64,000 nucleotides of DNA from an uncultured Desulfosarcina sp. (GCA_963674945.2 CAXXWQ010000003.1:608001-672000); one strand, 5' to 3'. Counted from the first letter of the stretch, positions 1 to 64,000 are shown. Numbers and translations are program-made. The notes: generated from the sequence alone by a model not told the origin.

Positions 1-596
1 GACAGAAGGTTTTCCAAAGGGATGCCAAAAAGGGAGACGGCGGCGGAATTGGCATAGACCACTTTGCCCGTGTACAATTCGATGATCGCTTCCGTCATGC
101 TTTCCAGTATGGTCTCCAGATGGCGGTTTCGTCCCAACAACTCTTTGGTCATACGACGAGCATACACGGGAATCCCACTGACAGAGGCAATTCCTCTAAT
201 CTGTTTACCGGATCTTGATCGACATGGGGTATCGGCATCGGATACGGCAGAGAGAATATGCTTCCCCATCTGCCCGAAAGGCCCTTTTGCAATGCAGGCG
301 TCGACGCCGATCGTGTCGAAGTCCAGGTCCATCTCGGCAATGGCGGCAGAAACGATCACGATATAGCAATGTTTCATATGTGCCATCGTCCGGATGATCT
401 GGCACAATTTGTCTCCGCCGATCTTCGGCAAAATCAGATCGATAAAAGCGATATCCGGTTCATACGAGGTGAGCAGGCTTAAGGCGGAAAGCCCATCTTC
501 GCATGTTTTTACCTCATGCCCTTCCTTCTCCAGAAGATTTGAGAGGAATTTCAAGATCATTCGATTGTCATCGACTACCAGAATCTTCTTTTTCAT
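1..596 (-). CDS. Response regulator receiver + PAS-domain protein (probably a hybrid sensor kinase), runs off the window start
   Basis: Hand translation from ATG at 596: MKKKILVVDDNRMILKFLSNLLEKEGHEV...PDIAFIDLILPKIGG (receiver), then LETILESMTEAII...VVYANSAAVSLFG (PAS-like). Open to position 1; not in the ORF track. Confidence 0.85.
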   Translation of the reverse strand, partial: MKKKILVVDDNRMILKFLSNLLEKEGHEVKTCEDGLSALSLLTSYEPDIAFIDLILPKIGGDKLCQIIRTMAHMKHCYIVIVSAAIAEMDLDFDTIGVDACIAKGPFGQMGKHILSAVSDADTPCRSRSGKQIRGIASVSGIPVYARRMTKELLGRNRHLETILESMTEAIIELYTGKVVYANSAAVSLFGIPLENLL

Positions 597-945
597 GCGA
601 TTGTAATCCGAAAAAATGTGAAATGCCCGGTTCAGGGAATAAAAAGGCAACGGAACACCAGCCGGTCGGTACTTTCGTTCAATGCGCAACAGGTCACGTG
701 ATTATGCGCAAAGGCGTCTGGTACCGTCAAGAAAATAATTGGAAATCCCACCTGGCCACCCTTTGTTTTTATTGACAGCGTTGCTCTGTCCTTCTAAATA
801 GGAACAATGATCAGTTTCTACATGATAATAAAACAAATTGCTCACCTAACGAATCAATGTCGGATAAAGACATCGAAAAACACCCATGACGCCCATCGCA
901 ATTGCAAAGCGAAGGGGAATCCTTACATGGAGAGGCGACGACGCA

Positions 946-1968
946 ATGATGTACTATGAAGATACAATCGATGATTCACGACAATACCTGCGGATTGCCA
1001 TAGAGAAGATGGGCGCATACGGATTGCCGACGGATCCTTTGAATTATTGCGTTTGGTATGAGTACAGCAGCGGAAGAAACCAGACGTTGAACAACGCCAT
1101 CGATGAATTTATCAATAAGAATGGCGTCTTTTCCCAACAGGTCACACAACAATTATACACCCAATTCATCGTCAATGGGGAAGAAAAGGTCAGAACCCTG
1201 GTCCGGGAGAATCTGAAAAGGATATTTTCGGAAATCATCGACGCCATCAAGACCACCAACGCCAACTATTCCCAGTCCGAAACAAATCTGGGAAATATTA
1301 ATGATTCCATTCCGGCCGTTCTTTCCGAGGAGAATGTGGAGATTATCGTCAATCAGATAAAACGGGAAATCAGGAACCTGGAAGCAACCAACGGATCTTT
1401 CCAGGACGAACTCCACAGGGCCACCAAGGAAATTGATCAGCTGAAAGCCAAGATGGCACAATATCGAACGGAAGCATTCATCGATCCGTTGACGCGGGTC
1501 GAAAACCGCCGGGGCTTCGACAAAAGACTCCAGGAAGCCATCAAAAATGCCTCTTCCGAAGATACCCCCCTCTGCTTGATCATGGCCGACATCGATCACT
1601 TTAAATCGATCAATGACAGCCACGGACATCTGGTCGGAGACAACGTTCTCCGCATGGTTGCCGCGACCATCAAGGAAACCATCAAAGGAAAAGACCTGGT
1701 TGCCAGAATCGGTGGTGAAGAGTTTGCCATCCTTTTGCCTGACACCCCCATCCAAGGAGCCATGAAACTGGCCGACAATATGCGAATCAGCTTCGAACGG
1801 CTCGATTTGAAGAAAAAAACCACCGGAGAACGTCTGGGACGGATCACCCTCTCTTTCGGCGTGACAATCTACCAGAAATGTGAGACGGACGAGACCTTCT
1901 TGCAGCGCGCCGACGAGGCGATGTATCGATCGAAAAAAGCGGGAAGGAACAATGTCACCCAATTGTAA
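946..1968 (+). CDS. Diguanylate cyclase (GGDEF) with N-terminal helical/coiled-coil region
   Basis: DPLT..NRR, DIDHFKSINDSHGHLVGD and RIGGEEF motifs. Confidence 0.92.
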   Translation: MMYYEDTIDDSRQYLRIAIEKMGAYGLPTDPLNYCVWYEYSSGRNQTLNNAIDEFINKNGVFSQQVTQQLYTQFIVNGEEKVRTLVRENLKRIFSEIIDAIKTTNANYSQSETNLGNINDSIPAVLSEENVEIIVNQIKREIRNLEATNGSFQDELHRATKEIDQLKAKMAQYRTEAFIDPLTRVENRRGFDKRLQEAIKNASSEDTPLCLIMADIDHFKSINDSHGHLVGDNVLRMVAATIKETIKGKDLVARIGGEEFAILLPDTPIQGAMKLADNMRISFERLDLKKKTTGERLGRITLSFGVTIYQKCETDETFLQRADEAMYRSKKAGRNNVTQL

Positions 1969-2013
1969 ATTTCCAATCATAAACGATCTTCGGATTTCCC
2001 CATCTTTCTTTTG

Positions 2014-2223
2014 ACCTAAGCTGAGCGATTGTCGAGTTTGCCGCAGGTACAAGGAAGATGCTTTTCCGCTATAGTCGCCTATGCGGGAAGGCATCTGACG
2101 CCGTAGATGCGGTAAGATCGGCAATCCCGGAGGGTTTCAAATTTTTGAGGGAATATTGCACCAACGTTCAACGATTTTAAAAACTTACATTAGTTAGAAA
2201 AATTTGAAACGCTCAGCTTGGGT
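2014..2223. repeat. Highly palindromic ~210-nt intergenic element (REP/MITE-like or structured RNA)
   Basis: Terminal IR acctaagctgagcg (2014-2027) / cgctcagcttgggt (2210-2223), 13 of 14 match; perfect inner IR gtttcaaattttt (2134-2146) / aaaaatttgaaac (2198-2210); further nested stems at 2027-2126. Confidence 0.65.
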
Positions 2224-2297
2224 ATGAATATCGTGCCGCACCATGTTGTTACCGTGTCACCGGGATATGCTATAATAAACGGATGGAGGACGATGGC

Positions 2298-3488
2298 ATG
2301 ACTGACAGACTCGTCGAACACTTGGCCGAAGAGACCGAGATTTTAAAGGAAAAAGGCCTGTATAAGGGCGAACGGGTGATCACCTCCGCACAACAGGCCG
2401 CGATTCTGGTCCAGGGCGGAAAAACCGTTATAAACTTTTGCGCAAACAACTACCTGGGCCTTTCCAACCATCCCCAACTGATCGAAACAGCACAAAAAGC
2501 CCTGAAGGAGCATGGATTCGGCATGTCCTCGGTCCGTTTCATCTGCGGGACCCAGGACATCCACAAAAAACTGGAGGCTCGCATCAGTCATTTTCTGGGC
2601 ACGGAAGACACCATATTGTACAGTTCGTGTTTCGATGCCAACGGCGGTTTGTTCGAGGCGATTCTGGATGAAAATGACGCGGTGATCAGCGACGCCTTGA
2701 ACCACGCCAGCATCATCGACGGCATCCGTTTGTGCAAAGCCAGACGATTCCGTTATGAAAACAATAATATGGATGATTTGCAGAGGCAACTGGCAGCGGC
2801 GTCGGACTGCCGATTTCGGCTGATCGCCACCGACGGCGTGTTTTCCATGGATGGTATCATCGCCAATCTGGAAGGAATTTGCGACCTTGCCGATCGGTAC
2901 GATGCCCTTGTCATGGTGGATGATTCCCATGCCGTGGGTTTTCTGGGGGATGGGGGTCGAGGAACACCGGAATATTGCGGTGTATCCCATCGGGTGGATA
3001 TCCTCACCGGAACCCTGGGAAAAGCCCTGGGCGGTGCGTCGGGCGGCTATACATCCGGAAAAAAAGAGATCGTCGGCTGGCTGCGCCAGCGCTCCCGGCC
3101 CTACTTGTTTTCCAATTCCCTGGCACCGGTCATCACCGCCACTTCCATCGCAGCGCTGGAATTGATTGAAACCAATCCTTCCCTTTTGAAACGACTGAGA
3201 GAAAACAGCCGCTATTTCAGACAAGGCATGGAATCTGCCGGCTTTACCCTCGTTCCCGGCCATCATCCCATCATTCCGGTGATGCTGGGCGAAGCGCGGC
3301 TTGCCAATGAAATGGCGGACCGGTTGCTGGAAAGAGGAATCTACGTCGTGGGTTTCAGCTATCCGGTCGTTCCCCATGGAAAGGCCCGCATTCGCACCCA
3401 GATGTCCGCCGCCCATACAAAGGAACACCTGGACCGGGCCATCGACGCATTCATCGGGGTGGGAAAAGAACTGGGCGTCATTCAGTAA
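2298..3488 (+). CDS. kbl: 2-amino-3-ketobutyrate CoA ligase (glycine C-acetyltransferase)
   Basis: [28 protein letters not shown] and [10 protein letters not shown] (PLP lysine); next to tdh. Confidence 0.95.
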
Positions 3489-3525
3489 CATACCTGTGTT
3501 GGGTGCTCAATTTCGGGAGAAACCT

Positions 3526-3723
3526 ATGAAAGAGGAAAGAACACAGCTTACAGAATTTTGTCCAAAATGCCAGAGGACGCGAAACATCAATGGTGTCACG
3601 ACCACAAATAGTGTGAACGATGCCCATGGAAATACGAAACATGTTGTTATTATCAACTACCATTGTGAATCGTGTAATACATTCCTTCGGTCAGAGGAAC
3701 TTGAGACGGAGGAAAAAGAGTGA
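3526..3723 (+). CDS. Small zinc-ribbon-like protein (65 aa)
   Basis: RBS ggag before the ATG; CPKC...CESC cysteine pairs; acidic tail. Confidence 0.6.
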   Translation: MKEERTQLTEFCPKCQRTRNINGVTTTNSVNDAHGNTKHVVIINYHCESCNTFLRSEELETEEKE

Positions 3724-3856
3724 GTTTCTGCTCATCCGTGCAGGCAACCGTCTCATGTCAAATTCGGGAGGAAATCACCCAGGGAAAGAGCGCCACAAGA
3801 CCGCTCAATAAGGAAACGATCCCAATGCAATTGACTTTACAAAATCCGGTGCTCCC

Positions 3857-4890
<1,034 letters not shown>

Positions 4891-5032
4891 GGGCACTGGC
4901 AAGTAAACGGAGTTTGTTCCAATGAAATAAAATTGACTTTTCCATACCATCGGATTAGGTATACGCGAATTTGCAATCGTTGCCAATCAACATTGATGAA
5001 GCCATAAAAAGTCAGACTTCAGGAGTTTGTAT

Positions 5033-6079
5033 ATGAAGAAATCGCTCACCTATGCCGATGCCGGTGTGGACATCGACAAGGCGGACGCCCTGGTCGATAC
5101 CATCAAAAAAATCGCCAAAAAGACGAGAAGAATGGGCGTAATGGGTGAAATCGGCGGATTCGGCGGTCTCTTCTCACTGAACACCGCCAACATGGACAGT
5201 CCGGTATTGGTCAGTTCCACGGATGGCGTGGGGACCAAACTCAAGATTGCCTTTCTCATGAATCGTCATGACACGGTGGGCATCGATCTGGTGGCCATGT
5301 GTGTAAACGACATCGCCGTTCAGGGGGCAAGGCCGCTGTTTTTCCTGGATTATTTGGCTACGGGAAGATTGGAGCCCGGAACGGTCACCGACATCATCAC
5401 GGGTATCGGAGAGGGATGCATCCAGGCCGAATGCGCCCTCATCGGCGGTGAGACTGCTGAGATGCCCGGTTTTTACCGGGACAACGAGTACGACCTGGCC
5501 GGTTTTGCAGTGGGTATCGTGGACAACAGCAAGATCGTGGACGGATCGGAAATACGCCCCGGCCACCAGATCATCGGCATCGCCGCCAATGGCCTGCACA
5601 GCAATGGCTATTCTCTGGTTCGCAAGATCTGTTTCGACGTATTGAAACTATCGGTGGACGACCATGTTCCGGAATTGGGAAAGACCTTGGGAGAGGAATT
5701 GATCATACCCACCCGCATCTACTCGGAAACGATTCAGAACCTGATTCGGGATCTGCCCATCCAAGGATTGGCTCATATTACCGGCGGTGGAATAACGGAC
5801 AATATCATCCGGGTGATTCCACAGGCCTGCGGCATCGCCATAAAGAAGGGCTCCTGGGATGTACCCCCCATCTTCCCGTTTTTGCAGCAGGCCGGAAACG
5901 TCAGTGAGAAGGAGATGATGCGCACCTTCAACAACGGGATCGGCCTGGTTGCCGTGGTTCCCGAAAAAAGTGCCCAGGACGTGCAAAACCGGCTTACCGG
6001 CAGCGGGGAAAAAGCCTGGGTCATCGGCGAGGTAACCAAAATGAGGAAGAATGCCCGTTCCCGGGTCAAATGGGTATGA
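5033..6079 (+). CDS. purM: Phosphoribosylformylglycinamidine cyclo-ligase
   Basis: YADAGVDI, STDGVGTK, GGETAEMPG and GLHSNGYSL motifs. Confidence 0.97.
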   Translation: MKKSLTYADAGVDIDKADALVDTIKKIAKKTRRMGVMGEIGGFGGLFSLNTANMDSPVLVSSTDGVGTKLKIAFLMNRHDTVGIDLVAMCVNDIAVQGARPLFFLDYLATGRLEPGTVTDIITGIGEGCIQAECALIGGETAEMPGFYRDNEYDLAGFAVGIVDNSKIVDGSEIRPGHQIIGIAANGLHSNGYSLVRKICFDVLKLSVDDHVPELGKTLGEELIIPTRIYSETIQNLIRDLPIQGLAHITGGGITDNIIRVIPQACGIAIKKGSWDVPPIFPFLQQAGNVSEKEMMRTFNNGIGLVAVVPEKSAQDVQNRLTGSGEKAWVIGEVTKMRKNARSRVKWV

Positions 6080-6080
6080 C

Positions 6081-6230
6081 ATGGCGGCTTCGTAAAAAGT
6101 CCGATATCGGCGTTACGCTTCATCCCTCGTCACTGCGGAGTACTATATGTACGCTGCCTACGGCACCCGCGATAGCGGTATTCTCGAGATTCGCAAGCCT
6201 TGATCTCGAACTTTTTACGAAGCCGCCCAT
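6081..6230. repeat. ~150-nt element with 18-bp perfect terminal inverted repeats (MITE/REP-like)
   Basis: ggcggcttcgtaaaaagt (6083-6100) / actttttacgaagccgcc (6210-6227); a related copy lies at 34351. Confidence 0.75.
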
Positions 6231-6400
6231 AATATGATTTTTTACGGGTTCATCATAACATGATCAAAAAACTCTTCGCTCCGCTTGTTCGGCTGTTTGA
6301 ATGGATTGCCGAAGGCCAGAAAAGAGAGCCGGTTTGCAAAAACTGAGCTGTCAAAAACAGGGGCTCCGGTCGGATCCCCTCCAAGAAATAGTCGTTTACC

Positions 6401-7441
6401 TTGATCATACTCGGCATAGAATCCTCCTGCGATGAAACGGCGGCAGCCGTGGTGAAAGACGGCAGTCGAATCCTTTCCTCCGAAGTCGCCTCCCAGGTGG
6501 CTGTTCATCATCCTTATGGTGGCGTCGTACCCGAACTGGCTTCCCGAAAGCACATGGAGGCCATCGTTCCCGTCGTCGAAACGGCCGTCGCCACAGCCAA
6601 AATCGACGCCCGCAGGCTCGACGGCGTTGCCGTCACCCAGGGTCCGGGGTTGGTTGGCTCGCTGCTGGTCGGATTTTCCTTCACCAAGGGATTCGCCTTC
6701 GGGCACGGGATTCCGTGGATCGGCGTAGACCATCTGGAGGCACACATCAACTCCGTCTTTCTGGAACCGAATCCGCCTGACTTCCCCTTCGTGGCACTTC
6801 TGGTCTCCGGCGGCCACACCTGCATCTACCACGTGACCGACCATCTTGCATTTCACCGACTCGGACAAACCCGTGACGATGCGGCCGGCGAGGCTTACGA
6901 TAAGGTCGCCAAGATGCTGGGGTTGGGATATCCCGGCGGTGTGATCATCGACCGCCTGGCGGCCCAGGGCGACCCGACCCGGATCCGTTTTTCTCGCCCC
7001 TTTCTCGACAAGCGCCGATTCGATTTCTCCTTCAGCGGTATCAAGTCGGCAGTCCTCCGGTATATCCAAACCAACCCGGAAGCCGCCCAAAAAGACCGGG
7101 CCCACATCGCCGCCGGATTCCAGGCCGCGGTCGTCGAGGTGTTGTCCTTCAAGATCGTCCACGCGGCGAAAAACAAAGGATGCCGTCATCTTGCCGTCGT
7201 GGGCGGCGTCGCCGCCAACCGGGGACTCAGGGAGGCCGTGAACCGGCGTGCAGCCGAATCGGACATCCGTGTCCATATCCCCGCCGTCGATCTTTGCGGT
7301 GACAATGCCGCCATGGTGGCGGCAGTGGGCTATCACCGTCTGATGGCCGGCGAGCGGTCCCATTTGGACGACGACGTCTATTCGCGCGTGAAATTCAGGC
7401 CCGACGCGGTGGAAGTCGTCGAAAAGAAAGCGACTTTATGA
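6401..7441 (+). CDS. tsaD: tRNA N6-adenosine threonylcarbamoyltransferase
   Basis: ILGIESSCDET, GGVVPELASRKH, HLEAH, SGGHT, FSFSGIK and DNAAM motifs. Confidence 0.96.
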   Translation: MIILGIESSCDETAAAVVKDGSRILSSEVASQVAVHHPYGGVVPELASRKHMEAIVPVVETAVATAKIDARRLDGVAVTQGPGLVGSLLVGFSFTKGFAFGHGIPWIGVDHLEAHINSVFLEPNPPDFPFVALLVSGGHTCIYHVTDHLAFHRLGQTRDDAAGEAYDKVAKMLGLGYPGGVIIDRLAAQGDPTRIRFSRPFLDKRRFDFSFSGIKSAVLRYIQTNPEAAQKDRAHIAAGFQAAVVEVLSFKIVHAAKNKGCRHLAVVGGVAANRGLREAVNRRAAESDIRVHIPAVDLCGDNAAMVAAVGYHRLMAGERSHLDDDVYSRVKFRPDAVEVVEKKATL

Positions 7442-8136
7442 GCAAACGGGAAGCGTTGAAAGACTTCTGTTACCAGAAAGTGATTCCCCGCGCCGGTTTG
7501 GTTCTGGTCAAACTCATCTCCCGGACCTATCGGTACCGCATCGTGGGGACAGACCACGAGCGGGCGGCATTGGATACGTACGGCAGCGTCGTCTATGCCT
7601 CCTGGCACCAGCGTTTCTTTCCCGGCATCACCTTCTTTGCCAGTCGCAAACCCATCGCCATCATGATCAGTCAGAGCCGGGACGGCGAAATGATCGCCAG
7701 GGTAGTGGATATCCTGGGCTGGCAGTCGGTTCGCGGCTCATCTACCAGGGGCGGTCTTCGCGCCCTGAAGCGTCTCAAATCCCTGACCCAAAAGGGGTAT
7801 CGCGTGGGGCACATCGTCGATGGCCCCCAGGGACCCTTCGGTGTGATCAAGCCCGGCCTGATCACCATCGCCCAATTCGCCGGCGCCCCCATCGTTCCCG
7901 CCATCATGACCGCCCAACGGTACTGGTCCGCCAACAGCTGGGACCGGTTCATGATCCCCAAACCCTTTACCAAAGTGATCGTCCGTTTCACTCCCCCCAT
8001 TCCCGTTCCCCGCCGGCTGGATGCACCGGCCTTCGAAACCCTTCGGCAAGATGTGGAGAAAGAGATTAAAGAACGATACATCGAGACCGATAATTGGTGG
8101 AGAAGCCCGGAAAAAATCAGACGATATTTTCCATAA
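7438..8136 (+). CDS. Lysophospholipid acyltransferase-family protein (DUF374-like)
   Basis: WH, ISQSRDGE, RGSSTRGG, DGPQGP and SWDRFMIPKPF motifs. Confidence 0.85.
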   Translation: MSKREALKDFCYQKVIPRAGLVLVKLISRTYRYRIVGTDHERAALDTYGSVVYASWHQRFFPGITFFASRKPIAIMISQSRDGEMIARVVDILGWQSVRGSSTRGGLRALKRLKSLTQKGYRVGHIVDGPQGPFGVIKPGLITIAQFAGAPIVPAIMTAQRYWSANSWDRFMIPKPFTKVIVRFTPPIPVPRRLDAPAFETLRQDVEKEIKERYIETDNWWRSPEKIRRYFP

Positions 8137-8252
8137 CACCATAACAAGAAACATGTATCACATGGATTTTCAAACGGATGCGGCCGCACTGTTCCGGAAA
8201 TCCGAAAACTGAGTCACCATTTCTCGCTTTGCGGCGTTGCGAGACAGGAAGG

Positions 8253-9887
8253 ATGGCGAACGCCATGACGGACGCCATGGCCAATGATACCGCCCAATTG
8301 CAAGCCAGGACCCGTTCGACACGGGTCTACCTGGACTACTACAGTCTTGCCGAGGCACCCTTTGCCATCACACCGGATCCGGACTTTCTCTTCTTCTCGG
8401 GTTCTCTCCAGCAGATATTGGAAAAGATCCACTACGCCATTGACGGCCGGATGGGATTCGTCCTGCTCACCGGCGAGGTGGGAACGGGCAAAACCACCGT
8501 TTGCCGAACCTTGCTGGACCGGCTCGACGGAAAGGCGGACACCGTCTACGTGGTCAACCCTTCCGTTTCCGGCCGCGAACTGTTGTCCGGTATCCTCGAC
8601 GACCTGAACGAAACGGTACCGCCCAAAGCAACCAAAAAGGATCTGATCGACAGGCTGAATAACCGGCTGCTCGAAAATGGCGTTCAACGCCCCCTGGTCG
8701 TAATCATCGACGAGGCACAGACCATGCCGCCGGAAACCCTGGAGGATCTTCGCCTGTTATCCAACCTGGAGACGGACAAGCACAAACTCATCCAGGTGAT
8801 TCTGTCCGGCCAGCCCGAGCTTTCCGGACTATTGGAAAAGGCGAGCCTTCGGCAGTTGCGGCAACGCATCGCCATTCATTGCCGACTCACCCCCCTGTCC
8901 GCCGACGAAACGGGCGCCTATATTGCCCGGCGGCTGTTCGTGGCCGGCAACCAGGGACAGGTCCGGTTCTCCCGATCCGCGATACGCCTGATCCACAGGC
9001 GGTCTTGTGGGATTCCACGACTGATCAACAAAATATGCGATTTCGCCCTTACCGCAGGTTATGTGACAGATACATCGACCATCGGAACACCCCATGTACG
9101 AAAGGCGTTGGCGGAGTCGGCGGTTCCCGGTCTCGACACCCTCGGGAAACGATTCGTCGGCCATTCTCTCTTTGGGCCGACAGCTGCCATCGCGGCACTG
9201 ATTCTGCTTATCGTCTCCGGTTTCGGCATCGCTACATGGTCATCCGTGGCAATCGCTCCCGGTGATTCCATGGCGCGTCAAGAAACCGGCAGATCGACGG
9301 TATCGACGACAGCCCGCCGTACACCGGATATGCGCCCCCTTTCCACAACCATGAAAGATAAGATCGCATCCGAAATCCCCGTAACCGACACTCCGGCAGC
9401 CGACAGGGATACCGGCGAGTCCTTGCAGGAGATGGCGCAAACGAACTTTCGATCCACGGTCTATGCACTTCAATTGGGTTCCTATCGTTCGGAAGAATGG
9501 GCCGAACGTGGCGCGGCCCAGTTCGCGGAAAGGGGAATCCCCGCCCAATGGCAGAGGCTGCGTGGTGGAAAGTGGTATCGGGTCTTCACCGGAAAGTTCG
9601 ATACGCTCGATCAGGCAAATCACTACAAAATCGAAAACGGATTGATATCGGCAATGGTCATCAATGCTCCTTTTTCGGTGAAGGTGATCTCCCGGGAACC
9701 GGGCGTCCGCGATACAGATCTTCCGGTGCTTCTTTCCGAGATGGGTTATGACAGCATCATGGAAACAAATGTGACCGGCGACAAAGAGTGCCACACCGGG
9801 GTGTTCAAATCCATGGCGGACGCATCTGCAACCGCCGGGCGAATCAATGGATGCCGCCGTTTGCTGGCCCAGGTGGTCGCCCGATAA
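8253..9887 (+). CDS. ExeA/MshM-family AAA ATPase with a TM helix and a C-terminal SPOR domain
   Basis: PFAITPDP, GEVGTGKT, IIDEAQ, GQPEL and GIPRLIN motifs; C-terminal YALQLGSY...WYRVFTGKF. Start position uncertain. Confidence 0.88.
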   Translation: MANAMTDAMANDTAQLQARTRSTRVYLDYYSLAEAPFAITPDPDFLFFSGSLQQILEKIHYAIDGRMGFVLLTGEVGTGKTTVCRTLLDRLDGKADTVYVVNPSVSGRELLSGILDDLNETVPPKATKKDLIDRLNNRLLENGVQRPLVVIIDEAQTMPPETLEDLRLLSNLETDKHKLIQVILSGQPELSGLLEKASLRQLRQRIAIHCRLTPLSADETGAYIARRLFVAGNQGQVRFSRSAIRLIHRRSCGIPRLINKICDFALTAGYVTDTSTIGTPHVRKALAESAVPGLDTLGKRFVGHSLFGPTAAIAALILLIVSGFGIATWSSVAIAPGDSMARQETGRSTVSTTARRTPDMRPLSTTMKDKIASEIPVTDTPAADRDTGESLQEMAQTNFRSTVYALQLGSYRSEEWAERGAAQFAERGIPAQWQRLRGGKWYRVFTGKFDTLDQANHYKIENGLISAMVINAPFSVKVISREPGVRDTDLPVLLSEMGYDSIMETNVTGDKECHTGVFKSMADASATAGRINGCRRLLAQVVAR

Positions 9888-9934
9888 CCCGACGGCCGAC
9901 CTGAATCGGAAGATGACTGATGTAAGGTGACTTC

Positions 9935-11095
9935 ATGAGTTTGTTGAACGATGCGCTGAGAAAAAAAGATCGGGAGGCGACACGAATGCCCGCACCGGAA
10001 AGTCCCTTCCGGCGCACGGGGCGGTGGAGGAACGTAAAGTGGCTTCTCTGGCCGACCGCGGTCGTTCTGGTGATCTCTTCGGCCCTGGTCGGGATGCACT
10101 TCGTTCCGTCCACCGCCGAAAACCGGCAATTGGCGGCCGACCATAAAGATCCGGGTACCCTGCCCCCATTGGCGGGAAAATCGACGGCAAAAAATGCCGA
10201 CACAACACCACTGCCCCGGCAGGCCCGGGAAGTCGTCCGGATCGATCCACCATCGGCACTGCCGGCGGCAGCCAATGGGAAACATACCGATCCTGCCCGG
10301 CCACGGGATCTTGAGCCCATTCCCCTGCAATTGGGGGTGGTCGAAAAGAAGAGAAGCGTAATCCCACCGCACACGAAAGATCGAAATCATCCCTCCCATG
10401 GCGGCGGTGCCCCAATCGCGACGATGGTCAGTGACAGGCCGGAGGATAGTGACGCGCAAACCAATGCGTCGTCTGGCGTTCCCTCGGACGAAATCGAGCC
10501 CTTCTACCGAAAGGCGCTGACAAACCATCGAGAGGGCCGCCTGGCAGAGGCCCTTCGCCTCTACCGAAAAGTCCTCGCAGCCGATCCCAACCATGAAGGG
10601 GCCATGATGAATCTGGCTGCCATCGCTTTGGCGCAGGCCGACTACCGGCAGGCCCAAACGCTTCTTACGCGACTGGCGCACAGGCAGCCCCGACCGAAGG
10701 GTGTATTGTTGAACCTGGCCATCGCCGCCATCGGCATTGGCGACCATTCGACGGCATTGGCGTATCTGGACCGGGCCGGGCAGGAATCGGATGCGCCGAC
10801 CTGGGACATTCGGTTTCACCGTGCCGTTGCCTACTCCCAACTGAACCGCCCCCAGGACGCACTGGCCCTATACGAAGCAGTGATGGCAGAACGGCCCGAC
10901 GATCCACGGCTTCGATTCAATCTGGCCGTCACCTATGACCGCCTTGGCGATTATGAAAAGGCGCTGCCCCACTATGAAGCAGCCGTCCATCATAACGGCG
11001 CCTCACCGAAAATGGACGAAGCGGCCATCACCCGGCGGATCAGGACCCTTCGACGGCACTTGGATGAAACGCGGCAAGGGGAAAAGGGACAGTAA
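9935..11095 (+). CDS. Membrane-anchored TPR protein (MshN-like)
   Basis: MSLLNDALRK N-terminus, TM helix, Pro-rich linker and several TPR motifs (NLAVTYDRLGDYEKALPHY). Confidence 0.8.
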   Translation: MSLLNDALRKKDREATRMPAPESPFRRTGRWRNVKWLLWPTAVVLVISSALVGMHFVPSTAENRQLAADHKDPGTLPPLAGKSTAKNADTTPLPRQAREVVRIDPPSALPAAANGKHTDPARPRDLEPIPLQLGVVEKKRSVIPPHTKDRNHPSHGGGAPIATMVSDRPEDSDAQTNASSGVPSDEIEPFYRKALTNHREGRLAEALRLYRKVLAADPNHEGAMMNLAAIALAQADYRQAQTLLTRLAHRQPRPKGVLLNLAIAAIGIGDHSTALAYLDRAGQESDAPTWDIRFHRAVAYSQLNRPQDALALYEAVMAERPDDPRLRFNLAVTYDRLGDYEKALPHYEAAVHHNGASPKMDEAAITRRIRTLRRHLDETRQGEKGQ

Positions 11096-11096
11096 C

Positions 11097-12746
11097 ATGG
11101 CAAAACGTATCGGTGACATTCTTATCGAACTCGGCTTCATCGACCGCGATCAGTTGGAGATGGCCGTAACCGAATCCAAAAAAACCGGTGTCATGCTCGG
11201 GGACGTGCTGTTGCGTCTGGACTGGGTCACCCAGGAACAACTGCAGATGAGTCTCGCCGTACAGAGCGGCGCAAAGCTTCTGGATACCGATGCCATCAAA
11301 GTGGATCCGGGGCTCGTCGCCCAGGTTCCCCAGTCTTTCGTTACCGCCCACGGCATCCTGCCGCTGCAAAAACGCGACGACACGATTCTGGCTGCCACCA
11401 ACAACCCCTTCGACGTCGTAGCCAAGGATCAGCTGGCCCGTATCACCGGGTGCCGCGTGGAGACCTATATCGCGTCCAAGGACTGGCTCTCCGGTTCCAT
11501 CGAACTTTATTACCATACGGCCCTGGCCATCGATACGGACATCGACCGCATCACCCGCACTACGGTAACGGGCGACGGATTCGAAGAGAACCAGATCGTT
11601 TTGCTGGGCAACCGTATTTTGGAAAAGGGATTGGTACTGGGCGCCAGCGACATCCATGTGGTGCCGGACGTCAAGCTGACCCGAATCTATTACCGAATCG
11701 ACGGTGTCCTGCAACAGACGTTTCTCTTTCCCATCCGTTTCCACAAGAGCCTGGTCACCCGGTTAAAAATCATGGGGGACATGGACATCTCCAACCCCAA
11801 CATCCCCCATGACGGAAGACTCCAATATTCCGGTGACATCGGCGACATCGACGTACGGGTCTCCACTTTCCCCACACATCTGGGCGAAACCGTGGTCATG
11901 CGGCTTCTGGTCTACAGCAAGGTGGTCGGTGATATCCGTCGCCTGGGGCTGGAAGAGACGGATTACGAGGTGTTTGTCAAACAGATCCAAAGGCCCTACG
12001 GTTTGATCGTGGCAACCGGTCCCACCGGTTCGGGAAAGACCACGACCCTCTACTCGGCCATCATGACAATCAACAATCCCAACATCAACGTGATGACCGT
12101 GGAGGATCCCATCGAGTATATCATCCCCACCATCCGTCAGACAGCCGTCAACCCCAAGGCGGGGCTCACCTTCGGCAATGCCCTGCGGTCGGCCATGCGA
12201 CAGGACCCGGACATCATCCTTGTTGGCGAGATCCGGGACACGGAGACGGCCGATCTGGCCCTTCGGGCTTCCATGACCGGCCACTTGGTCTTTTCCACCC
12301 TGCATACCAACGACGCCGCATCGGCCATCAACCGGCTTCTGGATCTGGGAGTGAACAAGGGAATTCTGGCATCTTCCCTGAGTATGGTCATCGCCCAGCG
12401 CCTGGTACGGAAGATTTGTACCAATTGCTGCGAACATGCGGTGCCCACCGAACGTCAGGCGGCGATATTCGACCGGCACGGCATCCCCGTTCCCGACCGA
12501 CTGGCCGTACCCGTTGGATGTGAATCGTGCTATCAGGCCGGCTACCGGGGAAGGACAGGCATTTACGAACTGATTCGGGTGGACCGGGAAATTCAACGTC
12601 TGATCTTCGAAGGCGCCCTGCAAAGCACCATCGAAGAATCGGCAGTGCGTTCGGGCACCAACCTGATGCTAACGCAAGCCCTGAAAAAGGCCGCCGACGG
12701 CATCACTTCCTTCGAAGAGGTCTACCGGGTGGTTGCCGATGCCTAG
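11097..12746 (+). CDS. GspE/PilB/MshE-family assembly ATPase with N-terminal MshEN-like motifs
   Basis: RIGDILIELGFI..QLE and LGDVLL; ASDIH, GPTGSGKTTTLY, RQDPDIILVGEIRD and STLHTND; Zn-binding CxxC pairs. Confidence 0.93.
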   Translation: MAKRIGDILIELGFIDRDQLEMAVTESKKTGVMLGDVLLRLDWVTQEQLQMSLAVQSGAKLLDTDAIKVDPGLVAQVPQSFVTAHGILPLQKRDDTILAATNNPFDVVAKDQLARITGCRVETYIASKDWLSGSIELYYHTALAIDTDIDRITRTTVTGDGFEENQIVLLGNRILEKGLVLGASDIHVVPDVKLTRIYYRIDGVLQQTFLFPIRFHKSLVTRLKIMGDMDISNPNIPHDGRLQYSGDIGDIDVRVSTFPTHLGETVVMRLLVYSKVVGDIRRLGLEETDYEVFVKQIQRPYGLIVATGPTGSGKTTTLYSAIMTINNPNINVMTVEDPIEYIIPTIRQTAVNPKAGLTFGNALRSAMRQDPDIILVGEIRDTETADLALRASMTGHLVFSTLHTNDAASAINRLLDLGVNKGILASSLSMVIAQRLVRKICTNCCEHAVPTERQAAIFDRHGIPVPDRLAVPVGCESCYQAGYRGRTGIYELIRVDREIQRLIFEGALQSTIEESAVRSGTNLMLTQALKKAADGITSFEEVYRVVADA

Positions 12747-13944
12747 TTTCCGCTACCAGGCCATCGATCCGGCCGGTCAACTCATAAAGGGCAGTGCCAT
12801 CGCCGCCAGTAACCGGGAACTGGAGGAACGGCTGGCGGAAAAAGGCATCACCCTGGTTTCCGGCCATGTAAAAAAAGAGAATTGGCTGAGCAAAGGTATT
12901 TTCGGAGAAAGGGTTCGACCGCGGGACAAGATCGAATTCTACCACCGTTTGCACCAGACCCTGGAACTGGGACTTCCCATGCTCTCGGCCCTGGAAGAGA
13001 ATGCCTCCGGGCTCCCATCCAAAGCCATGCGCCGGATCGTCGACGAGATACGGGTCGCCATCGAAAACGGCAACACGTTCCATTCGGCCATCTCCCGGTT
13101 TCCCAAGGTATTCGAGCCCCTGGATCTGGCCATCACGCGCATGGGGGAAGAGAGCGGCGTACTCCCCAAATGTCTCAGGGATCTCTCCTCGTTTCTGGAG
13201 TGGAAGGAGGAGATTCGATCCACGGTCCGTCGCGCGGCCATCTACCCATCTTTCATCATTCTCGTCATCGTGGCGGTTCTCGGCGTCTGGGTGGGGTATG
13301 TGCTGCCCCAGCTGGCCGTATTATTGAAACAGATGGGCGTAGCACTGCCCGCCATGACCCGATTCACCCTGTATCTGAGCGACATTTTTCATCAATGGTG
13401 GGGCGCCATGATTCTCCTCCCCGGTCTCCTTGCCATCGGTATTATTCTGATGAATAAAACGGAAAAGGGGAGCATTTTTCTTCACCGACAGGCGCTCAAG
13501 CTCCCCATCATCGGCGGGATCCTCTTCAATATCGCCCTGGCACGGCTCAGCCAGAATTTTGCCACCATGTACCAGTCCGGCATGTCCATCAATGCCATTT
13601 TCGAAATTCTGTCCCAAAGAGTCTTGAGCAATCGCTACCTCGAAATGCGGGTGAGAGGGGGCTTTGAGGGGGTACAACGGGGCGAATCCATCTCCGACAG
13701 CTTCGAAAAGGCCGGCGGTTTTCCGCCGCTCCTGCTCGGGGCCATTCGAAACGGTGAAACCACCGGCACCCTGGATACGGCCTTCTATCGCCTGGGAGAG
13801 TATTACGATCGCGAAGCCAAACGATCCGTGGAGACGATGATCGCGGCCTTAGAGCCCCTGTCCATCGTCATGCTGGGAGGAATCTTCGGATTCATCATCC
13901 TCTCCATTCTCTTGCCGCTTTATGATGTGATTGGGAACTTTTAA
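12739..13944 (+). CDS. GspF/PilC/MshG inner-membrane platform protein
   Basis: GEESG..L, AAIYP, GETTGTLD and LEP...ILLPLY motifs. Confidence 0.92.
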   Translation: MPSFRYQAIDPAGQLIKGSAIAASNRELEERLAEKGITLVSGHVKKENWLSKGIFGERVRPRDKIEFYHRLHQTLELGLPMLSALEENASGLPSKAMRRIVDEIRVAIENGNTFHSAISRFPKVFEPLDLAITRMGEESGVLPKCLRDLSSFLEWKEEIRSTVRRAAIYPSFIILVIVAVLGVWVGYVLPQLAVLLKQMGVALPAMTRFTLYLSDIFHQWWGAMILLPGLLAIGIILMNKTEKGSIFLHRQALKLPIIGGILFNIALARLSQNFATMYQSGMSINAIFEILSQRVLSNRYLEMRVRGGFEGVQRGESISDSFEKAGGFPPLLLGAIRNGETTGTLDTAFYRLGEYYDREAKRSVETMIAALEPLSIVMLGGIFGFIILSILLPLYDVIGNF

Positions 13945-13950
13945 ATTTCG

Positions 13951-13999
13951 GTTCACTGTTCACTGTTCTCGGTTCAAGGTTCAAGGTTCAAGGTTCAAC
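13951..13999 (+). repeat. Tandem heptamer array (GTTCnnn x7)
   Basis: gttcact gttcact gttctcg gttcaag gttcaag gttcaag gttcaac. Confidence 0.9.
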
Positions 14000-14004
14000 A
14001 AAAA

Positions 14005-14394
14005 TCAGTTAAATTTTGATCCTTTGAAATCATTATTTCGTAAATACCGAAGCAGGCCTCCGTTGAGCCGAGCCGTCGTCTCTGCTTTTTCGAATAGCTT
14101 TTCAAACTGTTCTTGGTTGAGATATCCAGCGTCCAGGGCCACGTATAGCAGACTTTTCACATCAGAGAGGGATCCGCTCGCAATGGAAAGAAATTGGACA
14201 AACTCCTTGTTGCCTCCTCGTCCAAAACCTTCGGCGATATTGGCCATGATCGACACTGCTGCGCGCCGGATTTGATCCCGTAACCCGAAATCTCTTGCGA
14301 ATTCACCAATATTTGACGCCAAATAGATGGCCTTGGTCAGTTCCCTGGCCTTTTTCCAGGCATCGATTTCCTCAAACGTTCTTATTGATGCCAT
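14005..14394 (-). CDS. Four-helix-bundle protein (23S rRNA IVP / Avd-like family)
   Basis: FEEIDAWKKA...FGLRDQIRRAAVSIMANIAEGFGR...EFVQFLSIASGS..D, the family signature. Confidence 0.9.
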   Translation of the reverse strand: MASIRTFEEIDAWKKARELTKAIYLASNIGEFARDFGLRDQIRRAAVSIMANIAEGFGRGGNKEFVQFLSIASGSLSDVKSLLYVALDAGYLNQEQFEKLFEKAETTARLNGGLLRYLRNNDFKGSKFN

Positions 14395-14438
14395 TTCAAT
14401 TCCTCATGTTTTGAAACCTATAAACATTTACCATTAAC

Positions 14439-14501
14439 CAGAAACCGAGAACTGGGAACCGGGAACCTTGAACTAGGAACGGGGAACCTTGAACTGGGAA
14501 C
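14439..14501 (+). repeat. Tandem heptamer array (nnnGAAC x~9), inverted relative to 13951-13999
   Basis: cagaaac cgagaac tgggaac cgggaac cttgaac taggaac ggggaac cttgaac tgggaac. Confidence 0.9.
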
Positions 14502-14508
14502 CGGAAGC

Positions 14509-16569
14509 CTAATAGGCTTCCATTATCTCATCCGACGTCAACGCCTGATCGTATACCGCCGCCTGATCGATCAACCCTGTAAAAAAATGGCCGGTGCCCT
14601 CGTAATCGGCGCCGATCGTCAAGTCCACGCCGGATACATCGGGTAGACTCACGGTCACGGTGGTTTCGTCGAGGGTGCCATTGAAGTAGATCTGCATTCG
14701 ATCCGTTGCATCGTCGTAGACAAAGGCCACGAAGTGCCACTGATCGGAAATCATGGCGATCGACCCGCGCGTCATTGCGGTGTGATGGCCGTCACCGATA
14801 CCGCCGTAGGGCCGACCATTGTCCACTCCCAAAAAATAGAAGTAATTTCCCCTATGCCGGGAAACGATTCTCCCATGGGGACGCGATGCCCTCTCCCGGA
14901 TCCATGCCGTCAACGTCAATCCACCGGTCAGTTCAAAATCCGGATGATCGGCGACGAGTACCCGATCACCGCCGTCCAGACGCAGCGCACGATTGGGAAT
15001 TTCATGGCGATCGCTTGTATACACGGCGCCGGCGAGTGTGCCGTCATGTCCTCCTGTGCCGAGATCCTCCAGGTTTCCATCGAATCCATAGCCGGCAACC
15101 CGGTCGGGATGGCCGGCCCCATTCAAGATCCCGCGGATTTCTTCATCGGTCAGAGCCCTGTCGAAGATGGCCACGTCGTCGATATCACCATTGAATCCAC
15201 CGCCATGCCCCTGGGAATCTCCGCCGATAGCGAGATTCACGCCGTTTCTTGCCGGCAGTTGCAGGGGCGTCGAAGTGATCCGCTCGGTTCCGTCGAAATG
15301 AAGGAACATCCGGTCGATGTCATCGTCATAGACGAAGGCCAGATGGTTCCAATGGTCCAGGGACATCAACAAAGATTTCCCCGTGACGGCCCAATCCACG
15401 TCGTCGCCGATGCCGCCGTATGGACGCCCGTTGTCCACCCCAAGAAAATAGAAATAGTAGCCGGTGCGCCGGCTGATCACCTTGGCGAAGGATCCGGTGG
15501 CGGTCTCCTTGACCCATGCCATCAGGGTCAATTGGCCCGTAATGTGAAGACTGCTGTGGTCAAAGACACGCACGTAGTCACCGGATCCATCGAAGGAAAG
15601 GGAGGTCCCGCCGGTATCGGGCGTGTCCGTGGACCAGGTCGTGTCTCCCACCAGCGTCCCATCGTTACCCCCGATACCATCTCTGGCAGTCGGTCCCGCC
15701 CCTTCATCGAAATCCCAGCTGGAGACCGGTGAAGGGCCGCCGGCGCAGGTCGCCACGGTGATGTCGAACCAGCGTCGGACCGGAGTTCCCCCTGCATCGG
15801 CCAGAGTCACGTCCACCGTGTAGGCACCTGGCGACGCTGGACTTCCACTCAAATGACAGGCGTCACCCGCCGGGGTCAGGGTCATCCAGGCCGGTTGGGA
15901 CGTCGTCGACCAGGTGTATGCGCCCGCCCCGCCTTCTGCGAACAGATCTCCGCTATAGGCCTGCCCGTTGCATCCATCGGGCAGTTCGTTGTTGAGCAGG
16001 GTCAGCCGGCCGGCGGTCCGGTCGAAGCAGCCGGCGCGGTTTCGAAGATCCGCCAGGAAGACAACTTCGACCAAATCCATAGAAGAGAGGGTGGCGTTTC
16101 CGGCATAGGCACCGGAAACCGCCGGCGTGGAATCGACGGTAAGATCGGAGGATCCGCTGACGATAAAAAACGCGGCATCGGCCGATCCACCGGCGTTGAT
16201 GGAAGTGGATTCCCGGCCGCACAGGCCCCCGCCGGCGGATGTGGCCAGATTGCCGTCGTACCCGTAAACGAAGGCCCGGTTCCAGGAATCATTTCGCACG
16301 CCGGATGCATCCGCGAATTCGGCGGCCGTGGGCAACCGGCCGTTGGCTATGCTCCAGGCGATGACGGATCGTGAGGCGTCGGCCATCCGGCTTCTGGCCG
16401 TTTCTGTCTTCAGCCGTTGGGTCACCGGTCCGATCAGGTTCAGTCCCGCACCGATCAGTGCACCGATGATGGCGATGGTCATGACGATGGGCATCAGGGC
16501 CATCCCGGACTGACTGCCGGCGTGTCGTGATGAACCTGGAAAAAATCGCCTCATGAGTGCCTCATACAC
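14509..16569 (-). CDS. Large pilin-like protein with an Ig-like domain and two LamG/concanavalin-like domains (putative pilus adhesin)
   Basis: G/MALMPIVMTIAIIG prepilin-like N-terminus; two repeats of SFDG..D..V...TL.AW....W.H.AFVYD...IG....F.G.ID....D.AL...EI. Start may be 16554. Confidence 0.8.
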   Translation of the reverse strand: MYEALMRRFFPGSSRHAGSQSGMALMPIVMTIAIIGALIGAGLNLIGPVTQRLKTETARSRMADASRSVIAWSIANGRLPTAAEFADASGVRNDSWNRAFVYGYDGNLATSAGGGLCGRESTSINAGGSADAAFFIVSGSSDLTVDSTPAVSGAYAGNATLSSMDLVEVVFLADLRNRAGCFDRTAGRLTLLNNELPDGCNGQAYSGDLFAEGGAGAYTWSTTSQPAWMTLTPAGDACHLSGSPASPGAYTVDVTLADAGGTPVRRWFDITVATCAGGPSPVSSWDFDEGAGPTARDGIGGNDGTLVGDTTWSTDTPDTGGTSLSFDGSGDYVRVFDHSSLHITGQLTLMAWVKETATGSFAKVISRRTGYYFYFLGVDNGRPYGGIGDDVDWAVTGKSLLMSLDHWNHLAFVYDDDIDRMFLHFDGTERITSTPLQLPARNGVNLAIGGDSQGHGGGFNGDIDDVAIFDRALTDEEIRGILNGAGHPDRVAGYGFDGNLEDLGTGGHDGTLAGAVYTSDRHEIPNRALRLDGGDRVLVADHPDFELTGGLTLTAWIRERASRPHGRIVSRHRGNYFYFLGVDNGRPYGGIGDGHHTAMTRGSIAMISDQWHFVAFVYDDATDRMQIYFNGTLDETTVTVSLPDVSGVDLTIGADYEGTGHFFTGLIDQAAVYDQALTSDEIMEAY

Positions 16570-16785
16570 CGCGTACTACGAATTAGATAAACAATCTGAA
16601 AAACGGTTTTCAGACGGATTAGTAAAAAGTTCAAGTTCATCATAGCGGTTGAAAAGAAAAATTCCCCGACCCCTCAAATAATTATTTTTAAAAGAACTTT
16701 TCTTTTCTATACCATCGGTAAAAAATGGGGAAACGATTCCCTCTTTCCATAAATGTTTTGCCATATTCGGCCTGGAAAAGTTTTT

Positions 16786-17796
16786 TCATGGGCTCACGGT
16801 CAGCACGAACGACCTTTTGGCACAATTGTCCAGATTCGATCCGGCACTGCAGGCGGAATCCAGTACCGGGTTGCTGTTGTCTCGAACCCAGACGGTGAGA
16901 AGATAACTTCCGGCGGTGGTGGGCGTGCCGCTGATCCGGATATGATCGGCATCGGTCCATGTGGCACTGTTTTCGGCCAAAAGAGAGCCGTCCGTGTCGA
17001 ATCCTATATTGTCGGTGTCCGTGTGGTCGCGAAAGTTCAGGCCGGCGGGTGCGGTACCGGTCGGGGTCTCTACACACCAGAGATAGTCGCCACCGGTGGA
17101 AAAGGGGACGCCGCCATCCACGTATAGGGTCGCGGAATAGGGGCTGGTGGTGCGCCCCGGCGGAAGCTCATTGTTGAGAACAATAAGTCGCGGTCCCCTG
17201 CACCCCACCTGGCCGCGCAGTTCGTTCAACGTCGCCCACCGGACGATGTCGTCATAGGGCTCTGTCCGGTTCATGTCGGTGGCATAATCGTCCACGTTGT
17301 CCAGACCGGTGGGATAGACATCGATCACCGTGGGGCCCGACACGGCAAGGTCGCCCGCGGTCTGGTTGTTGAAGTTCTCGCCGCCGCTGAGGATGACGAA
17401 TGCGACGTTGGCGACCGTTACCGGTGCCGTACAGGTCGCGTCGGGACATTGGCGTAAGGTAATTTGCGTGGTTTTCCGGGTGCACAGGTCGCCCGTGGCC
17501 GGATTCCCATCTGCTAGGTCGGCGTCGTAGATGTACTGAATGGGGCGGATCCAGCCGTCGTTGCGCTTGTTGACGATGCCGGGAAACTGGGTGAGTGTGG
17601 GCAGCACGCCTTCGTTGGCGGCGGCATGGCCGACGATGGCGGCGGCCCCTGCCGCGATGATCTCGGTGGATTCGATCCGTTTGGCACGAACGGACAAAGG
17701 ACCGATGAGGGACGCGCCGAACCCCACGATCAGACCGATGATCACCATGACGATGGCAACTTCGATGATGGTGAATCCGGCTTGTCGGCGGTTCAT
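16786..17796 (-). CDS. Minor pilin-like protein with a C-terminal Ig-like domain
   Basis: RRQAG/FTIIEVAIVMVIIG class III signal; ISGTPTTAGSY..TV.V.D Ig-like motif. Confidence 0.85.
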   Translation of the reverse strand: MNRRQAGFTIIEVAIVMVIIGLIVGFGASLIGPLSVRAKRIESTEIIAAGAAAIVGHAAANEGVLPTLTQFPGIVNKRNDGWIRPIQYIYDADLADGNPATGDLCTRKTTQITLRQCPDATCTAPVTVANVAFVILSGGENFNNQTAGDLAVSGPTVIDVYPTGLDNVDDYATDMNRTEPYDDIVRWATLNELRGQVGCRGPRLIVLNNELPPGRTTSPYSATLYVDGGVPFSTGGDYLWCVETPTGTAPAGLNFRDHTDTDNIGFDTDGSLLAENSATWTDADHIRISGTPTTAGSYLLTVWVRDNSNPVLDSACSAGSNLDNCAKRSFVLTVSP

Positions 17797-17851
17797 GATC
17801 GCTCCAACGATATCGATTTTCCAGGGACCGTATCGATAAAAGGATTTCACG

Positions 17852-17892
17852 CGGCCGCCTCCCTCCTTACCATCGGGAACGGGAGGCGGCCG
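17852..17892 (-). terminator. GC-rich hairpin downstream of the major pilin gene
   Basis: cggccgcctccc...gggaggcggccg, a 12-bp perfect IR without a clear U-tract. Confidence 0.5.
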
Positions 17893-17922
17893 ATGGATCC
17901 GACCGTATGGATCGGATGAAGA

Positions 17923-18492
17923 TTACATGGGCATGTAAAATTGTGGCAGTGGATCGGTGGCAGCCGAATAGGCGGCACTGCCACGGATGTCTCCGGTGGT
18001 GGCGTCGCCATCGTCAAATTTGGTGTCGATCTCCAAAGCCACTTCCCAGGGCAGATTGTCGTATCGGATATAGTGACCGGCCTTTCCGTTTTGCGCACTC
18101 GTACGCCATATAACATAATAGATGTCACCGAAGGCGTGGTTCGGGTAGTCGCCTGCGGCACCGGTGTAATTGCCGGATATAACGCCCGCCAGGGCGAGGT
18201 CTTCAAACATCATCCCGGCTTCCCCAGTCGTAGTGATCTGTCCGCTGCCATTGCCTTCATTGGTATCGTTGGGTGGAATGTTGGCAATATTCTCATCTCC
18301 GGGATAGGCGCCGTATTTATCGTAAAAGGTATAGAAGGCCGCCCGCAGTTCATCGGCGGACTTGACCACCCGTTTGACCTTGGCGTTCTGGATCATGGAC
18401 TGCCCCTTGAGGACGCCACCGATGAGAAGTCCGATGATCACCAGCACGATGGCGATCTCGACCAGGGTAAATCCCTTTTGATTCCGTGTCAT
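17923..18492 (-). CDS. Type IV pilin (probable major pilin)
   Basis: NQKG/FTLVEIAIVLVIIGLLIGGVLKG; strong RBS ggagg; has its own promoter. Confidence 0.9.
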   Translation of the reverse strand: MTRNQKGFTLVEIAIVLVIIGLLIGGVLKGQSMIQNAKVKRVVKSADELRAAFYTFYDKYGAYPGDENIANIPPNDTNEGNGSGQITTTGEAGMMFEDLALAGVISGNYTGAAGDYPNHAFGDIYYVIWRTSAQNGKAGHYIRYDNLPWEVALEIDTKFDDGDATTGDIRGSAAYSAATDPLPQFYMPM

Positions 18493-18573
18493 TTTTTCCT
18501 CCATGGTTAGTAAATTTTCGTTTCAGCATATCCGAAGAGCGACGCCGCTGCCGTTTTCACTCGATCAATTCCC

Positions 18574-18600
18574 TTATCGGTCTTCTGATTTTGCACTTTA
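18574..18600 (-). promoter_or_regulatory. Sigma-28 (FliA)-type promoter for the pilin gene
   Basis: Minus strand reads TAAA-N15-ACCGATAA. Confidence 0.75.
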
Positions 18601-18634
18601 GGTAAAATATCATTCACCTATTCAACTGATATCC

Positions 18635-20134
18635 CTATCCTTTTTGCCGAATGTGAGGGGTGATGAAAATCACCAGTTCACGGGTCTGGATCTGGTTGTC
18701 CGTGTGCTTGAAAAGGCCTCCGATCAAGGGAAGGCGTCCCAGACCGGAGACGCCTTCGTGACTCTTGTCCTTGGTCTGGCTGATCAATCCGGCGAGCACC
18801 AGGGTATTGCCGCCTTGCACCCGAACGGTGGTGGCCAGTTCCTGCAGATCGATGATGGGATTCTTGATGGACTGAACCGTCGTGGTCGAGGTGGGCAGCT
18901 CCACATCGGCCTCTTCCTGGATCCGGGTGATGGTGGGAACGATGTTCATGGTCACGACGCCGTCGCCGGCGATCTGAACGGCAATTCCCAACTGAAGTCC
19001 GAGAATGGCCCGTTTGATGCTCACACCGAAGGTGACCACCTTGGTATCGTCGTCGCGGTCGACGCCGTCGATATCGCCGTAGGGAAACTGAAAGCCGACG
19101 GTCATGAGTGCCGATTTGCCGTTCATCAGGGCCAGGTGGGGATTGGACAAAACGGAAACCTCCCCCTGGGTTTGCAGGAAATCCACCACCGTGCTCAATC
19201 CGCTCTGGTCGGCCAGGGTCAGGGTGGAGCCGCCGTTGAAATTCATGTTGAAACTGTCCACAAAAAAGCCCGATGCACTGGTAAAGGCCGCATCCATGGC
19301 CGTCCAGTCGATCCCCAGTTGATTGCGGTCGGTCAGCCGGACCTCCATGATCTTGGCCTCGATAAACACCTGCCGGGAAAGCGCTTCGGTCAAGGCATCC
19401 AGAAAACGCACCATGGCCTCCACCCGTTTGGGCAGATCCGACATGTAGATGAGCCCGCCGTTTCGATTGATGCGAACGTTTCCCGCCTCGGATTTGAGCG
19501 TCCCCAGGGTCTCTTCGATGGCGCTCCAGACGTCCGCCGTCTTCTCCTTCTTGGCGGTTTTCATGATGTATTTGCCGCTGACCCCGGCATCCTCCACGCT
19601 GGAGGCGAGCATGTCCCCCCCCACCTGGATGTCCGTCTCTCCCGGCATATCCAGGTAATCGAGGGCGTAGATCCGTTCCATGAAGGTCTTGACCATCAGC
19701 ATGTCACCTTCCACGCTCCATGCATACCCGGCCCCGTTTTTCACCACCATATCCATGGCCTCGCTAAAAGTGGCCTGTTTCAAATGCACCGTGACGGTCC
19801 GGGAAAGGTCCACGTCCGACGCCACGGACAGGTTCATGGGTGCATCCTGCATGATGGCAGAAAGGGCGGTGGAGAGGGGAACGTCGTTCAAGGTCATGGA
19901 ATAGAGGGTTTCCGGCAGGTCCAACTCCGTGGTCTTGGGGTTGATCTGCATGGGAAAAGGAGGCGGTCCCGGCGTCCGTGGTTCGATATCCCGCCGGATT
20001 GCGGCTTTTATCTGATCCCGCCGTACCGGTTCGATATCCGGCGCCGCCGGTGGCGTCGCCGCACATCCGGCAAAAAGGGACAAGGCCACGACCGCCCGGA
20101 TCATCCATCGAAAGCCTTGGCGTAATCGGTTCAT
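18635..20134 (-). CDS. Secretin, MshL-like lipoprotein
   Basis: Lipobox FAGC; QVFIEAKIMEV.L, GIDW, VLSNP, LVLAGLI, LPLIGGLF and RELVIFITPHI motifs. Confidence 0.92.
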   Translation of the reverse strand: MNRLRQGFRWMIRAVVALSLFAGCAATPPAAPDIEPVRRDQIKAAIRRDIEPRTPGPPPFPMQINPKTTELDLPETLYSMTLNDVPLSTALSAIMQDAPMNLSVASDVDLSRTVTVHLKQATFSEAMDMVVKNGAGYAWSVEGDMLMVKTFMERIYALDYLDMPGETDIQVGGDMLASSVEDAGVSGKYIMKTAKKEKTADVWSAIEETLGTLKSEAGNVRINRNGGLIYMSDLPKRVEAMVRFLDALTEALSRQVFIEAKIMEVRLTDRNQLGIDWTAMDAAFTSASGFFVDSFNMNFNGGSTLTLADQSGLSTVVDFLQTQGEVSVLSNPHLALMNGKSALMTVGFQFPYGDIDGVDRDDDTKVVTFGVSIKRAILGLQLGIAVQIAGDGVVTMNIVPTITRIQEEADVELPTSTTTVQSIKNPIIDLQELATTVRVQGGNTLVLAGLISQTKDKSHEGVSGLGRLPLIGGLFKHTDNQIQTRELVIFITPHIRQKG

Positions 20135-20174
20135 GGTCTCCTCGACAAAAATCTGGCGCAATGACAATGATCCA

Positions 20175-20717
20175 TCAGCGCATGGTTACCGAATGGGTAA
20201 CGGCAGGTGCCGCCAGGAACCAGCGCCGTCCCCCCTTGGCCAACAAAACGCCCCTGTCCGTAATTTCTCTGACGACGAATGCTCCGCATCTCTCTCCCTC
20301 CGTGTAAATATGCCCTCCCAGCATGGCCAGCGGACGGCTGGAGCCCCGGTCCTGAATGGCACGACGGGTCACGATACCGGTCAACGACGGCAACGATACC
20401 GGTTGCGCGACCGTCCGTTTTGGCATTGCGGCCGAAGGGGGCCTGGTTTGTTGCGTCTTTGGTGGCACCGGACTTGCCGCCGTCTTGAAACGTAGGGCCA
20501 GTTCATTCACCTCCGAACCGATCGATTCGGCCTTTTCGGTCATGATCGTTTTCAAATGACGCAGGGACCGATCCATGGCGTGGACCTGGGGGCTGTATCC
20601 GGACAGGGGCGTATCCACAAGCGACAGGAGGGCAAAACCGTTGAACGCTGCGACCAGAATACCGGCCATCAGCCACCCCCCCATCCACAGATGTTTCGCC
20701 ATTTTTTCCGATACCAT
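20175..20717 (-). CDS. Pilus accessory protein (MshK/PilP-like position)
   Basis: TM helix plus LTGI...A...G..Y.EGE.....V..I....V motif; directly upstream of the secretin. Confidence 0.6.
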   Translation of the reverse strand: MVSEKMAKHLWMGGWLMAGILVAAFNGFALLSLVDTPLSGYSPQVHAMDRSLRHLKTIMTEKAESIGSEVNELALRFKTAASPVPPKTQQTRPPSAAMPKRTVAQPVSLPSLTGIVTRRAIQDRGSSRPLAMLGGHIYTEGERCGAFVVREITDRGVLLAKGGRRWFLAAPAVTHSVTMR

Positions 20718-20718
20718 A

Positions 20719-21240
20719 TCAACCCGACCCTTCCGGCGACATCGGCGCATATCGATAATCGAAAGAGGCCTGCATCCGTCCGGTACGATGGTGTTCATCG
20801 AACGTCACATCGACGCGCCCGAGGTTCAGATAGGGATGTTCCTTTTCCACCGCCGTCAACCACGTCACGATTGCCGTGACCGAACCGGTGGCGAACACGT
20901 CGATGGGCACCGCCCGGTCCCCCTGGAAATTCGTTTTGGCCTCTACCCGCATCTGTGTCATGCCCGCTTCCCGGGAAATTCGTTTCAAGCCGTTTTCAAC
21001 AACCAGAAAACCCAACCCGAAAGAGTCTACCCGATGAACGAGACGGGCCTTTTGGGCACGTACCGCAGCAATTCCGGAACGATTCGCGTTGAGGTATCGC
21101 ATGTCCATTTTAAGGGCTTCCAGGTCCTGACGGCGCCGTTGCACGTCTGAAATCCGAACCATGTTCCATCCGGTCATGACCAACACCACGCCCCAAAGCA
21201 CACCGACGGCAAGCCATCGCTTATTGAATCGATCCATCAT
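20719..21240 (-). CDS. Pilus alignment protein (MshJ/PilO-like)
   Basis: N-terminal TM helix, coiled coil and G.......WL...E...Y.....V ferredoxin-like pattern; operon position. Confidence 0.6.
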   Translation of the reverse strand: MMDRFNKRWLAVGVLWGVVLVMTGWNMVRISDVQRRRQDLEALKMDMRYLNANRSGIAAVRAQKARLVHRVDSFGLGFLVVENGLKRISREAGMTQMRVEAKTNFQGDRAVPIDVFATGSVTAIVTWLTAVEKEHPYLNLGRVDVTFDEHHRTGRMQASFDYRYAPMSPEGSG

Positions 21241-22652
21241 AGCAGATCCAGTCCTATGCGTATCCGGTATACCGGCCGGTCGTCGACACCCTCGGGCCGA
21301 ACAAGAGAGATTTCCACGTCCTTCTCATGGAGCATTGGGGCTTTGGATTCGAATCGACGGTTCAACCGACGGATAAACGCCTGCAAAGCGGCTCTGAATG
21401 TTTCGGGGTCGTCCCCATGAACGACAGCATCGAGGGTCAGACGCGGTGTCGAAGAGAGATCGACGGAAAGCTTTTCCATGGATACGGAATCGTCCAGGGC
21501 CAGCAGGGCCTGCATGGTGGATCTCGCGCCCGAAGGTCGCTGCAGCGATTGCCGGATTTCCTCGATGGAGGAAGTGGTCTGGTCGAGTACCATGGCAGGT
21601 GGTTGATCACCGGACATCCGCAACCGCTGGATCTGCCGGTCGGCATCGTCGGACCATTTGACCAAAAACGCCGTTTCGATAAATAAAAGCACGGCCACCA
21701 CCGCACCGACGGCGATTCCGGTCCATTGTACCGTCCGCCAGTGCAATTCCCGTTTGAGCGGTTTATGGGAAATGGCGAGACTGTCCGTCATGGCCAGATC
21801 ATCCATGGAAAAAGGCAAACAACAAACGGGCATGATTCCGCCCACACAGCCATCTTCCGGCGACCGGGGATCGGTCAGCGGCCGGATTTCCCGACCCAGC
21901 AACTCCGCCAGTGCACTCTGGGCCGCCCCGTCGGATGACAGCAGATACAGCGTTTCCACCGCACTTTTGGTCTTTTGGGAATAGTGGTAAAAGGACTGAT
22001 TGATTTCGTAGTTCAACAGATTGTAGGTCTGTGTGGCATCATCGGTGGAATTGGGGAGTTGAATCGTTCGAGAAAAAAGATATTGTCCCCGAAAGAACAG
22101 GTACAGAAAGCAATCCGTCTCACACAGGTGGATTACACCGATCCCTTTCCCGTCGAATCCGTCCACCAGGTCCTTCAGCTTGGCCTGCCATAAAAGGGCG
22201 GGCGAAGTAATACGAACGGGGTTGATCCCCAAATCCGCCATTCGTTCATAAAGCCCATATGCAGCGGGTTCCTGGAGAAAATAGGTGTACAGGACCGATC
22301 CTCCATCCGGATCCGTGGCCATGGCGTAGGAAAAAAAATCCGGTGCCTTTTCGAGCGCGGGTTGCTCGGATCGTAGCTTTCGTTCGATAAAGGCTTCCAC
22401 CACTGATTTCTTGCGCGCCTGGAAACGGTCTGCGCGACTTCCGATCCAATAGTCCGGGACCACAAGCAACTGGTTGACCGCACGGTTGGCCAGTTTGGCA
22501 AGTGGATCGGCGTGCCCGCCGTCCTGGGACATGAAATCGTCCATGCTGCGGCTGGCGATCTCCATCTGGCTTCCGTTGCCCTGAATCTCGGCAAAACGCA
22601 CCCCTTGTTCACTGGCGACACAGATCAATTGTTTCCGGCGTCGTATCATCAT
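21237..22652 (-). CDS. Pilus alignment protein (MshI / PilM-PilN fusion-like)
   Basis: LYLFFRGQYLFSRTI and EINQSFYHY (PilM/MshI-like), followed by a TM helix and a periplasmic domain. Confidence 0.65.
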   Translation of the reverse strand: MMIRRRKQLICVASEQGVRFAEIQGNGSQMEIASRSMDDFMSQDGGHADPLAKLANRAVNQLLVVPDYWIGSRADRFQARKKSVVEAFIERKLRSEQPALEKAPDFFSYAMATDPDGGSVLYTYFLQEPAAYGLYERMADLGINPVRITSPALLWQAKLKDLVDGFDGKGIGVIHLCETDCFLYLFFRGQYLFSRTIQLPNSTDDATQTYNLLNYEINQSFYHYSQKTKSAVETLYLLSSDGAAQSALAELLGREIRPLTDPRSPEDGCVGGIMPVCCLPFSMDDLAMTDSLAISHKPLKRELHWRTVQWTGIAVGAVVAVLLFIETAFLVKWSDDADRQIQRLRMSGDQPPAMVLDQTTSSIEEIRQSLQRPSGARSTMQALLALDDSVSMEKLSVDLSSTPRLTLDAVVHGDDPETFRAALQAFIRRLNRRFESKAPMLHEKDVEISLVRPEGVDDRPVYRIRIGLDLL

Positions 22653-22659
22653 GCCATAC

Positions 22660-22686
22660 TTATCGGCATGCCCAGTTGTTACTTTA
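22660..22686 (-). promoter_or_regulatory. Consensus sigma-28 (FliA)-type promoter of the pilus operon
   Basis: Minus strand reads TAAA-N15-GCCGATAA, an exact consensus match. Confidence 0.8.
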
Positions 22687-22824
22687 TCGTTCTTTTTTTA
22701 TTGACAAAATGGGTCTTGTTTTGACTTATCCGGGGAATATGCTAATTATATGGGTAACCAAACGCCGGAAAATGGAAACAAATCGGCATTGCCGCGGCAA
22801 TGTCTCCGAATCAGGGGAGGAACG

Positions 22825-23388
22825 ATGATGAGAAGAAGATGGATCCCCGTGATCGTACTGGTCGTAATTGCGCTGGGATGTTCAGGTGTCCAGGTCAGTC
22901 AGGATTACGCGCCGGGAGCGAATCTGACGGCACTTCGGACGTATCGGTGGAAGTCGCCGACACAGGAAAAAACCGGTGATCCGCGCATCGACAATCCGCT
23001 TCGCAACGAACGGATTCGGGCGGCGGTGGATGGGCAACTGGCAGGCAAGGGATTTGTGAAAGCAAACGATGAGGATCCGGATTTTTTGGTCCAATATCAA
23101 AACCTCCTCAGACGGAAGATCGAATCCGCCGGCACCAGCGGGGGTGTGGGATTCGGATTGGGCAGTTACGGTCGTCACGGTACAATCGCCATCGGCACGG
23201 GCAATGACGTTCGAGAATACGATGAAGGTTCCCTCGTCATCGACTTCCTTGATCCGGGTTCCGACGATCTGCTATGGCGCGGCAGCGGCAATCAGCGGTA
23301 CAGGGAATACAAGGACCCGGAGAAGGCGACCCGGGACATCAACACGCTGGTGGAGAATATTTTGAAACAGTTTCCCCCCAAAAACTAA
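22825..23388 (+). CDS. DUF4136-like lipoprotein
   Basis: Lipobox ALGC; L..KGF....PDFLV, Gly-rich loop and Y.EGSLVID..D.....WRG motifs. Confidence 0.85.
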   Translation: MMRRRWIPVIVLVVIALGCSGVQVSQDYAPGANLTALRTYRWKSPTQEKTGDPRIDNPLRNERIRAAVDGQLAGKGFVKANDEDPDFLVQYQNLLRRKIESAGTSGGVGFGLGSYGRHGTIAIGTGNDVREYDEGSLVIDFLDPGSDDLLWRGSGNQRYREYKDPEKATRDINTLVENILKQFPPKN

Positions 23389-23400
23389 AGCGGAGCGCAG

Positions 23401-26400
23401 TTGCCTCTATTTTTCGACAAGCGGGATCGGGATCTCCTCAAAATCGTCAACGCCGTTCTCAGCCGGACGGCCCCCGAAAAGTCCAGGAAAAAAGAGCTGT
23501 TTCCCTGGTTCCATCCCCACGGCATCAAGGAGCTTGCCGAAACCCGGGGGCTTCGCGTGGCCTACGCCGTCATCCATCTTTTGGATTCCTTGGAGATCGG
23601 TGATCTGGAAGATCGCCTCGATGCCCTTCGCGCCTTGCGGGATGAGGTCCGCCACGCCGCCGCCGGCAGCATGCCGAAAAATGCCGCCCGGGTGCTGTTG
23701 TCCATCATGAAGGACCTGGTTCGGGCCCATGGTGACGAAATCGAACAACTCAAGCTGGCCCACGATTTCAGGCGGGTAGCCACGGGAAAACCCACCATCA
23801 TCCGCGAAATGCTGCGGCGCTATCACCTGCTGGAGATGCCCGAGGCCTGGAACCAGCTCGCTTTCGATGACCACGTCCACGACGTCAACACCAAGGGACG
23901 AAAATCCGCTTCCCATCTTATCATGGACGCATGGATCAAGGGAATCCGGCGTCTTCGGGTCATCTACTACAACTTCATCGATCCGCCGTCGGCCGCCGAA
24001 CTATTGGAAGCCGCCCAGATCATGGGGGTCGACATCCGCATCGGCATCGAGTTCTCGGCACGATTCAGGAATCGCTACGTTCAATTGATCTGGGTTCCCC
24101 GGGGCTTTTCCGATGCCCAGAGTTTTCTCTGTTTCCTTGCCGAAGAGCCGGTGAAACAACTCATGGACCAGGGACGGTCGGTCACCCGCTTTCGCCAGCA
24201 GTACGTTCTGGAAATTCTCGGTGCCTTCAACCGTGTCCATCGGCACACCCTCAACGCCGAACTGGGCATCGACCTGCCGATACTGGAACCGGAGTCCTTT
24301 TTGCGTTTCGTTCGCCCGGGTCAACCGTCCATTCTTCACCTGGCCAAGTATATCCATCATCGATTGGTCCCGCTGATGGCAGATCGCATGGAACAACTGC
24401 GCAAGGATTACGACAGGACGGACCACAACCAACGGCAGGGAATCGCCGCCCAGGTGGCGAAGATGAACGACCTGGATTCCGAAATTATCGTCCGGCGATT
24501 TTTGCGCCCGGAAGTGAATTCCGACATTCCCGATCCCAATCGGGTACACGAAGATCCGAAGACGCCAGACCTTTTGTACCTCAGCCCGCGGCAACTGGTG
24601 GACCGGCTCACATCCCTTCGTACCGGTTACCGCATCACCATGAACCTCACCGATCTGTCGCCCGAGGATGTGGTGGAGATTCTCTACGATTGCGAAGGCC
24701 AGATCAATCGCCTCGAAATCTTCAATCTCAAGGACTACAAGACGGGCAAGACCCGTCACATGGCCGAAATCAGCGAACTCCAGCTGGCCCTGAACGAGGG
24801 CAATACCATCCACCTGAAACGGTTGATTCGGCGAATCATCGGCAGGCTCACCACGGCCGACCCCTTTCCGGGGAAAAGCGACCGTATCGAAAAGCTGGGC
24901 ATCATCCTGCACGATATCGGTGCATTCTCGGCCATGTACAGCGCCGTCCCCATAAAACCGAGAATCGGCAGCGACTCCACCGGCCACTCTTCCCGCATGT
25001 ATGGCATGGGACTGGCCATCTTGGACACCCTGCCCGCCCATGTCCGCCGCCGTTATAAACCGCGATCCCGCACGACAACGGTCCCGACGGATCCTGAGAA
25101 TCCATTGGAAACGGGCAAAGAGGCATTTCGCACCATCATCCCCTTTCATGTCCCCGTATACCGGAGAGTCACCCACATCCCCTACCAGAGTCCCAAAGGT
25201 TCCCAGGGAATTCACCAACGGCTGCTCCAGCGCCTTCCCATGCTCAAGATGGTGGGAAAAATCCGCCAGGTGGACTGGCTGGTGCAAACCCACCTGGCCC
25301 ACATGGGTGCGTCCGGCAATGTCATCACCTTGGGCGGCATTTCCCATCGGTCGGACAATGGTCTGCGACTGGATCGTCATCCAAATTCGCCGCCCAGGCA
25401 AAGGCTGTCCCTGACATACCTGAACAGCAACTTTAAAAATGGTCTCAAAATCCTTTTGGGATTCGTACCGGCCTTCCTCTCTTTCTATCTGACCAACGAT
25501 TGGTGGGTACTGGCCTATCTGGGGGCATTCATCTGGTTCGGCATCACGGGCTTTCGCAATATCGTCCAGTCGGTGCTCGGTGGCGGCGGAATCCGTCGTT
25601 CCCCGGTAATGCGTTGGAACGACTACGTCAGCTGGGTAAGAATCTCCGATTCGCTCCTCTTTACCGGATTTTCCGTGCCGCTTTTGGATTATCTGGTAAA
25701 AACCGTATTCCTGGACCGGCTTTTGGGGGTAACGACGGCGTCAAACCCCATCTTGCTCTACACGGTGATGGCCCTGGCAAACGGTATCTATCTGTCAAGC
25801 CACAACCTGTTTCGGGGGCTGCCCCGAACCGCGGTATACGGTAACTTCTTTCGCAGCCTGCTCTCCATTCCCATCGCCGTCCTCTTCAACATCCTCATCG
25901 GTGCCCTGTTGGGGCTATTCGGGGTTACCGGCATCGACGGGCATCTGCAAAAATGGGCGGCGGTCATCTCCAAGGGAGCATCGGACACCATCGCCGGTAT
26001 TATCGAAGGAGCGGCGGACCGGTTCACCAATATCCAGACCCGATTCAAGGACTATACCGATACCCTCTCTCTCTTGTTTTCCACCTACGGTCAGCTGGAG
26101 GCCATGCTTCCCGAACTGAACGTATTCGAGACACTTGACGCCATCGGGAAAGAACGGATGCAAATCAACCGGGACGCGGAAGACCTGGAAAAACGCGTCG
26201 TCATCGGATCGCTGGATATGCTCTACTATTGGATGTACCAGCCCCGGGCAAGAACCGTTTTGCAATACCTGGCAAAGACCCTTTCCGACGAAGAGAAACG
26301 AATCCTTCTGGGATGTCTGTCGATTCTAAAACGGGAGCGGGAGATCAGTCAGATGTTCATCGATGGTTTCGTGGGCATTCATTTCTCGAAAGGTCTGTCC

Positions 26401-26469
26401 TTCTACCTGCAATGTGCACCCGGTTACCTGAAGATCGCGGACCGGCTCTTTGGACCCCGGAAGCAATGA
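23401..26469 (+). CDS. Large hypothetical protein: divergent PHP-like domain plus a multi-pass membrane domain
   Basis: DDHVHD, GIEFS and GSDSTGH resemble PHP motifs; hydrophobic helices at about aa 680-850; TTG start. Confidence 0.7.
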
Positions 26470-26545
26470 AAATTCTTTTCGTGCACAGCCAGTTGTTGGG
26501 TGGGCACCAATAACGGTTCATCAATCGATAGAGGAGAAAACGACG

Positions 26546-28201
26546 ATGACGATTCATGAAATGGCAGGAAAATTGGCGCCGAAAACCATGCTTGCCAATA
26601 TCCCCAGGCTCGTGTCGGCTTACTACACGCACCGGCCGGACGTTTCCGAACCGAGCCAGCGCGTCGTTTTCGGAACTTCGGGTCACCGGGGGTCGGCACT
26701 GAAGAACAGTTTCAACGAAGATCATATTCTGGCGATCAGCCAGGCCATTTGCGAATATCGGACATCCCAAAACATCAGCGGGCCGCTTTTCATGGGAATG
26801 GATCCCCACGCCTTGTCCGAACCGGCCCTGGCCAGCGCACTCGAGGTCTTTGCCGCCGCCGGTGTCAACGTGATGGTGCAGAAAGGGTTGGGCTATACGC
26901 CCACGCCGGTAATCTCCCATGCCATTTTGACCTATAATCGAAACCGGCAGCAGGCCCTGTCAGACGGTGTGGTCATCACCCCATCCCACAATCCCCCGGA
27001 AGACGGCGGATTTAAGTACAATCCACCCCATGGCGGACCGGCGGGCGATGAGATCACCCGGCGCATTGCCGACAGAGCCAACGAACTATTGGACAAGGGG
27101 ACGGATCGGATCAACCGAATCCCCTTCGAAAATGCACGCAACGCCCATACGACCCATGCGTACGATTACATCACGCCCTATGTGAACGATCTTGTCAACG
27201 TGATCGATATGGAAAAGATCGCGGCCTCCGGTCTCAAACTCGCCGTGGATCCGTTGGGTGGGGCCGCCGTCGACTATTGGGAGCCCATTGCCGCGCGCTA
27301 CAACCTCTCCATCGAAATCGTCAATCCTTTTGTAGATCCCACATTCTCCTTTATGACCCTGGACAAGGACGGAAAGATCCGCATGGATTGCTCTTCTCCG
27401 TATGCCATGCAAGGGCTGATCGGCCTGATCGACAACTATGACATCGCCTTCGGAAACGATACCGACGTCGATCGCCACGGGATCGTTACCAGAAGCGCCG
27501 GGCTGCTCAATCCCAATCATTATCTGGCGGTGGCGATCTGGTATCTGTTTCAACATCGCCCCCGATGGCGACCATCGGCGGCCGTGGGGAAAACCCTGGT
27601 ATCCACTTCCATCATCGACCGGGTGGCGAATCACCTCCGAAGAGAACTGTGCGAAGTGCCCGTTGGTTTCAAATGGTTCGTTAACGGTCTGCAGAAGGGT
27701 GAATTCGGATTCGGCGGCGAAGAGAGCGCCGGCGCCGCCTTTCTGCGCCGAAACGGTTCCGTTTGGACCACGGACAAAGACGGTATTATCATGGATCTTC
27801 TGGCTGCCGAGATCATGGCCGAAACCGGCAGAGACCCGGGTGAACTTTACGCCGACCTCGAGGAACAATTCGGTACCTCGGTCTATGAGCGAATCGATGC
27901 CCCTGCAACGTTCGAGCAAAAGGCAATTTTGAAAAGGCTCTCCCCGGAAGCGATCACAGCCGGAGAATTGGCCGGAGAGCCCATCATTGCCAAACATACA
28001 AAGGCTCCGGGCAACCAGGCCCCGTTGGGGGGATTGAAAGTCGTTACGGAAAACGGATGGTTTGCCGCCCGTCCATCGGGAACCGAGGATATTTACAAAA
28101 TTTATGCGGAGAGTTTTAAGGGCCGGACTCATTTGGCGCAGATTCAGAAAGAAGCCCGGGAAATCGTCGGCAAGGCTTTTCACAGTGGGAGCACGAAATA
28201 G
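26546..28201 (+). CDS. pgm: Phosphoglucomutase (alpha-D-glucose-1,6-bisphosphate dependent)
   Basis: [30 protein letters not shown] and RPSGTE motifs. Confidence 0.96.
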
Positions 28202-28722
28202 CGAAGGATTCGAGCCACGACTTCGGAAAAGATGTACTGCCGCTGCTTGTGCAGGGGCAAAAGGTCTACGCCTACCGATTCGGCGGTGAAGAGGGTCGGG
28301 TAACGCCCGATCGATACTGGAGGGATGTCGGTACAATAGAGGCCTATTACAAGGCGATAATAGAAAAATCCATCCTGTTTCGTAACGTTCGCGTCGGTGT
28401 CGGCGCCAGATTGAAAAATTGTATCATCGATAAAAGCGTTGTGATTCCCCCTGAGGAACAAATTGGTCACGATTTGGCCACGGACCGGCAACGCTTTGCG
28501 GTAACCGAAAACGGAATCGTCGTCGTTCCCCATGGCGTTGTTTTTGCGTCATATCCGGCAAAACCCGACAAAGAGACAGAGACCGCAAGATCCGGTTGCA
28601 TTCGATTTTATGGACTCCCCCGGAACATACAGAACTTCCCGGTGGCCAAAATTGATAATCTCTTAAAAAGATTCGTAAAAATTCCATCCCCTGCCCCCAC
28701 ACCCACAGGCCATCCATTATAA
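28201..28722 (+). pseudogene. glgC: Remnant of glucose-1-phosphate adenylyltransferase (5'-truncated, internally deleted)
   Basis: In frame from 28201: DSSHDFGKDVLP...YWRDVGTIEAYY, joined directly to SILF..V.VG..A.L..CIIDK...IG.D...D..RF.VTENGIVVVP. Confidence 0.8.
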
Positions 28723-29008
28723 CTGCGTTTGACAAAATCCGGTGACGAGGGCTACTATGTAAGTATTGCCACGCAATGGACTTGTCAGATACATTCAGCG
28801 GCGGGGGTAAAATGCCCCTCGCCGGAAAATTCATTCGGTAGCCCCTCTATGACCAGGGCGGTGGATCGAGGCATTTCGTTGCCTTTTACCATGCCTTTCG
28901 AGACACAATCATCGTTCGACTTGTTGCGACGCCATTTTCCCATCACCATTGCGAAAGAATACTTCAGTCCGGCGCCCCAGATGGTTTTTGTGTAGCAAGG
29001 AGAGAATT

Positions 29009-29428
29009 ATGTTTAAACTGATTGTTGTCGCCCTGGACGGGTCGGCGCATAGTGTAAAAGCGCTCGATTATGCTCGAGAACTGGCGGTAAAGCACGATTC
29101 AAAGCTTATTTTGCTGCATGCCTTCCATTCCACGTCAGATCTTCGAGGGTCTGAAGGCTTTAACCAAATGATAGGAAAACGGAAACAAAAAGGACAAGAA
29201 ATCCTCAACGATGCGTGCAAACGGATAGGGCACGCACCCTTTGACGTGGAAGAGGATTTGCTGGAAGGTCCCGCAGCCGATGCAATTGTCTCGGTCGTCG
29301 AAGCGCGGAATGCGGATTTGGTTGTGATGGGTACACGGGGGATGGGCTCTCTAAAGGGATTACTCTTCGGAAGCGTCAGCGCAAAGGTTACCCAATACGC
29401 CCCGTGCTCGGTGTTGGTTGTTCGATGA
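29009..29428 (+). CDS. Universal stress protein
   Basis: IVVALDGS, DLVVMGTRG and GSVS..V...APCSVLVVR motifs. Confidence 0.93.
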   Translation: MFKLIVVALDGSAHSVKALDYARELAVKHDSKLILLHAFHSTSDLRGSEGFNQMIGKRKQKGQEILNDACKRIGHAPFDVEEDLLEGPAADAIVSVVEARNADLVVMGTRGMGSLKGLLFGSVSAKVTQYAPCSVLVVR

Positions 29429-29513
29429 ATGGATGTTCTGCAACAGGAAAACAAATATGAAAACCACCACGGAATGCGGATACTGGGACAAAATGAAAAC
29501 CTGCCAGGTTGAC

Positions 29514-29984
29514 ATGGCGGATCTTACCGACCTTCCCAGCTATCACAGACAGACGATCCCCGAAGATTACATGGATAAAATGGGTCACATGAATGTTCGC
29601 TATTACATGGCCGTATTTGACAGCGCAACTTGGTGCATGTTTGCGGACTATGGTCTGGACGAATCATATTTCAGCACGACGAAAAACGGAGTTTTCGCAC
29701 TGAAGCAGTTCATCCGGTATCTGGCTGAGGTCAGGCAGGGGGAGACCGTCGCTGTTTATTCCCGCATACTCGGCCTGACGGATAAGCGAATTCACTCGAT
29801 GCATTTCATGGCCAATCAGGACACCAACCAATTGGCGGCCACCATCGAATCCTTGACGACCCACGCGAATCTGGAGGTTCGCAAAGCGGCCCCCCTCCCT
29901 TCTGAAATAGCCGCCGGATTTCGTTCTCGTCTGCACAAAGACCGGAATCTGGACTGGGAACCTCCGGTTTCCGGCATAATATAA
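29514..29984 (+). CDS. Acyl-CoA/ACP thioesterase (4HBT-like hotdog)
   Basis: D.MGHMNVRYY..FD.A motif. Confidence 0.85.
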   Translation: MADLTDLPSYHRQTIPEDYMDKMGHMNVRYYMAVFDSATWCMFADYGLDESYFSTTKNGVFALKQFIRYLAEVRQGETVAVYSRILGLTDKRIHSMHFMANQDTNQLAATIESLTTHANLEVRKAAPLPSEIAAGFRSRLHKDRNLDWEPPVSGII

Positions 29985-30207
29985 TGAGCGTTGGAAAGAC
30001 AATACGGAAAATAAAAAAATACGACAAGATCGAAAACGCATTGTTTGTCACAGACGCCGCTGGATTCGGGCGTATGGCGTGTAATCACAAGCTTTGACGG
30101 TCTCAGGTTTCCGAAGACATCCTGTACGTATCTTTTCCGGGAGCAATTCCTGGACGAAGATTCGAATACCACCTACCACCGTTAAACCCAAACAGGAGGA
30201 TGGAAAA

Positions 30208-30588
30208 ATGAAACAGTTTTACATTCTGATCGCCATTTTTTTGTTGATTGTTGCAAGTAATGCTGCTGCAGCGGATCTCAATGGTACCTGGGAAGGAACA
30301 ATGTATTGCAGCGATGATTTTGGTGCAGTCGGTGAATATTTTAAGGTTGATATCACCCAGATTGGAGATTTTTTTCAAACAGACAACATACAACCGACGC
30401 CGGATGAAATATGTGGTGGCGTTGTCGATGGTAAGAATATCTCCATGAGTTGCCCCGGCGTCGCTGCCAACAATTGGACGCCTTCATTTGCATATGGTGT
30501 GCTTAAAGGCAACAATTTAAATGTAATAAGTCATGTACCATCTGAGGGGAAAACATGTAAAGGGGTTGCAACGCGCGTTTCCAATTAA
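30208..30588 (+). CDS. Secreted hypothetical protein
   Basis: RBS ggagg; signal peptide ending AAA-ADLNGTWEG; 4 Cys; lower GC than neighbours. Confidence 0.7.
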   Translation: MKQFYILIAIFLLIVASNAAAADLNGTWEGTMYCSDDFGAVGEYFKVDITQIGDFFQTDNIQPTPDEICGGVVDGKNISMSCPGVAANNWTPSFAYGVLKGNNLNVISHVPSEGKTCKGVATRVSN

Positions 30589-30629
30589 CGAAAAAGAAAG
30601 TGAATTTTGAAAATTGAAACAAAAGATGT

Positions 30630-30656
30630 TTGGGGCGGTTGTCCGCCCCATTTTTA
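30630..30656 (+). terminator. Intrinsic terminator
   Basis: tggggcgg-ttgt-ccgcccca followed by a T-tract, between convergent genes. Confidence 0.8.
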
Positions 30657-30716
30657 TGGGGTAGTGCCCATCCAGACACTATGCAATGCAGGTTGCGGAT
30701 GCTGATCCCTCTTCAA

Positions 30717-30992
30717 CTATTTGGATTCTTCCCTGTCAGGACCAAACAATCCCGAGCGCTCCCAACGCCACCCTTTTTTCCGCATGCACTCTTTTATCAA
30801 CTTCATCTCATCAAAATTATCGTAAGTATCAGGCTCGTCACGAATCGACTCCCGGACCCACTTTTCACAAATCTTGTGATCGGAAGCCCACTCCCGGTCG
30901 CTTTTGCTGGGATGGTAGGTCTTGTAGGTACAGGAGGTGGATAGTACAAAAGGGATCATCAGGAAAATCAGGCGAACGATCATTTTTTTCAT
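30717..30992 (-). CDS. Small lipoprotein
   Basis: Signal peptide ending STS-C; D...C ... CM..KGW motif; start overlaps the stop of the DsbA-family gene. Confidence 0.7.
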   Translation of the reverse strand: MKKMIVRLIFLMIPFVLSTSCTYKTYHPSKSDREWASDHKICEKWVRESIRDEPDTYDNFDEMKLIKECMRKKGWRWERSGLFGPDREESK

Positions 30993-31819
30993 TTGCCCAA
31001 TTCCTCGATAATCAGTTCGGGCAGTTTTCCAATCTCACGGTTGTTGATCTGTTTTCCGTTCATGTAAAGTGACGGGGTACCATTCACGCCGATGTCTCGA
31101 CCGTTTTTTAAATCCGCTTCGATCAACTCACGACTGGAAGCCAGATTTCGATCCTTTTCGAATCGATCCATATCCAATCCCACGGTTTTGGCGACTTCGA
31201 CGATTCGCTCTTCGTTCACCCGATTGTATTGCTCTATCAATTTTTCATGGAATTCCCAGAACTTGTTCTGTTTGCCCGCTGCCAGCGCCGCCATTGCCCC
31301 GTCATGGGAAAACTTGTGGCTGGAAAGGGGAAAGTGCTTGACCACGTATTTTACATCGTTCGGGAAGTTCTCCATCACCTGCTGGATGAATTTATCCAGA
31401 CGGGCACAATAGGGACATTGATAGTCATCGAACACCACCAGGGTAACCTTTGCGTCCGCCGGTCCCTTGAACGCCCGGCCGGACAGATCGATATCGTAAA
31501 TCCGGTCAAAACGGATGATGTTGATGTGAGACGGGTTGGCGCCGGTCAACACCAGGCGGTTCTTTTCCTGATAGGCAATCCGATCGTAGGATGTGGTAAC
31601 GGGAATGCGATCGAGAACCGTTTGCTCTTCGGTCGAATATATGAGGACTGCCTTGGCCGTGAGGAAAAATACCAGATCGCCCGATGGATCCGCGGTTACG
31701 TCCAAGACAGGCGAATCCAGCTTCTTGTCCAGAATCGAACGATAATCGAGGGTCGCATTGGATAGGGCCGGGACCAGAAGGATCATGATGACGATAAGTG
31801 CCGAAGGTATCTGTTTCAA
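30989..31819 (-). CDS. DsbA/thioredoxin-fold protein with an extra N-terminal domain
   Basis: KGPADAKVTLVVFDDYQCPYC, KHFPL and GVNGTP motifs. Confidence 0.9.
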   Translation of the reverse strand: MKQIPSALIVIMILLVPALSNATLDYRSILDKKLDSPVLDVTADPSGDLVFFLTAKAVLIYSTEEQTVLDRIPVTTSYDRIAYQEKNRLVLTGANPSHINIIRFDRIYDIDLSGRAFKGPADAKVTLVVFDDYQCPYCARLDKFIQQVMENFPNDVKYVVKHFPLSSHKFSHDGAMAALAAGKQNKFWEFHEKLIEQYNRVNEERIVEVAKTVGLDMDRFEKDRNLASSRELIEADLKNGRDIGVNGTPSLYMNGKQINNREIGKLPELIIEELGK

Positions 31820-31954
31820 AATAGTATCCCCGTTTTTTGCGTTTTATAAATGGGCAGGGTGAATGCAAAGGCCTGTTGATGAATCGAAAGATACATTACA
31901 ACACAACTACTCGCATACGCAACATATCTATTGTGTTGGTATATTGGATGTTTT

Positions 31955-32452
31955 CTAAAACGGCCAAAACCCACTGTCATTCCAGATACGCTCCTTCAGG
32001 TCATTGTCGATGGCGGCGAGGAAATCAAGATGTTCCGTTTCCCAATTTGCCAGCCACTGATACAGTTTTTTCTCTTCCGGATCCTTTGCCGATTTCGCCC
32101 TTTCCGTATAAAGAGAGATGGCACGCTCCTCCATCAGCATGGCGGCCGAAATGGCGGCGGCTTCGAAATCTGCAGCCGAGATACGGTCCTTCACCTGGGG
32201 CGTCAGCACATGCTTTGAGACCGTCCCGGTTCCCGATGATTCCTGCGCCTTGAATTTCCCGCTCTCGGCAACCGACTTGAACTGATCGGACAGCACCTTG
32301 ATATGGTTGGCCTCCTCTTCGGCCATGGTGAAAAAGAAAGATTTCACATCGTCGTTGGTGGACTGGCCAGCGACAGCCCGATAAAAGGATTTACCCCGTT
32401 CCTCCAATAAGATCGCTTGTTTCAGGATATCCAACGAATCATTGTTAGCCAT
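31955..32452 (-). CDS. Ferritin-like/rubrerythrin-family protein
   Basis: E..G..FY, EE..H, E...Y and WE..H di-iron motifs. Confidence 0.88.
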   Translation of the reverse strand: MANNDSLDILKQAILLEERGKSFYRAVAGQSTNDDVKSFFFTMAEEEANHIKVLSDQFKSVAESGKFKAQESSGTGTVSKHVLTPQVKDRISAADFEAAAISAAMLMEERAISLYTERAKSAKDPEEKKLYQWLANWETEHLDFLAAIDNDLKERIWNDSGFWPF

Positions 32453-32742
32453 CGATCCCTCCTGCTTGGTATTTTCTCACCTGCCGGATTGTGATGAGGA
32501 TAAATATTCATCCCGGCTGTAAAAAGGAAGTTGTGAATACGAAACCAGTTAGACTATCCGCAAAGACAATAAAAAACGATTTATTTGTGTGTGGATGTCT
32601 GACCATACGCATTCATAGAACATAAGAAATGCCACATTGAAAAGCAAGCGACTTGGTCCCGACGAGGATACTCGTTTACAGATGCCCGGATGATTTGAAA
32701 AAGCGACAGAAACAGCTATAAAGAGCAAAGCGAACGCCATCG

Positions 32743-32967
32743 GTGGATCGGCTTTCGTCCGGGCAGGCAGCTCGTCTTATCGGTGTCTGGCGCCTGACGG
32801 AACGGAATATCGGACACGGTAGCGTAATCTGCTTGGAAGATTTGGAGAAGGGCAATGGCCGATGCCGTATCAAAGTGCACGGATATCGACTTTTTCTGAA
32901 AAGTGATGACGTTTCCCCGATCGAGCTCGAATTGATCCCGACGATCCGTTCCCCCGGACAAGAATGA
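32743..32967 (+). CDS. Possible FeoA-like small protein (may be degenerate)
   Basis: L..GQ.ARL..V, RL...IG.GS.I and IKV.GYRL.L.......IE resemble FeoA; weak RBS. Confidence 0.35.
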   Translation: MDRLSSGQAARLIGVWRLTERNIGHGSVICLEDLEKGNGRCRIKVHGYRLFLKSDDVSPIELELIPTIRSPGQE

Positions 32968-32996
32968 TAGGGTTACACCGGATCCATGCGGGCAGG

Positions 32997-33281
32997 TTAC
33001 TCGCCGTTCACCCGCTCTCGCAGGCAACCGGAACACTTGAAGGTCACAACCCGCCGTGCCGGTAGCATCGCCGACTCTCCCGTGGCCGGGTTTCGTCCCA
33101 TTCGTGCCCTCTTTTCCTTAACGCAAAACTTTCCGAATCCACTGATCAATACGTCATCACCGTCTTCGAGGGACTGCTTCATGCTCTCCAGTAGGATCTC
33201 GATGATCTGTGATGATTTTGCCTTGGGATACCCCATGGAAAGGTACAACTTTTCTACGATGTCCGCCTTTGTGAGTGCCAT
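32997..33281 (-). CDS. ihfA: Integration host factor alpha subunit
   Basis: MALTKADIV, VLISGFGKF, R.GRNPATGE and RRVVTF motifs. Confidence 0.92.
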   Translation of the reverse strand: MALTKADIVEKLYLSMGYPKAKSSQIIEILLESMKQSLEDGDDVLISGFGKFCVKEKRARMGRNPATGESAMLPARRVVTFKCSGCLRERVNGE

Positions 33282-33544
33282 TTGGCCATTCCTTGACTTT
33301 GTTTCGATTGGTTTGCTTCCAACGGGTAGATCTAATCATCCGGAAGAGATGAAAAAAAGGGGCCGGGTGGTGAGTAAATATTCACTCCGACTCTCTTGGC
33401 AGGGGTTCCACACCGGCCCCGAGCGGAATACTGGAGGTGCCAGAGAACACATTCCGCTCGGTATCTATACAACGAGATGACAATGGCTGCAATACATGAG
33501 GGATAATTTTCTGTATTCCATGTTTCGAAAAACGGATGCGGGAT

Positions 33545-34330
33545 CTACCACTCACTTCGGAGTTGTCTCTCCACATCCGGCCACCGCTTCTCGAGATTGG
33601 CGATGGCATCCAACGCGATATCCAGATGGGTCCCCATGTGTTTGTCATAAATTTCCGCGTGCAGCTTCTTGTCTTTGATCCCTCTTCGCTTCAACGGCAT
33701 GTCCGATACCAACATGATGGAACCGATGGGCACCTCATATCGATACGCCACGGAGAACAATGTTGCCAGCTCCATTTCAATGGCCAAGATGCGCTGGCAA
33801 CGCAAGTAGTTCACGAAATCTTCGTCGAACTCCCACAGGCGTCGGTCAGTGGTGTAAACGACACCGCAGCGGGGAACGATTTTCCTGGCCTTCACCGCAC
33901 CGAGGCAAAGCAGGTTCACCGACATGGCCGGCAATGCGGGAAACTCCATTGGCAGATAATGGCGACTCGTCCCCTCGCCACGGATGGCGGCGGTCGGAAC
34001 CACGAAATCTCCCACTTCCAGGATGTCATCGACGCCTCCGCACATGCCGAGCATGACCACGGATTTTAAATTATCCAGGTAGGCAAGACCATTGATCACC
34101 AAGGCGGCCTGGGGTGATCCGATACCGAAGTCGATCATGGTGCAATCCAGATCCGGAACATTGACGATACGGAAATTTCCCTCATGGATCTCGCATCCCG
34201 TCTTTTCCGAAAAGGCCTGTATGTATTTCCGAAAATTGGTGATCAACACGTGACTGCGAAACTCTCCCAAACTGCAATTGGTATAGCGCTCCAGCGTCTG
34301 ACGAATATATTCGTGTTCTTTGAGTACCAT
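33545..34330 (-). CDS. amn: AMP nucleosidase (short form)
   Basis: LERYT, LITNF, FGIGSPQAAL, AIRGEGTS.HY, EME.ATLF and VSD.P motifs. Confidence 0.85.
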   Translation of the reverse strand: MVLKEHEYIRQTLERYTNCSLGEFRSHVLITNFRKYIQAFSEKTGCEIHEGNFRIVNVPDLDCTMIDFGIGSPQAALVINGLAYLDNLKSVVMLGMCGGVDDILEVGDFVVPTAAIRGEGTSRHYLPMEFPALPAMSVNLLCLGAVKARKIVPRCGVVYTTDRRLWEFDEDFVNYLRCQRILAIEMELATLFSVAYRYEVPIGSIMLVSDMPLKRRGIKDKKLHAEIYDKHMGTHLDIALDAIANLEKRWPDVERQLRSEW

Positions 34331-34350
34331 CGCGTCGTTATTCCATCCTT

Positions 34351-34379
34351 GACGGCTTCCTAAAAAGTCCGACTTTTTA
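34351..34379. repeat. Internally deleted copy of the 6081-6230 element
   Basis: gacggcttcctaaaaagtccga matches 6083-6104 at 20 of 22 positions and runs straight into actttta-like right-end sequence. Confidence 0.6.
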
Positions 34380-34448
34380 TTCGCTCATCATCCGTAGGGG
34401 TTGATAAAATGGTAAAAAGATTTTCCGTGCTCGTTTTGCTATCGGTTT

Positions 34449-35708
34449 CTATATTTTGCGCCCGAACGCTCGATCCGCCAACGCCCGGTTGCGCGGCCGC
34501 ATGGTTCCGTCCGCTTGTTCCCTTCGCATCACCTGCTGAAACAGGCTGGACATTTTCATGCTCTGGGATTCGGTATGATAAAAGGACTCCCAGGCATGGG
34601 CCAACAGCTCCTGTAACCGCTGGGCAGACATATTCTTGGGTTGATACACCACCTGGTCCGCCGTATACCGGTTCCAGTCAAAGCTCACAATTCGATTCTG
34701 CCGCTTCAATTCTTCATACGCCCGCGTGTGGGGAAAGGGGGTAAGCACCGTGAATTCCGCCAGATCCAGCTCGATCTCCAGCAGAAAATCGATCAGCCGC
34801 AAAATGCTCTCCTCGGTATGATCGTCCAGCCCCAGCAAAATCGTGCCCTCGACGCCGATGCCGTGGTCGTGGTAGCGTCTGATACGCTCCCGTATGAAAT
34901 CCGATGTATTGAAAACCGCCTGGTAGACGTACCATGCACCGGCCTGGGCCGCCAGATCCAACACCTTTGCATCATTCTCGATGGGATGACAACACCATTT
35001 TTTCTTCAACGGAATCATCTCCGTAAAAAGCGCCGTCTCCCATTTTGTATCCTGGGCCAGTGAATTGTCCACGATAAAAAGCCGGTTATTGTCGATGGCC
35101 GCCATCTCCGCCACCGCCTTTTCGATGGGTCGGGGCCGAAATTTTCTCCCCCCCAAAAAGGAGACGCAGCAGGGGTAACAATTGAAGCGACATCCCCGGG
35201 ATGCGTGGACCAGATCCACCATCTGGATGCCGCGGTAGTTGTACAGCTCCCGGTTCAGAATATCCCGTCTGGCGTTTCCCACCGTTTCGATGGGTGGCGG
35301 ATCGGACAGGTAATCGTATCTTTTTTTTAGCCGACCGGCCCGAAGATCGGCAATCACACCCTCCATTCGACCTTCCGCTTCACCGAGGAAAACCGCGTCG
35401 GCATGCTGTTGGGTCTCATCGGCATGAAGCATGGTGGCGATTCCTCCGAAAATCACCGGAATCCCACGGGCACGATAACCATCGGCGATTTCCCATCCGC
35501 GTTTCACCTGGACAGTGAGCATCATGGAGATACCGACCACGTCCACCGGCGCATCCATGTCCAGATCGGACAGATTCTCGTCGACGAATTCCACATCCAC
35601 ATCCGACGGCAAAGTGGCTGCAAAGACAACCGGGCCATGGGGCGGAAGGTGAAATTCCGTCTGATACCGCAGTTTGGGCCAACGGGGGTATATAAGCGTA
35701 AACTTCAT
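34449..35708 (-). CDS. B12-binding radical SAM protein
   Basis: VIFGGI.AT (B12-binding domain); SRGCRFNCYPC; TPFPHT. Confidence 0.9.
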   Translation of the reverse strand: MKFTLIYPRWPKLRYQTEFHLPPHGPVVFAATLPSDVDVEFVDENLSDLDMDAPVDVVGISMMLTVQVKRGWEIADGYRARGIPVIFGGIATMLHADETQQHADAVFLGEAEGRMEGVIADLRAGRLKKRYDYLSDPPPIETVGNARRDILNRELYNYRGIQMVDLVHASRGCRFNCYPCCVSFLGGRKFRPRPIEKAVAEMAAIDNNRLFIVDNSLAQDTKWETALFTEMIPLKKKWCCHPIENDAKVLDLAAQAGAWYVYQAVFNTSDFIRERIRRYHDHGIGVEGTILLGLDDHTEESILRLIDFLLEIELDLAEFTVLTPFPHTRAYEELKRQNRIVSFDWNRYTADQVVYQPKNMSAQRLQELLAHAWESFYHTESQSMKMSSLFQQVMRREQADGTMRPRNRALADRAFGRKI

Positions 35709-35735
35709 GGAATCGAAACCTTATATAAATCCGGC

Positions 35736-36374
35736 TCAGGGAAGCAAAATCGCCTCAACCAGTGTCATATCCAGTTTGTAACCGTGGCGGGCTTTTGATG
35801 CAAGGGTCAATTTTTTCGCTACCCCACGCCCATCGACACCGCAGGCGACGACCATCCGCTCGGGGTCGTACTGCCGAATGTGCCAGATGTTGTCGTCTGT
35901 ATTGAAAACATCCACGATCCGGTCGTCATCGGTATGGTAACGGCACCCCCGTGCACCCTCGGGGAAAATGGCTGCCACGGGTTCGGATGTGGCCTTCGGT
36001 TCGAAGAACAGAAGGCGGAGATCCTGAATCAAGCCATCTGCAAAATCCGGATTTTCGAAGGGTCCGATTGCACGTTTGACTGTGATGCCGTCACCGGCCA
36101 CCGCTTCAAAAAGCACCATGCCTTCCAGGGTCATCAACACGCAGTGGATGGATCGCACCTTGGCGGACAAGACGACAACACCGGTAAACGTTGCCCGATG
36201 CCCTCCACCAAGATGGGCGTCGATGGTATGCACCAGTTGCCACCGGCCCGACGGAAAGATGGATCGACATCGGCTGTGGATGACCCGTTTGTCTCCGGTG
36301 TCCATGGGCGTAACGGCGGGAATGTGTGTGCAGGCCACGACCAGAAGGATCAGGGCCAAGAGGCTGCGGATCAT
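35736..36374 (-). CDS. Lipoprotein of the lipid cluster
   Basis: Lipobox VVAC; start overlaps the stop of the LolA-like gene. Confidence 0.75.
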   Translation of the reverse strand: MIRSLLALILLVVACTHIPAVTPMDTGDKRVIHSRCRSIFPSGRWQLVHTIDAHLGGGHRATFTGVVVLSAKVRSIHCVLMTLEGMVLFEAVAGDGITVKRAIGPFENPDFADGLIQDLRLLFFEPKATSEPVAAIFPEGARGCRYHTDDDRIVDVFNTDDNIWHIRQYDPERMVVACGVDGRGVAKKLTLASKARHGYKLDMTLVEAILLP

Positions 36375-36994
36375 TGCGCTTCCTCGAACAGGTGCGGATT
36401 CAGGTCCGGATTGATGCGCGTTTTTGTAAAGATCATCTTTGTGTACGCATCCTCGCTTTCGAAAATGAGCACCTGCTCGATCACACCCGGTGTGTCGGCC
36501 AATGTCAATTCGATTCGCTGTATCAGGCGTTTCATGCCGTCATCCTTGGGAATCAGTACGATTTCGTGTTCTCCCCGGATAGAAGCCGTGAACATGGGGC
36601 TGTCTTGAAACCGCCCGCCGAGCATGCCGCCGATTTCCGGCATCACGGATTGCATGGCCGTTAGATGGATGCCATGATCTTCCACCATCCGTTCACCGGT
36701 CTGGATGAACCGCCGTACTTCGCCATCTTTGGCAATCAGGACGCTTTTGACCGGTGAGGTGTATTCCCACCGCAGTGCATCGGGTTTTCGGTAACACAAG
36801 CGTCCCCTGGATACCAGCGGCCGGACCAATATCGGCAAGTGCTTCTCCTGTACGAAATCGGCACGAATGGCCTCGATCCCCTTGGCCGCATCGGCAATGC
36901 CGTCCCAGGTGTCGGCCCAGGCAAAACAGATACAGGGCCACAACAAAGAGAGGAAGACAATAAAACGCCCTCTTATTGTTTTGGAATTCAACAT
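36371..36994 (-). CDS. LolA-like lipid/lipoprotein carrier
   Basis: ADFVQEKHL..L..PLVSRG....KPD.LRWEY..P motif. Confidence 0.85.
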   Translation of the reverse strand: MLNSKTIRGRFIVFLSLLWPCICFAWADTWDGIADAAKGIEAIRADFVQEKHLPILVRPLVSRGRLCYRKPDALRWEYTSPVKSVLIAKDGEVRRFIQTGERMVEDHGIHLTAMQSVMPEIGGMLGGRFQDSPMFTASIRGEHEIVLIPKDDGMKRLIQRIELTLADTPGVIEQVLIFESEDAYTKMIFTKTRINPDLNPHLFEEAQ

Positions 36995-37144
36995 TGATGA
37001 AATTTTGAATTGCATTGAAAAATTTACCAGCTCTGAGTCCGCGAATAGAATAATTGCTGTCAATGAAACCTCGGGCGCTACCCCTACGACCGGAAGATGT
37101 TCGAACCGGTTCGGCGAGACACGCAATCTTCAGAAGCTTCTTGT

Positions 37145-37312
37145 AAACGTCGAACATCGAACGTCCAACGTCGAATGTGGAGATCGCTTCGCTCCATCGT
37201 TCCATAAAAACTATCAGTCATTTGTTTCCGTCTGTAAAGCAGGGCGTTTCGATCAGGATCGACAGAATGCCTTATTCGAAGTTCGATGTTGGAAGTTCGA
37301 TGTTCGGCGTTC
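37145..37312. repeat. Inverted pair of heptamer arrays (gaacRtc x5 ... gaWgttc x6) around a ~90-nt core
   Basis: aaacgtc gaacatc gaacgtc caacgtc gaatgtg ... cttattc gaagttc gatgttg gaagttc gatgttc ggcgttc. Confidence 0.8.
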
Positions 37313-37338
37313 ATTGGCCATTTCTGGATGGGCACAAG

Positions 37339-38076
37339 TTAGATCATGCCGCCGTTTACGGATATAACCTGCCCACAAACATACGAGGCATCGTCCGAGC
37401 AGAGAAACCGTACCACCCGTGCCACCTCCTCCGGTTTTCCCACCCGTGCCATGGGAATCAAGGCCTTGAGGTTGGTCAGCGGCAGATCCTTGATCATGTC
37501 CGTATCGATGAGCCCCGGGGCAACCACATTTACACGGATGCCCATCCGGGCAACCTCGGCAGCCAGGCTTCGGCTGGCACCGATGAGCCCCGCTTTCGCC
37601 GCACTGTAGTTGGCCTGTCCCCGGTTCGCCACAAGGCCGGATGCGGAAGCGATGGAAACCACATTTCCTTTTCGCTGACGGATCATCTTCTCGATGATGG
37701 GCCGGGTCACGTTGAAAAAGCCATCGAGCGTCGTGTCCACCACCCGGTTCCAATTATTCCGGGACATCATCAAAAAAAGACCGTCGGCGGTGACACCCGC
37801 ATTGTTGACCAGTACGTCAACCGTTTCGACGGAATCCAAAAGGTTCGTGAGGGCGTTGCTGGTCGCTTCCCCGTCGCGAACGTCGAATCCCAGGATGCGT
37901 CCCCCGCCACCTTCGGCTCGGACGGCCTCGATGGTTTTTTGGGCCCCTGCTTCGTCAGAATGGTAGTGGACCACCACATCGTATCCGGATCGGGCCATCT
38001 CTATACAAATGGCCCGACCGATGCCCTTGGAGCCGCCGGTTATCAGCGCGAGCGGCCTTTTCTCGTTTTCCCTCAT
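37339..38076 (-). CDS. fabG: 3-oxoacyl-ACP reductase
   Basis: TGGSKGIG, NNAG, YSAAK, VAPG.I.T.M and GQVISVNGG motifs. Confidence 0.93.
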   Translation of the reverse strand: MRENEKRPLALITGGSKGIGRAICIEMARSGYDVVVHYHSDEAGAQKTIEAVRAEGGGGRILGFDVRDGEATSNALTNLLDSVETVDVLVNNAGVTADGLFLMMSRNNWNRVVDTTLDGFFNVTRPIIEKMIRQRKGNVVSIASASGLVANRGQANYSAAKAGLIGASRSLAAEVARMGIRVNVVAPGLIDTDMIKDLPLTNLKALIPMARVGKPEEVARVVRFLCSDDASYVCGQVISVNGGMI

Positions 38077-38242
38077 TGATTTTTCCAACCTCGCTTTTAC
38101 CGGCCACCTAATTCGAAGAAAACCGGATTACTGAACATCGAACATCGAACGTTGACCGCTTCGAAAAAAAGCTACTGCCGATTGGGTGTCTCGCCGGACC
38201 GCTCCGAACCTCTTCGGGTCGCTCGGAAATGTCTACAGACGC

Positions 38243-38686
38243 TCATTCCGGATCACCATCCACCACCTGCAAAACCACTTCGGCCGCCAAACGACCGTCG
38301 ATGGATGCAGTCCCCGCGATTTCACGAAGGGTGTCGAATACGAAGGCGTTTTTCGCCGTCGTCGTAATGGCCGCCCCGGGATGGATGCCGGCTACATGAA
38401 ACGTCGCGCTCTTCACCCCCACCAGCCACCCCCGTGCCGCCGCCGCCTCGCCCCTGGTTTTCAGCCGGTGCAATCCGTTGTGCACACCCGAAGTCTGGGC
38501 CACCAACTCAACCAGTATCAGCGCATTGACGGCACCGTCCCGGAAAAGGGGCCAATCCCTTTTCGCCACGGACAGGGTCGTGGCCTGTTCATCGTCCAGA
38601 GATAGGATTTCATCCACCAGTAACATCCGACCGCGGTGGGGTAGCAGCAGGGAAGGGGGCAACGGATGCGATAGGTTTGTCGGCAT
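38243..38686 (-). CDS. Hotdog-fold 3-hydroxyacyl-ACP dehydratase subunit (ApeP-like)
   Basis: LLPHRGRMLLVD, ELVAQ and GWLVGV motifs. Confidence 0.8.
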   Translation of the reverse strand: MPTNLSHPLPPSLLLPHRGRMLLVDEILSLDDEQATTLSVAKRDWPLFRDGAVNALILVELVAQTSGVHNGLHRLKTRGEAAAARGWLVGVKSATFHVAGIHPGAAITTTAKNAFVFDTLREIAGTASIDGRLAAEVVLQVVDGDPE

Positions 38687-38782
38687 GGGGCGCAAAAAAC
38701 CTTGAATTTGAAAAAAATCATTATTATTATTACTTTTTTTCAAATTCGGATAGTACACCAATTGAACGAAGCTGTAAAGGAT

Positions 38783-39082
38783 ATGCCCATGAACGACGCA
38801 CCGGCGGATCGATTTATCCATGAGCTGCGAATCAAGATCGTTGAAGCGTTGAACCTGCAAGATGTCTTACCAGAGGAGATCGACCCGGACGAACAGTTGG
38901 TGGGTGGACGATTGGGAATCGACTCCATCGATGTGCTGGAGATGGTGATGATGGTGGAAAAGGAGTACGATCTGACCATCGACAACAGGGAGTTGGGGGC
39001 ACAGGTTTTCGCTTCCATTCGTACCCTGTCCGCATTCATCGACGATCCAACGTCCGTCCGGCCCGTTGAAGGAGACGGATAA
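38783..39082 (+). CDS. Acyl carrier protein
   Basis: LGIDSIDVLE phosphopantetheine attachment site. Confidence 0.93.
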   Translation: MPMNDAPADRFIHELRIKIVEALNLQDVLPEEIDPDEQLVGGRLGIDSIDVLEMVMMVEKEYDLTIDNRELGAQVFASIRTLSAFIDDPTSVRPVEGDG

Positions 39083-39172
39083 GACAAAGGGGCGCGTCCA
39101 TCCGCGGCCTTGAAATTTCTCCGTTTCACCGGCGTGCCGGTGGTAAAAAAGGGGCCATGGACAACCAAAACA

Positions 39173-40525
39173 ATGAAGATCCTTCTGATCTCTGCAAATA
39201 CACTCACGGCCCCATACCCGGTCTACCCCATCGGTCTGGACCACGTGGCCGCATCCATTCCAGACAGACATGCGGTGCAGGTCATGGACCTCAATACATT
39301 GGAGGGTTCTTCCCAACTGTCCGACGGCATTCGTGGGTTCGGTCCTGACCTGATCGGCATCTCCATTCGTAACATCGACAACACGGACAACACCGACCCC
39401 GTCGGATTCATGGAGGCCTACCGACAGGTGATGCAGAGGGTGAGAGGCGCATCCGAGGCGCCGGTGGTCTTGGGAGGAAGTGGCTTTACCCTGTTTCCCC
39501 AGCGGCTGCTGGCAGATCTGGCGGCCGATTACGGCGTCGTCGGCGAAGGCGAACGCCTGCGGCATCTGATCGAAGCGATGGAAACCGGCAAGGACCCACG
39601 CGGCCTCGTCGGCATCCTCCTTCCCGGCGAAGCGAAGGCCCCCTTTCCACCACCGCTTACCGATCATCGTCACCCCATACCGAGGCAATCGCCGTCCCAC
39701 CGATCCTGGTACATCGATCATGGCGCCATGCTCAATGTGCAGACCAAACGGGGATGTCCGTTTCGGTGCATCTACTGCACCTACCCACGCATCGAGGGAA
39801 GGCGCCTACGCCTGGTGGACCCCGATGAAGTGGCGCGAACGGCAAAAGACATCGAAGCGGCAGGTGCACGTTACCTCTATATAACAGACTCGTCCTTCAA
39901 TGCCGACGTCGAACATTCTTTGCAGGTGGCGCGTTCTTTGAAAAAAGCCGGTGTCACCATTCCCTGGGGGGCCTTTTTTACTCCCGGGGACCTGCCCCCC
40001 GGCTATTTCGAAACCTTGAAAGATGCGGGTGCAAAGCACGTAGAGTTCGGCACCGATGCCCTTTCCGATGCTGTTTTGCAGACCTATAAAAAACCCTTTA
40101 CGGTGGCGCAGGTCTTTTCCGCTCACGAAGCAGCCCTGTCAGCCGGTTGTCACGTGGCCCACTACTTTCTGCTGGGCGGGCCGGGGGAGAACATGAATAC
40201 GCTGGCCGAAACCTTACGAAATATCGAAAGGCTCGAGAAAACGGTTCTGTTTTTTTTCTGTGGCATGCGCGTATATCCCCACACGGCGCTGTTTCGTCGG
40301 TGTGTGGAAACGGGAAGGCTGGAACGCGGCGCGGACCTGCTGGCACCTTTTTTTTATCAATCGAACGGCATAAAGACCGATACCATTTCAGCGCTCGTCG
40401 TGGAAAAAGCCCGGGGCCGCGCCAATTGGATCATCGGTGCCGGAGGGGAAAAGACCGCCGTCACGCTTCGTCGCATGTATGAAAAAGGTTTTTCAGGTCC
40501 GTTGTGGGAGTATCTCATACGCTGA
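39173..40525 (+). CDS. Lipid-biosynthesis B12-binding radical SAM protein
   Basis: PYPVYPIGL, SIRNIDN, LGGSGF, QTKRGCPFRCIYCTYP and GGPGE motifs. Confidence 0.9.
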   Translation: MKILLISANTLTAPYPVYPIGLDHVAASIPDRHAVQVMDLNTLEGSSQLSDGIRGFGPDLIGISIRNIDNTDNTDPVGFMEAYRQVMQRVRGASEAPVVLGGSGFTLFPQRLLADLAADYGVVGEGERLRHLIEAMETGKDPRGLVGILLPGEAKAPFPPPLTDHRHPIPRQSPSHRSWYIDHGAMLNVQTKRGCPFRCIYCTYPRIEGRRLRLVDPDEVARTAKDIEAAGARYLYITDSSFNADVEHSLQVARSLKKAGVTIPWGAFFTPGDLPPGYFETLKDAGAKHVEFGTDALSDAVLQTYKKPFTVAQVFSAHEAALSAGCHVAHYFLLGGPGENMNTLAETLRNIERLEKTVLFFFCGMRVYPHTALFRRCVETGRLERGADLLAPFFYQSNGIKTDTISALVVEKARGRANWIIGAGGEKTAVTLRRMYEKGFSGPLWEYLIR

Positions 40526-40590
40526 TGGGAGAATGATGTTATTTTGAATGAAATTTTCCGTAAATGGCAAAAACCGGGTTAGAAAATCCA

Positions 40591-40962
40591 ATGACATTGT
40601 GGTATAAATACACGTTTACTGATCGGCAAACGAATGGCAAGGCTACGGCCCGTGCCGTCGTGCCTTCGGATTCTCCCTGGTTCGACGGCCACTTTCCCGA
40701 AGACCCCGTACTGCCGGGTGTCGCCCAGTTGGCCATGGTTCATGACCTTTTGTGCCGGATGCACCGCCAATCTTCGCCGGTCCTGAAACTGCGCCGGGTT
40801 CGATTCAAACAGATGATTCGCCCCGACCAGGAACTGACCCTTACGGTGGAAGCCTGCGACGAGGCGGGCGATCATCGATTTCGCATAAGTGATTCCAACG
40901 GACTCATCTGCAGTGGGATGATGGTACTGGCGGAAAAAGCGCGGGAACGAACGGCGCCTTGA
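40591..40962 (+). CDS. FabA/FabZ-like dehydratase (ApeI-like)
   Basis: WFDGHFPEDPVLPGVAQL and VRFK..IRP motifs. Confidence 0.85.
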   Translation: MTLWYKYTFTDRQTNGKATARAVVPSDSPWFDGHFPEDPVLPGVAQLAMVHDLLCRMHRQSSPVLKLRRVRFKQMIRPDQELTLTVEACDEAGDHRFRISDSNGLICSGMMVLAEKARERTAP

Positions 40963-41008
40963 CATTGGGTGCCCCTCAAACCACTATACTAAGGAGATCT
41001 ACTTACAG

Positions 41009-41269
41009 ATGTCAGCCCAAACCGACAAAATCATTCAACACATTGCACAAATCATGATCGATGAACTCAAGCTGGAGGATGTCACCCCGGAGACCTTCGA
41101 CCCGGATATCGACCTGGTGGATGAAGTGGGCATCGACAGCATGGACCTGGCTACGGTGGCCCTGGTGCTGCGGGATGAATACGCCGTTCGCATCGACGAG
41201 GATGATTATCCCAAATTGACGACAGTACGGTTGATCGGTGAGTATATACAACAAAAACTGGCCGCATAG
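41009..41269 (+). CDS. Acyl carrier protein
   Basis: VGIDSMDL; acidic 86-aa protein. Confidence 0.93.
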   Translation: MSAQTDKIIQHIAQIMIDELKLEDVTPETFDPDIDLVDEVGIDSMDLATVALVLRDEYAVRIDEDDYPKLTTVRLIGEYIQQKLAA

Positions 41270-41277
41270 AATTATTC

Positions 41278-42342
41278 ATGGATGAACGAAAAACCTGGAA
41301 ATTTTCTGACCTGATCGCCGACCCTGAAGTCCGGGACCGGTGGGAAACGGTGCGCCGGTATTTTTTCCTGCGCGAGTCCACCTACGACATGACACGCCGG
41401 TGCAATATCCGCTGCAATGGGTGTTACTTTTACGAAGGCGAAAAGCAAAAGACCCGGGACAATACCAACCCCGACGATTGGCGAAAACACATTCGAAAAG
41501 AAAAGGCCCGCGGCATCACCTTCGTCGTGTTGGCAGGCGCAGAACCATCCCTGGTGCCCGAGCTGTGCCGGGTCTGTTATGACGAGATCCCCCTGGGGTG
41601 CATCGCAACCAACGGTCTCGTGCCCATTGCCGCATCCATCGGATACCGCATTCATGTCTCCGTTTGGGGAAATGACGAGACCAGCCTCGCCACGCGAAAC
41701 GCAAAAGATATGCTTTCCCGACAAATCGCCAATTACGCGGGCGATCCCCGGGCCACATTCGTATATACCTTTACCCGCCACAACATCGACCAGGCCGAAT
41801 CGGTGGTTCGCACACTTTCCGACCACGACGCCACGGTAACTTTCAACATGTTCAGCTCACCGGTGGGATACACCGGCAGTCTGCGTCACACCCCCCTCAG
41901 CCTGGCGGATACGCGACGGACCATGCTGCGACTGCTGGAACGATACCCGGATACGGTCCTGTTTTCATGGTACAGCGCCATGGCACACACCCATGAAAAG
42001 GGACTGCACGAACTGTTCGGATGCAGCTACCCCCGCCAAAACCCCAGCAAGGACCTGGGCCTCGGCCGTTCCTTTCGTCAATACCGCACCGATCTGACGT
42101 GGGATCGGGATGCGGCCTGCTGCGTTCCGGACACCGATTGTAACGACTGCCGTCATTACGCGGCGGCAAGCGCCATTGTCACGGCCCGACTGTTTCGCCA
42201 CGCCATCGACCCGGATACCTTTCGCTCCTGGCTCGACTTCGTGGACACCTACCTGGCCGTGTGGGTAAAAGGCTATCAAAAGGGCGACAACCTCTGCGAC
42301 AAAATCGTTGCTCCGCCTGGCGTGGAACTCACGGCCAATTGA
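41278..42342 (+). CDS. Radical SAM protein
   Basis: CNIRCNGC, GAEP and C-terminal CC...DC..C motifs. Confidence 0.88.
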   Translation: MDERKTWKFSDLIADPEVRDRWETVRRYFFLRESTYDMTRRCNIRCNGCYFYEGEKQKTRDNTNPDDWRKHIRKEKARGITFVVLAGAEPSLVPELCRVCYDEIPLGCIATNGLVPIAASIGYRIHVSVWGNDETSLATRNAKDMLSRQIANYAGDPRATFVYTFTRHNIDQAESVVRTLSDHDATVTFNMFSSPVGYTGSLRHTPLSLADTRRTMLRLLERYPDTVLFSWYSAMAHTHEKGLHELFGCSYPRQNPSKDLGLGRSFRQYRTDLTWDRDAACCVPDTDCNDCRHYAAASAIVTARLFRHAIDPDTFRSWLDFVDTYLAVWVKGYQKGDNLCDKIVAPPGVELTAN

Positions 42343-42355
42343 AGGATCGAACCCC

Positions 42356-43354
42356 ATGAAAACCGTCAGCTCCCTCTTGGATGAACACTGGTACGCCAGG
42401 TACAAGCGGATCTCCAAGCTCAACATCAGAAGCTCCATCTACGATGTCACCAATCGATGCAATTTGCGATGCAAGGGGTGCTTCTTCTTCTCTTCCGGCG
42501 AACACCGGGTAGCCAAGGAGGAAATGGATATCACCCGATGGGAAGCCTTCGTGGACGAGGAGGTGGCCCGCGGCGTGAACCTGGCCATTTTAATCGGTGG
42601 TGAACCCACATTGTGCCTGGACCGGGTCGAAGCATTCTACAAACGGCTGCCCACCTTTTGCGCCACCAACGGCCTCATCAAGGTGCCACGGGACCGCCTT
42701 CCCGACATGATGGTGGGCATCAGTCTCTGGGGGGACGAGGAAGACGAGAAGCTGCTCAGGGGAAAAGACGCCTTTTCCATCTCCAGCAAAAACTATGAGG
42801 GAGACCCGCACACCTACTACCTGTATACCATCACCCCCAGGCAGCTTGGAAAGACCGAAAAAATCATCCGAAAGATACGAAACGCGGGCCTCAAGGTCCA
42901 CATGCAATTGCTCTCCAACGACGAAGGCGTAGACGGATTTAACTGGCGACCCGATGAGTTGGTCCAGATCCGCCAGGAGATGGACGAGGTACTCGACCGC
43001 TACCCGGAGACGGTCGTCTCCTGCAAGTACTACCATGAGATCATCACGACGGGAAAGATGCTCGGCAGATCCTTTGGTTGGATGGAATGCCCGTCGGTGA
43101 CAGCTCCCTTGGACAAACGTGATCCCAAACCGAAGCGACTGGCCAACTTCATCCGATGGGCTTCGGATCTTGAGACCATGCACCGATGCTGCACCTCCGA
43201 GACCCGGGACTGCGGCACCTGTAAGGACGGCGCGGCCCACATGAGTTGGGTGATGGTCAACAAACGCGCCCACATGAAGAGCACGAAGGATCTTTGCAAC
43301 TGGATCGAAATTTACGAAATGTTCGCCAAGCTCTATCAGTTTATTCCCTGGTAA
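42356..43354 (+). CDS. Radical SAM protein (paralog of the upstream gene)
   Basis: CNLRCKGC, GGEP and C-terminal CC....DC..C motifs. Confidence 0.9.
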   Translation: MKTVSSLLDEHWYARYKRISKLNIRSSIYDVTNRCNLRCKGCFFFSSGEHRVAKEEMDITRWEAFVDEEVARGVNLAILIGGEPTLCLDRVEAFYKRLPTFCATNGLIKVPRDRLPDMMVGISLWGDEEDEKLLRGKDAFSISSKNYEGDPHTYYLYTITPRQLGKTEKIIRKIRNAGLKVHMQLLSNDEGVDGFNWRPDELVQIRQEMDEVLDRYPETVVSCKYYHEIITTGKMLGRSFGWMECPSVTAPLDKRDPKPKRLANFIRWASDLETMHRCCTSETRDCGTCKDGAAHMSWVMVNKRAHMKSTKDLCNWIEIYEMFAKLYQFIPW

Positions 43355-43430
43355 TGGTTTCCATGAGACATCGACCTTTCGAGAATCCTTCCATCCGGCA
43401 TCACCGGTGCAACCGGGGCAGGTAGACACC

Positions 43431-44687
43431 ATGCCAAGGGACCCTCTTGTCATTCTCGGCTACGATGCCGTCTCCCCATTGGGGATTGCGCTGGATGAGC
43501 AGATGCGGCAAGGGCTTTCCGGAAAGTGCGGTATCGGTCCCCTCACCAGGTTCACACCCGACGACAATTTTCCCGTTCACATCGCCGGACAGGCGCCGGA
43601 TATCGACCACCTTCCCTACCCTTTTGTGACACCCCGGGAACAGGCGCGGTGGCCATCCCCCATTTTCAAATACGCCCTGCTCACCGTGACCCGTGCCTTG
43701 GAAAAAAGCGGCGTGGTCATCACCCCGGATCTCGCCCCCCGGACGGCGGTCACCTTCTCGAGTGCCGTCGGCGGGCTGGATGCCCTTCTCAATGCCGATC
43801 GGAACCTGCGGGATCGGGGCAAACTCCCGCCCCCCTTTGTCAATCCCAACGCCTGCATTAATATGGTGGGCGGAAAGGTCTCCATGCATACCGGCGCCAC
43901 GGGCCCCATCAGCGCCACCATCACGGCCTGTGCCACCGGGCTCACCTCCGTGATCATCGGCGGCATGCTCATCCTTGACAATCGCGCCGATCTGGCCATT
44001 TGCGGCGCCGTGGATTTTCCTTTGACCGAACCCATCGTGGCCGGATTCGGCACCATGGGCGGCGCCTTCATGCCGAAAGAGGGGGAGCCGGAGACGCCGC
44101 CGGAAAAGGCAAGCCGCCCCTTCTCCCACAACCGGCGCGGATTCGTAATATCCGAAGGGGCCGGCTGCATCCTCATCGCCAGAAAATCCTTTGCCAAGGC
44201 CCACGGCCTCTCCGTCAGCGTGGAAATCGCCGGCTGGGCCATGACCGCCGACGCGTTTCACCACGTGGCACCCAACCTTGAGACGGTCCAACGATGCATT
44301 GCCCAAAGCATCGAAAATGCCGGCATCAAACCCAGTCGCATCGACTCGGTCAATGCCCACGCCGCCTCCACCCGAATCGGCGATCAGGTGGAGGCCGAGG
44401 CCCTGCTTCGCGTGTTCGATGGACACCTGCCGCCGATCACGGCGAACAAATCCATGATCGGCCATGCCATGGGCGCCTCTTCCGCCATCGAATCGATCTT
44501 GGCCGCGGAAGCCATGACAAGGGGCATGGTGCTTCCCACCATCAACTATGAGGCGGATCCGGCATTGGGCATCGACAGCGTGGTCACGACCGGGCAGCAG
44601 CTGGACCAGACCTATGTCTTGAAGAACGCATTCGGCTTCGGCGGATGCAATGTGTGTGTGGTGTTTAAGCGGGCGGATGGTGATTGA
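43431..44687 (+). CDS. Beta-ketoacyl-ACP synthase (FabF-like)
   Basis: TACATG, NAHAAST, KSMIGHAMGA and NAFGFGG motifs. Confidence 0.92.
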   Translation: MPRDPLVILGYDAVSPLGIALDEQMRQGLSGKCGIGPLTRFTPDDNFPVHIAGQAPDIDHLPYPFVTPREQARWPSPIFKYALLTVTRALEKSGVVITPDLAPRTAVTFSSAVGGLDALLNADRNLRDRGKLPPPFVNPNACINMVGGKVSMHTGATGPISATITACATGLTSVIIGGMLILDNRADLAICGAVDFPLTEPIVAGFGTMGGAFMPKEGEPETPPEKASRPFSHNRRGFVISEGAGCILIARKSFAKAHGLSVSVEIAGWAMTADAFHHVAPNLETVQRCIAQSIENAGIKPSRIDSVNAHAASTRIGDQVEAEALLRVFDGHLPPITANKSMIGHAMGASSAIESILAAEAMTRGMVLPTINYEADPALGIDSVVTTGQQLDQTYVLKNAFGFGGCNVCVVFKRADGD

Positions 44688-44737
44688 AAATATGGGGGAT
44701 TATTTATTGTTTGAGATAAATCGTGATTAAAAACGAA

Positions 44738-44841
44738 GTTTTAAGTGTTACGTGGTTAAGTGTTAAGTTAAGGTATGCTGCCTATTTAGATAAAATCGAT
44801 TACAATCCTTCCCTTAACACTTAAAACTTAATACTTAACAC
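44738..44841. repeat. Inverted pair of heptamer arrays (gtgttaa ... ttaacac) around an AT-rich core
   Basis: gttttaa gtgttac gtggttaa gtgttaa ... ttaacac ttaaaac ttaatac ttaacac. Confidence 0.8.
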
Positions 44842-44903
44842 GTTCCCCATAAACGAAAAGCTTTGAAAATGAGTATACACCACCCGAATAGAACAAAAGA
44901 TAC

Positions 44904-46169
44904 ATGAAAAAACCACAAAACAGACGCGTATTTGTCGTCGGCTACGACGCGGTTTCCTGCCTGGGAAACACCTTTGCGGAGACGTGGCGGCGGGCCACGG
45001 CCGGCCAGGCCGGTTTCACACGGCTCACGCGCTGCGAGACCACCTCGCGCAGCAACGTAGTAGGGGAAATTCCCCAATGGAATCCCGCGGCACTGCCCTA
45101 TATCGATAAAATGGACGGTCGCAACTGGGACGCGGATTACGTGCTGCTTACCATGGTGCTCTGCAAACGTGCCGTGGAACACGCGGGGCTCGAAATAGAC
45201 GAGCAGACCGGCCCCAGGACCGCCTGTCTCATCGGATCGGCGCTCAATGGCACCGACGCCTACCGCAAGGCCGTGTCCAACTACCTGGGCCAGGGCCCCA
45301 CAAAGGTCAGCCCCTACCTTCTTCCCAACCTGTGCGCCAATCTGCCGGCGGGAAAGGTCGGCATGATGCTGGGATTTACCGGCCCCATCTTCTCACCCCA
45401 GGGGGCATGCGCATCGGGCAACCATGCCATCGGCATCGGCGCCCGCATGATCCGGGACGGAGATTGCGATTTTGTGCTGGCGGGTGGCGTGGAAACATGC
45501 CTCACCCCGGAAATCATACAGGGATTTGCCAACATGTGGGCCACCATCAAGGTAGGTCCCAACGACCGGGCGTTTGAGGACCCGTCCCAGGCCTCCCGGC
45601 CCTTCTCCGTGGACCGGCGGGGCATCGTCCTCGCCGAAGGTGGGGGGGTACTGGTGCTGGCCGCCGAAGAGGCGGTACGCGACCACGGACTCACCCCAAG
45701 GGCCGAGGTGTTGGGTGTGGGCTGGACATCCGATGCGCACCACTTCACCCTGCCAAACGAAGCGACCATCGTTAAGGCCATCCGTGATGCCATCGAAGAT
45801 GCCCAGATCCCGCCCACGGAGATCGGCTATGTGAACGCCCACGGCACTTCCACCATAAAAGGGGATGCAGTGGAGATCCAGAGCCTTCGACAAGTGTTCG
45901 GAAAAAAGCTCTCCACCATCCTGGTATCGTCCAACAAGTCCCAGATCGGTCACACCTTAGGGGCTTCCGCTGCGATCGAAGCGGCGCTTTCCATCGAGGG
46001 AATGCAAAAAGGCGTGGTGTTGCCCACGGTCAACCACATCCCGGACCCCCAATTTGACGACGTGGATGTGGTGCCCAACGAGGCGCGTCGACACGATCAT
46101 CACACCATCTTGTCCAACGCCTTTGGTTTCGGCGGGACAAACTGCTGCATCGTCTTTCGAAAGGTATGA
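44904..46169 (+). CDS. Beta-ketoacyl-ACP synthase (FabF-like)
   Basis: GACASG, NAHGTST, KSQIGHTLGA and NAFGFGGTN motifs. Confidence 0.93.
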   Translation: MKKPQNRRVFVVGYDAVSCLGNTFAETWRRATAGQAGFTRLTRCETTSRSNVVGEIPQWNPAALPYIDKMDGRNWDADYVLLTMVLCKRAVEHAGLEIDEQTGPRTACLIGSALNGTDAYRKAVSNYLGQGPTKVSPYLLPNLCANLPAGKVGMMLGFTGPIFSPQGACASGNHAIGIGARMIRDGDCDFVLAGGVETCLTPEIIQGFANMWATIKVGPNDRAFEDPSQASRPFSVDRRGIVLAEGGGVLVLAAEEAVRDHGLTPRAEVLGVGWTSDAHHFTLPNEATIVKAIRDAIEDAQIPPTEIGYVNAHGTSTIKGDAVEIQSLRQVFGKKLSTILVSSNKSQIGHTLGASAAIEAALSIEGMQKGVVLPTVNHIPDPQFDDVDVVPNEARRHDHHTILSNAFGFGGTNCCIVFRKV

Positions 46170-46170
46170 G

Positions 46171-46653
46171 ATGAGACCCAAGCCATTCGTTCCGGAACCG
46201 GTCAATGGACAGCCGCGATTTGTCCGGGATCGTACCAGCGGTCTGGTCTGGCATCGATGCGAGACCCGTACCCTCTATGCGGACACGGACCGATCCCAGG
46301 TGGTCTACCATGCCAATTACCTTCGCTACTTCGAATTCGGCAGGGCCACCCTCATGCGAGACGTGGCCTACCCCTACCGGGAGGTAGAGGCCGGCGGTTT
46401 TCTCTATCCCATCATCAAGGTGGACATCGACTACTACCGGCCGCTTCACTACGACGAGGCCATGTGGGTCCATACCCGCCCCGCCAAGCTGGAACGGGTC
46501 CGGCTCCAGTTCGACTATGTGATCACCCACGTGGAATCCGGCGACATCGTGTGCAAGGGATTCACCCGCCATTGTGCCGTCAACGCCTCGGGCACCCCGG
46601 TGGGGGTGGACCCGAAAACCGTCCGCCTCTGGGAGGTCTTCCCGGAACCGTGA
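46171..46653 (+). CDS. Acyl-CoA/ACP thioesterase (YbgC-like)
   Basis: YADTD..VVYHANYLRYFE.GR motif. Confidence 0.9.
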   Translation: MRPKPFVPEPVNGQPRFVRDRTSGLVWHRCETRTLYADTDRSQVVYHANYLRYFEFGRATLMRDVAYPYREVEAGGFLYPIIKVDIDYYRPLHYDEAMWVHTRPAKLERVRLQFDYVITHVESGDIVCKGFTRHCAVNASGTPVGVDPKTVRLWEVFPEP

Positions 46654-48149
46654 AGCCTGCCCTCCATCCCATATCACTTGCGTATCCGCCCTTTTTCCAG
46701 GACCACCACGTCGGGGGCCGGCCTGTATTGGCGGCAATGGAGGCCATGGAGCTTCTGGCGAAAAACCTCTGTCGGCGATTTCCGGGACACGAATGCCGGG
46801 ATCTGACCGAAATCCGATTCGATAAATTCCTCTATCTGGAAGAGAAAGCGCCCCGCCATCTCTTCCACGAAACGACCCGGACCGGCGATGGTACTCTTCG
46901 CACGACCTTGACCACCCGTTTTCGATCACCAAATGCCCGAATCCGTCGCACCCTGACCCACGCCGGCCTGACGGTGGGCCGGGGAATACCGGAATTGCCC
47001 CGGTACCCCATGGAATCCGCTGCAAGCCTGACCAATCCCTGCGTCCGGGTGGATCCGGACCGGATCTACCGGGATATGGTTCCCTTTGGCCCGGCATATC
47101 GAAACATCGTCACGCCGCTGTTGATCTCCCCGGACGGCGCCCTGGCCCGGGTGGGGTCGCCGGTTGCGCAGGATCCACGCGCCGATCTGTTGCTGGGATC
47201 GCCATATGTCCCGGACGCGGCCCTTCACGCCTGCTGCGTCTGGTGCCAGCGCTATCACGGCATCGTGACCTTCCCCGTATCCATGGATCGACGCACGGTC
47301 ATACGCCCCACACGGATGGATGACCGCTACACGGCACGGGTGGTGCCCAAAAAGATCGACGGAGAAATCTTTTGGTTCGACGTTCATATCTACGACGATG
47401 ACGGCAACCTTCGGGAATGGATGACGGATGTCTGCATGAAAGACGTCAGCGGCGGCCGGTTGAAACCGCCGGATGGATTCCGGCAGCCCGCCGCGGATGC
47501 GCCCCTGGACACCCTGGCGAAACATCTTCGGGGCCTGATTCTCGTGGAACGCGACGCACTCGCGCCCTTTGCCGAAAAGGCCTTGTCGGAAAAAGAGCAG
47601 CGGCGCCTTACCCCCATGGTCCCGGACCGTGCCGGGGAATACTTGTCGGCCCGGGTGGCCCTCAAGCGTCTGAGCCGGCGGCTCTCACCGGAGGGAGATC
47701 GCCGGCACGCCGGGGACATCGAGACCGTTGCCGAAGATGGCGTCCGCCCCCAATGCCCCTTGGGTGACGGAACCACCCCCTTTTGCAGCGTCGCCCACGA
47801 CCGTCGCTTCACCATCGCCGTCTGTGCCGATCATCGGGTAGGTGTGGATGTGGAACCCGAGAACCGGTCTCCCGGTAGGGCCCTGCATCTTTTTACCGAT
47901 GCCGATGAACGGGCCGTGATCGATTCGGCCGGATTCGATCGGACGGCGGGCGCCCTTCGCATCTGGAGCGTCAAGGAGGCAGCGGCCAAGGCACTGGGAA
48001 TGGATCTGTCCGAAGCATGGGAGCGTGTGCGTGCCACAATGGTCGCCTCCGGATGCACCCGACTTTCCGTGGATGGGGAAAAACCGCTTTCGGCCCGCCA
48101 CGTTTCTCTGGAAGGTCACCTCTTCACCCTGTTGGAGGTTCTCCCGTGA
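46650..48149 (+). CDS. PKS-type dehydratase domain fused to an Sfp-type 4'-phosphopantetheinyl transferase
   Basis: DHHVGGRPVL, FGP.Y and DAALH (DH); SVAH, VGVDVE and WSVKEAAAKALG (PPTase). Confidence 0.8.
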   Translation: MKPALHPISLAYPPFFQDHHVGGRPVLAAMEAMELLAKNLCRRFPGHECRDLTEIRFDKFLYLEEKAPRHLFHETTRTGDGTLRTTLTTRFRSPNARIRRTLTHAGLTVGRGIPELPRYPMESAASLTNPCVRVDPDRIYRDMVPFGPAYRNIVTPLLISPDGALARVGSPVAQDPRADLLLGSPYVPDAALHACCVWCQRYHGIVTFPVSMDRRTVIRPTRMDDRYTARVVPKKIDGEIFWFDVHIYDDDGNLREWMTDVCMKDVSGGRLKPPDGFRQPAADAPLDTLAKHLRGLILVERDALAPFAEKALSEKEQRRLTPMVPDRAGEYLSARVALKRLSRRLSPEGDRRHAGDIETVAEDGVRPQCPLGDGTTPFCSVAHDRRFTIAVCADHRVGVDVEPENRSPGRALHLFTDADERAVIDSAGFDRTAGALRIWSVKEAAAKALGMDLSEAWERVRATMVASGCTRLSVDGEKPLSARHVSLEGHLFTLLEVLP

Positions 48150-48727
48150 CAACGATTGCGATGTTTGTCGCCATGTTCGCCATCGCCTATGTGGCAGGTT
48201 CAATCAACTTTTCCATCCTGGTGTTTCGTCTCACGGGCCGTGACGATCCACGAAACCACGGCAGCGGCAATCCCGGTGCCACCAATGTCTACCGGCAGGC
48301 GGGACTCGGCTGGGCCGCGGCGGTTCTGCTCCTGGACATGGGGCGTGCCGTGGCCGTGGCCCTTTTGGCCAGGGCCAATCTACCGTTCTGGCAGGTTCCC
48401 TGGGTGGGATTGGGACTGATTCTGGGCAATCGCTTTCCCTGTTTTCACAGGTTTACGGGGGGAAAGGGGGTGGCCAACTATCTGGGATTCACCCTGGCCA
48501 TCGCGCCGCTTTCCGCCGGCATCGGGGTGCTTGCCTGGGCGGGCGCGCATTTGATCTGGCGAACGCCTTTTCTTTCATCCTTTGCCATGGTCTTTGTGCT
48601 GGCCGCGGGAACCGCTATGGGAGGATCGGGCCAATGGCAGGAAACCGTCGGCATCGGAGCGACCGTTCTTTTCATCGTGGCCTGCCACCACAGGAACATC
48701 CGGCAACGATGGAGACGGCAAGGGTAA
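48146..48727 (+). CDS. plsY: Glycerol-3-phosphate acyltransferase (PlsY family)
   Basis: GSGNPGATNVYR, GGKGVA and H..NI motifs. Confidence 0.9.
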   Translation: MTTIAMFVAMFAIAYVAGSINFSILVFRLTGRDDPRNHGSGNPGATNVYRQAGLGWAAAVLLLDMGRAVAVALLARANLPFWQVPWVGLGLILGNRFPCFHRFTGGKGVANYLGFTLAIAPLSAGIGVLAWAGAHLIWRTPFLSSFAMVFVLAAGTAMGGSGQWQETVGIGATVLFIVACHHRNIRQRWRRQG

Positions 48728-49117
48728 TCCACAGTGAGCCATGAGCCGCGCCATGCCCTGGCAGACGGCCCAGCGAAAAAAAATCCAGGAGTATTTGGCG
48801 CCGGCCAGGTACATGCCCGCCAAGAATACGAGGTGGGAAATTCCATAGGCCAACGGTCCGCCCACGACGACGATGGCGGCCTGCTGATAGTGAACGGCGG
48901 CGATGCCGAGCAGGCCGATGAGGGGCCATCCCAGAAGATAGCTCAGGCCGATGGCCGATACGCCAAGGAGCACACGAAGATCCGGAGGCCGTCGAAAGGC
49001 GGAGAGATCCGCCCGGTCGGCAATGGCAGATCGCACGAAACCAACCTTCGATATACGAAAAACGATGGGTTTTGCCAGAGAGGACAAAATGTCCGGGATA
49101 TTTTTCCAGGCGTCCAT
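48575..49117 (-). CDS. Hypothetical membrane protein (3' end overlaps plsY)
   Basis: Two to three hydrophobic segments (SYLLGWP, GGPLAYGISHLVFLAG); fills the gap between plsY and the GT25 gene. Confidence 0.6.
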   Translation of the reverse strand: MDAWKNIPDILSSLAKPIVFRISKVGFVRSAIADRADLSAFRRPPDLRVLLGVSAIGLSYLLGWPLIGLLGIAAVHYQQAAIVVVGGPLAYGISHLVFLAGMYLAGAKYSWIFFRWAVCQGMARLMAHCGLPLPSPSLPDVPVVAGHDEKNGRSDADGFLPLARSSHSGSRGQHKDHGKG

Positions 49118-49261
49118 GAACACTCGTGAGTTACGGTTCGATCGCAGCAGTCAGCTTTCAGCAAATGGCTAATCGCTCCAGTACGAGAAAATAACGCACA
49201 ATGGATAAAAATCAAAGCCACAAAACAGTCGGCCGCCCCAAACCGGCCATTGAATCGTAAG

Positions 49262-50008
49262 ATGCAAGAATTGTCCGCCACCGACAACCGGACCGGCCGA
49301 CTCTCCGAAATCTGGGGACGAATCGACAGGATTTTCTGTATCTCCCTGAAAGAGAGAAAGGATCGTCAGGAGAGCGCCGGAAAGCAATTCGCCCGGGCAG
49401 GGCTTTCGGGCCATGTGGACTTTTTCCTGACCCGGCGCCACCCCGACGATTGTGAACAGGGGATCTTCGAGTCCCATCAGCACTGCCTTGCACGTGCCCT
49501 GGAAAAAGATGCGCGGCACGTCCTCATCTTCGAAGACGATGTAATTTTCTCCCGCATCGACCCGGTCCGTCTTTCTGCCGCCATCGATGCATTCATGGAC
49601 CGGGATGACTGCCAGATTCTCTTTCTGGGATGCCTGTGTGAAAAAAGCCGGAAATCGGACATGCCCGGCATTCGAAAAATCCGATACGCCTGCCTGGCCC
49701 ACGCCTACCTGGTCAAGGAGAAGCTGGCCAGACGAATATGCGGACAGTCCTGGGAAAAAACGCCCTATGACAACATGCTGCGTCAGTGCATGGACTGGGC
49801 CTGGGTCATGTTTCCGTCCATTGCCTTTCAGAGCAATTCGCCTTCGGACAACACCCGGCACGCTCTTCTGGAAAACGTCCGGCGCCTCTTCGGCGGCCTG
49901 AAAACCATCCAGATTGTCAACGAACGCTACCACCGGTTCCGGGCACCGATCATCGCGTTTCACCTGTTGATCGTTTCCGCGCTGATCCTGTGGATGGTCT
50001 TGCCATGA
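49262..50008 (+). CDS. Glycosyltransferase family 25-like protein
   Basis: FCISL..R.DR, G...SH, LIFEDD and AHAY motifs; C-terminal TM helix. Confidence 0.82.
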   Translation: MQELSATDNRTGRLSEIWGRIDRIFCISLKERKDRQESAGKQFARAGLSGHVDFFLTRRHPDDCEQGIFESHQHCLARALEKDARHVLIFEDDVIFSRIDPVRLSAAIDAFMDRDDCQILFLGCLCEKSRKSDMPGIRKIRYACLAHAYLVKEKLARRICGQSWEKTPYDNMLRQCMDWAWVMFPSIAFQSNSPSDNTRHALLENVRRLFGGLKTIQIVNERYHRFRAPIIAFHLLIVSALILWMVLP

Positions 50009-53000
50009 AACGCAACCGTTCCATCAACATCACCATGCTGGCAAGTGTGATCATCGTCGCCGCCATTCTCCTTTTCGTCGCCCTCTCCCGCCTTACCATC
50101 GAAACGGACATCGTCGCCAGCCTGCCCACGGATGACCCGGTAATCGCAGACGGCGTCCACATCTTCGAAAACAATCCCGTCAAGGATCAGATCGCCATCG
50201 ACATCGGCAACGACACGGGAGACCGCAAGGCCCTTATGGCCGCTGCAACGCTCGTCGAGACGCATCTATTGAAAAGCGATCTGTTCGAAAAAGTCGGCTA
50301 TGAGCCCGTTGCCCGGGGGCTGGCCGCGCTGTCGGATCATGTCATGAACAGCCTGCCCGTTCTGTTTGCCGCCGACGAACTGCAAACGAAGGTGGCGCCC
50401 CTGCTTTCCGAAGCCGCCATCGGAAAGTCACTGGCCGACGCACGAGACCGGCTCTACCAGATGGACGGCATCGGCCAGGCGTCGGCCATATCCGCCGATC
50501 CGCTGGGATTTTCCCATCTCCTCCTTTCCCGTTTGACCGCGCTGAATCCCGCTCCGGGCGCATCCATCTCCAAGGGACACATTCTATCGGCCGACGGACA
50601 CCATCTGCTGGTGCTGGCCACGCCCGCCGGATCGGGAACGGACACGAAGCTGGCCAGGGATCTGACCCGATTTTTCCAGGACCTGGAATCGGCCGTGGCC
50701 CTTCGATGCGGCGACGATATACGCCTTACACCCACCGGCGCCTTCCGGGCGGCCCTGGACAACGAAACCATCGTCCGGTCCGACGTGAACCGGGCCATCG
50801 TGTGGGCCACCGTGGGCATCGGCCTGCTTCTGCTCTCGGCCTTTTCCCGCCCCCTCATGGGCCTTCTCGCCCTTCTTCCGGCCCTTGCCGGGACGGTCAT
50901 GGCCCTCTTTTTCTTTTCCCTGGTCCACGACAGCATCTCCATCATGGTGCTGGGTTTCGGCGGCGCCGTCATCTCCATCACCGTCGATCACGGCATCGCC
51001 TACATGCTCTTTGTGGATGGTGGGGGCGCCTGGAACCAAAAAGCGGCATCCCGGGAGATTCGGGCCGTGGGACTGCTGGCGGTTCTCACCTCCGTCGGTG
51101 CATTCACCGTGCTGGCCTTTTCCGGTTTCGCCGTCTTCGAACAGCTGGGCTGGTTTACCGCATCGGGGATCGGCTGTGCCTTTGCATTCGTCCACCTCGT
51201 GCAACCCAGGCTCCTGATCACATCCGAGAGGGCCACGACGCCTGCCCGGAAACGCTTTTCCATGATCGTGGACCGGCTGGCATCCACCGGTATCGTCGGG
51301 CTGACACTGGCCGCTCTCCTGGCAGTGGTGCTGGCCTTTTTTATTCGTCCCCATTTCAACACCGATCTTACGGCCATGAACACGGTCAGCGAAAAGACGC
51401 GCGCCGCCGACCGGTTGATGGCCGACGTCTGGGGCGATATCTTCTCCAATGTCTACCTGATGAACGAAGCGGACGATCCGGCGGCACTTGCAGAAAAAAA
51501 TGACAGGATACAGCGTGTGCTGGAAAACGAATCGACCGCCGGCCGCATCGGCCCCGTGGTCACCCCCGCTCTTTTCTTCCCAGGACCGGACCGCCGGGAA
51601 AAAAATCTTACCGACTGGCGCCGGTTCTGGACCCGGGAGCGGACCCGGCGTGTCATCGAGACGGTGAAACGAGAAGGCCGGGCTCTTGGATTTGCCGATA
51701 CGGCCTTCGAACCATTTTTCGACCGCCTGACCCATCCAACGGTGAAAAATTTCAGCATGGGACCTGCAATACGGGCCCTGATGGGCATCGCCCACGATTC
51801 GTCCGACGGAAAGTGGCGGCAGGTCACCCGGGTCCTCCCCCGCGACACCTTCAATCATCAGGCGTTTTACGACCGCGTGTCCGCCTCATGTGCCGTGTTC
51901 GACCCCGTACTCTTTTCCCGGCACATGGGGGACCTTCTTTTCTCCACCTTCATGAAGATGCTGCTGATCATCGCGGCAAGCCTGATTGTCCTGATCTCTC
52001 TCTTTTTCGTTGACGCGGGGCTCGTACTCATCTCTTTGCTGCCCCTTTCCTTTGCCTTCGTCTGCACCCTGGGCACCCTGGGAATCATGGACCGGCCCCT
52101 GGACATCCCGTCCCTCATGCTGTCGGTGGTCATCCTGGGAATGGGCGTTGATTATACCTTGTTTCTGGTTCGGGGCTACCAGCGCTACCGGCGTTTCGAC
52201 CATCCGGGATTCGCCGTGGTCCGAACGGCGGTGGCCATGGCCGCGGGTTCCACCCTCATCGGCTTCGCCGTGCTGGTGGGTGCCGATCATGACCTTCTCA
52301 AAAGCGCGGGATGGATCTGTCTTTGCGGCATCGGCTACTGTCTGGCGGGCGCCTTTCTGATCCTTCCCCCATTTTTACGGAAACGATTCGAAGCGCCCGT
52401 GGACGACACGGGTGGAATCGAGAGACGATACAGGAACATGGAGCCTTACCCGCGCCTCTTCGCCCGGTTCAAACGGCGGTTGGACCCCCTGTTCGACGAA
52501 ATTGCCCATCTGGTGCCGGCGGACAACACTCTTTCCCATATCCTGGACATCGGTTGCGGCTACGGTGTTCCGGCCTGCTGGATGGCCGAACGCTTTCCCG
52601 GGGCCGTGATCCACGGCATCGAACCGAAACCGGAACGGGTACGGGTGGCGGCCCTGGCCCTCGGCGACCGCGGCCAAATCGTGGTCGGCGCGGCCCCCGA
52701 CCTGCCGCCGGTGGATGCGCCGATGGACCTGGCCACCTTGTTGGACATGAGCCACTACCTGACGGATCGTCAGTTGGAGACGACGCTGGAGTGCATCCGC
52801 AGCCACCTGTCGCCCAAAGGAACGCTGATCGTTCGATCGGTGATGCCCCCTTTTGCCCGGCCCCACTGGACCTGGTACCTGGAACATGTCAAACTTCGCA
52901 TCAATGGAATTCGTGTTTGCTATCGGCGCCCGGATCAGGTAGAAAAAATTTTTCGTAAGTGCGGATTCGAGGTCGTACAGAGCCTTTCTTCAGGAAAGCG

Positions 53001-53040
53001 TGGAGACATGTGGTGGCAGGTGGCAAGACCGGCGAAGTAA
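50005..53040 (+). CDS. MMPL/RND-family exporter fused to a C-terminal class I SAM methyltransferase
   Basis: Two TM bundles (ITVDHGI, GMGVDY); C-terminal ILDIGCGYG and LLD..HYL. Confidence 0.88.
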   Translation: MKRNRSINITMLASVIIVAAILLFVALSRLTIETDIVASLPTDDPVIADGVHIFENNPVKDQIAIDIGNDTGDRKALMAAATLVETHLLKSDLFEKVGYEPVARGLAALSDHVMNSLPVLFAADELQTKVAPLLSEAAIGKSLADARDRLYQMDGIGQASAISADPLGFSHLLLSRLTALNPAPGASISKGHILSADGHHLLVLATPAGSGTDTKLARDLTRFFQDLESAVALRCGDDIRLTPTGAFRAALDNETIVRSDVNRAIVWATVGIGLLLLSAFSRPLMGLLALLPALAGTVMALFFFSLVHDSISIMVLGFGGAVISITVDHGIAYMLFVDGGGAWNQKAASREIRAVGLLAVLTSVGAFTVLAFSGFAVFEQLGWFTASGIGCAFAFVHLVQPRLLITSERATTPARKRFSMIVDRLASTGIVGLTLAALLAVVLAFFIRPHFNTDLTAMNTVSEKTRAADRLMADVWGDIFSNVYLMNEADDPAALAEKNDRIQRVLENESTAGRIGPVVTPALFFPGPDRREKNLTDWRRFWTRERTRRVIETVKREGRALGFADTAFEPFFDRLTHPTVKNFSMGPAIRALMGIAHDSSDGKWRQVTRVLPRDTFNHQAFYDRVSASCAVFDPVLFSRHMGDLLFSTFMKMLLIIAASLIVLISLFFVDAGLVLISLLPLSFAFVCTLGTLGIMDRPLDIPSLMLSVVILGMGVDYTLFLVRGYQRYRRFDHPGFAVVRTAVAMAAGSTLIGFAVLVGADHDLLKSAGWICLCGIGYCLAGAFLILPPFLRKRFEAPVDDTGGIERRYRNMEPYPRLFARFKRRLDPLFDEIAHLVPADNTLSHILDIGCGYGVPACWMAERFPGAVIHGIEPKPERVRVAALALGDRGQIVVGAAPDLPPVDAPMDLATLLDMSHYLTDRQLETTLECIRSHLSPKGTLIVRSVMPPFARPHWTWYLEHVKLRINGIRVCYRRPDQVEKIFRKCGFEVVQSLSSGKRGDMWWQVARPAK

Positions 53041-53110
53041 AAATCCGGGTCCAGAGGGCCCGGCTTTGGGCTCCCCGATAAGGGGGCTGCATCATGAGCG
53101 CATGGTATCG

Positions 53111-53195
53111 CAGGAGCCAGGAGCCAGAATTCAGGAGCCAGAATGAATCGAGCCGAAGGCGAATACCTGATTCTGGATTCTGATTCTGGATTCTT
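53111..53195. repeat. Inverted pair of heptamer arrays (caggagc/cagaat ... gattctg) around a short gccgaaggc core
   Basis: caggagc caggagc cagaatt caggagc cagaatg ... gattctg gattctg attctg gattctt. Confidence 0.75.
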
Positions 53196-53279
53196 GTAAC
53201 AATTATACGGCAGAGCCAATGAACGCTGACCTGGCCCAGAGGACCAGGTTTTCTACACCCCAATAAAATAGTCCTCTTG

Positions 53280-54167
53280 ATGCGACAAAGTAATCGACAC
53301 AGGTGGTATGGTTTCCTCTCCTTGGGCGAACGAACCGGTTTGCTGGCCTTCGGGGCGGCCCTGTCCCTGGCCGCCGTGGATATTCGCCTGGCCACCATTC
53401 CCCTTGCGCTGTTTCTCATGTGTTCGTTTCTCGCGCCCTTTTTTCCCTGGACCGGGTTCTTTTTCCCCGTCATCAGTCGGGGCAACACCAAGGCGCCCAT
53501 GGTGGCCCTCACCTTCGACGATGGTCCGGATCCGGTGACAACCCCCATGTTACTGGATCTGCTGTCCATCTATCGCGTTCCCGCCACGTTCTTCGTCACC
53601 GGCAGGCGCGTACAGGCATATCCGCACCTGGTCCGGCAGATCATCGAACATGGACATACCATCGGAAACCACAGCTATCACCACGAACAATATCGCATGT
53701 ACCTGCTTCCTTCCGTGCTGATGCGGGAAATCACCGATACCCAGGAGATTTTGGCCCGATCGGGCGTCGTTCCGGTGGCCTTCCGCCCGCCGGTGGGCGT
53801 CACCACGCCGGCCATGGGCGCCGTATTGGACGAGAAAGGGATGATCACCGTCAATTTCAGCTGCCGTGCATTCGACTGGGGCAATCGACACATCCACCGG
53901 CTGGCGAACAAGATCCTTTCTAAAATTCAAGGGGACGACATCGTGATGCTCCACGATTCCCTCCCTTCAGATCCGGCGCACCTGGATCGTTGGATCCGGG
54001 AGGTGAGAAAAATTCTTGCGGGCATATCCAAAAAGGGGTTCACCGTCGTACCGCTGGAAACGCTCATCGGCCGGCCGGTGATGAAAAAAAATGTTGTGCC
54101 ACAAGAAAAAGGTGAATCAACAATCTTTGGGACTGCGGTTTCAACACCCAAGCCCGAAAGCCGGTAA
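53280..54167 (+). CDS. Membrane-anchored polysaccharide deacetylase (NodB/CE4)
   Basis: LTFDDGP, GNHSYHH, FRPP.G and IVMLHD motifs. Confidence 0.92.
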   Translation: MRQSNRHRWYGFLSLGERTGLLAFGAALSLAAVDIRLATIPLALFLMCSFLAPFFPWTGFFFPVISRGNTKAPMVALTFDDGPDPVTTPMLLDLLSIYRVPATFFVTGRRVQAYPHLVRQIIEHGHTIGNHSYHHEQYRMYLLPSVLMREITDTQEILARSGVVPVAFRPPVGVTTPAMGAVLDEKGMITVNFSCRAFDWGNRHIHRLANKILSKIQGDDIVMLHDSLPSDPAHLDRWIREVRKILAGISKKGFTVVPLETLIGRPVMKKNVVPQEKGESTIFGTAVSTPKPESR

Positions 54168-54262
54168 AATGCATGCAAAATGATTGTAATTTAACTTCAT
54201 ATCGCTTGCATTTTTATGAAAATTACGGTAGCCTTCATTCAATCTCCAAAAAGGAGGCCCCC

Positions 54263-54511
54263 ATGCCCTCACTTCAAGTCAGAGAATTGCCGGAACCGAT
54301 TTATCGGCTTCTTCAGGAAGAGGCCCGAAAAGAACATCGGAGTTTTGCCCAACAGGCCATCGTTACCCTTGCCAAAGGACTGGGCATTACTGAAAACCCT
54401 AAAAAACGTCGTGCCGAAGTTTTGCGGAACATTTTGGAGAACCCGGTTGAGGCAAAGGCGGACCAGTTGATCGATCCTGTTTCTCTTGTCCGGGAGGACA
54501 GAGAACGATGA
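54263..54511 (+). CDS. RHH antitoxin (FitA/VapB-like)
   Basis: MPSLQVRELPE..Y..L...A....RS; REDRER tail overlaps the toxin start. Confidence 0.85.
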   Translation: MPSLQVRELPEPIYRLLQEEARKEHRSFAQQAIVTLAKGLGITENPKKRRAEVLRNILENPVEAKADQLIDPVSLVREDRER

Positions 54512-54918
54512 TCATTGTCCTCGATGCCAGTGCAGCCGTAGAAATTGTGCTTCAACGGGAAAACGGCAAACATTTTCTGCATCACATCGAAAGTGCGCAG
54601 TGGGTTTTGGCACCCGGATTGTTTGTCTCCGAAGTCACGAACGTCTTCTGGAAATATTTCAGGTTCGGGAATCTTTCCATGGAACAATGCGAAAAGGGAA
54701 TAGATTTTTCTGTTCATCTGCCCGATGAATACTGCGACGATAAAACAATGTACAAAGAAGCCTTTTCACTGGGATGTCAAACCGGAAAACCGGTCTATGA
54801 TATGTTCTATGTTGTTCTTGCCCGTCGCAACAACGGACATTTGATGACGCTGGATCGGACACTCGCCGACGTAGCCGATAAAAACTCGGTCAGGATTGTC
54901 ACGCCTCCCACCACGTGA
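54508..54918 (+). CDS. VapC-family PIN-domain toxin
   Basis: IVLDASA, E..N, YD..Y..LA and L.TLD motifs. Confidence 0.92.
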   Translation: MIIVLDASAAVEIVLQRENGKHFLHHIESAQWVLAPGLFVSEVTNVFWKYFRFGNLSMEQCEKGIDFSVHLPDEYCDDKTMYKEAFSLGCQTGKPVYDMFYVVLARRNNGHLMTLDRTLADVADKNSVRIVTPPTT

Positions 54919-54993
54919 GCAATCCGAAACTGGAAACCGCAATCACCGACCACCCGCAGAGCAGGTGGTTTGATGAAGCCCCCTTGAAAGGGG

Positions 54994-56064
54994 CTAAAAT
55001 CCAGACTTTGCGTGAGATTGTTTTTCTTCGTAATTTCTCCAGCACAGAGGATCGGAGGCGAGGTAATCGCCGGTCATCTGGAAGGCGGCCCCGCGGCAGC
55101 CGTAGCACCCATCGGCAAGTTCGCAGCTCCTGCACGGACCCTTTATCGTGTTGCGGTAGTCCTTGAGCGCTTTGAGCACCGGGCTCTCTTTGATGATGGC
55201 GGAAAGGGATTTGTCGCGGACGGAGCCTATGGAAATGGTCACCCCCACGCAGGGCATCACGTCGCCGTTGGAGGTCACCAGGCAGGAAAACTGGTGGCGC
55301 AGGCAGCGGTTGCCCACCAAGGGGGGCTGCGGTATCCATTCCCGGCCATACCGCTCTTTGTCCATTCTGGCCAGGGTCTCGAAAAGCCGTTTCAGGTCGG
55401 GTGGGTCCACGTCCAGCCATCGGTTTTCCAGGGCATTGGCCTGGGGGGTGATGATTTCGAAATAGGGGGCGATGCCCCGATCCCGGAGCCAGCACCAGAG
55501 TTGTGGCAGTTCCTGGATATTTTGTTTGCAGATGATGGTGCTCACGGCGAAAAAGGCCTCTTCGGAAGGGTACCCCGCACGCCGTAAATGGTCCAGGGCC
55601 GCTGCGATGATTCGGCCGGCGTCTTTTCTCCCCGACAGGCGTGCCTGCAGATCGCCGTCGAAGGTGTTCATCTTCAGCACCATGCGGACCCTTCGCGCAA
55701 ACAGCCATTTGGCGAATTCTAAGGTGATGCCGCTTCCATTGGTGAACATCTCCACCTCCATCTCCCGGGCCTGGATGAAGGTGATCATTTCCCTGATTTG
55801 CGGATAGATGCTCGGTTCGCCCCCCAGGATAATGATCCGGCGCGCCCCCAGGCTCTTGGCCTGCATCAGCACATCCTGGATCTCGGTAACCGTCAGTTCC
55901 CCGTCCAGATAGTCTGCTTCGGGCACATAGCAGTAGGGGCAGTTGAAATTGCAGCGCCGGCTGAATTCCACCTCCATGGTCAGCAGCCGGTTCTTGGCCG
56001 CCGTTCGGGCAACAATTTCTCGATCGAACGCGAATTCAAACGACTGGCCGGTGCAGCTTCCCAT
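54994..56064 (-). CDS. Radical SAM/SPASM-domain protein
   Basis: CNFNCPYC and GGEP; C-terminal C...G.V.PC...CRSC....CYGCR...C. Confidence 0.92.
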   Translation of the reverse strand: MGSCTGQSFEFAFDREIVARTAAKNRLLTMEVEFSRRCNFNCPYCYVPEADYLDGELTVTEIQDVLMQAKSLGARRIIILGGEPSIYPQIREMITFIQAREMEVEMFTNGSGITLEFAKWLFARRVRMVLKMNTFDGDLQARLSGRKDAGRIIAAALDHLRRAGYPSEEAFFAVSTIICKQNIQELPQLWCWLRDRGIAPYFEIITPQANALENRWLDVDPPDLKRLFETLARMDKERYGREWIPQPPLVGNRCLRHQFSCLVTSNGDVMPCVGVTISIGSVRDKSLSAIIKESPVLKALKDYRNTIKGPCRSCELADGCYGCRGAAFQMTGDYLASDPLCWRNYEEKQSHAKSGF

Positions 56065-56229
56065 GAATTGATCCTCTTCCACTTACTTCCATCATCAAGG
56101 CGATGGCGTTTCGATATCTGTTTACACCTAAGTTGCGCGATTGTCGAGCCGGCAGAAAGATCGTTGTTCCTCTCCGTGGGTTCTGCGACGCTGCGAGAGA
56201 TTCTCTTTTTGGTGCCAGACGTTCCATGT

Positions 56230-56736
56230 TCAGCCGTCAATGGTCTTGAATTTCTCGGGCGGTGCGCCGCAGATGGGACATTTCTTGGGAATCCGCTTAT
56301 CTGTCACGTAGCCGCACACCTGGCATACATGGTACTCTTTCACCTGCTCCTTGATCACATTCATGATCGCCCGTTCGTAGAGTTTGGCGTGGTACCCTTC
56401 GGCATCCCGGGCATGGCTGAAGGCCAGTGACGCTGCGGTCTCGCCCTCGTCCTCGGCGGTTTTCAAAAAATCGGGATAGGCGTTCTCGCTGACGGTCTTC
56501 TCCCGCTGGAAGGATGCTTCCAGGTTGGTATCGGTATCCTTGACGAGAAGGTCTTTTACCAGGTTCAGTTGCCGGGTGGCATGCACCCGTTCGGCTTCGG
56601 CGATGGCGCGGAACAGCAGGGCGATCTGTGGAACTTCCTCCTCTTCCGCTTTTTCCGCGTATGCCAATAATCGGAAATAGGCCTTTGCCTCACCGATGAA
56701 CGCCTTGTAGATATTATCCTTGGTTTTGGGTCCCAT
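56230..56736 (-). CDS. Rubrerythrin-family protein
   Basis: AF.GE, AE.VHA, AE..H and C-terminal CQVCGY...CPICG motifs. Confidence 0.92.
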   Translation of the reverse strand: MGPKTKDNIYKAFIGEAKAYFRLLAYAEKAEEEEVPQIALLFRAIAEAERVHATRQLNLVKDLLVKDTDTNLEASFQREKTVSENAYPDFLKTAEDEGETAASLAFSHARDAEGYHAKLYERAIMNVIKEQVKEYHVCQVCGYVTDKRIPKKCPICGAPPEKFKTIDG

Positions 56737-56985
56737 GTATCTCCTCCATCCAGGGGTTAATCAGTCTTACACCACGAACTTTTATATCATAAACATTTAT
56801 TTATTGAAAAATCCTTCGTTTTTTCGTTTATTTTGGGTGAACCATACGTAGCTCTTTCTCGAAACACGCCACTTTTGAAAGTGGAACAGGTACGGCTTTT
56901 GAAATACCTTTTTTGATCGAGGCGCCATCATAGGCGATCCTGCGGCGGGCTGGTATGGCGTTCATCCGTTTTTACACTTCTCTGT

Positions 56986-58483
56986 CAATGCCATTAACTT
57001 AAGAAGCAGTTAAACGGCATAACATATCAAATATATTGCAAATTATGTTGTATTAGGTGGATCGACATGGTATACTCACTTTCAATAATAACAGCCAGTT
57101 ATATAATCAAAAGGAGCATACCATGTCGAAAATTAGCGAGAAATTTGGTAACTTTGGCACGAAACCTGATTTTCAATGTATGTGCCAAAACAATTGAATT
57201 TATAAGAGAAATTATCTCCTCTCCTGACTTCATCGCTCGCCACAGAAAAAACAAGAACGATTTCACACGGAATAGAAAACTTCCGTTTCATGTCTTGATC
57301 GTTTTTCTCATCAACCTTGTCAAAGGTTCATACCAGGACGAACTGGATAGATTCTTCAAGACATTATGCCGCTTCGATGTGGCAAGACGGGTCGTATCGA
57401 AAGCAGCTTTAACAAAAGCGCGAATGAAGCTCAAGTATGAAGCCTTTGTTGAATTGAATTTACAGTTAATCATCTATTTTGAAAAGCATTTTCGTCCCAA
57501 GTTGTGGTTCGGGTTCCGGTTGCTGGCCATTGACGGTTCTACAACAAAATTGCCGGTGACGGATGATGTCGCCCAGCATTTTGGCGTTTGGAACGTTCGT
57601 CAGGGTGCGCCATCTCCCATGGCAAGGGTTTCTCAGCTTTTCGATGTCCTCAACAAAATGACCGTCGATGCCCTTATCAAGCCCAAACGTATCGGTGAAC
57701 GCGAACTGGCGGCGCAACACATGCTAAACGTCATGCCCAAGGATTTGATCCTTCTCGATAGGGGGTACCCGGCATGGTGGCTTTTTAACCTGATCCTTTC
57801 CATGGAGGCCAACTTCTGTGCCCGCGTGTCTTGTACGAAATGGAAAGTCGTTCGTAAGTTTTTTCATTCCGGGCTATCGGAAAAGATTGTTACCGTGCCT
57901 GTTCATCCTACCTCCGTTTCCCAATGCAAACAGATGGGGTTGGACACAACCCCTTTAAAACTTCGTCTGATCCGCATTGAAAACGATGGGAAGGTTGCCG
58001 TGCTAATGACTTCGCTGATTGACAAGGGAACATATCCAATCGAACTGTTTAGCGATCTTTACCACAAAAGATGGCCAGTGGAAGAGGATTACAAAATCAT
58101 CAAATGCCGGATGGAACTGGAAAACTTTTCTGGCCAATCTGCGCTGTCTGTGTATCAAGACTTTCACGCAAAGATTTTCGCCAAAAACCTGGTCTGGATG
58201 ATGGCTTTTCCTGTCCAAGACCAGATGGACAATGACATTGTGGATAAAAAACACCGATACCAGATCAATTTCACCCAGGCGCTGTCAAAAAGTAAAGGTG
58301 TGATCGTCTTGCTGTTTCTCGATACGAAAAGGATGATCAAACGATTGATCGCCGATTTGCAATATATTTTTCAAAGAACCGTTGAACCGATTAGGCCGGG
58401 GAGAAAATATCCGCGCAAACACAAAGCGAAACCGCGCATATATTTTCCTCAGTACAAGCCGATCGGTTAAGTTAACGACATTG
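56986..58483 (+). mobile_element. IS4-family insertion sequence (1498 bp)
   Basis: IRL caatgccattaacttaa / IRR ttaagttaacgacattg (15 of 17 match); 10-bp direct repeat acttctctgt at 56976-56985 and 58484-58493. Confidence 0.93.
57067..58470 (+). CDS. IS4-family DDE transposase (true start uncertain)
   Basis: FTRNRKLPF, AIDGS, DRGY and Y..RW.VE...K (YREK) motifs. Confidence 0.93.
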   Translation: MVYSLSIITASYIIKRSIPCRKLARNLVTLARNLIFNVCAKTIEFIREIISSPDFIARHRKNKNDFTRNRKLPFHVLIVFLINLVKGSYQDELDRFFKTLCRFDVARRVVSKAALTKARMKLKYEAFVELNLQLIIYFEKHFRPKLWFGFRLLAIDGSTTKLPVTDDVAQHFGVWNVRQGAPSPMARVSQLFDVLNKMTVDALIKPKRIGERELAAQHMLNVMPKDLILLDRGYPAWWLFNLILSMEANFCARVSCTKWKVVRKFFHSGLSEKIVTVPVHPTSVSQCKQMGLDTTPLKLRLIRIENDGKVAVLMTSLIDKGTYPIELFSDLYHKRWPVEEDYKIIKCRMELENFSGQSALSVYQDFHAKIFAKNLVWMMAFPVQDQMDNDIVDKKHRYQINFTQALSKSKGVIVLLFLDTKRMIKRLIADLQYIFQRTVEPIRPGRKYPRKHKAKPRIYFPQYKPIG

Positions 58484-58516
58484 ACTTCTCTGTCATAAAA
58501 AAAAGGAGATCGCGAT

Positions 58517-58738
58517 ATGTTGAATGGACAATGCCCGCGTTGCAACGCAAAGGATGTTTATAAAAAGAACAATGGCATAATATCCGGCGAAAAGCATGTC
58601 TATGTTACCGGGCTTGGTTTCACCTCTCCGCGAACCGATCAAACAACGTTTCTCTGCACGTCCTGCGGATACTATGAAAACTATATCGCAGACGAAACCA
58701 TTCGGGAGAAAGTCACCCAAAAGTGGGAAAAAGCATAG
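58517..58738 (+). CDS. Small zinc-ribbon protein
   Basis: RBS aaggag; CPRC...CTSCGYYENY. Confidence 0.75.
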   Translation: MLNGQCPRCNAKDVYKKNNGIISGEKHVYVTGLGFTSPRTDQTTFLCTSCGYYENYIADETIREKVTQKWEKA

Positions 58739-58759
58739 ATAAAACCCCCATGAGGAAGG

Positions 58760-59578
58760 ATGTACATGAAACTCGAGGTCCAGGATTGCTGCAATGATTT
58801 GCAAAAAGTGCGGAACAAGGCACCGCTGGTTCACAATATCACCAACTTTGTCGTCATGAACAATACGGCGAACGCGCTGCTGGCCATCGGTGCGTCGCCT
58901 GTAATGGCCCATGCCGTCGAAGAAGTTGCAGAGATGTCGGCACTCGCCTCTGCACTGGTGATCAACATCGGGACCCTGAGCCAAAAGTGGATCACCGCCA
59001 TGGCACTAGCGATGACAACAGCACAAAGCAATGGTGTCCCGATTGTCTTCGATCCGGTTGGTGCCGGTGCAACCGCGTTTCGGACCCGGTCCTGTCTTGA
59101 ACTTCTCGGGCAAACCGCGCCAACCGTGATCCGGGGAAACGCCTCCGAAATTATGGCGCTGGCCGGCGATACGGTGCGGACAAAAGGGGTCGATAGCGCG
59201 GCGGCAGCAAATGAAGCCGGGAATGCGGCGTCGGCATTGGCGGAAAAATATGCCTGCGTGGTCTGCGTCAGCGGTGCCGTTGATCTGATCACCGATGGCA
59301 ATCAAAGCGTCCGGGTGCGTAACGGACACCCGCTCATGCCGAAGGTCACCGGCCTCGGTTGTACCGCAACGGCTCTCGTCGGTGCCTTCTGTGCCGTCAA
59401 CAATAACGCCCTTGCGGCAACTGGCCACGCCATGGCGACAATGGGGATCTGCGGAGAACTTGCCGCAGCGCAAGCGGCGGGACCGGGAACCCTTCAGGTT
59501 CACTTGATTGATGCCTTCTATACTTTACACAGCGAACAAATTGAAGCACATTGGCTCGACCCGGAGTCAAAGGGTTGA
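58760..59578 (+). CDS. thiM: Hydroxyethylthiazole kinase
   Basis: PLVHNITNFV, GASPVMA, DPVGAGAT..R, RGNASEI and VTGLGC motifs. Confidence 0.95.
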   Translation: MYMKLEVQDCCNDLQKVRNKAPLVHNITNFVVMNNTANALLAIGASPVMAHAVEEVAEMSALASALVINIGTLSQKWITAMALAMTTAQSNGVPIVFDPVGAGATAFRTRSCLELLGQTAPTVIRGNASEIMALAGDTVRTKGVDSAAAANEAGNAASALAEKYACVVCVSGAVDLITDGNQSVRVRNGHPLMPKVTGLGCTATALVGAFCAVNNNALAATGHAMATMGICGELAAAQAAGPGTLQVHLIDAFYTLHSEQIEAHWLDPESKG

Positions 59579-59765
59579 CATAAACCGCTCCTACTCCCTC
59601 CAATGTTCGGGCCGATGCAGCGCATCGGCGCAACGTATTTTTCCACTGACGGTGCCGATCACCCCCGGGAAAAGCGCCTGAACCATCCAGGCGTCGGCAT
59701 GTTCATCTTCCATTGCTTTTCGTATTTTCATTTTTTCTCCCGCCTTTTTCTTCCGGGTGAGAACA

Positions 59766-60881
59766 TCATCCATTTCGATCCCGTTTCTTCATCGCCTTGA
59801 CTTTCAGGGCCACCCCTTTCCAGCGTTCCTTTTCCAGGCGGTCGGCACTCTTGTGCTGCCGATGAGACAGATAGGTCAGCTCACGTTTCATTTTGTGGTA
59901 ACTTTCCAGTCTGTCTTGCAGGAGATCCCCGTCCGTCACCGCCTGCAGGACCCGGCAACCGGGTTCGTGGACATGGCTGCAGTCGGAAAAACGGCACTGC
60001 ACGGCAAGGTTTTCAATCTCCGGAAAGGCGGTGCCGATCCCGTCGCCATCGTTCCAGAAACCGATTTCACGAATACCGGGATTGTCAATCACCATCCCCC
60101 CCTGGGGCATCACGATCAGATCACGGGTGGTCGTCGTGTGCGTTCCTTTGCCCACACTGTCACTGATCGAACCGGTCGTCTGCAGGGGCTTGCCGTAGAG
60201 CCGGTTCACCAGGGTGGATTTACCGGCACCGGAAGAGCCAACCATGGTGGTGGTCTGTCCCGGAGACAAATATTGTCCAAGTTGTGCCGGCCCTTCGTCA
60301 TCCAGTGCCGAAATCAGGTGCGTCGGGACCCCGAAGGCAACCGCTTCCACTTCAGCGAGAAAATGCTCCGGATTCTCGTGAAGATCGGCTTTCGTCAGAA
60401 TGATGACGGGTTTGAGGCAAGCGTTGTAGACCAGCGTCAGGTACCGTTCAATGCGGCGCAGGTTAAAATCCCGGTCCAGACCGCAAACGATAAACACCGT
60501 ATCGAGGTTTGCCGCAATGACCTGCTCTTTTTGTGGCAGGTCATCCTGTTTGCCACGTGTGCCCGCAGCGCGCCGGCTCAGCGTATTTTTTCGGGGTAAC
60601 ACGGTCACGATCACCGTGTCTGTGGCAAGAACCCAATCCCCCGTGACGGGATACAAACATTCAGCGTTGTGCTGGAGCCGTCCGGCTACGGTGGCGAGCC
60701 ACTCGTTTTTTCCGTTACTGATACGAAAGCTGTTCTTTCTCACCCCGACCACCCTGGCCGGGATAGCTTGCTCGTTGCAGAAACGTTCCAGCTCTGTCTG
60801 GAAATGGGTGGTCCATCCCAACCGTGAAAGATGAAGGGTGCTGTCGGTATATTTTTTTTCCATATTTTTCGTCGTACGCAT
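59766..60881 (-). CDS. rsgA: Ribosome small subunit-dependent GTPase A
   Basis: TGDWV, ANLD, TKAD, GSSGAGKSTL.N, HTTT, D.PG.RE and CRFSDC.H..EPGC motifs. Confidence 0.93.
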   Translation of the reverse strand: MRTTKNMEKKYTDSTLHLSRLGWTTHFQTELERFCNEQAIPARVVGVRKNSFRISNGKNEWLATVAGRLQHNAECLYPVTGDWVLATDTVIVTVLPRKNTLSRRAAGTRGKQDDLPQKEQVIAANLDTVFIVCGLDRDFNLRRIERYLTLVYNACLKPVIILTKADLHENPEHFLAEVEAVAFGVPTHLISALDDEGPAQLGQYLSPGQTTTMVGSSGAGKSTLVNRLYGKPLQTTGSISDSVGKGTHTTTTRDLIVMPQGGMVIDNPGIREIGFWNDGDGIGTAFPEIENLAVQCRFSDCSHVHEPGCRVLQAVTDGDLLQDRLESYHKMKRELTYLSHRQHKSADRLEKERWKGVALKVKAMKKRDRNG

Positions 60882-61125
60882 TGTCAGACTCCGCTTTTAT
60901 TGTCTGTCGCCATACCGGCATTGCCTGGCACAGGGCGCCAGGGACAGGTAAACATTCTGCCGATAAATCTTATATTCTTTTGATATCAGGGTCTTAGAAC
61001 CGTTACCGATGATGGGGGCAACTATACCGGCGGAATCTCGAAGAAGGAGTCTGCTGCGGAACAGATCCGGAGGGACAGATCTGTCTTAAACGGAAAAGCC
61101 TGTTTTGCTTATTGCAGAGCTACAA

Positions 61126-61197
61126 TCAATCAGCCACCGTGGGGTTGGTCCCCTTGCCGGTAACGATTGACGCAATATCCATAGATTTTCTGAACAA
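61126..61197 (-). CDS. Putative leader peptide upstream of rsgA (MFRKSMDIASIVTGKGTNPTVAD)
   Basis: RBS agagg followed by TTG at 61197 and an in-frame ATG at 61182; stop at 61126-61128; coding region complementary to 61001-61022. Confidence 0.5.
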   Translation of the reverse strand: MFRKSMDIASIVTGKGTNPTVAD

Positions 61198-61465
61198 AAA
61201 AACCTCTTTCATATGATTTTTCATTGAAGGAGTCCAAGTATTCTAAATGACATGTTGCTGTCAAGTTTTTTCATTCTTTTCTTCTTGGCCCGAACTGTTG
61301 GTGTGGCAGGTCCCTGACAATTCTGATACCATGCCATTGGAATCAACGAACAATGGCGAATCTGTCTTCAATGACACCAAGATGGTGTCCATGCAGTCAA
61401 AATTGTCGACCATCATTGAGGTATCGCAATGAGAGATTATCCCCCCATCCACCCTGGTGAAAAAA

Positions 61466-61617
61466 GGCCTATCAAAAAGCTATCCGCTAAAAAACTGCCT
61501 GTGGGACTGGCAAAAAAAGTATCCGGAGTTTGAGCTGAACGACGACTTTATGGCCCCTTTGCCGGACGATTTGATCGATGCCTTTTATGGGGGGCATGAA
61601 TGAATTTTCTGCTCGAT
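61466..61617 (+). pseudogene. Remnant of an antitoxin C-terminus plus the first codons of a VapC toxin
   Basis: ..GLAKK/YPEFELNDDFMAPLPDDLIDAFYG* with a frameshift in an A7 run; ATGA overlap with MNFLLD. Confidence 0.65.
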
Positions 61618-61657
61618 AGAAAAACATCACATAACGAAACTGGAACTGAGCGCTAAA

Positions 61658-63271
<1,614 letters not shown>

Positions 63272-63480
63272 CGCTGCTCTTTAACACCATGTTTTTAAAT
63301 AAAAAATCGACCGAATGGTGCGATTCGGCCATATCGCGGTGTTAAAGTTCTCACTTAAATTTTTCATTCCCTCACTTTCAATAATTAAATCAGAAAGATA
63401 ACTCAAATTGCGAACATCAAGGGAAAAGTATGTGCGCTTGAGGTTCGCAAACCCCAAAAACGATTGTTTCATTGGGTTGC

Positions 63481-63771
63481 TCAAACGATTAATGGCCCTT
63501 CCTGGTCAAAACTTTTTTTCGACCCCACATGCTCAATTCGCTTTCTCCAGTTGGCACCTAAAAAATAAAATCGCAGACTATCGGTGTCGGCCTCTATCTG
63601 GTCGATGAGTTTTTGCCGAAAAACGGTCCATTGTGCCGGATCAACGATGCATTCGAAAACCGAGTACTGCACTCGCTGCCCATAGTTCTTGCAAATTTTG
63701 GCCACCCTTCGTAGACGCCCAGGCCCACCCTCATCAACAGTGGAAACATCGTAACTCACCAATACCATCAT
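63481..63771 (-). CDS. cas2: CRISPR-associated endonuclease Cas2
   Basis: VLVSYDV, RLRRVAK.C..YGQRVQYSVFEC and DSLRFY motifs. Confidence 0.96.
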   Translation of the reverse strand: MMVLVSYDVSTVDEGGPGRLRRVAKICKNYGQRVQYSVFECIVDPAQWTVFRQKLIDQIEADTDSLRFYFLGANWRKRIEHVGSKKSFDQEGPLIV

Positions 63772-63775
63772 GGTT

Positions 63776-64000
63776 CTACCTCCAGACAAAGGGCGGATAT
63801 GCGTCCAAATCACCACGAAGATACCTTGCCAGAAGCAAGGCCTGCGTATTGAACAACAACCCTATGGTTACCCTCTCTTCTAAGAACGGATGAAAAATCT
63901 CATCCTGTTTTCGCTTCTGGTAAGTAGTCAAAACGGTTTTTCTTAGTTTGTCTCCCATCAGGACGGCACCGGTTTCCTGAATTACGAAATCCTTTTTGAC
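63776..64000 (-). CDS. cas1: Cas1 (type I-C), 3' end only
   Basis: GAV.M....RK.VL..YQKRK...HPFL.E....GLL...QALLLARYLRGDLDAYPPF.WR. Confidence 0.93.
   Translation of the reverse strand, partial: VKKDFVIQETGAVLMGDKLRKTVLTTYQKRKQDEIFHPFLEERVTIGLLFNTQALLLARYLRGDLDAYPPFVWR

Follow-up and report, generated by a model that had tools for sequence, protein, structure and literature searches.

What lipid is made by a locus that combines fatty-acid and polyketide genes with five radical SAM genes, and what do those radical enzymes do to it? The locus lies in a 64,000-nucleotide stretch of DNA from an uncultured Desulfosarcina sp. (hereafter, the window), for which a preliminary description had listed FAS/PKS, export, glycosylation, and radical SAM genes. 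Every gene that it named is present as an intact ORF between positions 34449 and 56082, all five radical SAM genes contain a CxxxCxxC motif, and the earlier picture held up: a conserved lipid system of FAS II/PKS II type that includes radical SAM genes for tailoring as well as genes for glycosylation and for MMPL/LolA export.

The left arm is on the minus strand. It starts with B12a (34449–35708), a B12-binding radical SAM protein of 419 amino acids that matched no curated family (scoring 26.9 against the Pfam cut-off of 32.1 for B12-binding and 21 against 29.5 for Radical_SAM) and whose sequence was ~75% conserved. It is followed by a lipoprotein (35736–36374) that is likely DUF3261/ApeN-like, a lead resting on DUF3261 matches in 11–17% of the members of look-alike clusters; a LolA-like chaperone (36371–37126), which scored 95.7 for LolA2_flexi, under the cut-off of 125; the ketoreductase FabG (37339–38088); and an ApeP-like hotdog dehydratase (38243–38686). 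On the plus strand are the ApeE-like ACP1 (38783–39082; DSID motif), the B12 radical SAM gene B12b (39173–40525), an ApeI-like hotdog dehydratase (40564–40962), and ACP2 (41009–41269; DSMD motif, median ortholog identity 74%). B12b passed the cut-off for TIGR04072 (rSAM_ladder_B12; 393 bits, cut-off 360), and the other four radical SAM genes of the window did not. Next come the twitch-type radical SAM gene RS1 (41278–42342) and its paralog RS2 (42356–43354), which are 29% identical, RS2 having a median identity of 81% over 80 loci.

Continuing on the plus strand, the FabF-like ketosynthases KS1 (43431–44687) and KS2 (44904–46169) have the intact Cys-His-His triads described for them (C167/H310/H345 and C169/H313/H350, respectively), which are kept in orthologs. 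They precede a YbgC/FadM-type thioesterase (46171–46653), a PKS-type double-hotdog dehydratase with a fused PPTase (46650–48149; in many relatives the dehydratase stands without the PPTase), PlsY (48146–48727), a GT25 glycosyltransferase with a C-terminal membrane anchor (49250–50008), an MMPL/RND exporter fused to a class I methyltransferase (50005–53040), and a membrane-anchored NodB-type deacetylase with intact motifs (53277–54167). The MMPL domain had no Pfam match, and all of its NCBIfam RND/MMPL matches were below cut-off. The SPASM radical SAM gene (54994–56082) returns to the minus strand.

Two further features were absent from the earlier gene list. An opposite-strand ORF (48575–49123, minus strand) encodes a small membrane protein that matches no known family and accompanies the cluster in 26 of 80 loci. 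Between the deacetylase and SPASM genes sits a FitA-like antitoxin and PIN toxin pair (54173–54918, plus strand). None of the 80 related loci has a counterpart, and the pair is an insertion outside the pathway.

A lipid system dispersed over four sites

In relatives the system forms a single ~45 kb cluster, contiguous in its entirety in two genomes (G047 and G052), whereas in this genome it occupies four sites. Outside the window, the other three sites encode further ketosynthases and a third ACP, along with two acyltransferases, a GT2, a Dak2-DegV protein, an AMP ligase, and a sixth radical SAM enzyme. In relatives, the majority of these genes adjoin the cluster. The window, which had been taken for the whole pathway, is the largest piece of the system. 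The gene set is widespread in oxygen-avoiding bacteria, and the island type itself has been known since 2009.

Synteny was strongest in the core. The order ACP2-RS1-RS2-KS1-KS2-thioesterase-dehydratase was kept in 32 of 36 full-flank loci, and RS1 adjoined RS2 in 78 of 80. RS2 was carried by 26 of 61 genomes, and only within these carriers did we find KS4 (in 24), Dak2-DegV (in 23), and an ortholog of the SPASM gene (in 18). The SPASM gene was divergent from an ApeH-like AMP ligase in seven of the eight relatives examined, the ligase lying elsewhere in this genome. In congeners this ligase carries a fused RACo corrinoid-activator domain (shortened here, to give 847 rather than about 1070 amino acids), a fusion that fits the three B12 enzymes of the system.

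Beyond the core block, gene order was shuffled and modules were lost in relatives. TIGR04072 islands lacking RS1/RS2 occurred (in seven genomes above the cut-off), a B12a homolog (59–61%) adjoined the TIGR04072 gene in islands of this kind, and other loci had RS1/RS2 but no left arm. Because modules recombine, parts of the system may make separate lipids, one being a pigment lipid of aryl-polyene type and another a modified fatty acid made independently for bulk phospholipids, with the genes clustered by history and PlsY as a housekeeping enzyme. The four separate sites in this genome and the persistence of its sole plsY after cluster loss are in keeping with such a division. We nevertheless consider it rather unlikely, given that in the 61 genomes the separate sites occurred only alongside RS2 and that ACP3, KS4, and an acyltransferase are interleaved with the RS1/RS2 block in three distant carriers (L191, L192, and L194).

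PlsY had been described as dedicated to the pathway, but it is the single PF02660 match in the genome (98.7% complete), in which we found no PlsX. Two plsY copies occurred only in G046 among the 61 genomes, PlsY was kept in 29 of 30 congeners with or without the cluster, and it lay inside the flank at 20 of 80 cluster loci. With no second, housekeeping plsY found and with PlsY surviving cluster loss, we rejected a dedicated extra copy.

Kinship to aryl-polyene lipids and a proposed pathway

For 12 of the 18 E. coli Ape proteins the best match in this genome fell inside the system, spread over its four sites, which points to an aryl-polyene-lipid chassis. Identities were 41% for ApeR, 48% for ApeQ (to FabG), 40% for ApeO, and 41% for ApeE; ApeJ (in two halves), ApeD, ApeH, and ApeK also had their best matches there, as did, more weakly, ApeI, ApeP, ApeL (to the LolA-like chaperone, E 1e-3), and ApeM (to the exporter). 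The ape core was accordingly represented in its ketosynthase (ApeO/R), ACP (ApeE), dehydratase (ApeI/P), ketoreductase (ApeQ), and transporter (ApeM); ApeF was not clearly assigned, its best match, like that of ApeB, lying outside the system, and ApeB did not match the fused methyltransferase. ApeA and ApeG had no match in this genome at E ≤ 0.05. ApeC had none either, but in a small search set it matched the fused ketosynthase found in relatives (E 3.5e-8); a full-length triad-less ketosynthase likely stands in for an ApeC-type chain length factor. As regards a putative aromatic starter of the 4-hydroxybenzoate type, an ammonia-lyase was clustered in some relatives only, this genome's member of the family being unlinked and 32% alike. 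The resemblance to aryl-polyene clusters, previously confined to the export and dehydratase genes, thus stands for these and extends to the chain-building core. As judged by homology, the system joins this chassis, with its three ACP/ketosynthase/acyltransferase sets, to six radical SAM enzymes, and it is not a complete ortholog of a characterized aryl-polyene cluster.

Three ACP/ketosynthase sets suggest up to three chains rather than the single one envisaged before. With moderate confidence, we propose that the dispersed gene set builds an aryl-polyene-lipid-like glycophospholipid whose chains, at most three and separately made, are tailored by radical chemistry without oxygen before export to the outer membrane. 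Gene content, motifs, synteny, four-site co-occurrence, and Ape homology underlie this proposal, with the chain steps drawn by analogy to the Xenorhabdus APEL. Chain A would be started on ACP1 by the ApeH-like ligase and extended by the KS/CLF pair, FabG, and the ApeI- and ApeP-like dehydratases; as the cluster has no enoyl reductase gene, it would be a polyene, to be modified by B12b and transferred to a sugar by the ApeJ-like acyltransferase. Chain B would be built on ACP3 by the ApeR-like KS4, with B12c alongside, and placed at glycerol sn-2 by the ApeD-like acyltransferase. For chain C, KS1/KS2 and the PKS-type dehydratase would build the chain on ACP2 and RS1 and RS2 would alter it; the thioesterase would then free it, the fatty-acid-kinase-like Dak2-DegV protein would phosphorylate it, and PlsY would load it onto glycerol-3-phosphate, although the chain may bypass PlsY, which is kept in congeners lacking the cluster and missing at many cluster loci. 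GT2, GT25, the deacetylase, and the methyltransferase would complete the head group. For the B12 enzymes, C-methylation is the likeliest role. The literature that we found on this system contained no product, enzyme assay, or lipid data.

Chemistry of RS1 and RS2

RS1 and RS2 had no curated family matches and represent a twitch-type family without a name. Besides the CxxxCxxC motif, C-terminal cysteines were invariant in orthologs of both (C249, C281-C282, C288, and C291 in the 64 aligned for RS1; C245, C278-C279, C286, and C289 in RS2). Among 52 distant family rows, three of the C-terminal columns were kept in 49–50 and a fifth conserved cysteine was present in 37. The RS2 model (pLDDT 93.7) has a twitch/SPASM fold, sharing with BlsE, SkfB, and anSME a partial barrel and a Cys-rich C-terminal domain (Z 16.5–18), with BlsE (Z 18.0, rmsd 3.7, 258 aligned) and SkfB (Z 17.8) tied; identity to these enzymes was at most 18%, and the setting of RS1/RS2 differs from theirs in being that of an acyl carrier.

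Relatives standing alone adjoined hydroxylase-type oxygenases, TPR-acyltransferases, and surface-glycan genes. Twelve of 33 script-picked neighbors (Pfam match at E ≤ 1e-8) were acyltransferases (seven) or oxygenases (five), compared with one of 46 control ORFs >4 kb away, a count limited by rough ORF calling, short contigs, and kinship among the loci. Plasmid copies of the family accompanied a PaaA-like diiron protein and a hotdog protein, or followed the order ACP-TauD-RS-NRPS. The closest interpretable relatives of RS2 (29–33% identity) sat in lipoate-assembly operons: in a Planctomycetota-centered sample, six lone relatives scoring 181–206 bits, above the 130 bits of RS1 against RS2, lay among GcvH-like, lipoate ligase, LipS1/LipS2-like, TusA, DsrE, and Hdr genes (an annotation of 20 proteins from five of the six loci, with most scores below curated cut-offs). 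Taken together, the acyltransferase, oxygenase, and lipoate-assembly neighbors suggest chemistry on carrier-bound acyl chains. Among the chemistries weighed, we tentatively propose, with less than even confidence, that RS1 and RS2 oxidize the chain on ACP2 without oxygen, by desaturation or dehydrogenation, using a fully Cys-ligated auxiliary cluster.

The lipoate surroundings of the RS2 relatives favor sulfur chemistry over oxidation. RS1 and RS2 might act as a LipS1/LipS2-like pair, inserting sulfur into the ACP2-bound chain to give a thia-, thioether, or dithiol lipid; LipS1/LipS2 are a two-enzyme precedent acting on a carrier-bound octanoyl chain (PMC10332631), and the hosts of our system are mostly sulfate reducers. 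Yet neither RS1 nor RS2 matched the LipS1/LipS2 models (NF053742 and NF053743) at E ≤ 0.001, nor did three of the RS2 relatives at E ≤ 1e-12; lipoyl synthase folds ranked far below twitch enzymes for the RS2 model (Z 11 versus 18); and the four to five conserved C-terminal cysteines would leave no open iron site. Moreover, the lipid cluster shows no sulfur-carrier gene, and since LipS1/LipS2 already insert sulfur in lipoate operons, the RS2 relative there may be accessory. We therefore regard sulfur insertion as improbable.

Equally doubtful to us is a redox-neutral role for RS1 and RS2, as dehydratases, isomerases, or decarboxylases whose substrate is a hydroxylated acyl-ACP or the sugar, or an accessory one as electron or cluster donors. 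The rank of BlsE as the top fold match of the predicted structure, with DesII also among the matches, and the hydroxylase and glycan neighbors of the lone relatives would suit such enzymes, but the tie among SkfB, anSME, and BlsE gives no function, and RS1/RS2 lie between ACP2 and KS1, away from sugar genes.

Comparison with known lipid clusters

After ACP1, 30 of 38 relatives have a 720-amino-acid KS-CLF fusion. This genome lacks it, and has an unlinked KS/CLF pair outside the window, beside a FadL gene. Eight carriers had the fusion and 16 others the split pair, never both, so that 24 of 26 carriers had exactly one form (the remaining two being 86% and 60% complete) and none of 35 non-carriers had either, with the provisos that G052 matches the fused query by construction and that related genomes are not independent. 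The distant pair likely replaces the fusion here and resembles anammox amxFabF2/amxFabFmut. The best and second-best solved relatives of the pair were the two chains of PDB 9s5h, which we infer to be the anammox dimer from residue numbers in bioRxiv 10.64898/2026.05.19.726425, the positions of 9s5h_B agreeing with amxFabF2; for the split KS, the margin of 9s5h_B over the next (348 versus 323 bits, bit scores only) was modest. In its partner the triad is missing, with Glu in place of the second His, as in kuste3606. The pairing of an active KS with a triad-less partner seen in anammox cluster I thus occurs here in unlinked form and in relatives as a fusion.

One relative (L051) has the order ACP-KS/CLF-phytoene-dehydrogenase-like-B12RS, the same as that of anammox cluster I. 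Together with the TIGR04072 membership of B12b, the amxFabF2/amxFabFmut-like pair, and the fifth conserved cysteine, which could be an H donor, this order invites the idea that the radical enzymes cyclize or cross-link a polyene into small rings, yielding a ladderane-related or other ring-bearing lipid. We think this quite unlikely. Desulfotalea has a syntenic island, yet ladderanes were undetected there (PMC2649909); no phytoene-dehydrogenase-like gene lies in the window (the best match in the genome was 23% with the L051 query), although some relatives have one; the amxFabF2 bit margin is modest; and RS1/RS2 occurred in none of 30 other TIGR04072-positive genomes of the Planctomycetota-centered sample. 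The proposed ladderane link therefore survives through the B12 enzymes and the KS/CLF pair but not through RS1/RS2.

Judged from their published descriptions (PMC2649909 and PMC4790861), the islands of Kuenenia stuttgartiensis and Desulfotalea psychrophila share with our system a TIGR04072 B12 radical SAM gene, several FabF paralogs with a triad-less partner, an acyl ligase, an MMPL-like protein, a deacetylase, and a glycosyltransferase. Our system differs from them in its added ACP2-RS1-RS2-KS1-KS2 block and its want of the phytoene-dehydrogenase-like gene, and from anammox cluster I in the distant location of its KS/CLF pair; B12b scored 393 bits, compared with 540–670 for same-order islands lacking RS1/RS2.

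The ape/APEL clusters of E. coli CFT073 and Xenorhabdus doucetiae (PMC8253772 and bioRxiv 10.1101/2020.12.19.423268) share with our system homologs of ApeD, E, H, I, J (two genes), K, L, M, O, P, Q, and R, a KS/CLF, two dehydratases, a cluster without an enoyl reductase, and RND plus LolA export. The APEL comprises two ACP-made chains, glycerol phosphate, and GalNAc (bioRxiv 10.1101/2020.12.19.423268). Relative to ape, the present genome yielded no ApeA, ApeG, or ApeB ortholog, and its system, in anaerobic hosts, adds a third ACP with two active ketosynthases of its own, a PKS-type dehydratase, six radical SAM genes, GT25, a deacetylase, Dak2-DegV, and PlsY.

Gene organization and conservation of the cluster

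Every gene named in the preliminary description was found, intact, in the window. The leftward arm of the cluster carries the B12-binding radical SAM gene B12a (34449–35708) together with genes for a lipoprotein, LolA, FabG and an ApeP-like dehydratase, and is separated by a 100-base AT-rich gap from the divergent rightward run, which encodes the carrier protein ACP1, a second B12-binding radical SAM protein (B12b, 39173–40525), an ApeI-like dehydratase, ACP2, the paired radical SAM proteins RS1 and RS2 (41278–42342 and 42356–43354), the ketosynthases KS1 and KS2 (both retaining Cys-His-His), a thioesterase, a DH-PPTase, PlsY, GT25, an MMPL-methyltransferase and a deacetylase. A SPASM gene lies convergent to this run, and between the two a FitA-like/PIN toxin–antitoxin pair (54173–54918) is inserted at the cluster end, in a gap filled by other insertions in relatives. 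Our initial guess that the SPASM gene was unrelated to the system was rejected, based on the confinement of its ortholog to RS2 carriers and on the cluster layout in relatives. The AMP nucleosidase gene (33545–34330) was excluded as a cluster member because it flanked the cluster in only 4 of 80 loci and persisted after cluster loss.

Several other features of the region were recorded. REP-like intergenic inverted or short tandem repeats occupy the KS1/KS2 gap (44727–44838) and the space before the deacetylase gene (53111–53196). Upstream of a rubrerythrin gene and the SPASM gene, where relatives carry an AMP ligase gene, lies a DDE transposase gene (57067–58470) that may mark a rearrangement. 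The window also holds Type II secretion/MSHA-like pilus genes (8178–22652; secretin, ATPase, PilC-like protein and pilins with laminin G domains) and a CRISPR array (61658–63271) of 25 repeats, with a 32-base repeat and a 64–68 base period.

Relatives of RS2 were found in 243 stretches of the species-genome collection. We analyzed the best 80 of these, among them records that carry the labels Desulfobacterales, Desulfobulbales, Syntrophales and Spirochaetota (as recorded for the MAGs); RS1 was found in 78 of the 80, and the closest named relatives were Desulfosarcina records (86–90%). The order ACP2-RS1-RS2-KS1-KS2-thioesterase-DH was kept in 32 of the 36 loci with full flanks, the exceptions being three with insertions that displaced genes beyond the flank and one without ACP2. 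Median identity was 81% for RS2, 74% for ACP2 and 68% for RS1. RS2 was carried by 26 of the 61 close genomes and, across the phylum, by 24 of 300 sampled genomes, and named cultured species are among the cluster carriers (records L001, L002 and L020). In some relatives a U32-family protein gene and a methyltransferase gene are inserted beside the core (L026, 5356–7415; L192, 16089–17967).

A system spread over four sites

In two relatives (G047 and G052) an extra block adjoins the left arm, encoding a thioesterase, a Dak2-DegV protein, GT2, a lipid-A-type acyltransferase, ACP3, KS4, a PlsC-type acyltransferase and a third B12-binding radical SAM protein (B12c), and the right cluster end has the AMP ligase gene opposite the SPASM gene. 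In this genome the block lies on contig C2 (68.5–77.8 kb) and the ligase gene on C3 (1312 kb). The window is one part of a larger system. Among the 61 genomes, KS4 was present in 24, Dak2-DegV in 23 and the SPASM ortholog in 18, all inside the 26 RS2 carriers. The genome's ammonia-lyase gene, on C1, is unlinked to the system and was given no part in it.

A 720-amino-acid fusion of a ketosynthase to a chain-length factor (CLF, a triad-less partner) sits between ACP1 and B12b in 30 of the 38 loci holding both, and is missing in the window. This genome instead has a separate ketosynthase and triad-less partner on C4 (3175–3177 kb), behind a FadL gene. Across the 61 genomes, 8 carriers had the fusion and 16 others, including this one, had the separate pair; no carrier had both forms, and neither form was found in the 35 non-carriers. 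Related carriers do not count as independent cases; the split pair is best read as replacing the fusion in trans. C4 also carries, at 123–130 kb, a large PKS-like gene whose product is possibly a Pfa-type synthase; the gene has four FabA-type domains, and a ketosynthase gene lies nearby.

PlsY had been described as dedicated to the cluster, a claim that we correct because it is the genome's only copy and because cluster-free congeners retain it, between the AMP nucleosidase and AMP ligase genes. PlsY uses acyl-phosphate, and Dak2 and DegV domains form fatty acid kinase. This genome (98.7% complete), which has three Dak2-domain genes, yielded no PlsX match, which makes thioesterase, then Dak2-DegV kinase, then PlsY a plausible route for the chain predicted to be made on ACP2.

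Congeners carry an AMP ligase with fused 2Fe-2S and RACo domains (L171, 8679–11888; L176, 12133–15348). The fusion is retained in cluster-free congeners as well, and in this genome's ligase (L179, 8059–10602, on C3) it is shortened and degenerate. RACo is an ATP-driven reductive activator of corrinoids, and its fusion to the ligase would suit methyl transfer by B12a, B12b and B12c.

The RS1/RS2 family and its candidate chemistry

RS1 and RS2 fitted no curated model. Against PDB sequences RS2 had no match better than E 0.007, in the Atlas it matched generic radical SAM clusters only, and the literature searched, mostly without subscription papers, held no characterized family member. When clustered at 50% identity, RS2 falls into a single full-length cluster, and its relatives lie at 25–36%. 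Its structure model is confident and twitch-like. Four C-terminal Cys residues would fill an auxiliary cluster, much like that of dehydrogenases such as BtrN and anSME; a fifth C-terminal Cys is present in 37 of 52 distant rows. Oxidation is our leading but tentative candidate for the RS1/RS2 chemistry, and a redox-neutral or accessory role for the pair is a rather doubtful one. A 724-amino-acid protein (P0137) considered as a fused RS pair proved to be a docking-domain/thioesterase/RS fusion.

The 80 metagenome loci comprised 21 RS1/RS2 orthologs and 59 lone distant copies. Acyltransferases or oxygenases were enriched beside the lone copies (12 of 33 neighbours with a Pfam hit at E ≤ 1e-8, versus 1 of 46 control ORFs more than 4 kb away), in a count of script-picked neighbours that leaves out six hand-added ORFs with hits (two of them acyltransferases), plasmid rows, locus L149 and 13 of 80 picked neighbours left unscanned as near-duplicates or doubtful ORFs, and whose control omits five L114 ORFs. 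Under a wider definition that includes PTA and AAT, the control holds 4 acyl-transfer genes among its 46. A TPR-acyltransferase family recurred at six more loci with weak scores. On plasmids of Alteromonas, Enterobacter, Burkholderia and Tistrella we found a cassette of PaaA-like diiron, radical SAM and hotdog genes (L085, 19189–21544; L086, 14267–17073; L087, 13584–18963), adjoined by Tn3 genes in Alteromonas and by a chlorinase/adenylation cluster in Burkholderia; a Methylomagnum plasmid copy has the order ACP-TauD-RS-NRPS.

In six genomes (L210–L215), one more lone RS2-like gene each immediately follows LipS2-like genes within a lipoate-assembly/sHdr-like operon, and this gene goes without mention in the accessible part of PMC10332631. 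What all these contexts share is a carrier-bound acyl group. Sulfur insertion is a further candidate chemistry, and an unlikely one; ring formation by RS1 and RS2 ranks level with it.

Relation to ladderane-type islands and aryl-polyene lipids

B12b passes the rSAM_ladder_B12 model (TIGR04072). Islands without RS1/RS2 score higher with this model than B12b does and have adjacent B12a and B12b homologs on the same aryl-polyene-like chassis; they look closer to the 2009 Kuenenia/Desulfotalea island. In the accessible text of the sources, ladderanes were not found in Desulfotalea, which holds such an island (PMC2649909), no new fatty acids appeared when Kuenenia genes were expressed in E. coli (PMC4790861), and the function of ladderane-type clusters in non-anammox phyla is reported as unknown (PMC9902471). 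In a sample of 401 genomes around one Planctomycetota-labelled genome, within which anammox members were not distinguished, the RS pair occurred in the centre genome only, and the 30 other genomes with TIGR04072 matches gave no RS2 match.

The best solved relative of the split ketosynthase was 9s5h_B (348 bits, versus 323 for the next). Residues C165, F203, S296-A297-H298, H335 and M337 of Brocadia amxFabF2 map onto 9s5h_B at a constant offset, with one listed residue off by one, and from these positions we infer that 9s5h is the anammox dimer. The KS/CLF pair offers a close relative of that dimer in bacteria available as pure cultures.

A speculative reading, which we regard as doubtful, is that RS1 and RS2 found an uncharacterized twitch radical SAM family that edits carrier-bound acyl chains and that the system of six radical enzymes produces an outer-membrane glycophospholipid of a new class, with three chains and with rings or sulfur bridges built by radical chemistry. 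If so, culturable sulfate reducers would be stand-ins for studying lipid chemistry of the anammox type.

The system contributes six candidate radical enzymes on an ACP-based line, and cluster-free congeners provide natural controls. Its predicted lipid could also serve sediment studies as a biomarker for sulfate reducers.

For 12 of the 18 Ape (aryl-polyene) proteins of E. coli CFT073, the best match in the genome lay inside the system. The best solved relatives of the fused ketosynthase of related genomes included 7f28_B and 6qsp, and those of the left-arm dehydratase included 6qsr_B, structures of ApeO and ApeP, respectively. Islands of this class were published as early as 2009 (PMC2649909); the present analysis adds the map of the four sites, the exchange between KS/CLF forms, the corrected view of PlsY, the RACo fusion and the contexts of the RS family. 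The aryl-polyene lipid, a template to guide the product search, is made up of glycerol phosphate and GalNAc with three chains: an aryl polyene attached to the sugar, a conjugated chain in the sn-2 position and a saturated one. Separate ACPs have been proposed for its two special chains (bioRxiv 10.1101/2020.12.19.423268). The system described here goes beyond that one by a third set of ACP and KS and by one more acyltransferase, its third. It is a conserved, real and uncharacterized variant of the aryl-polyene-lipid/TIGR04072 island type.
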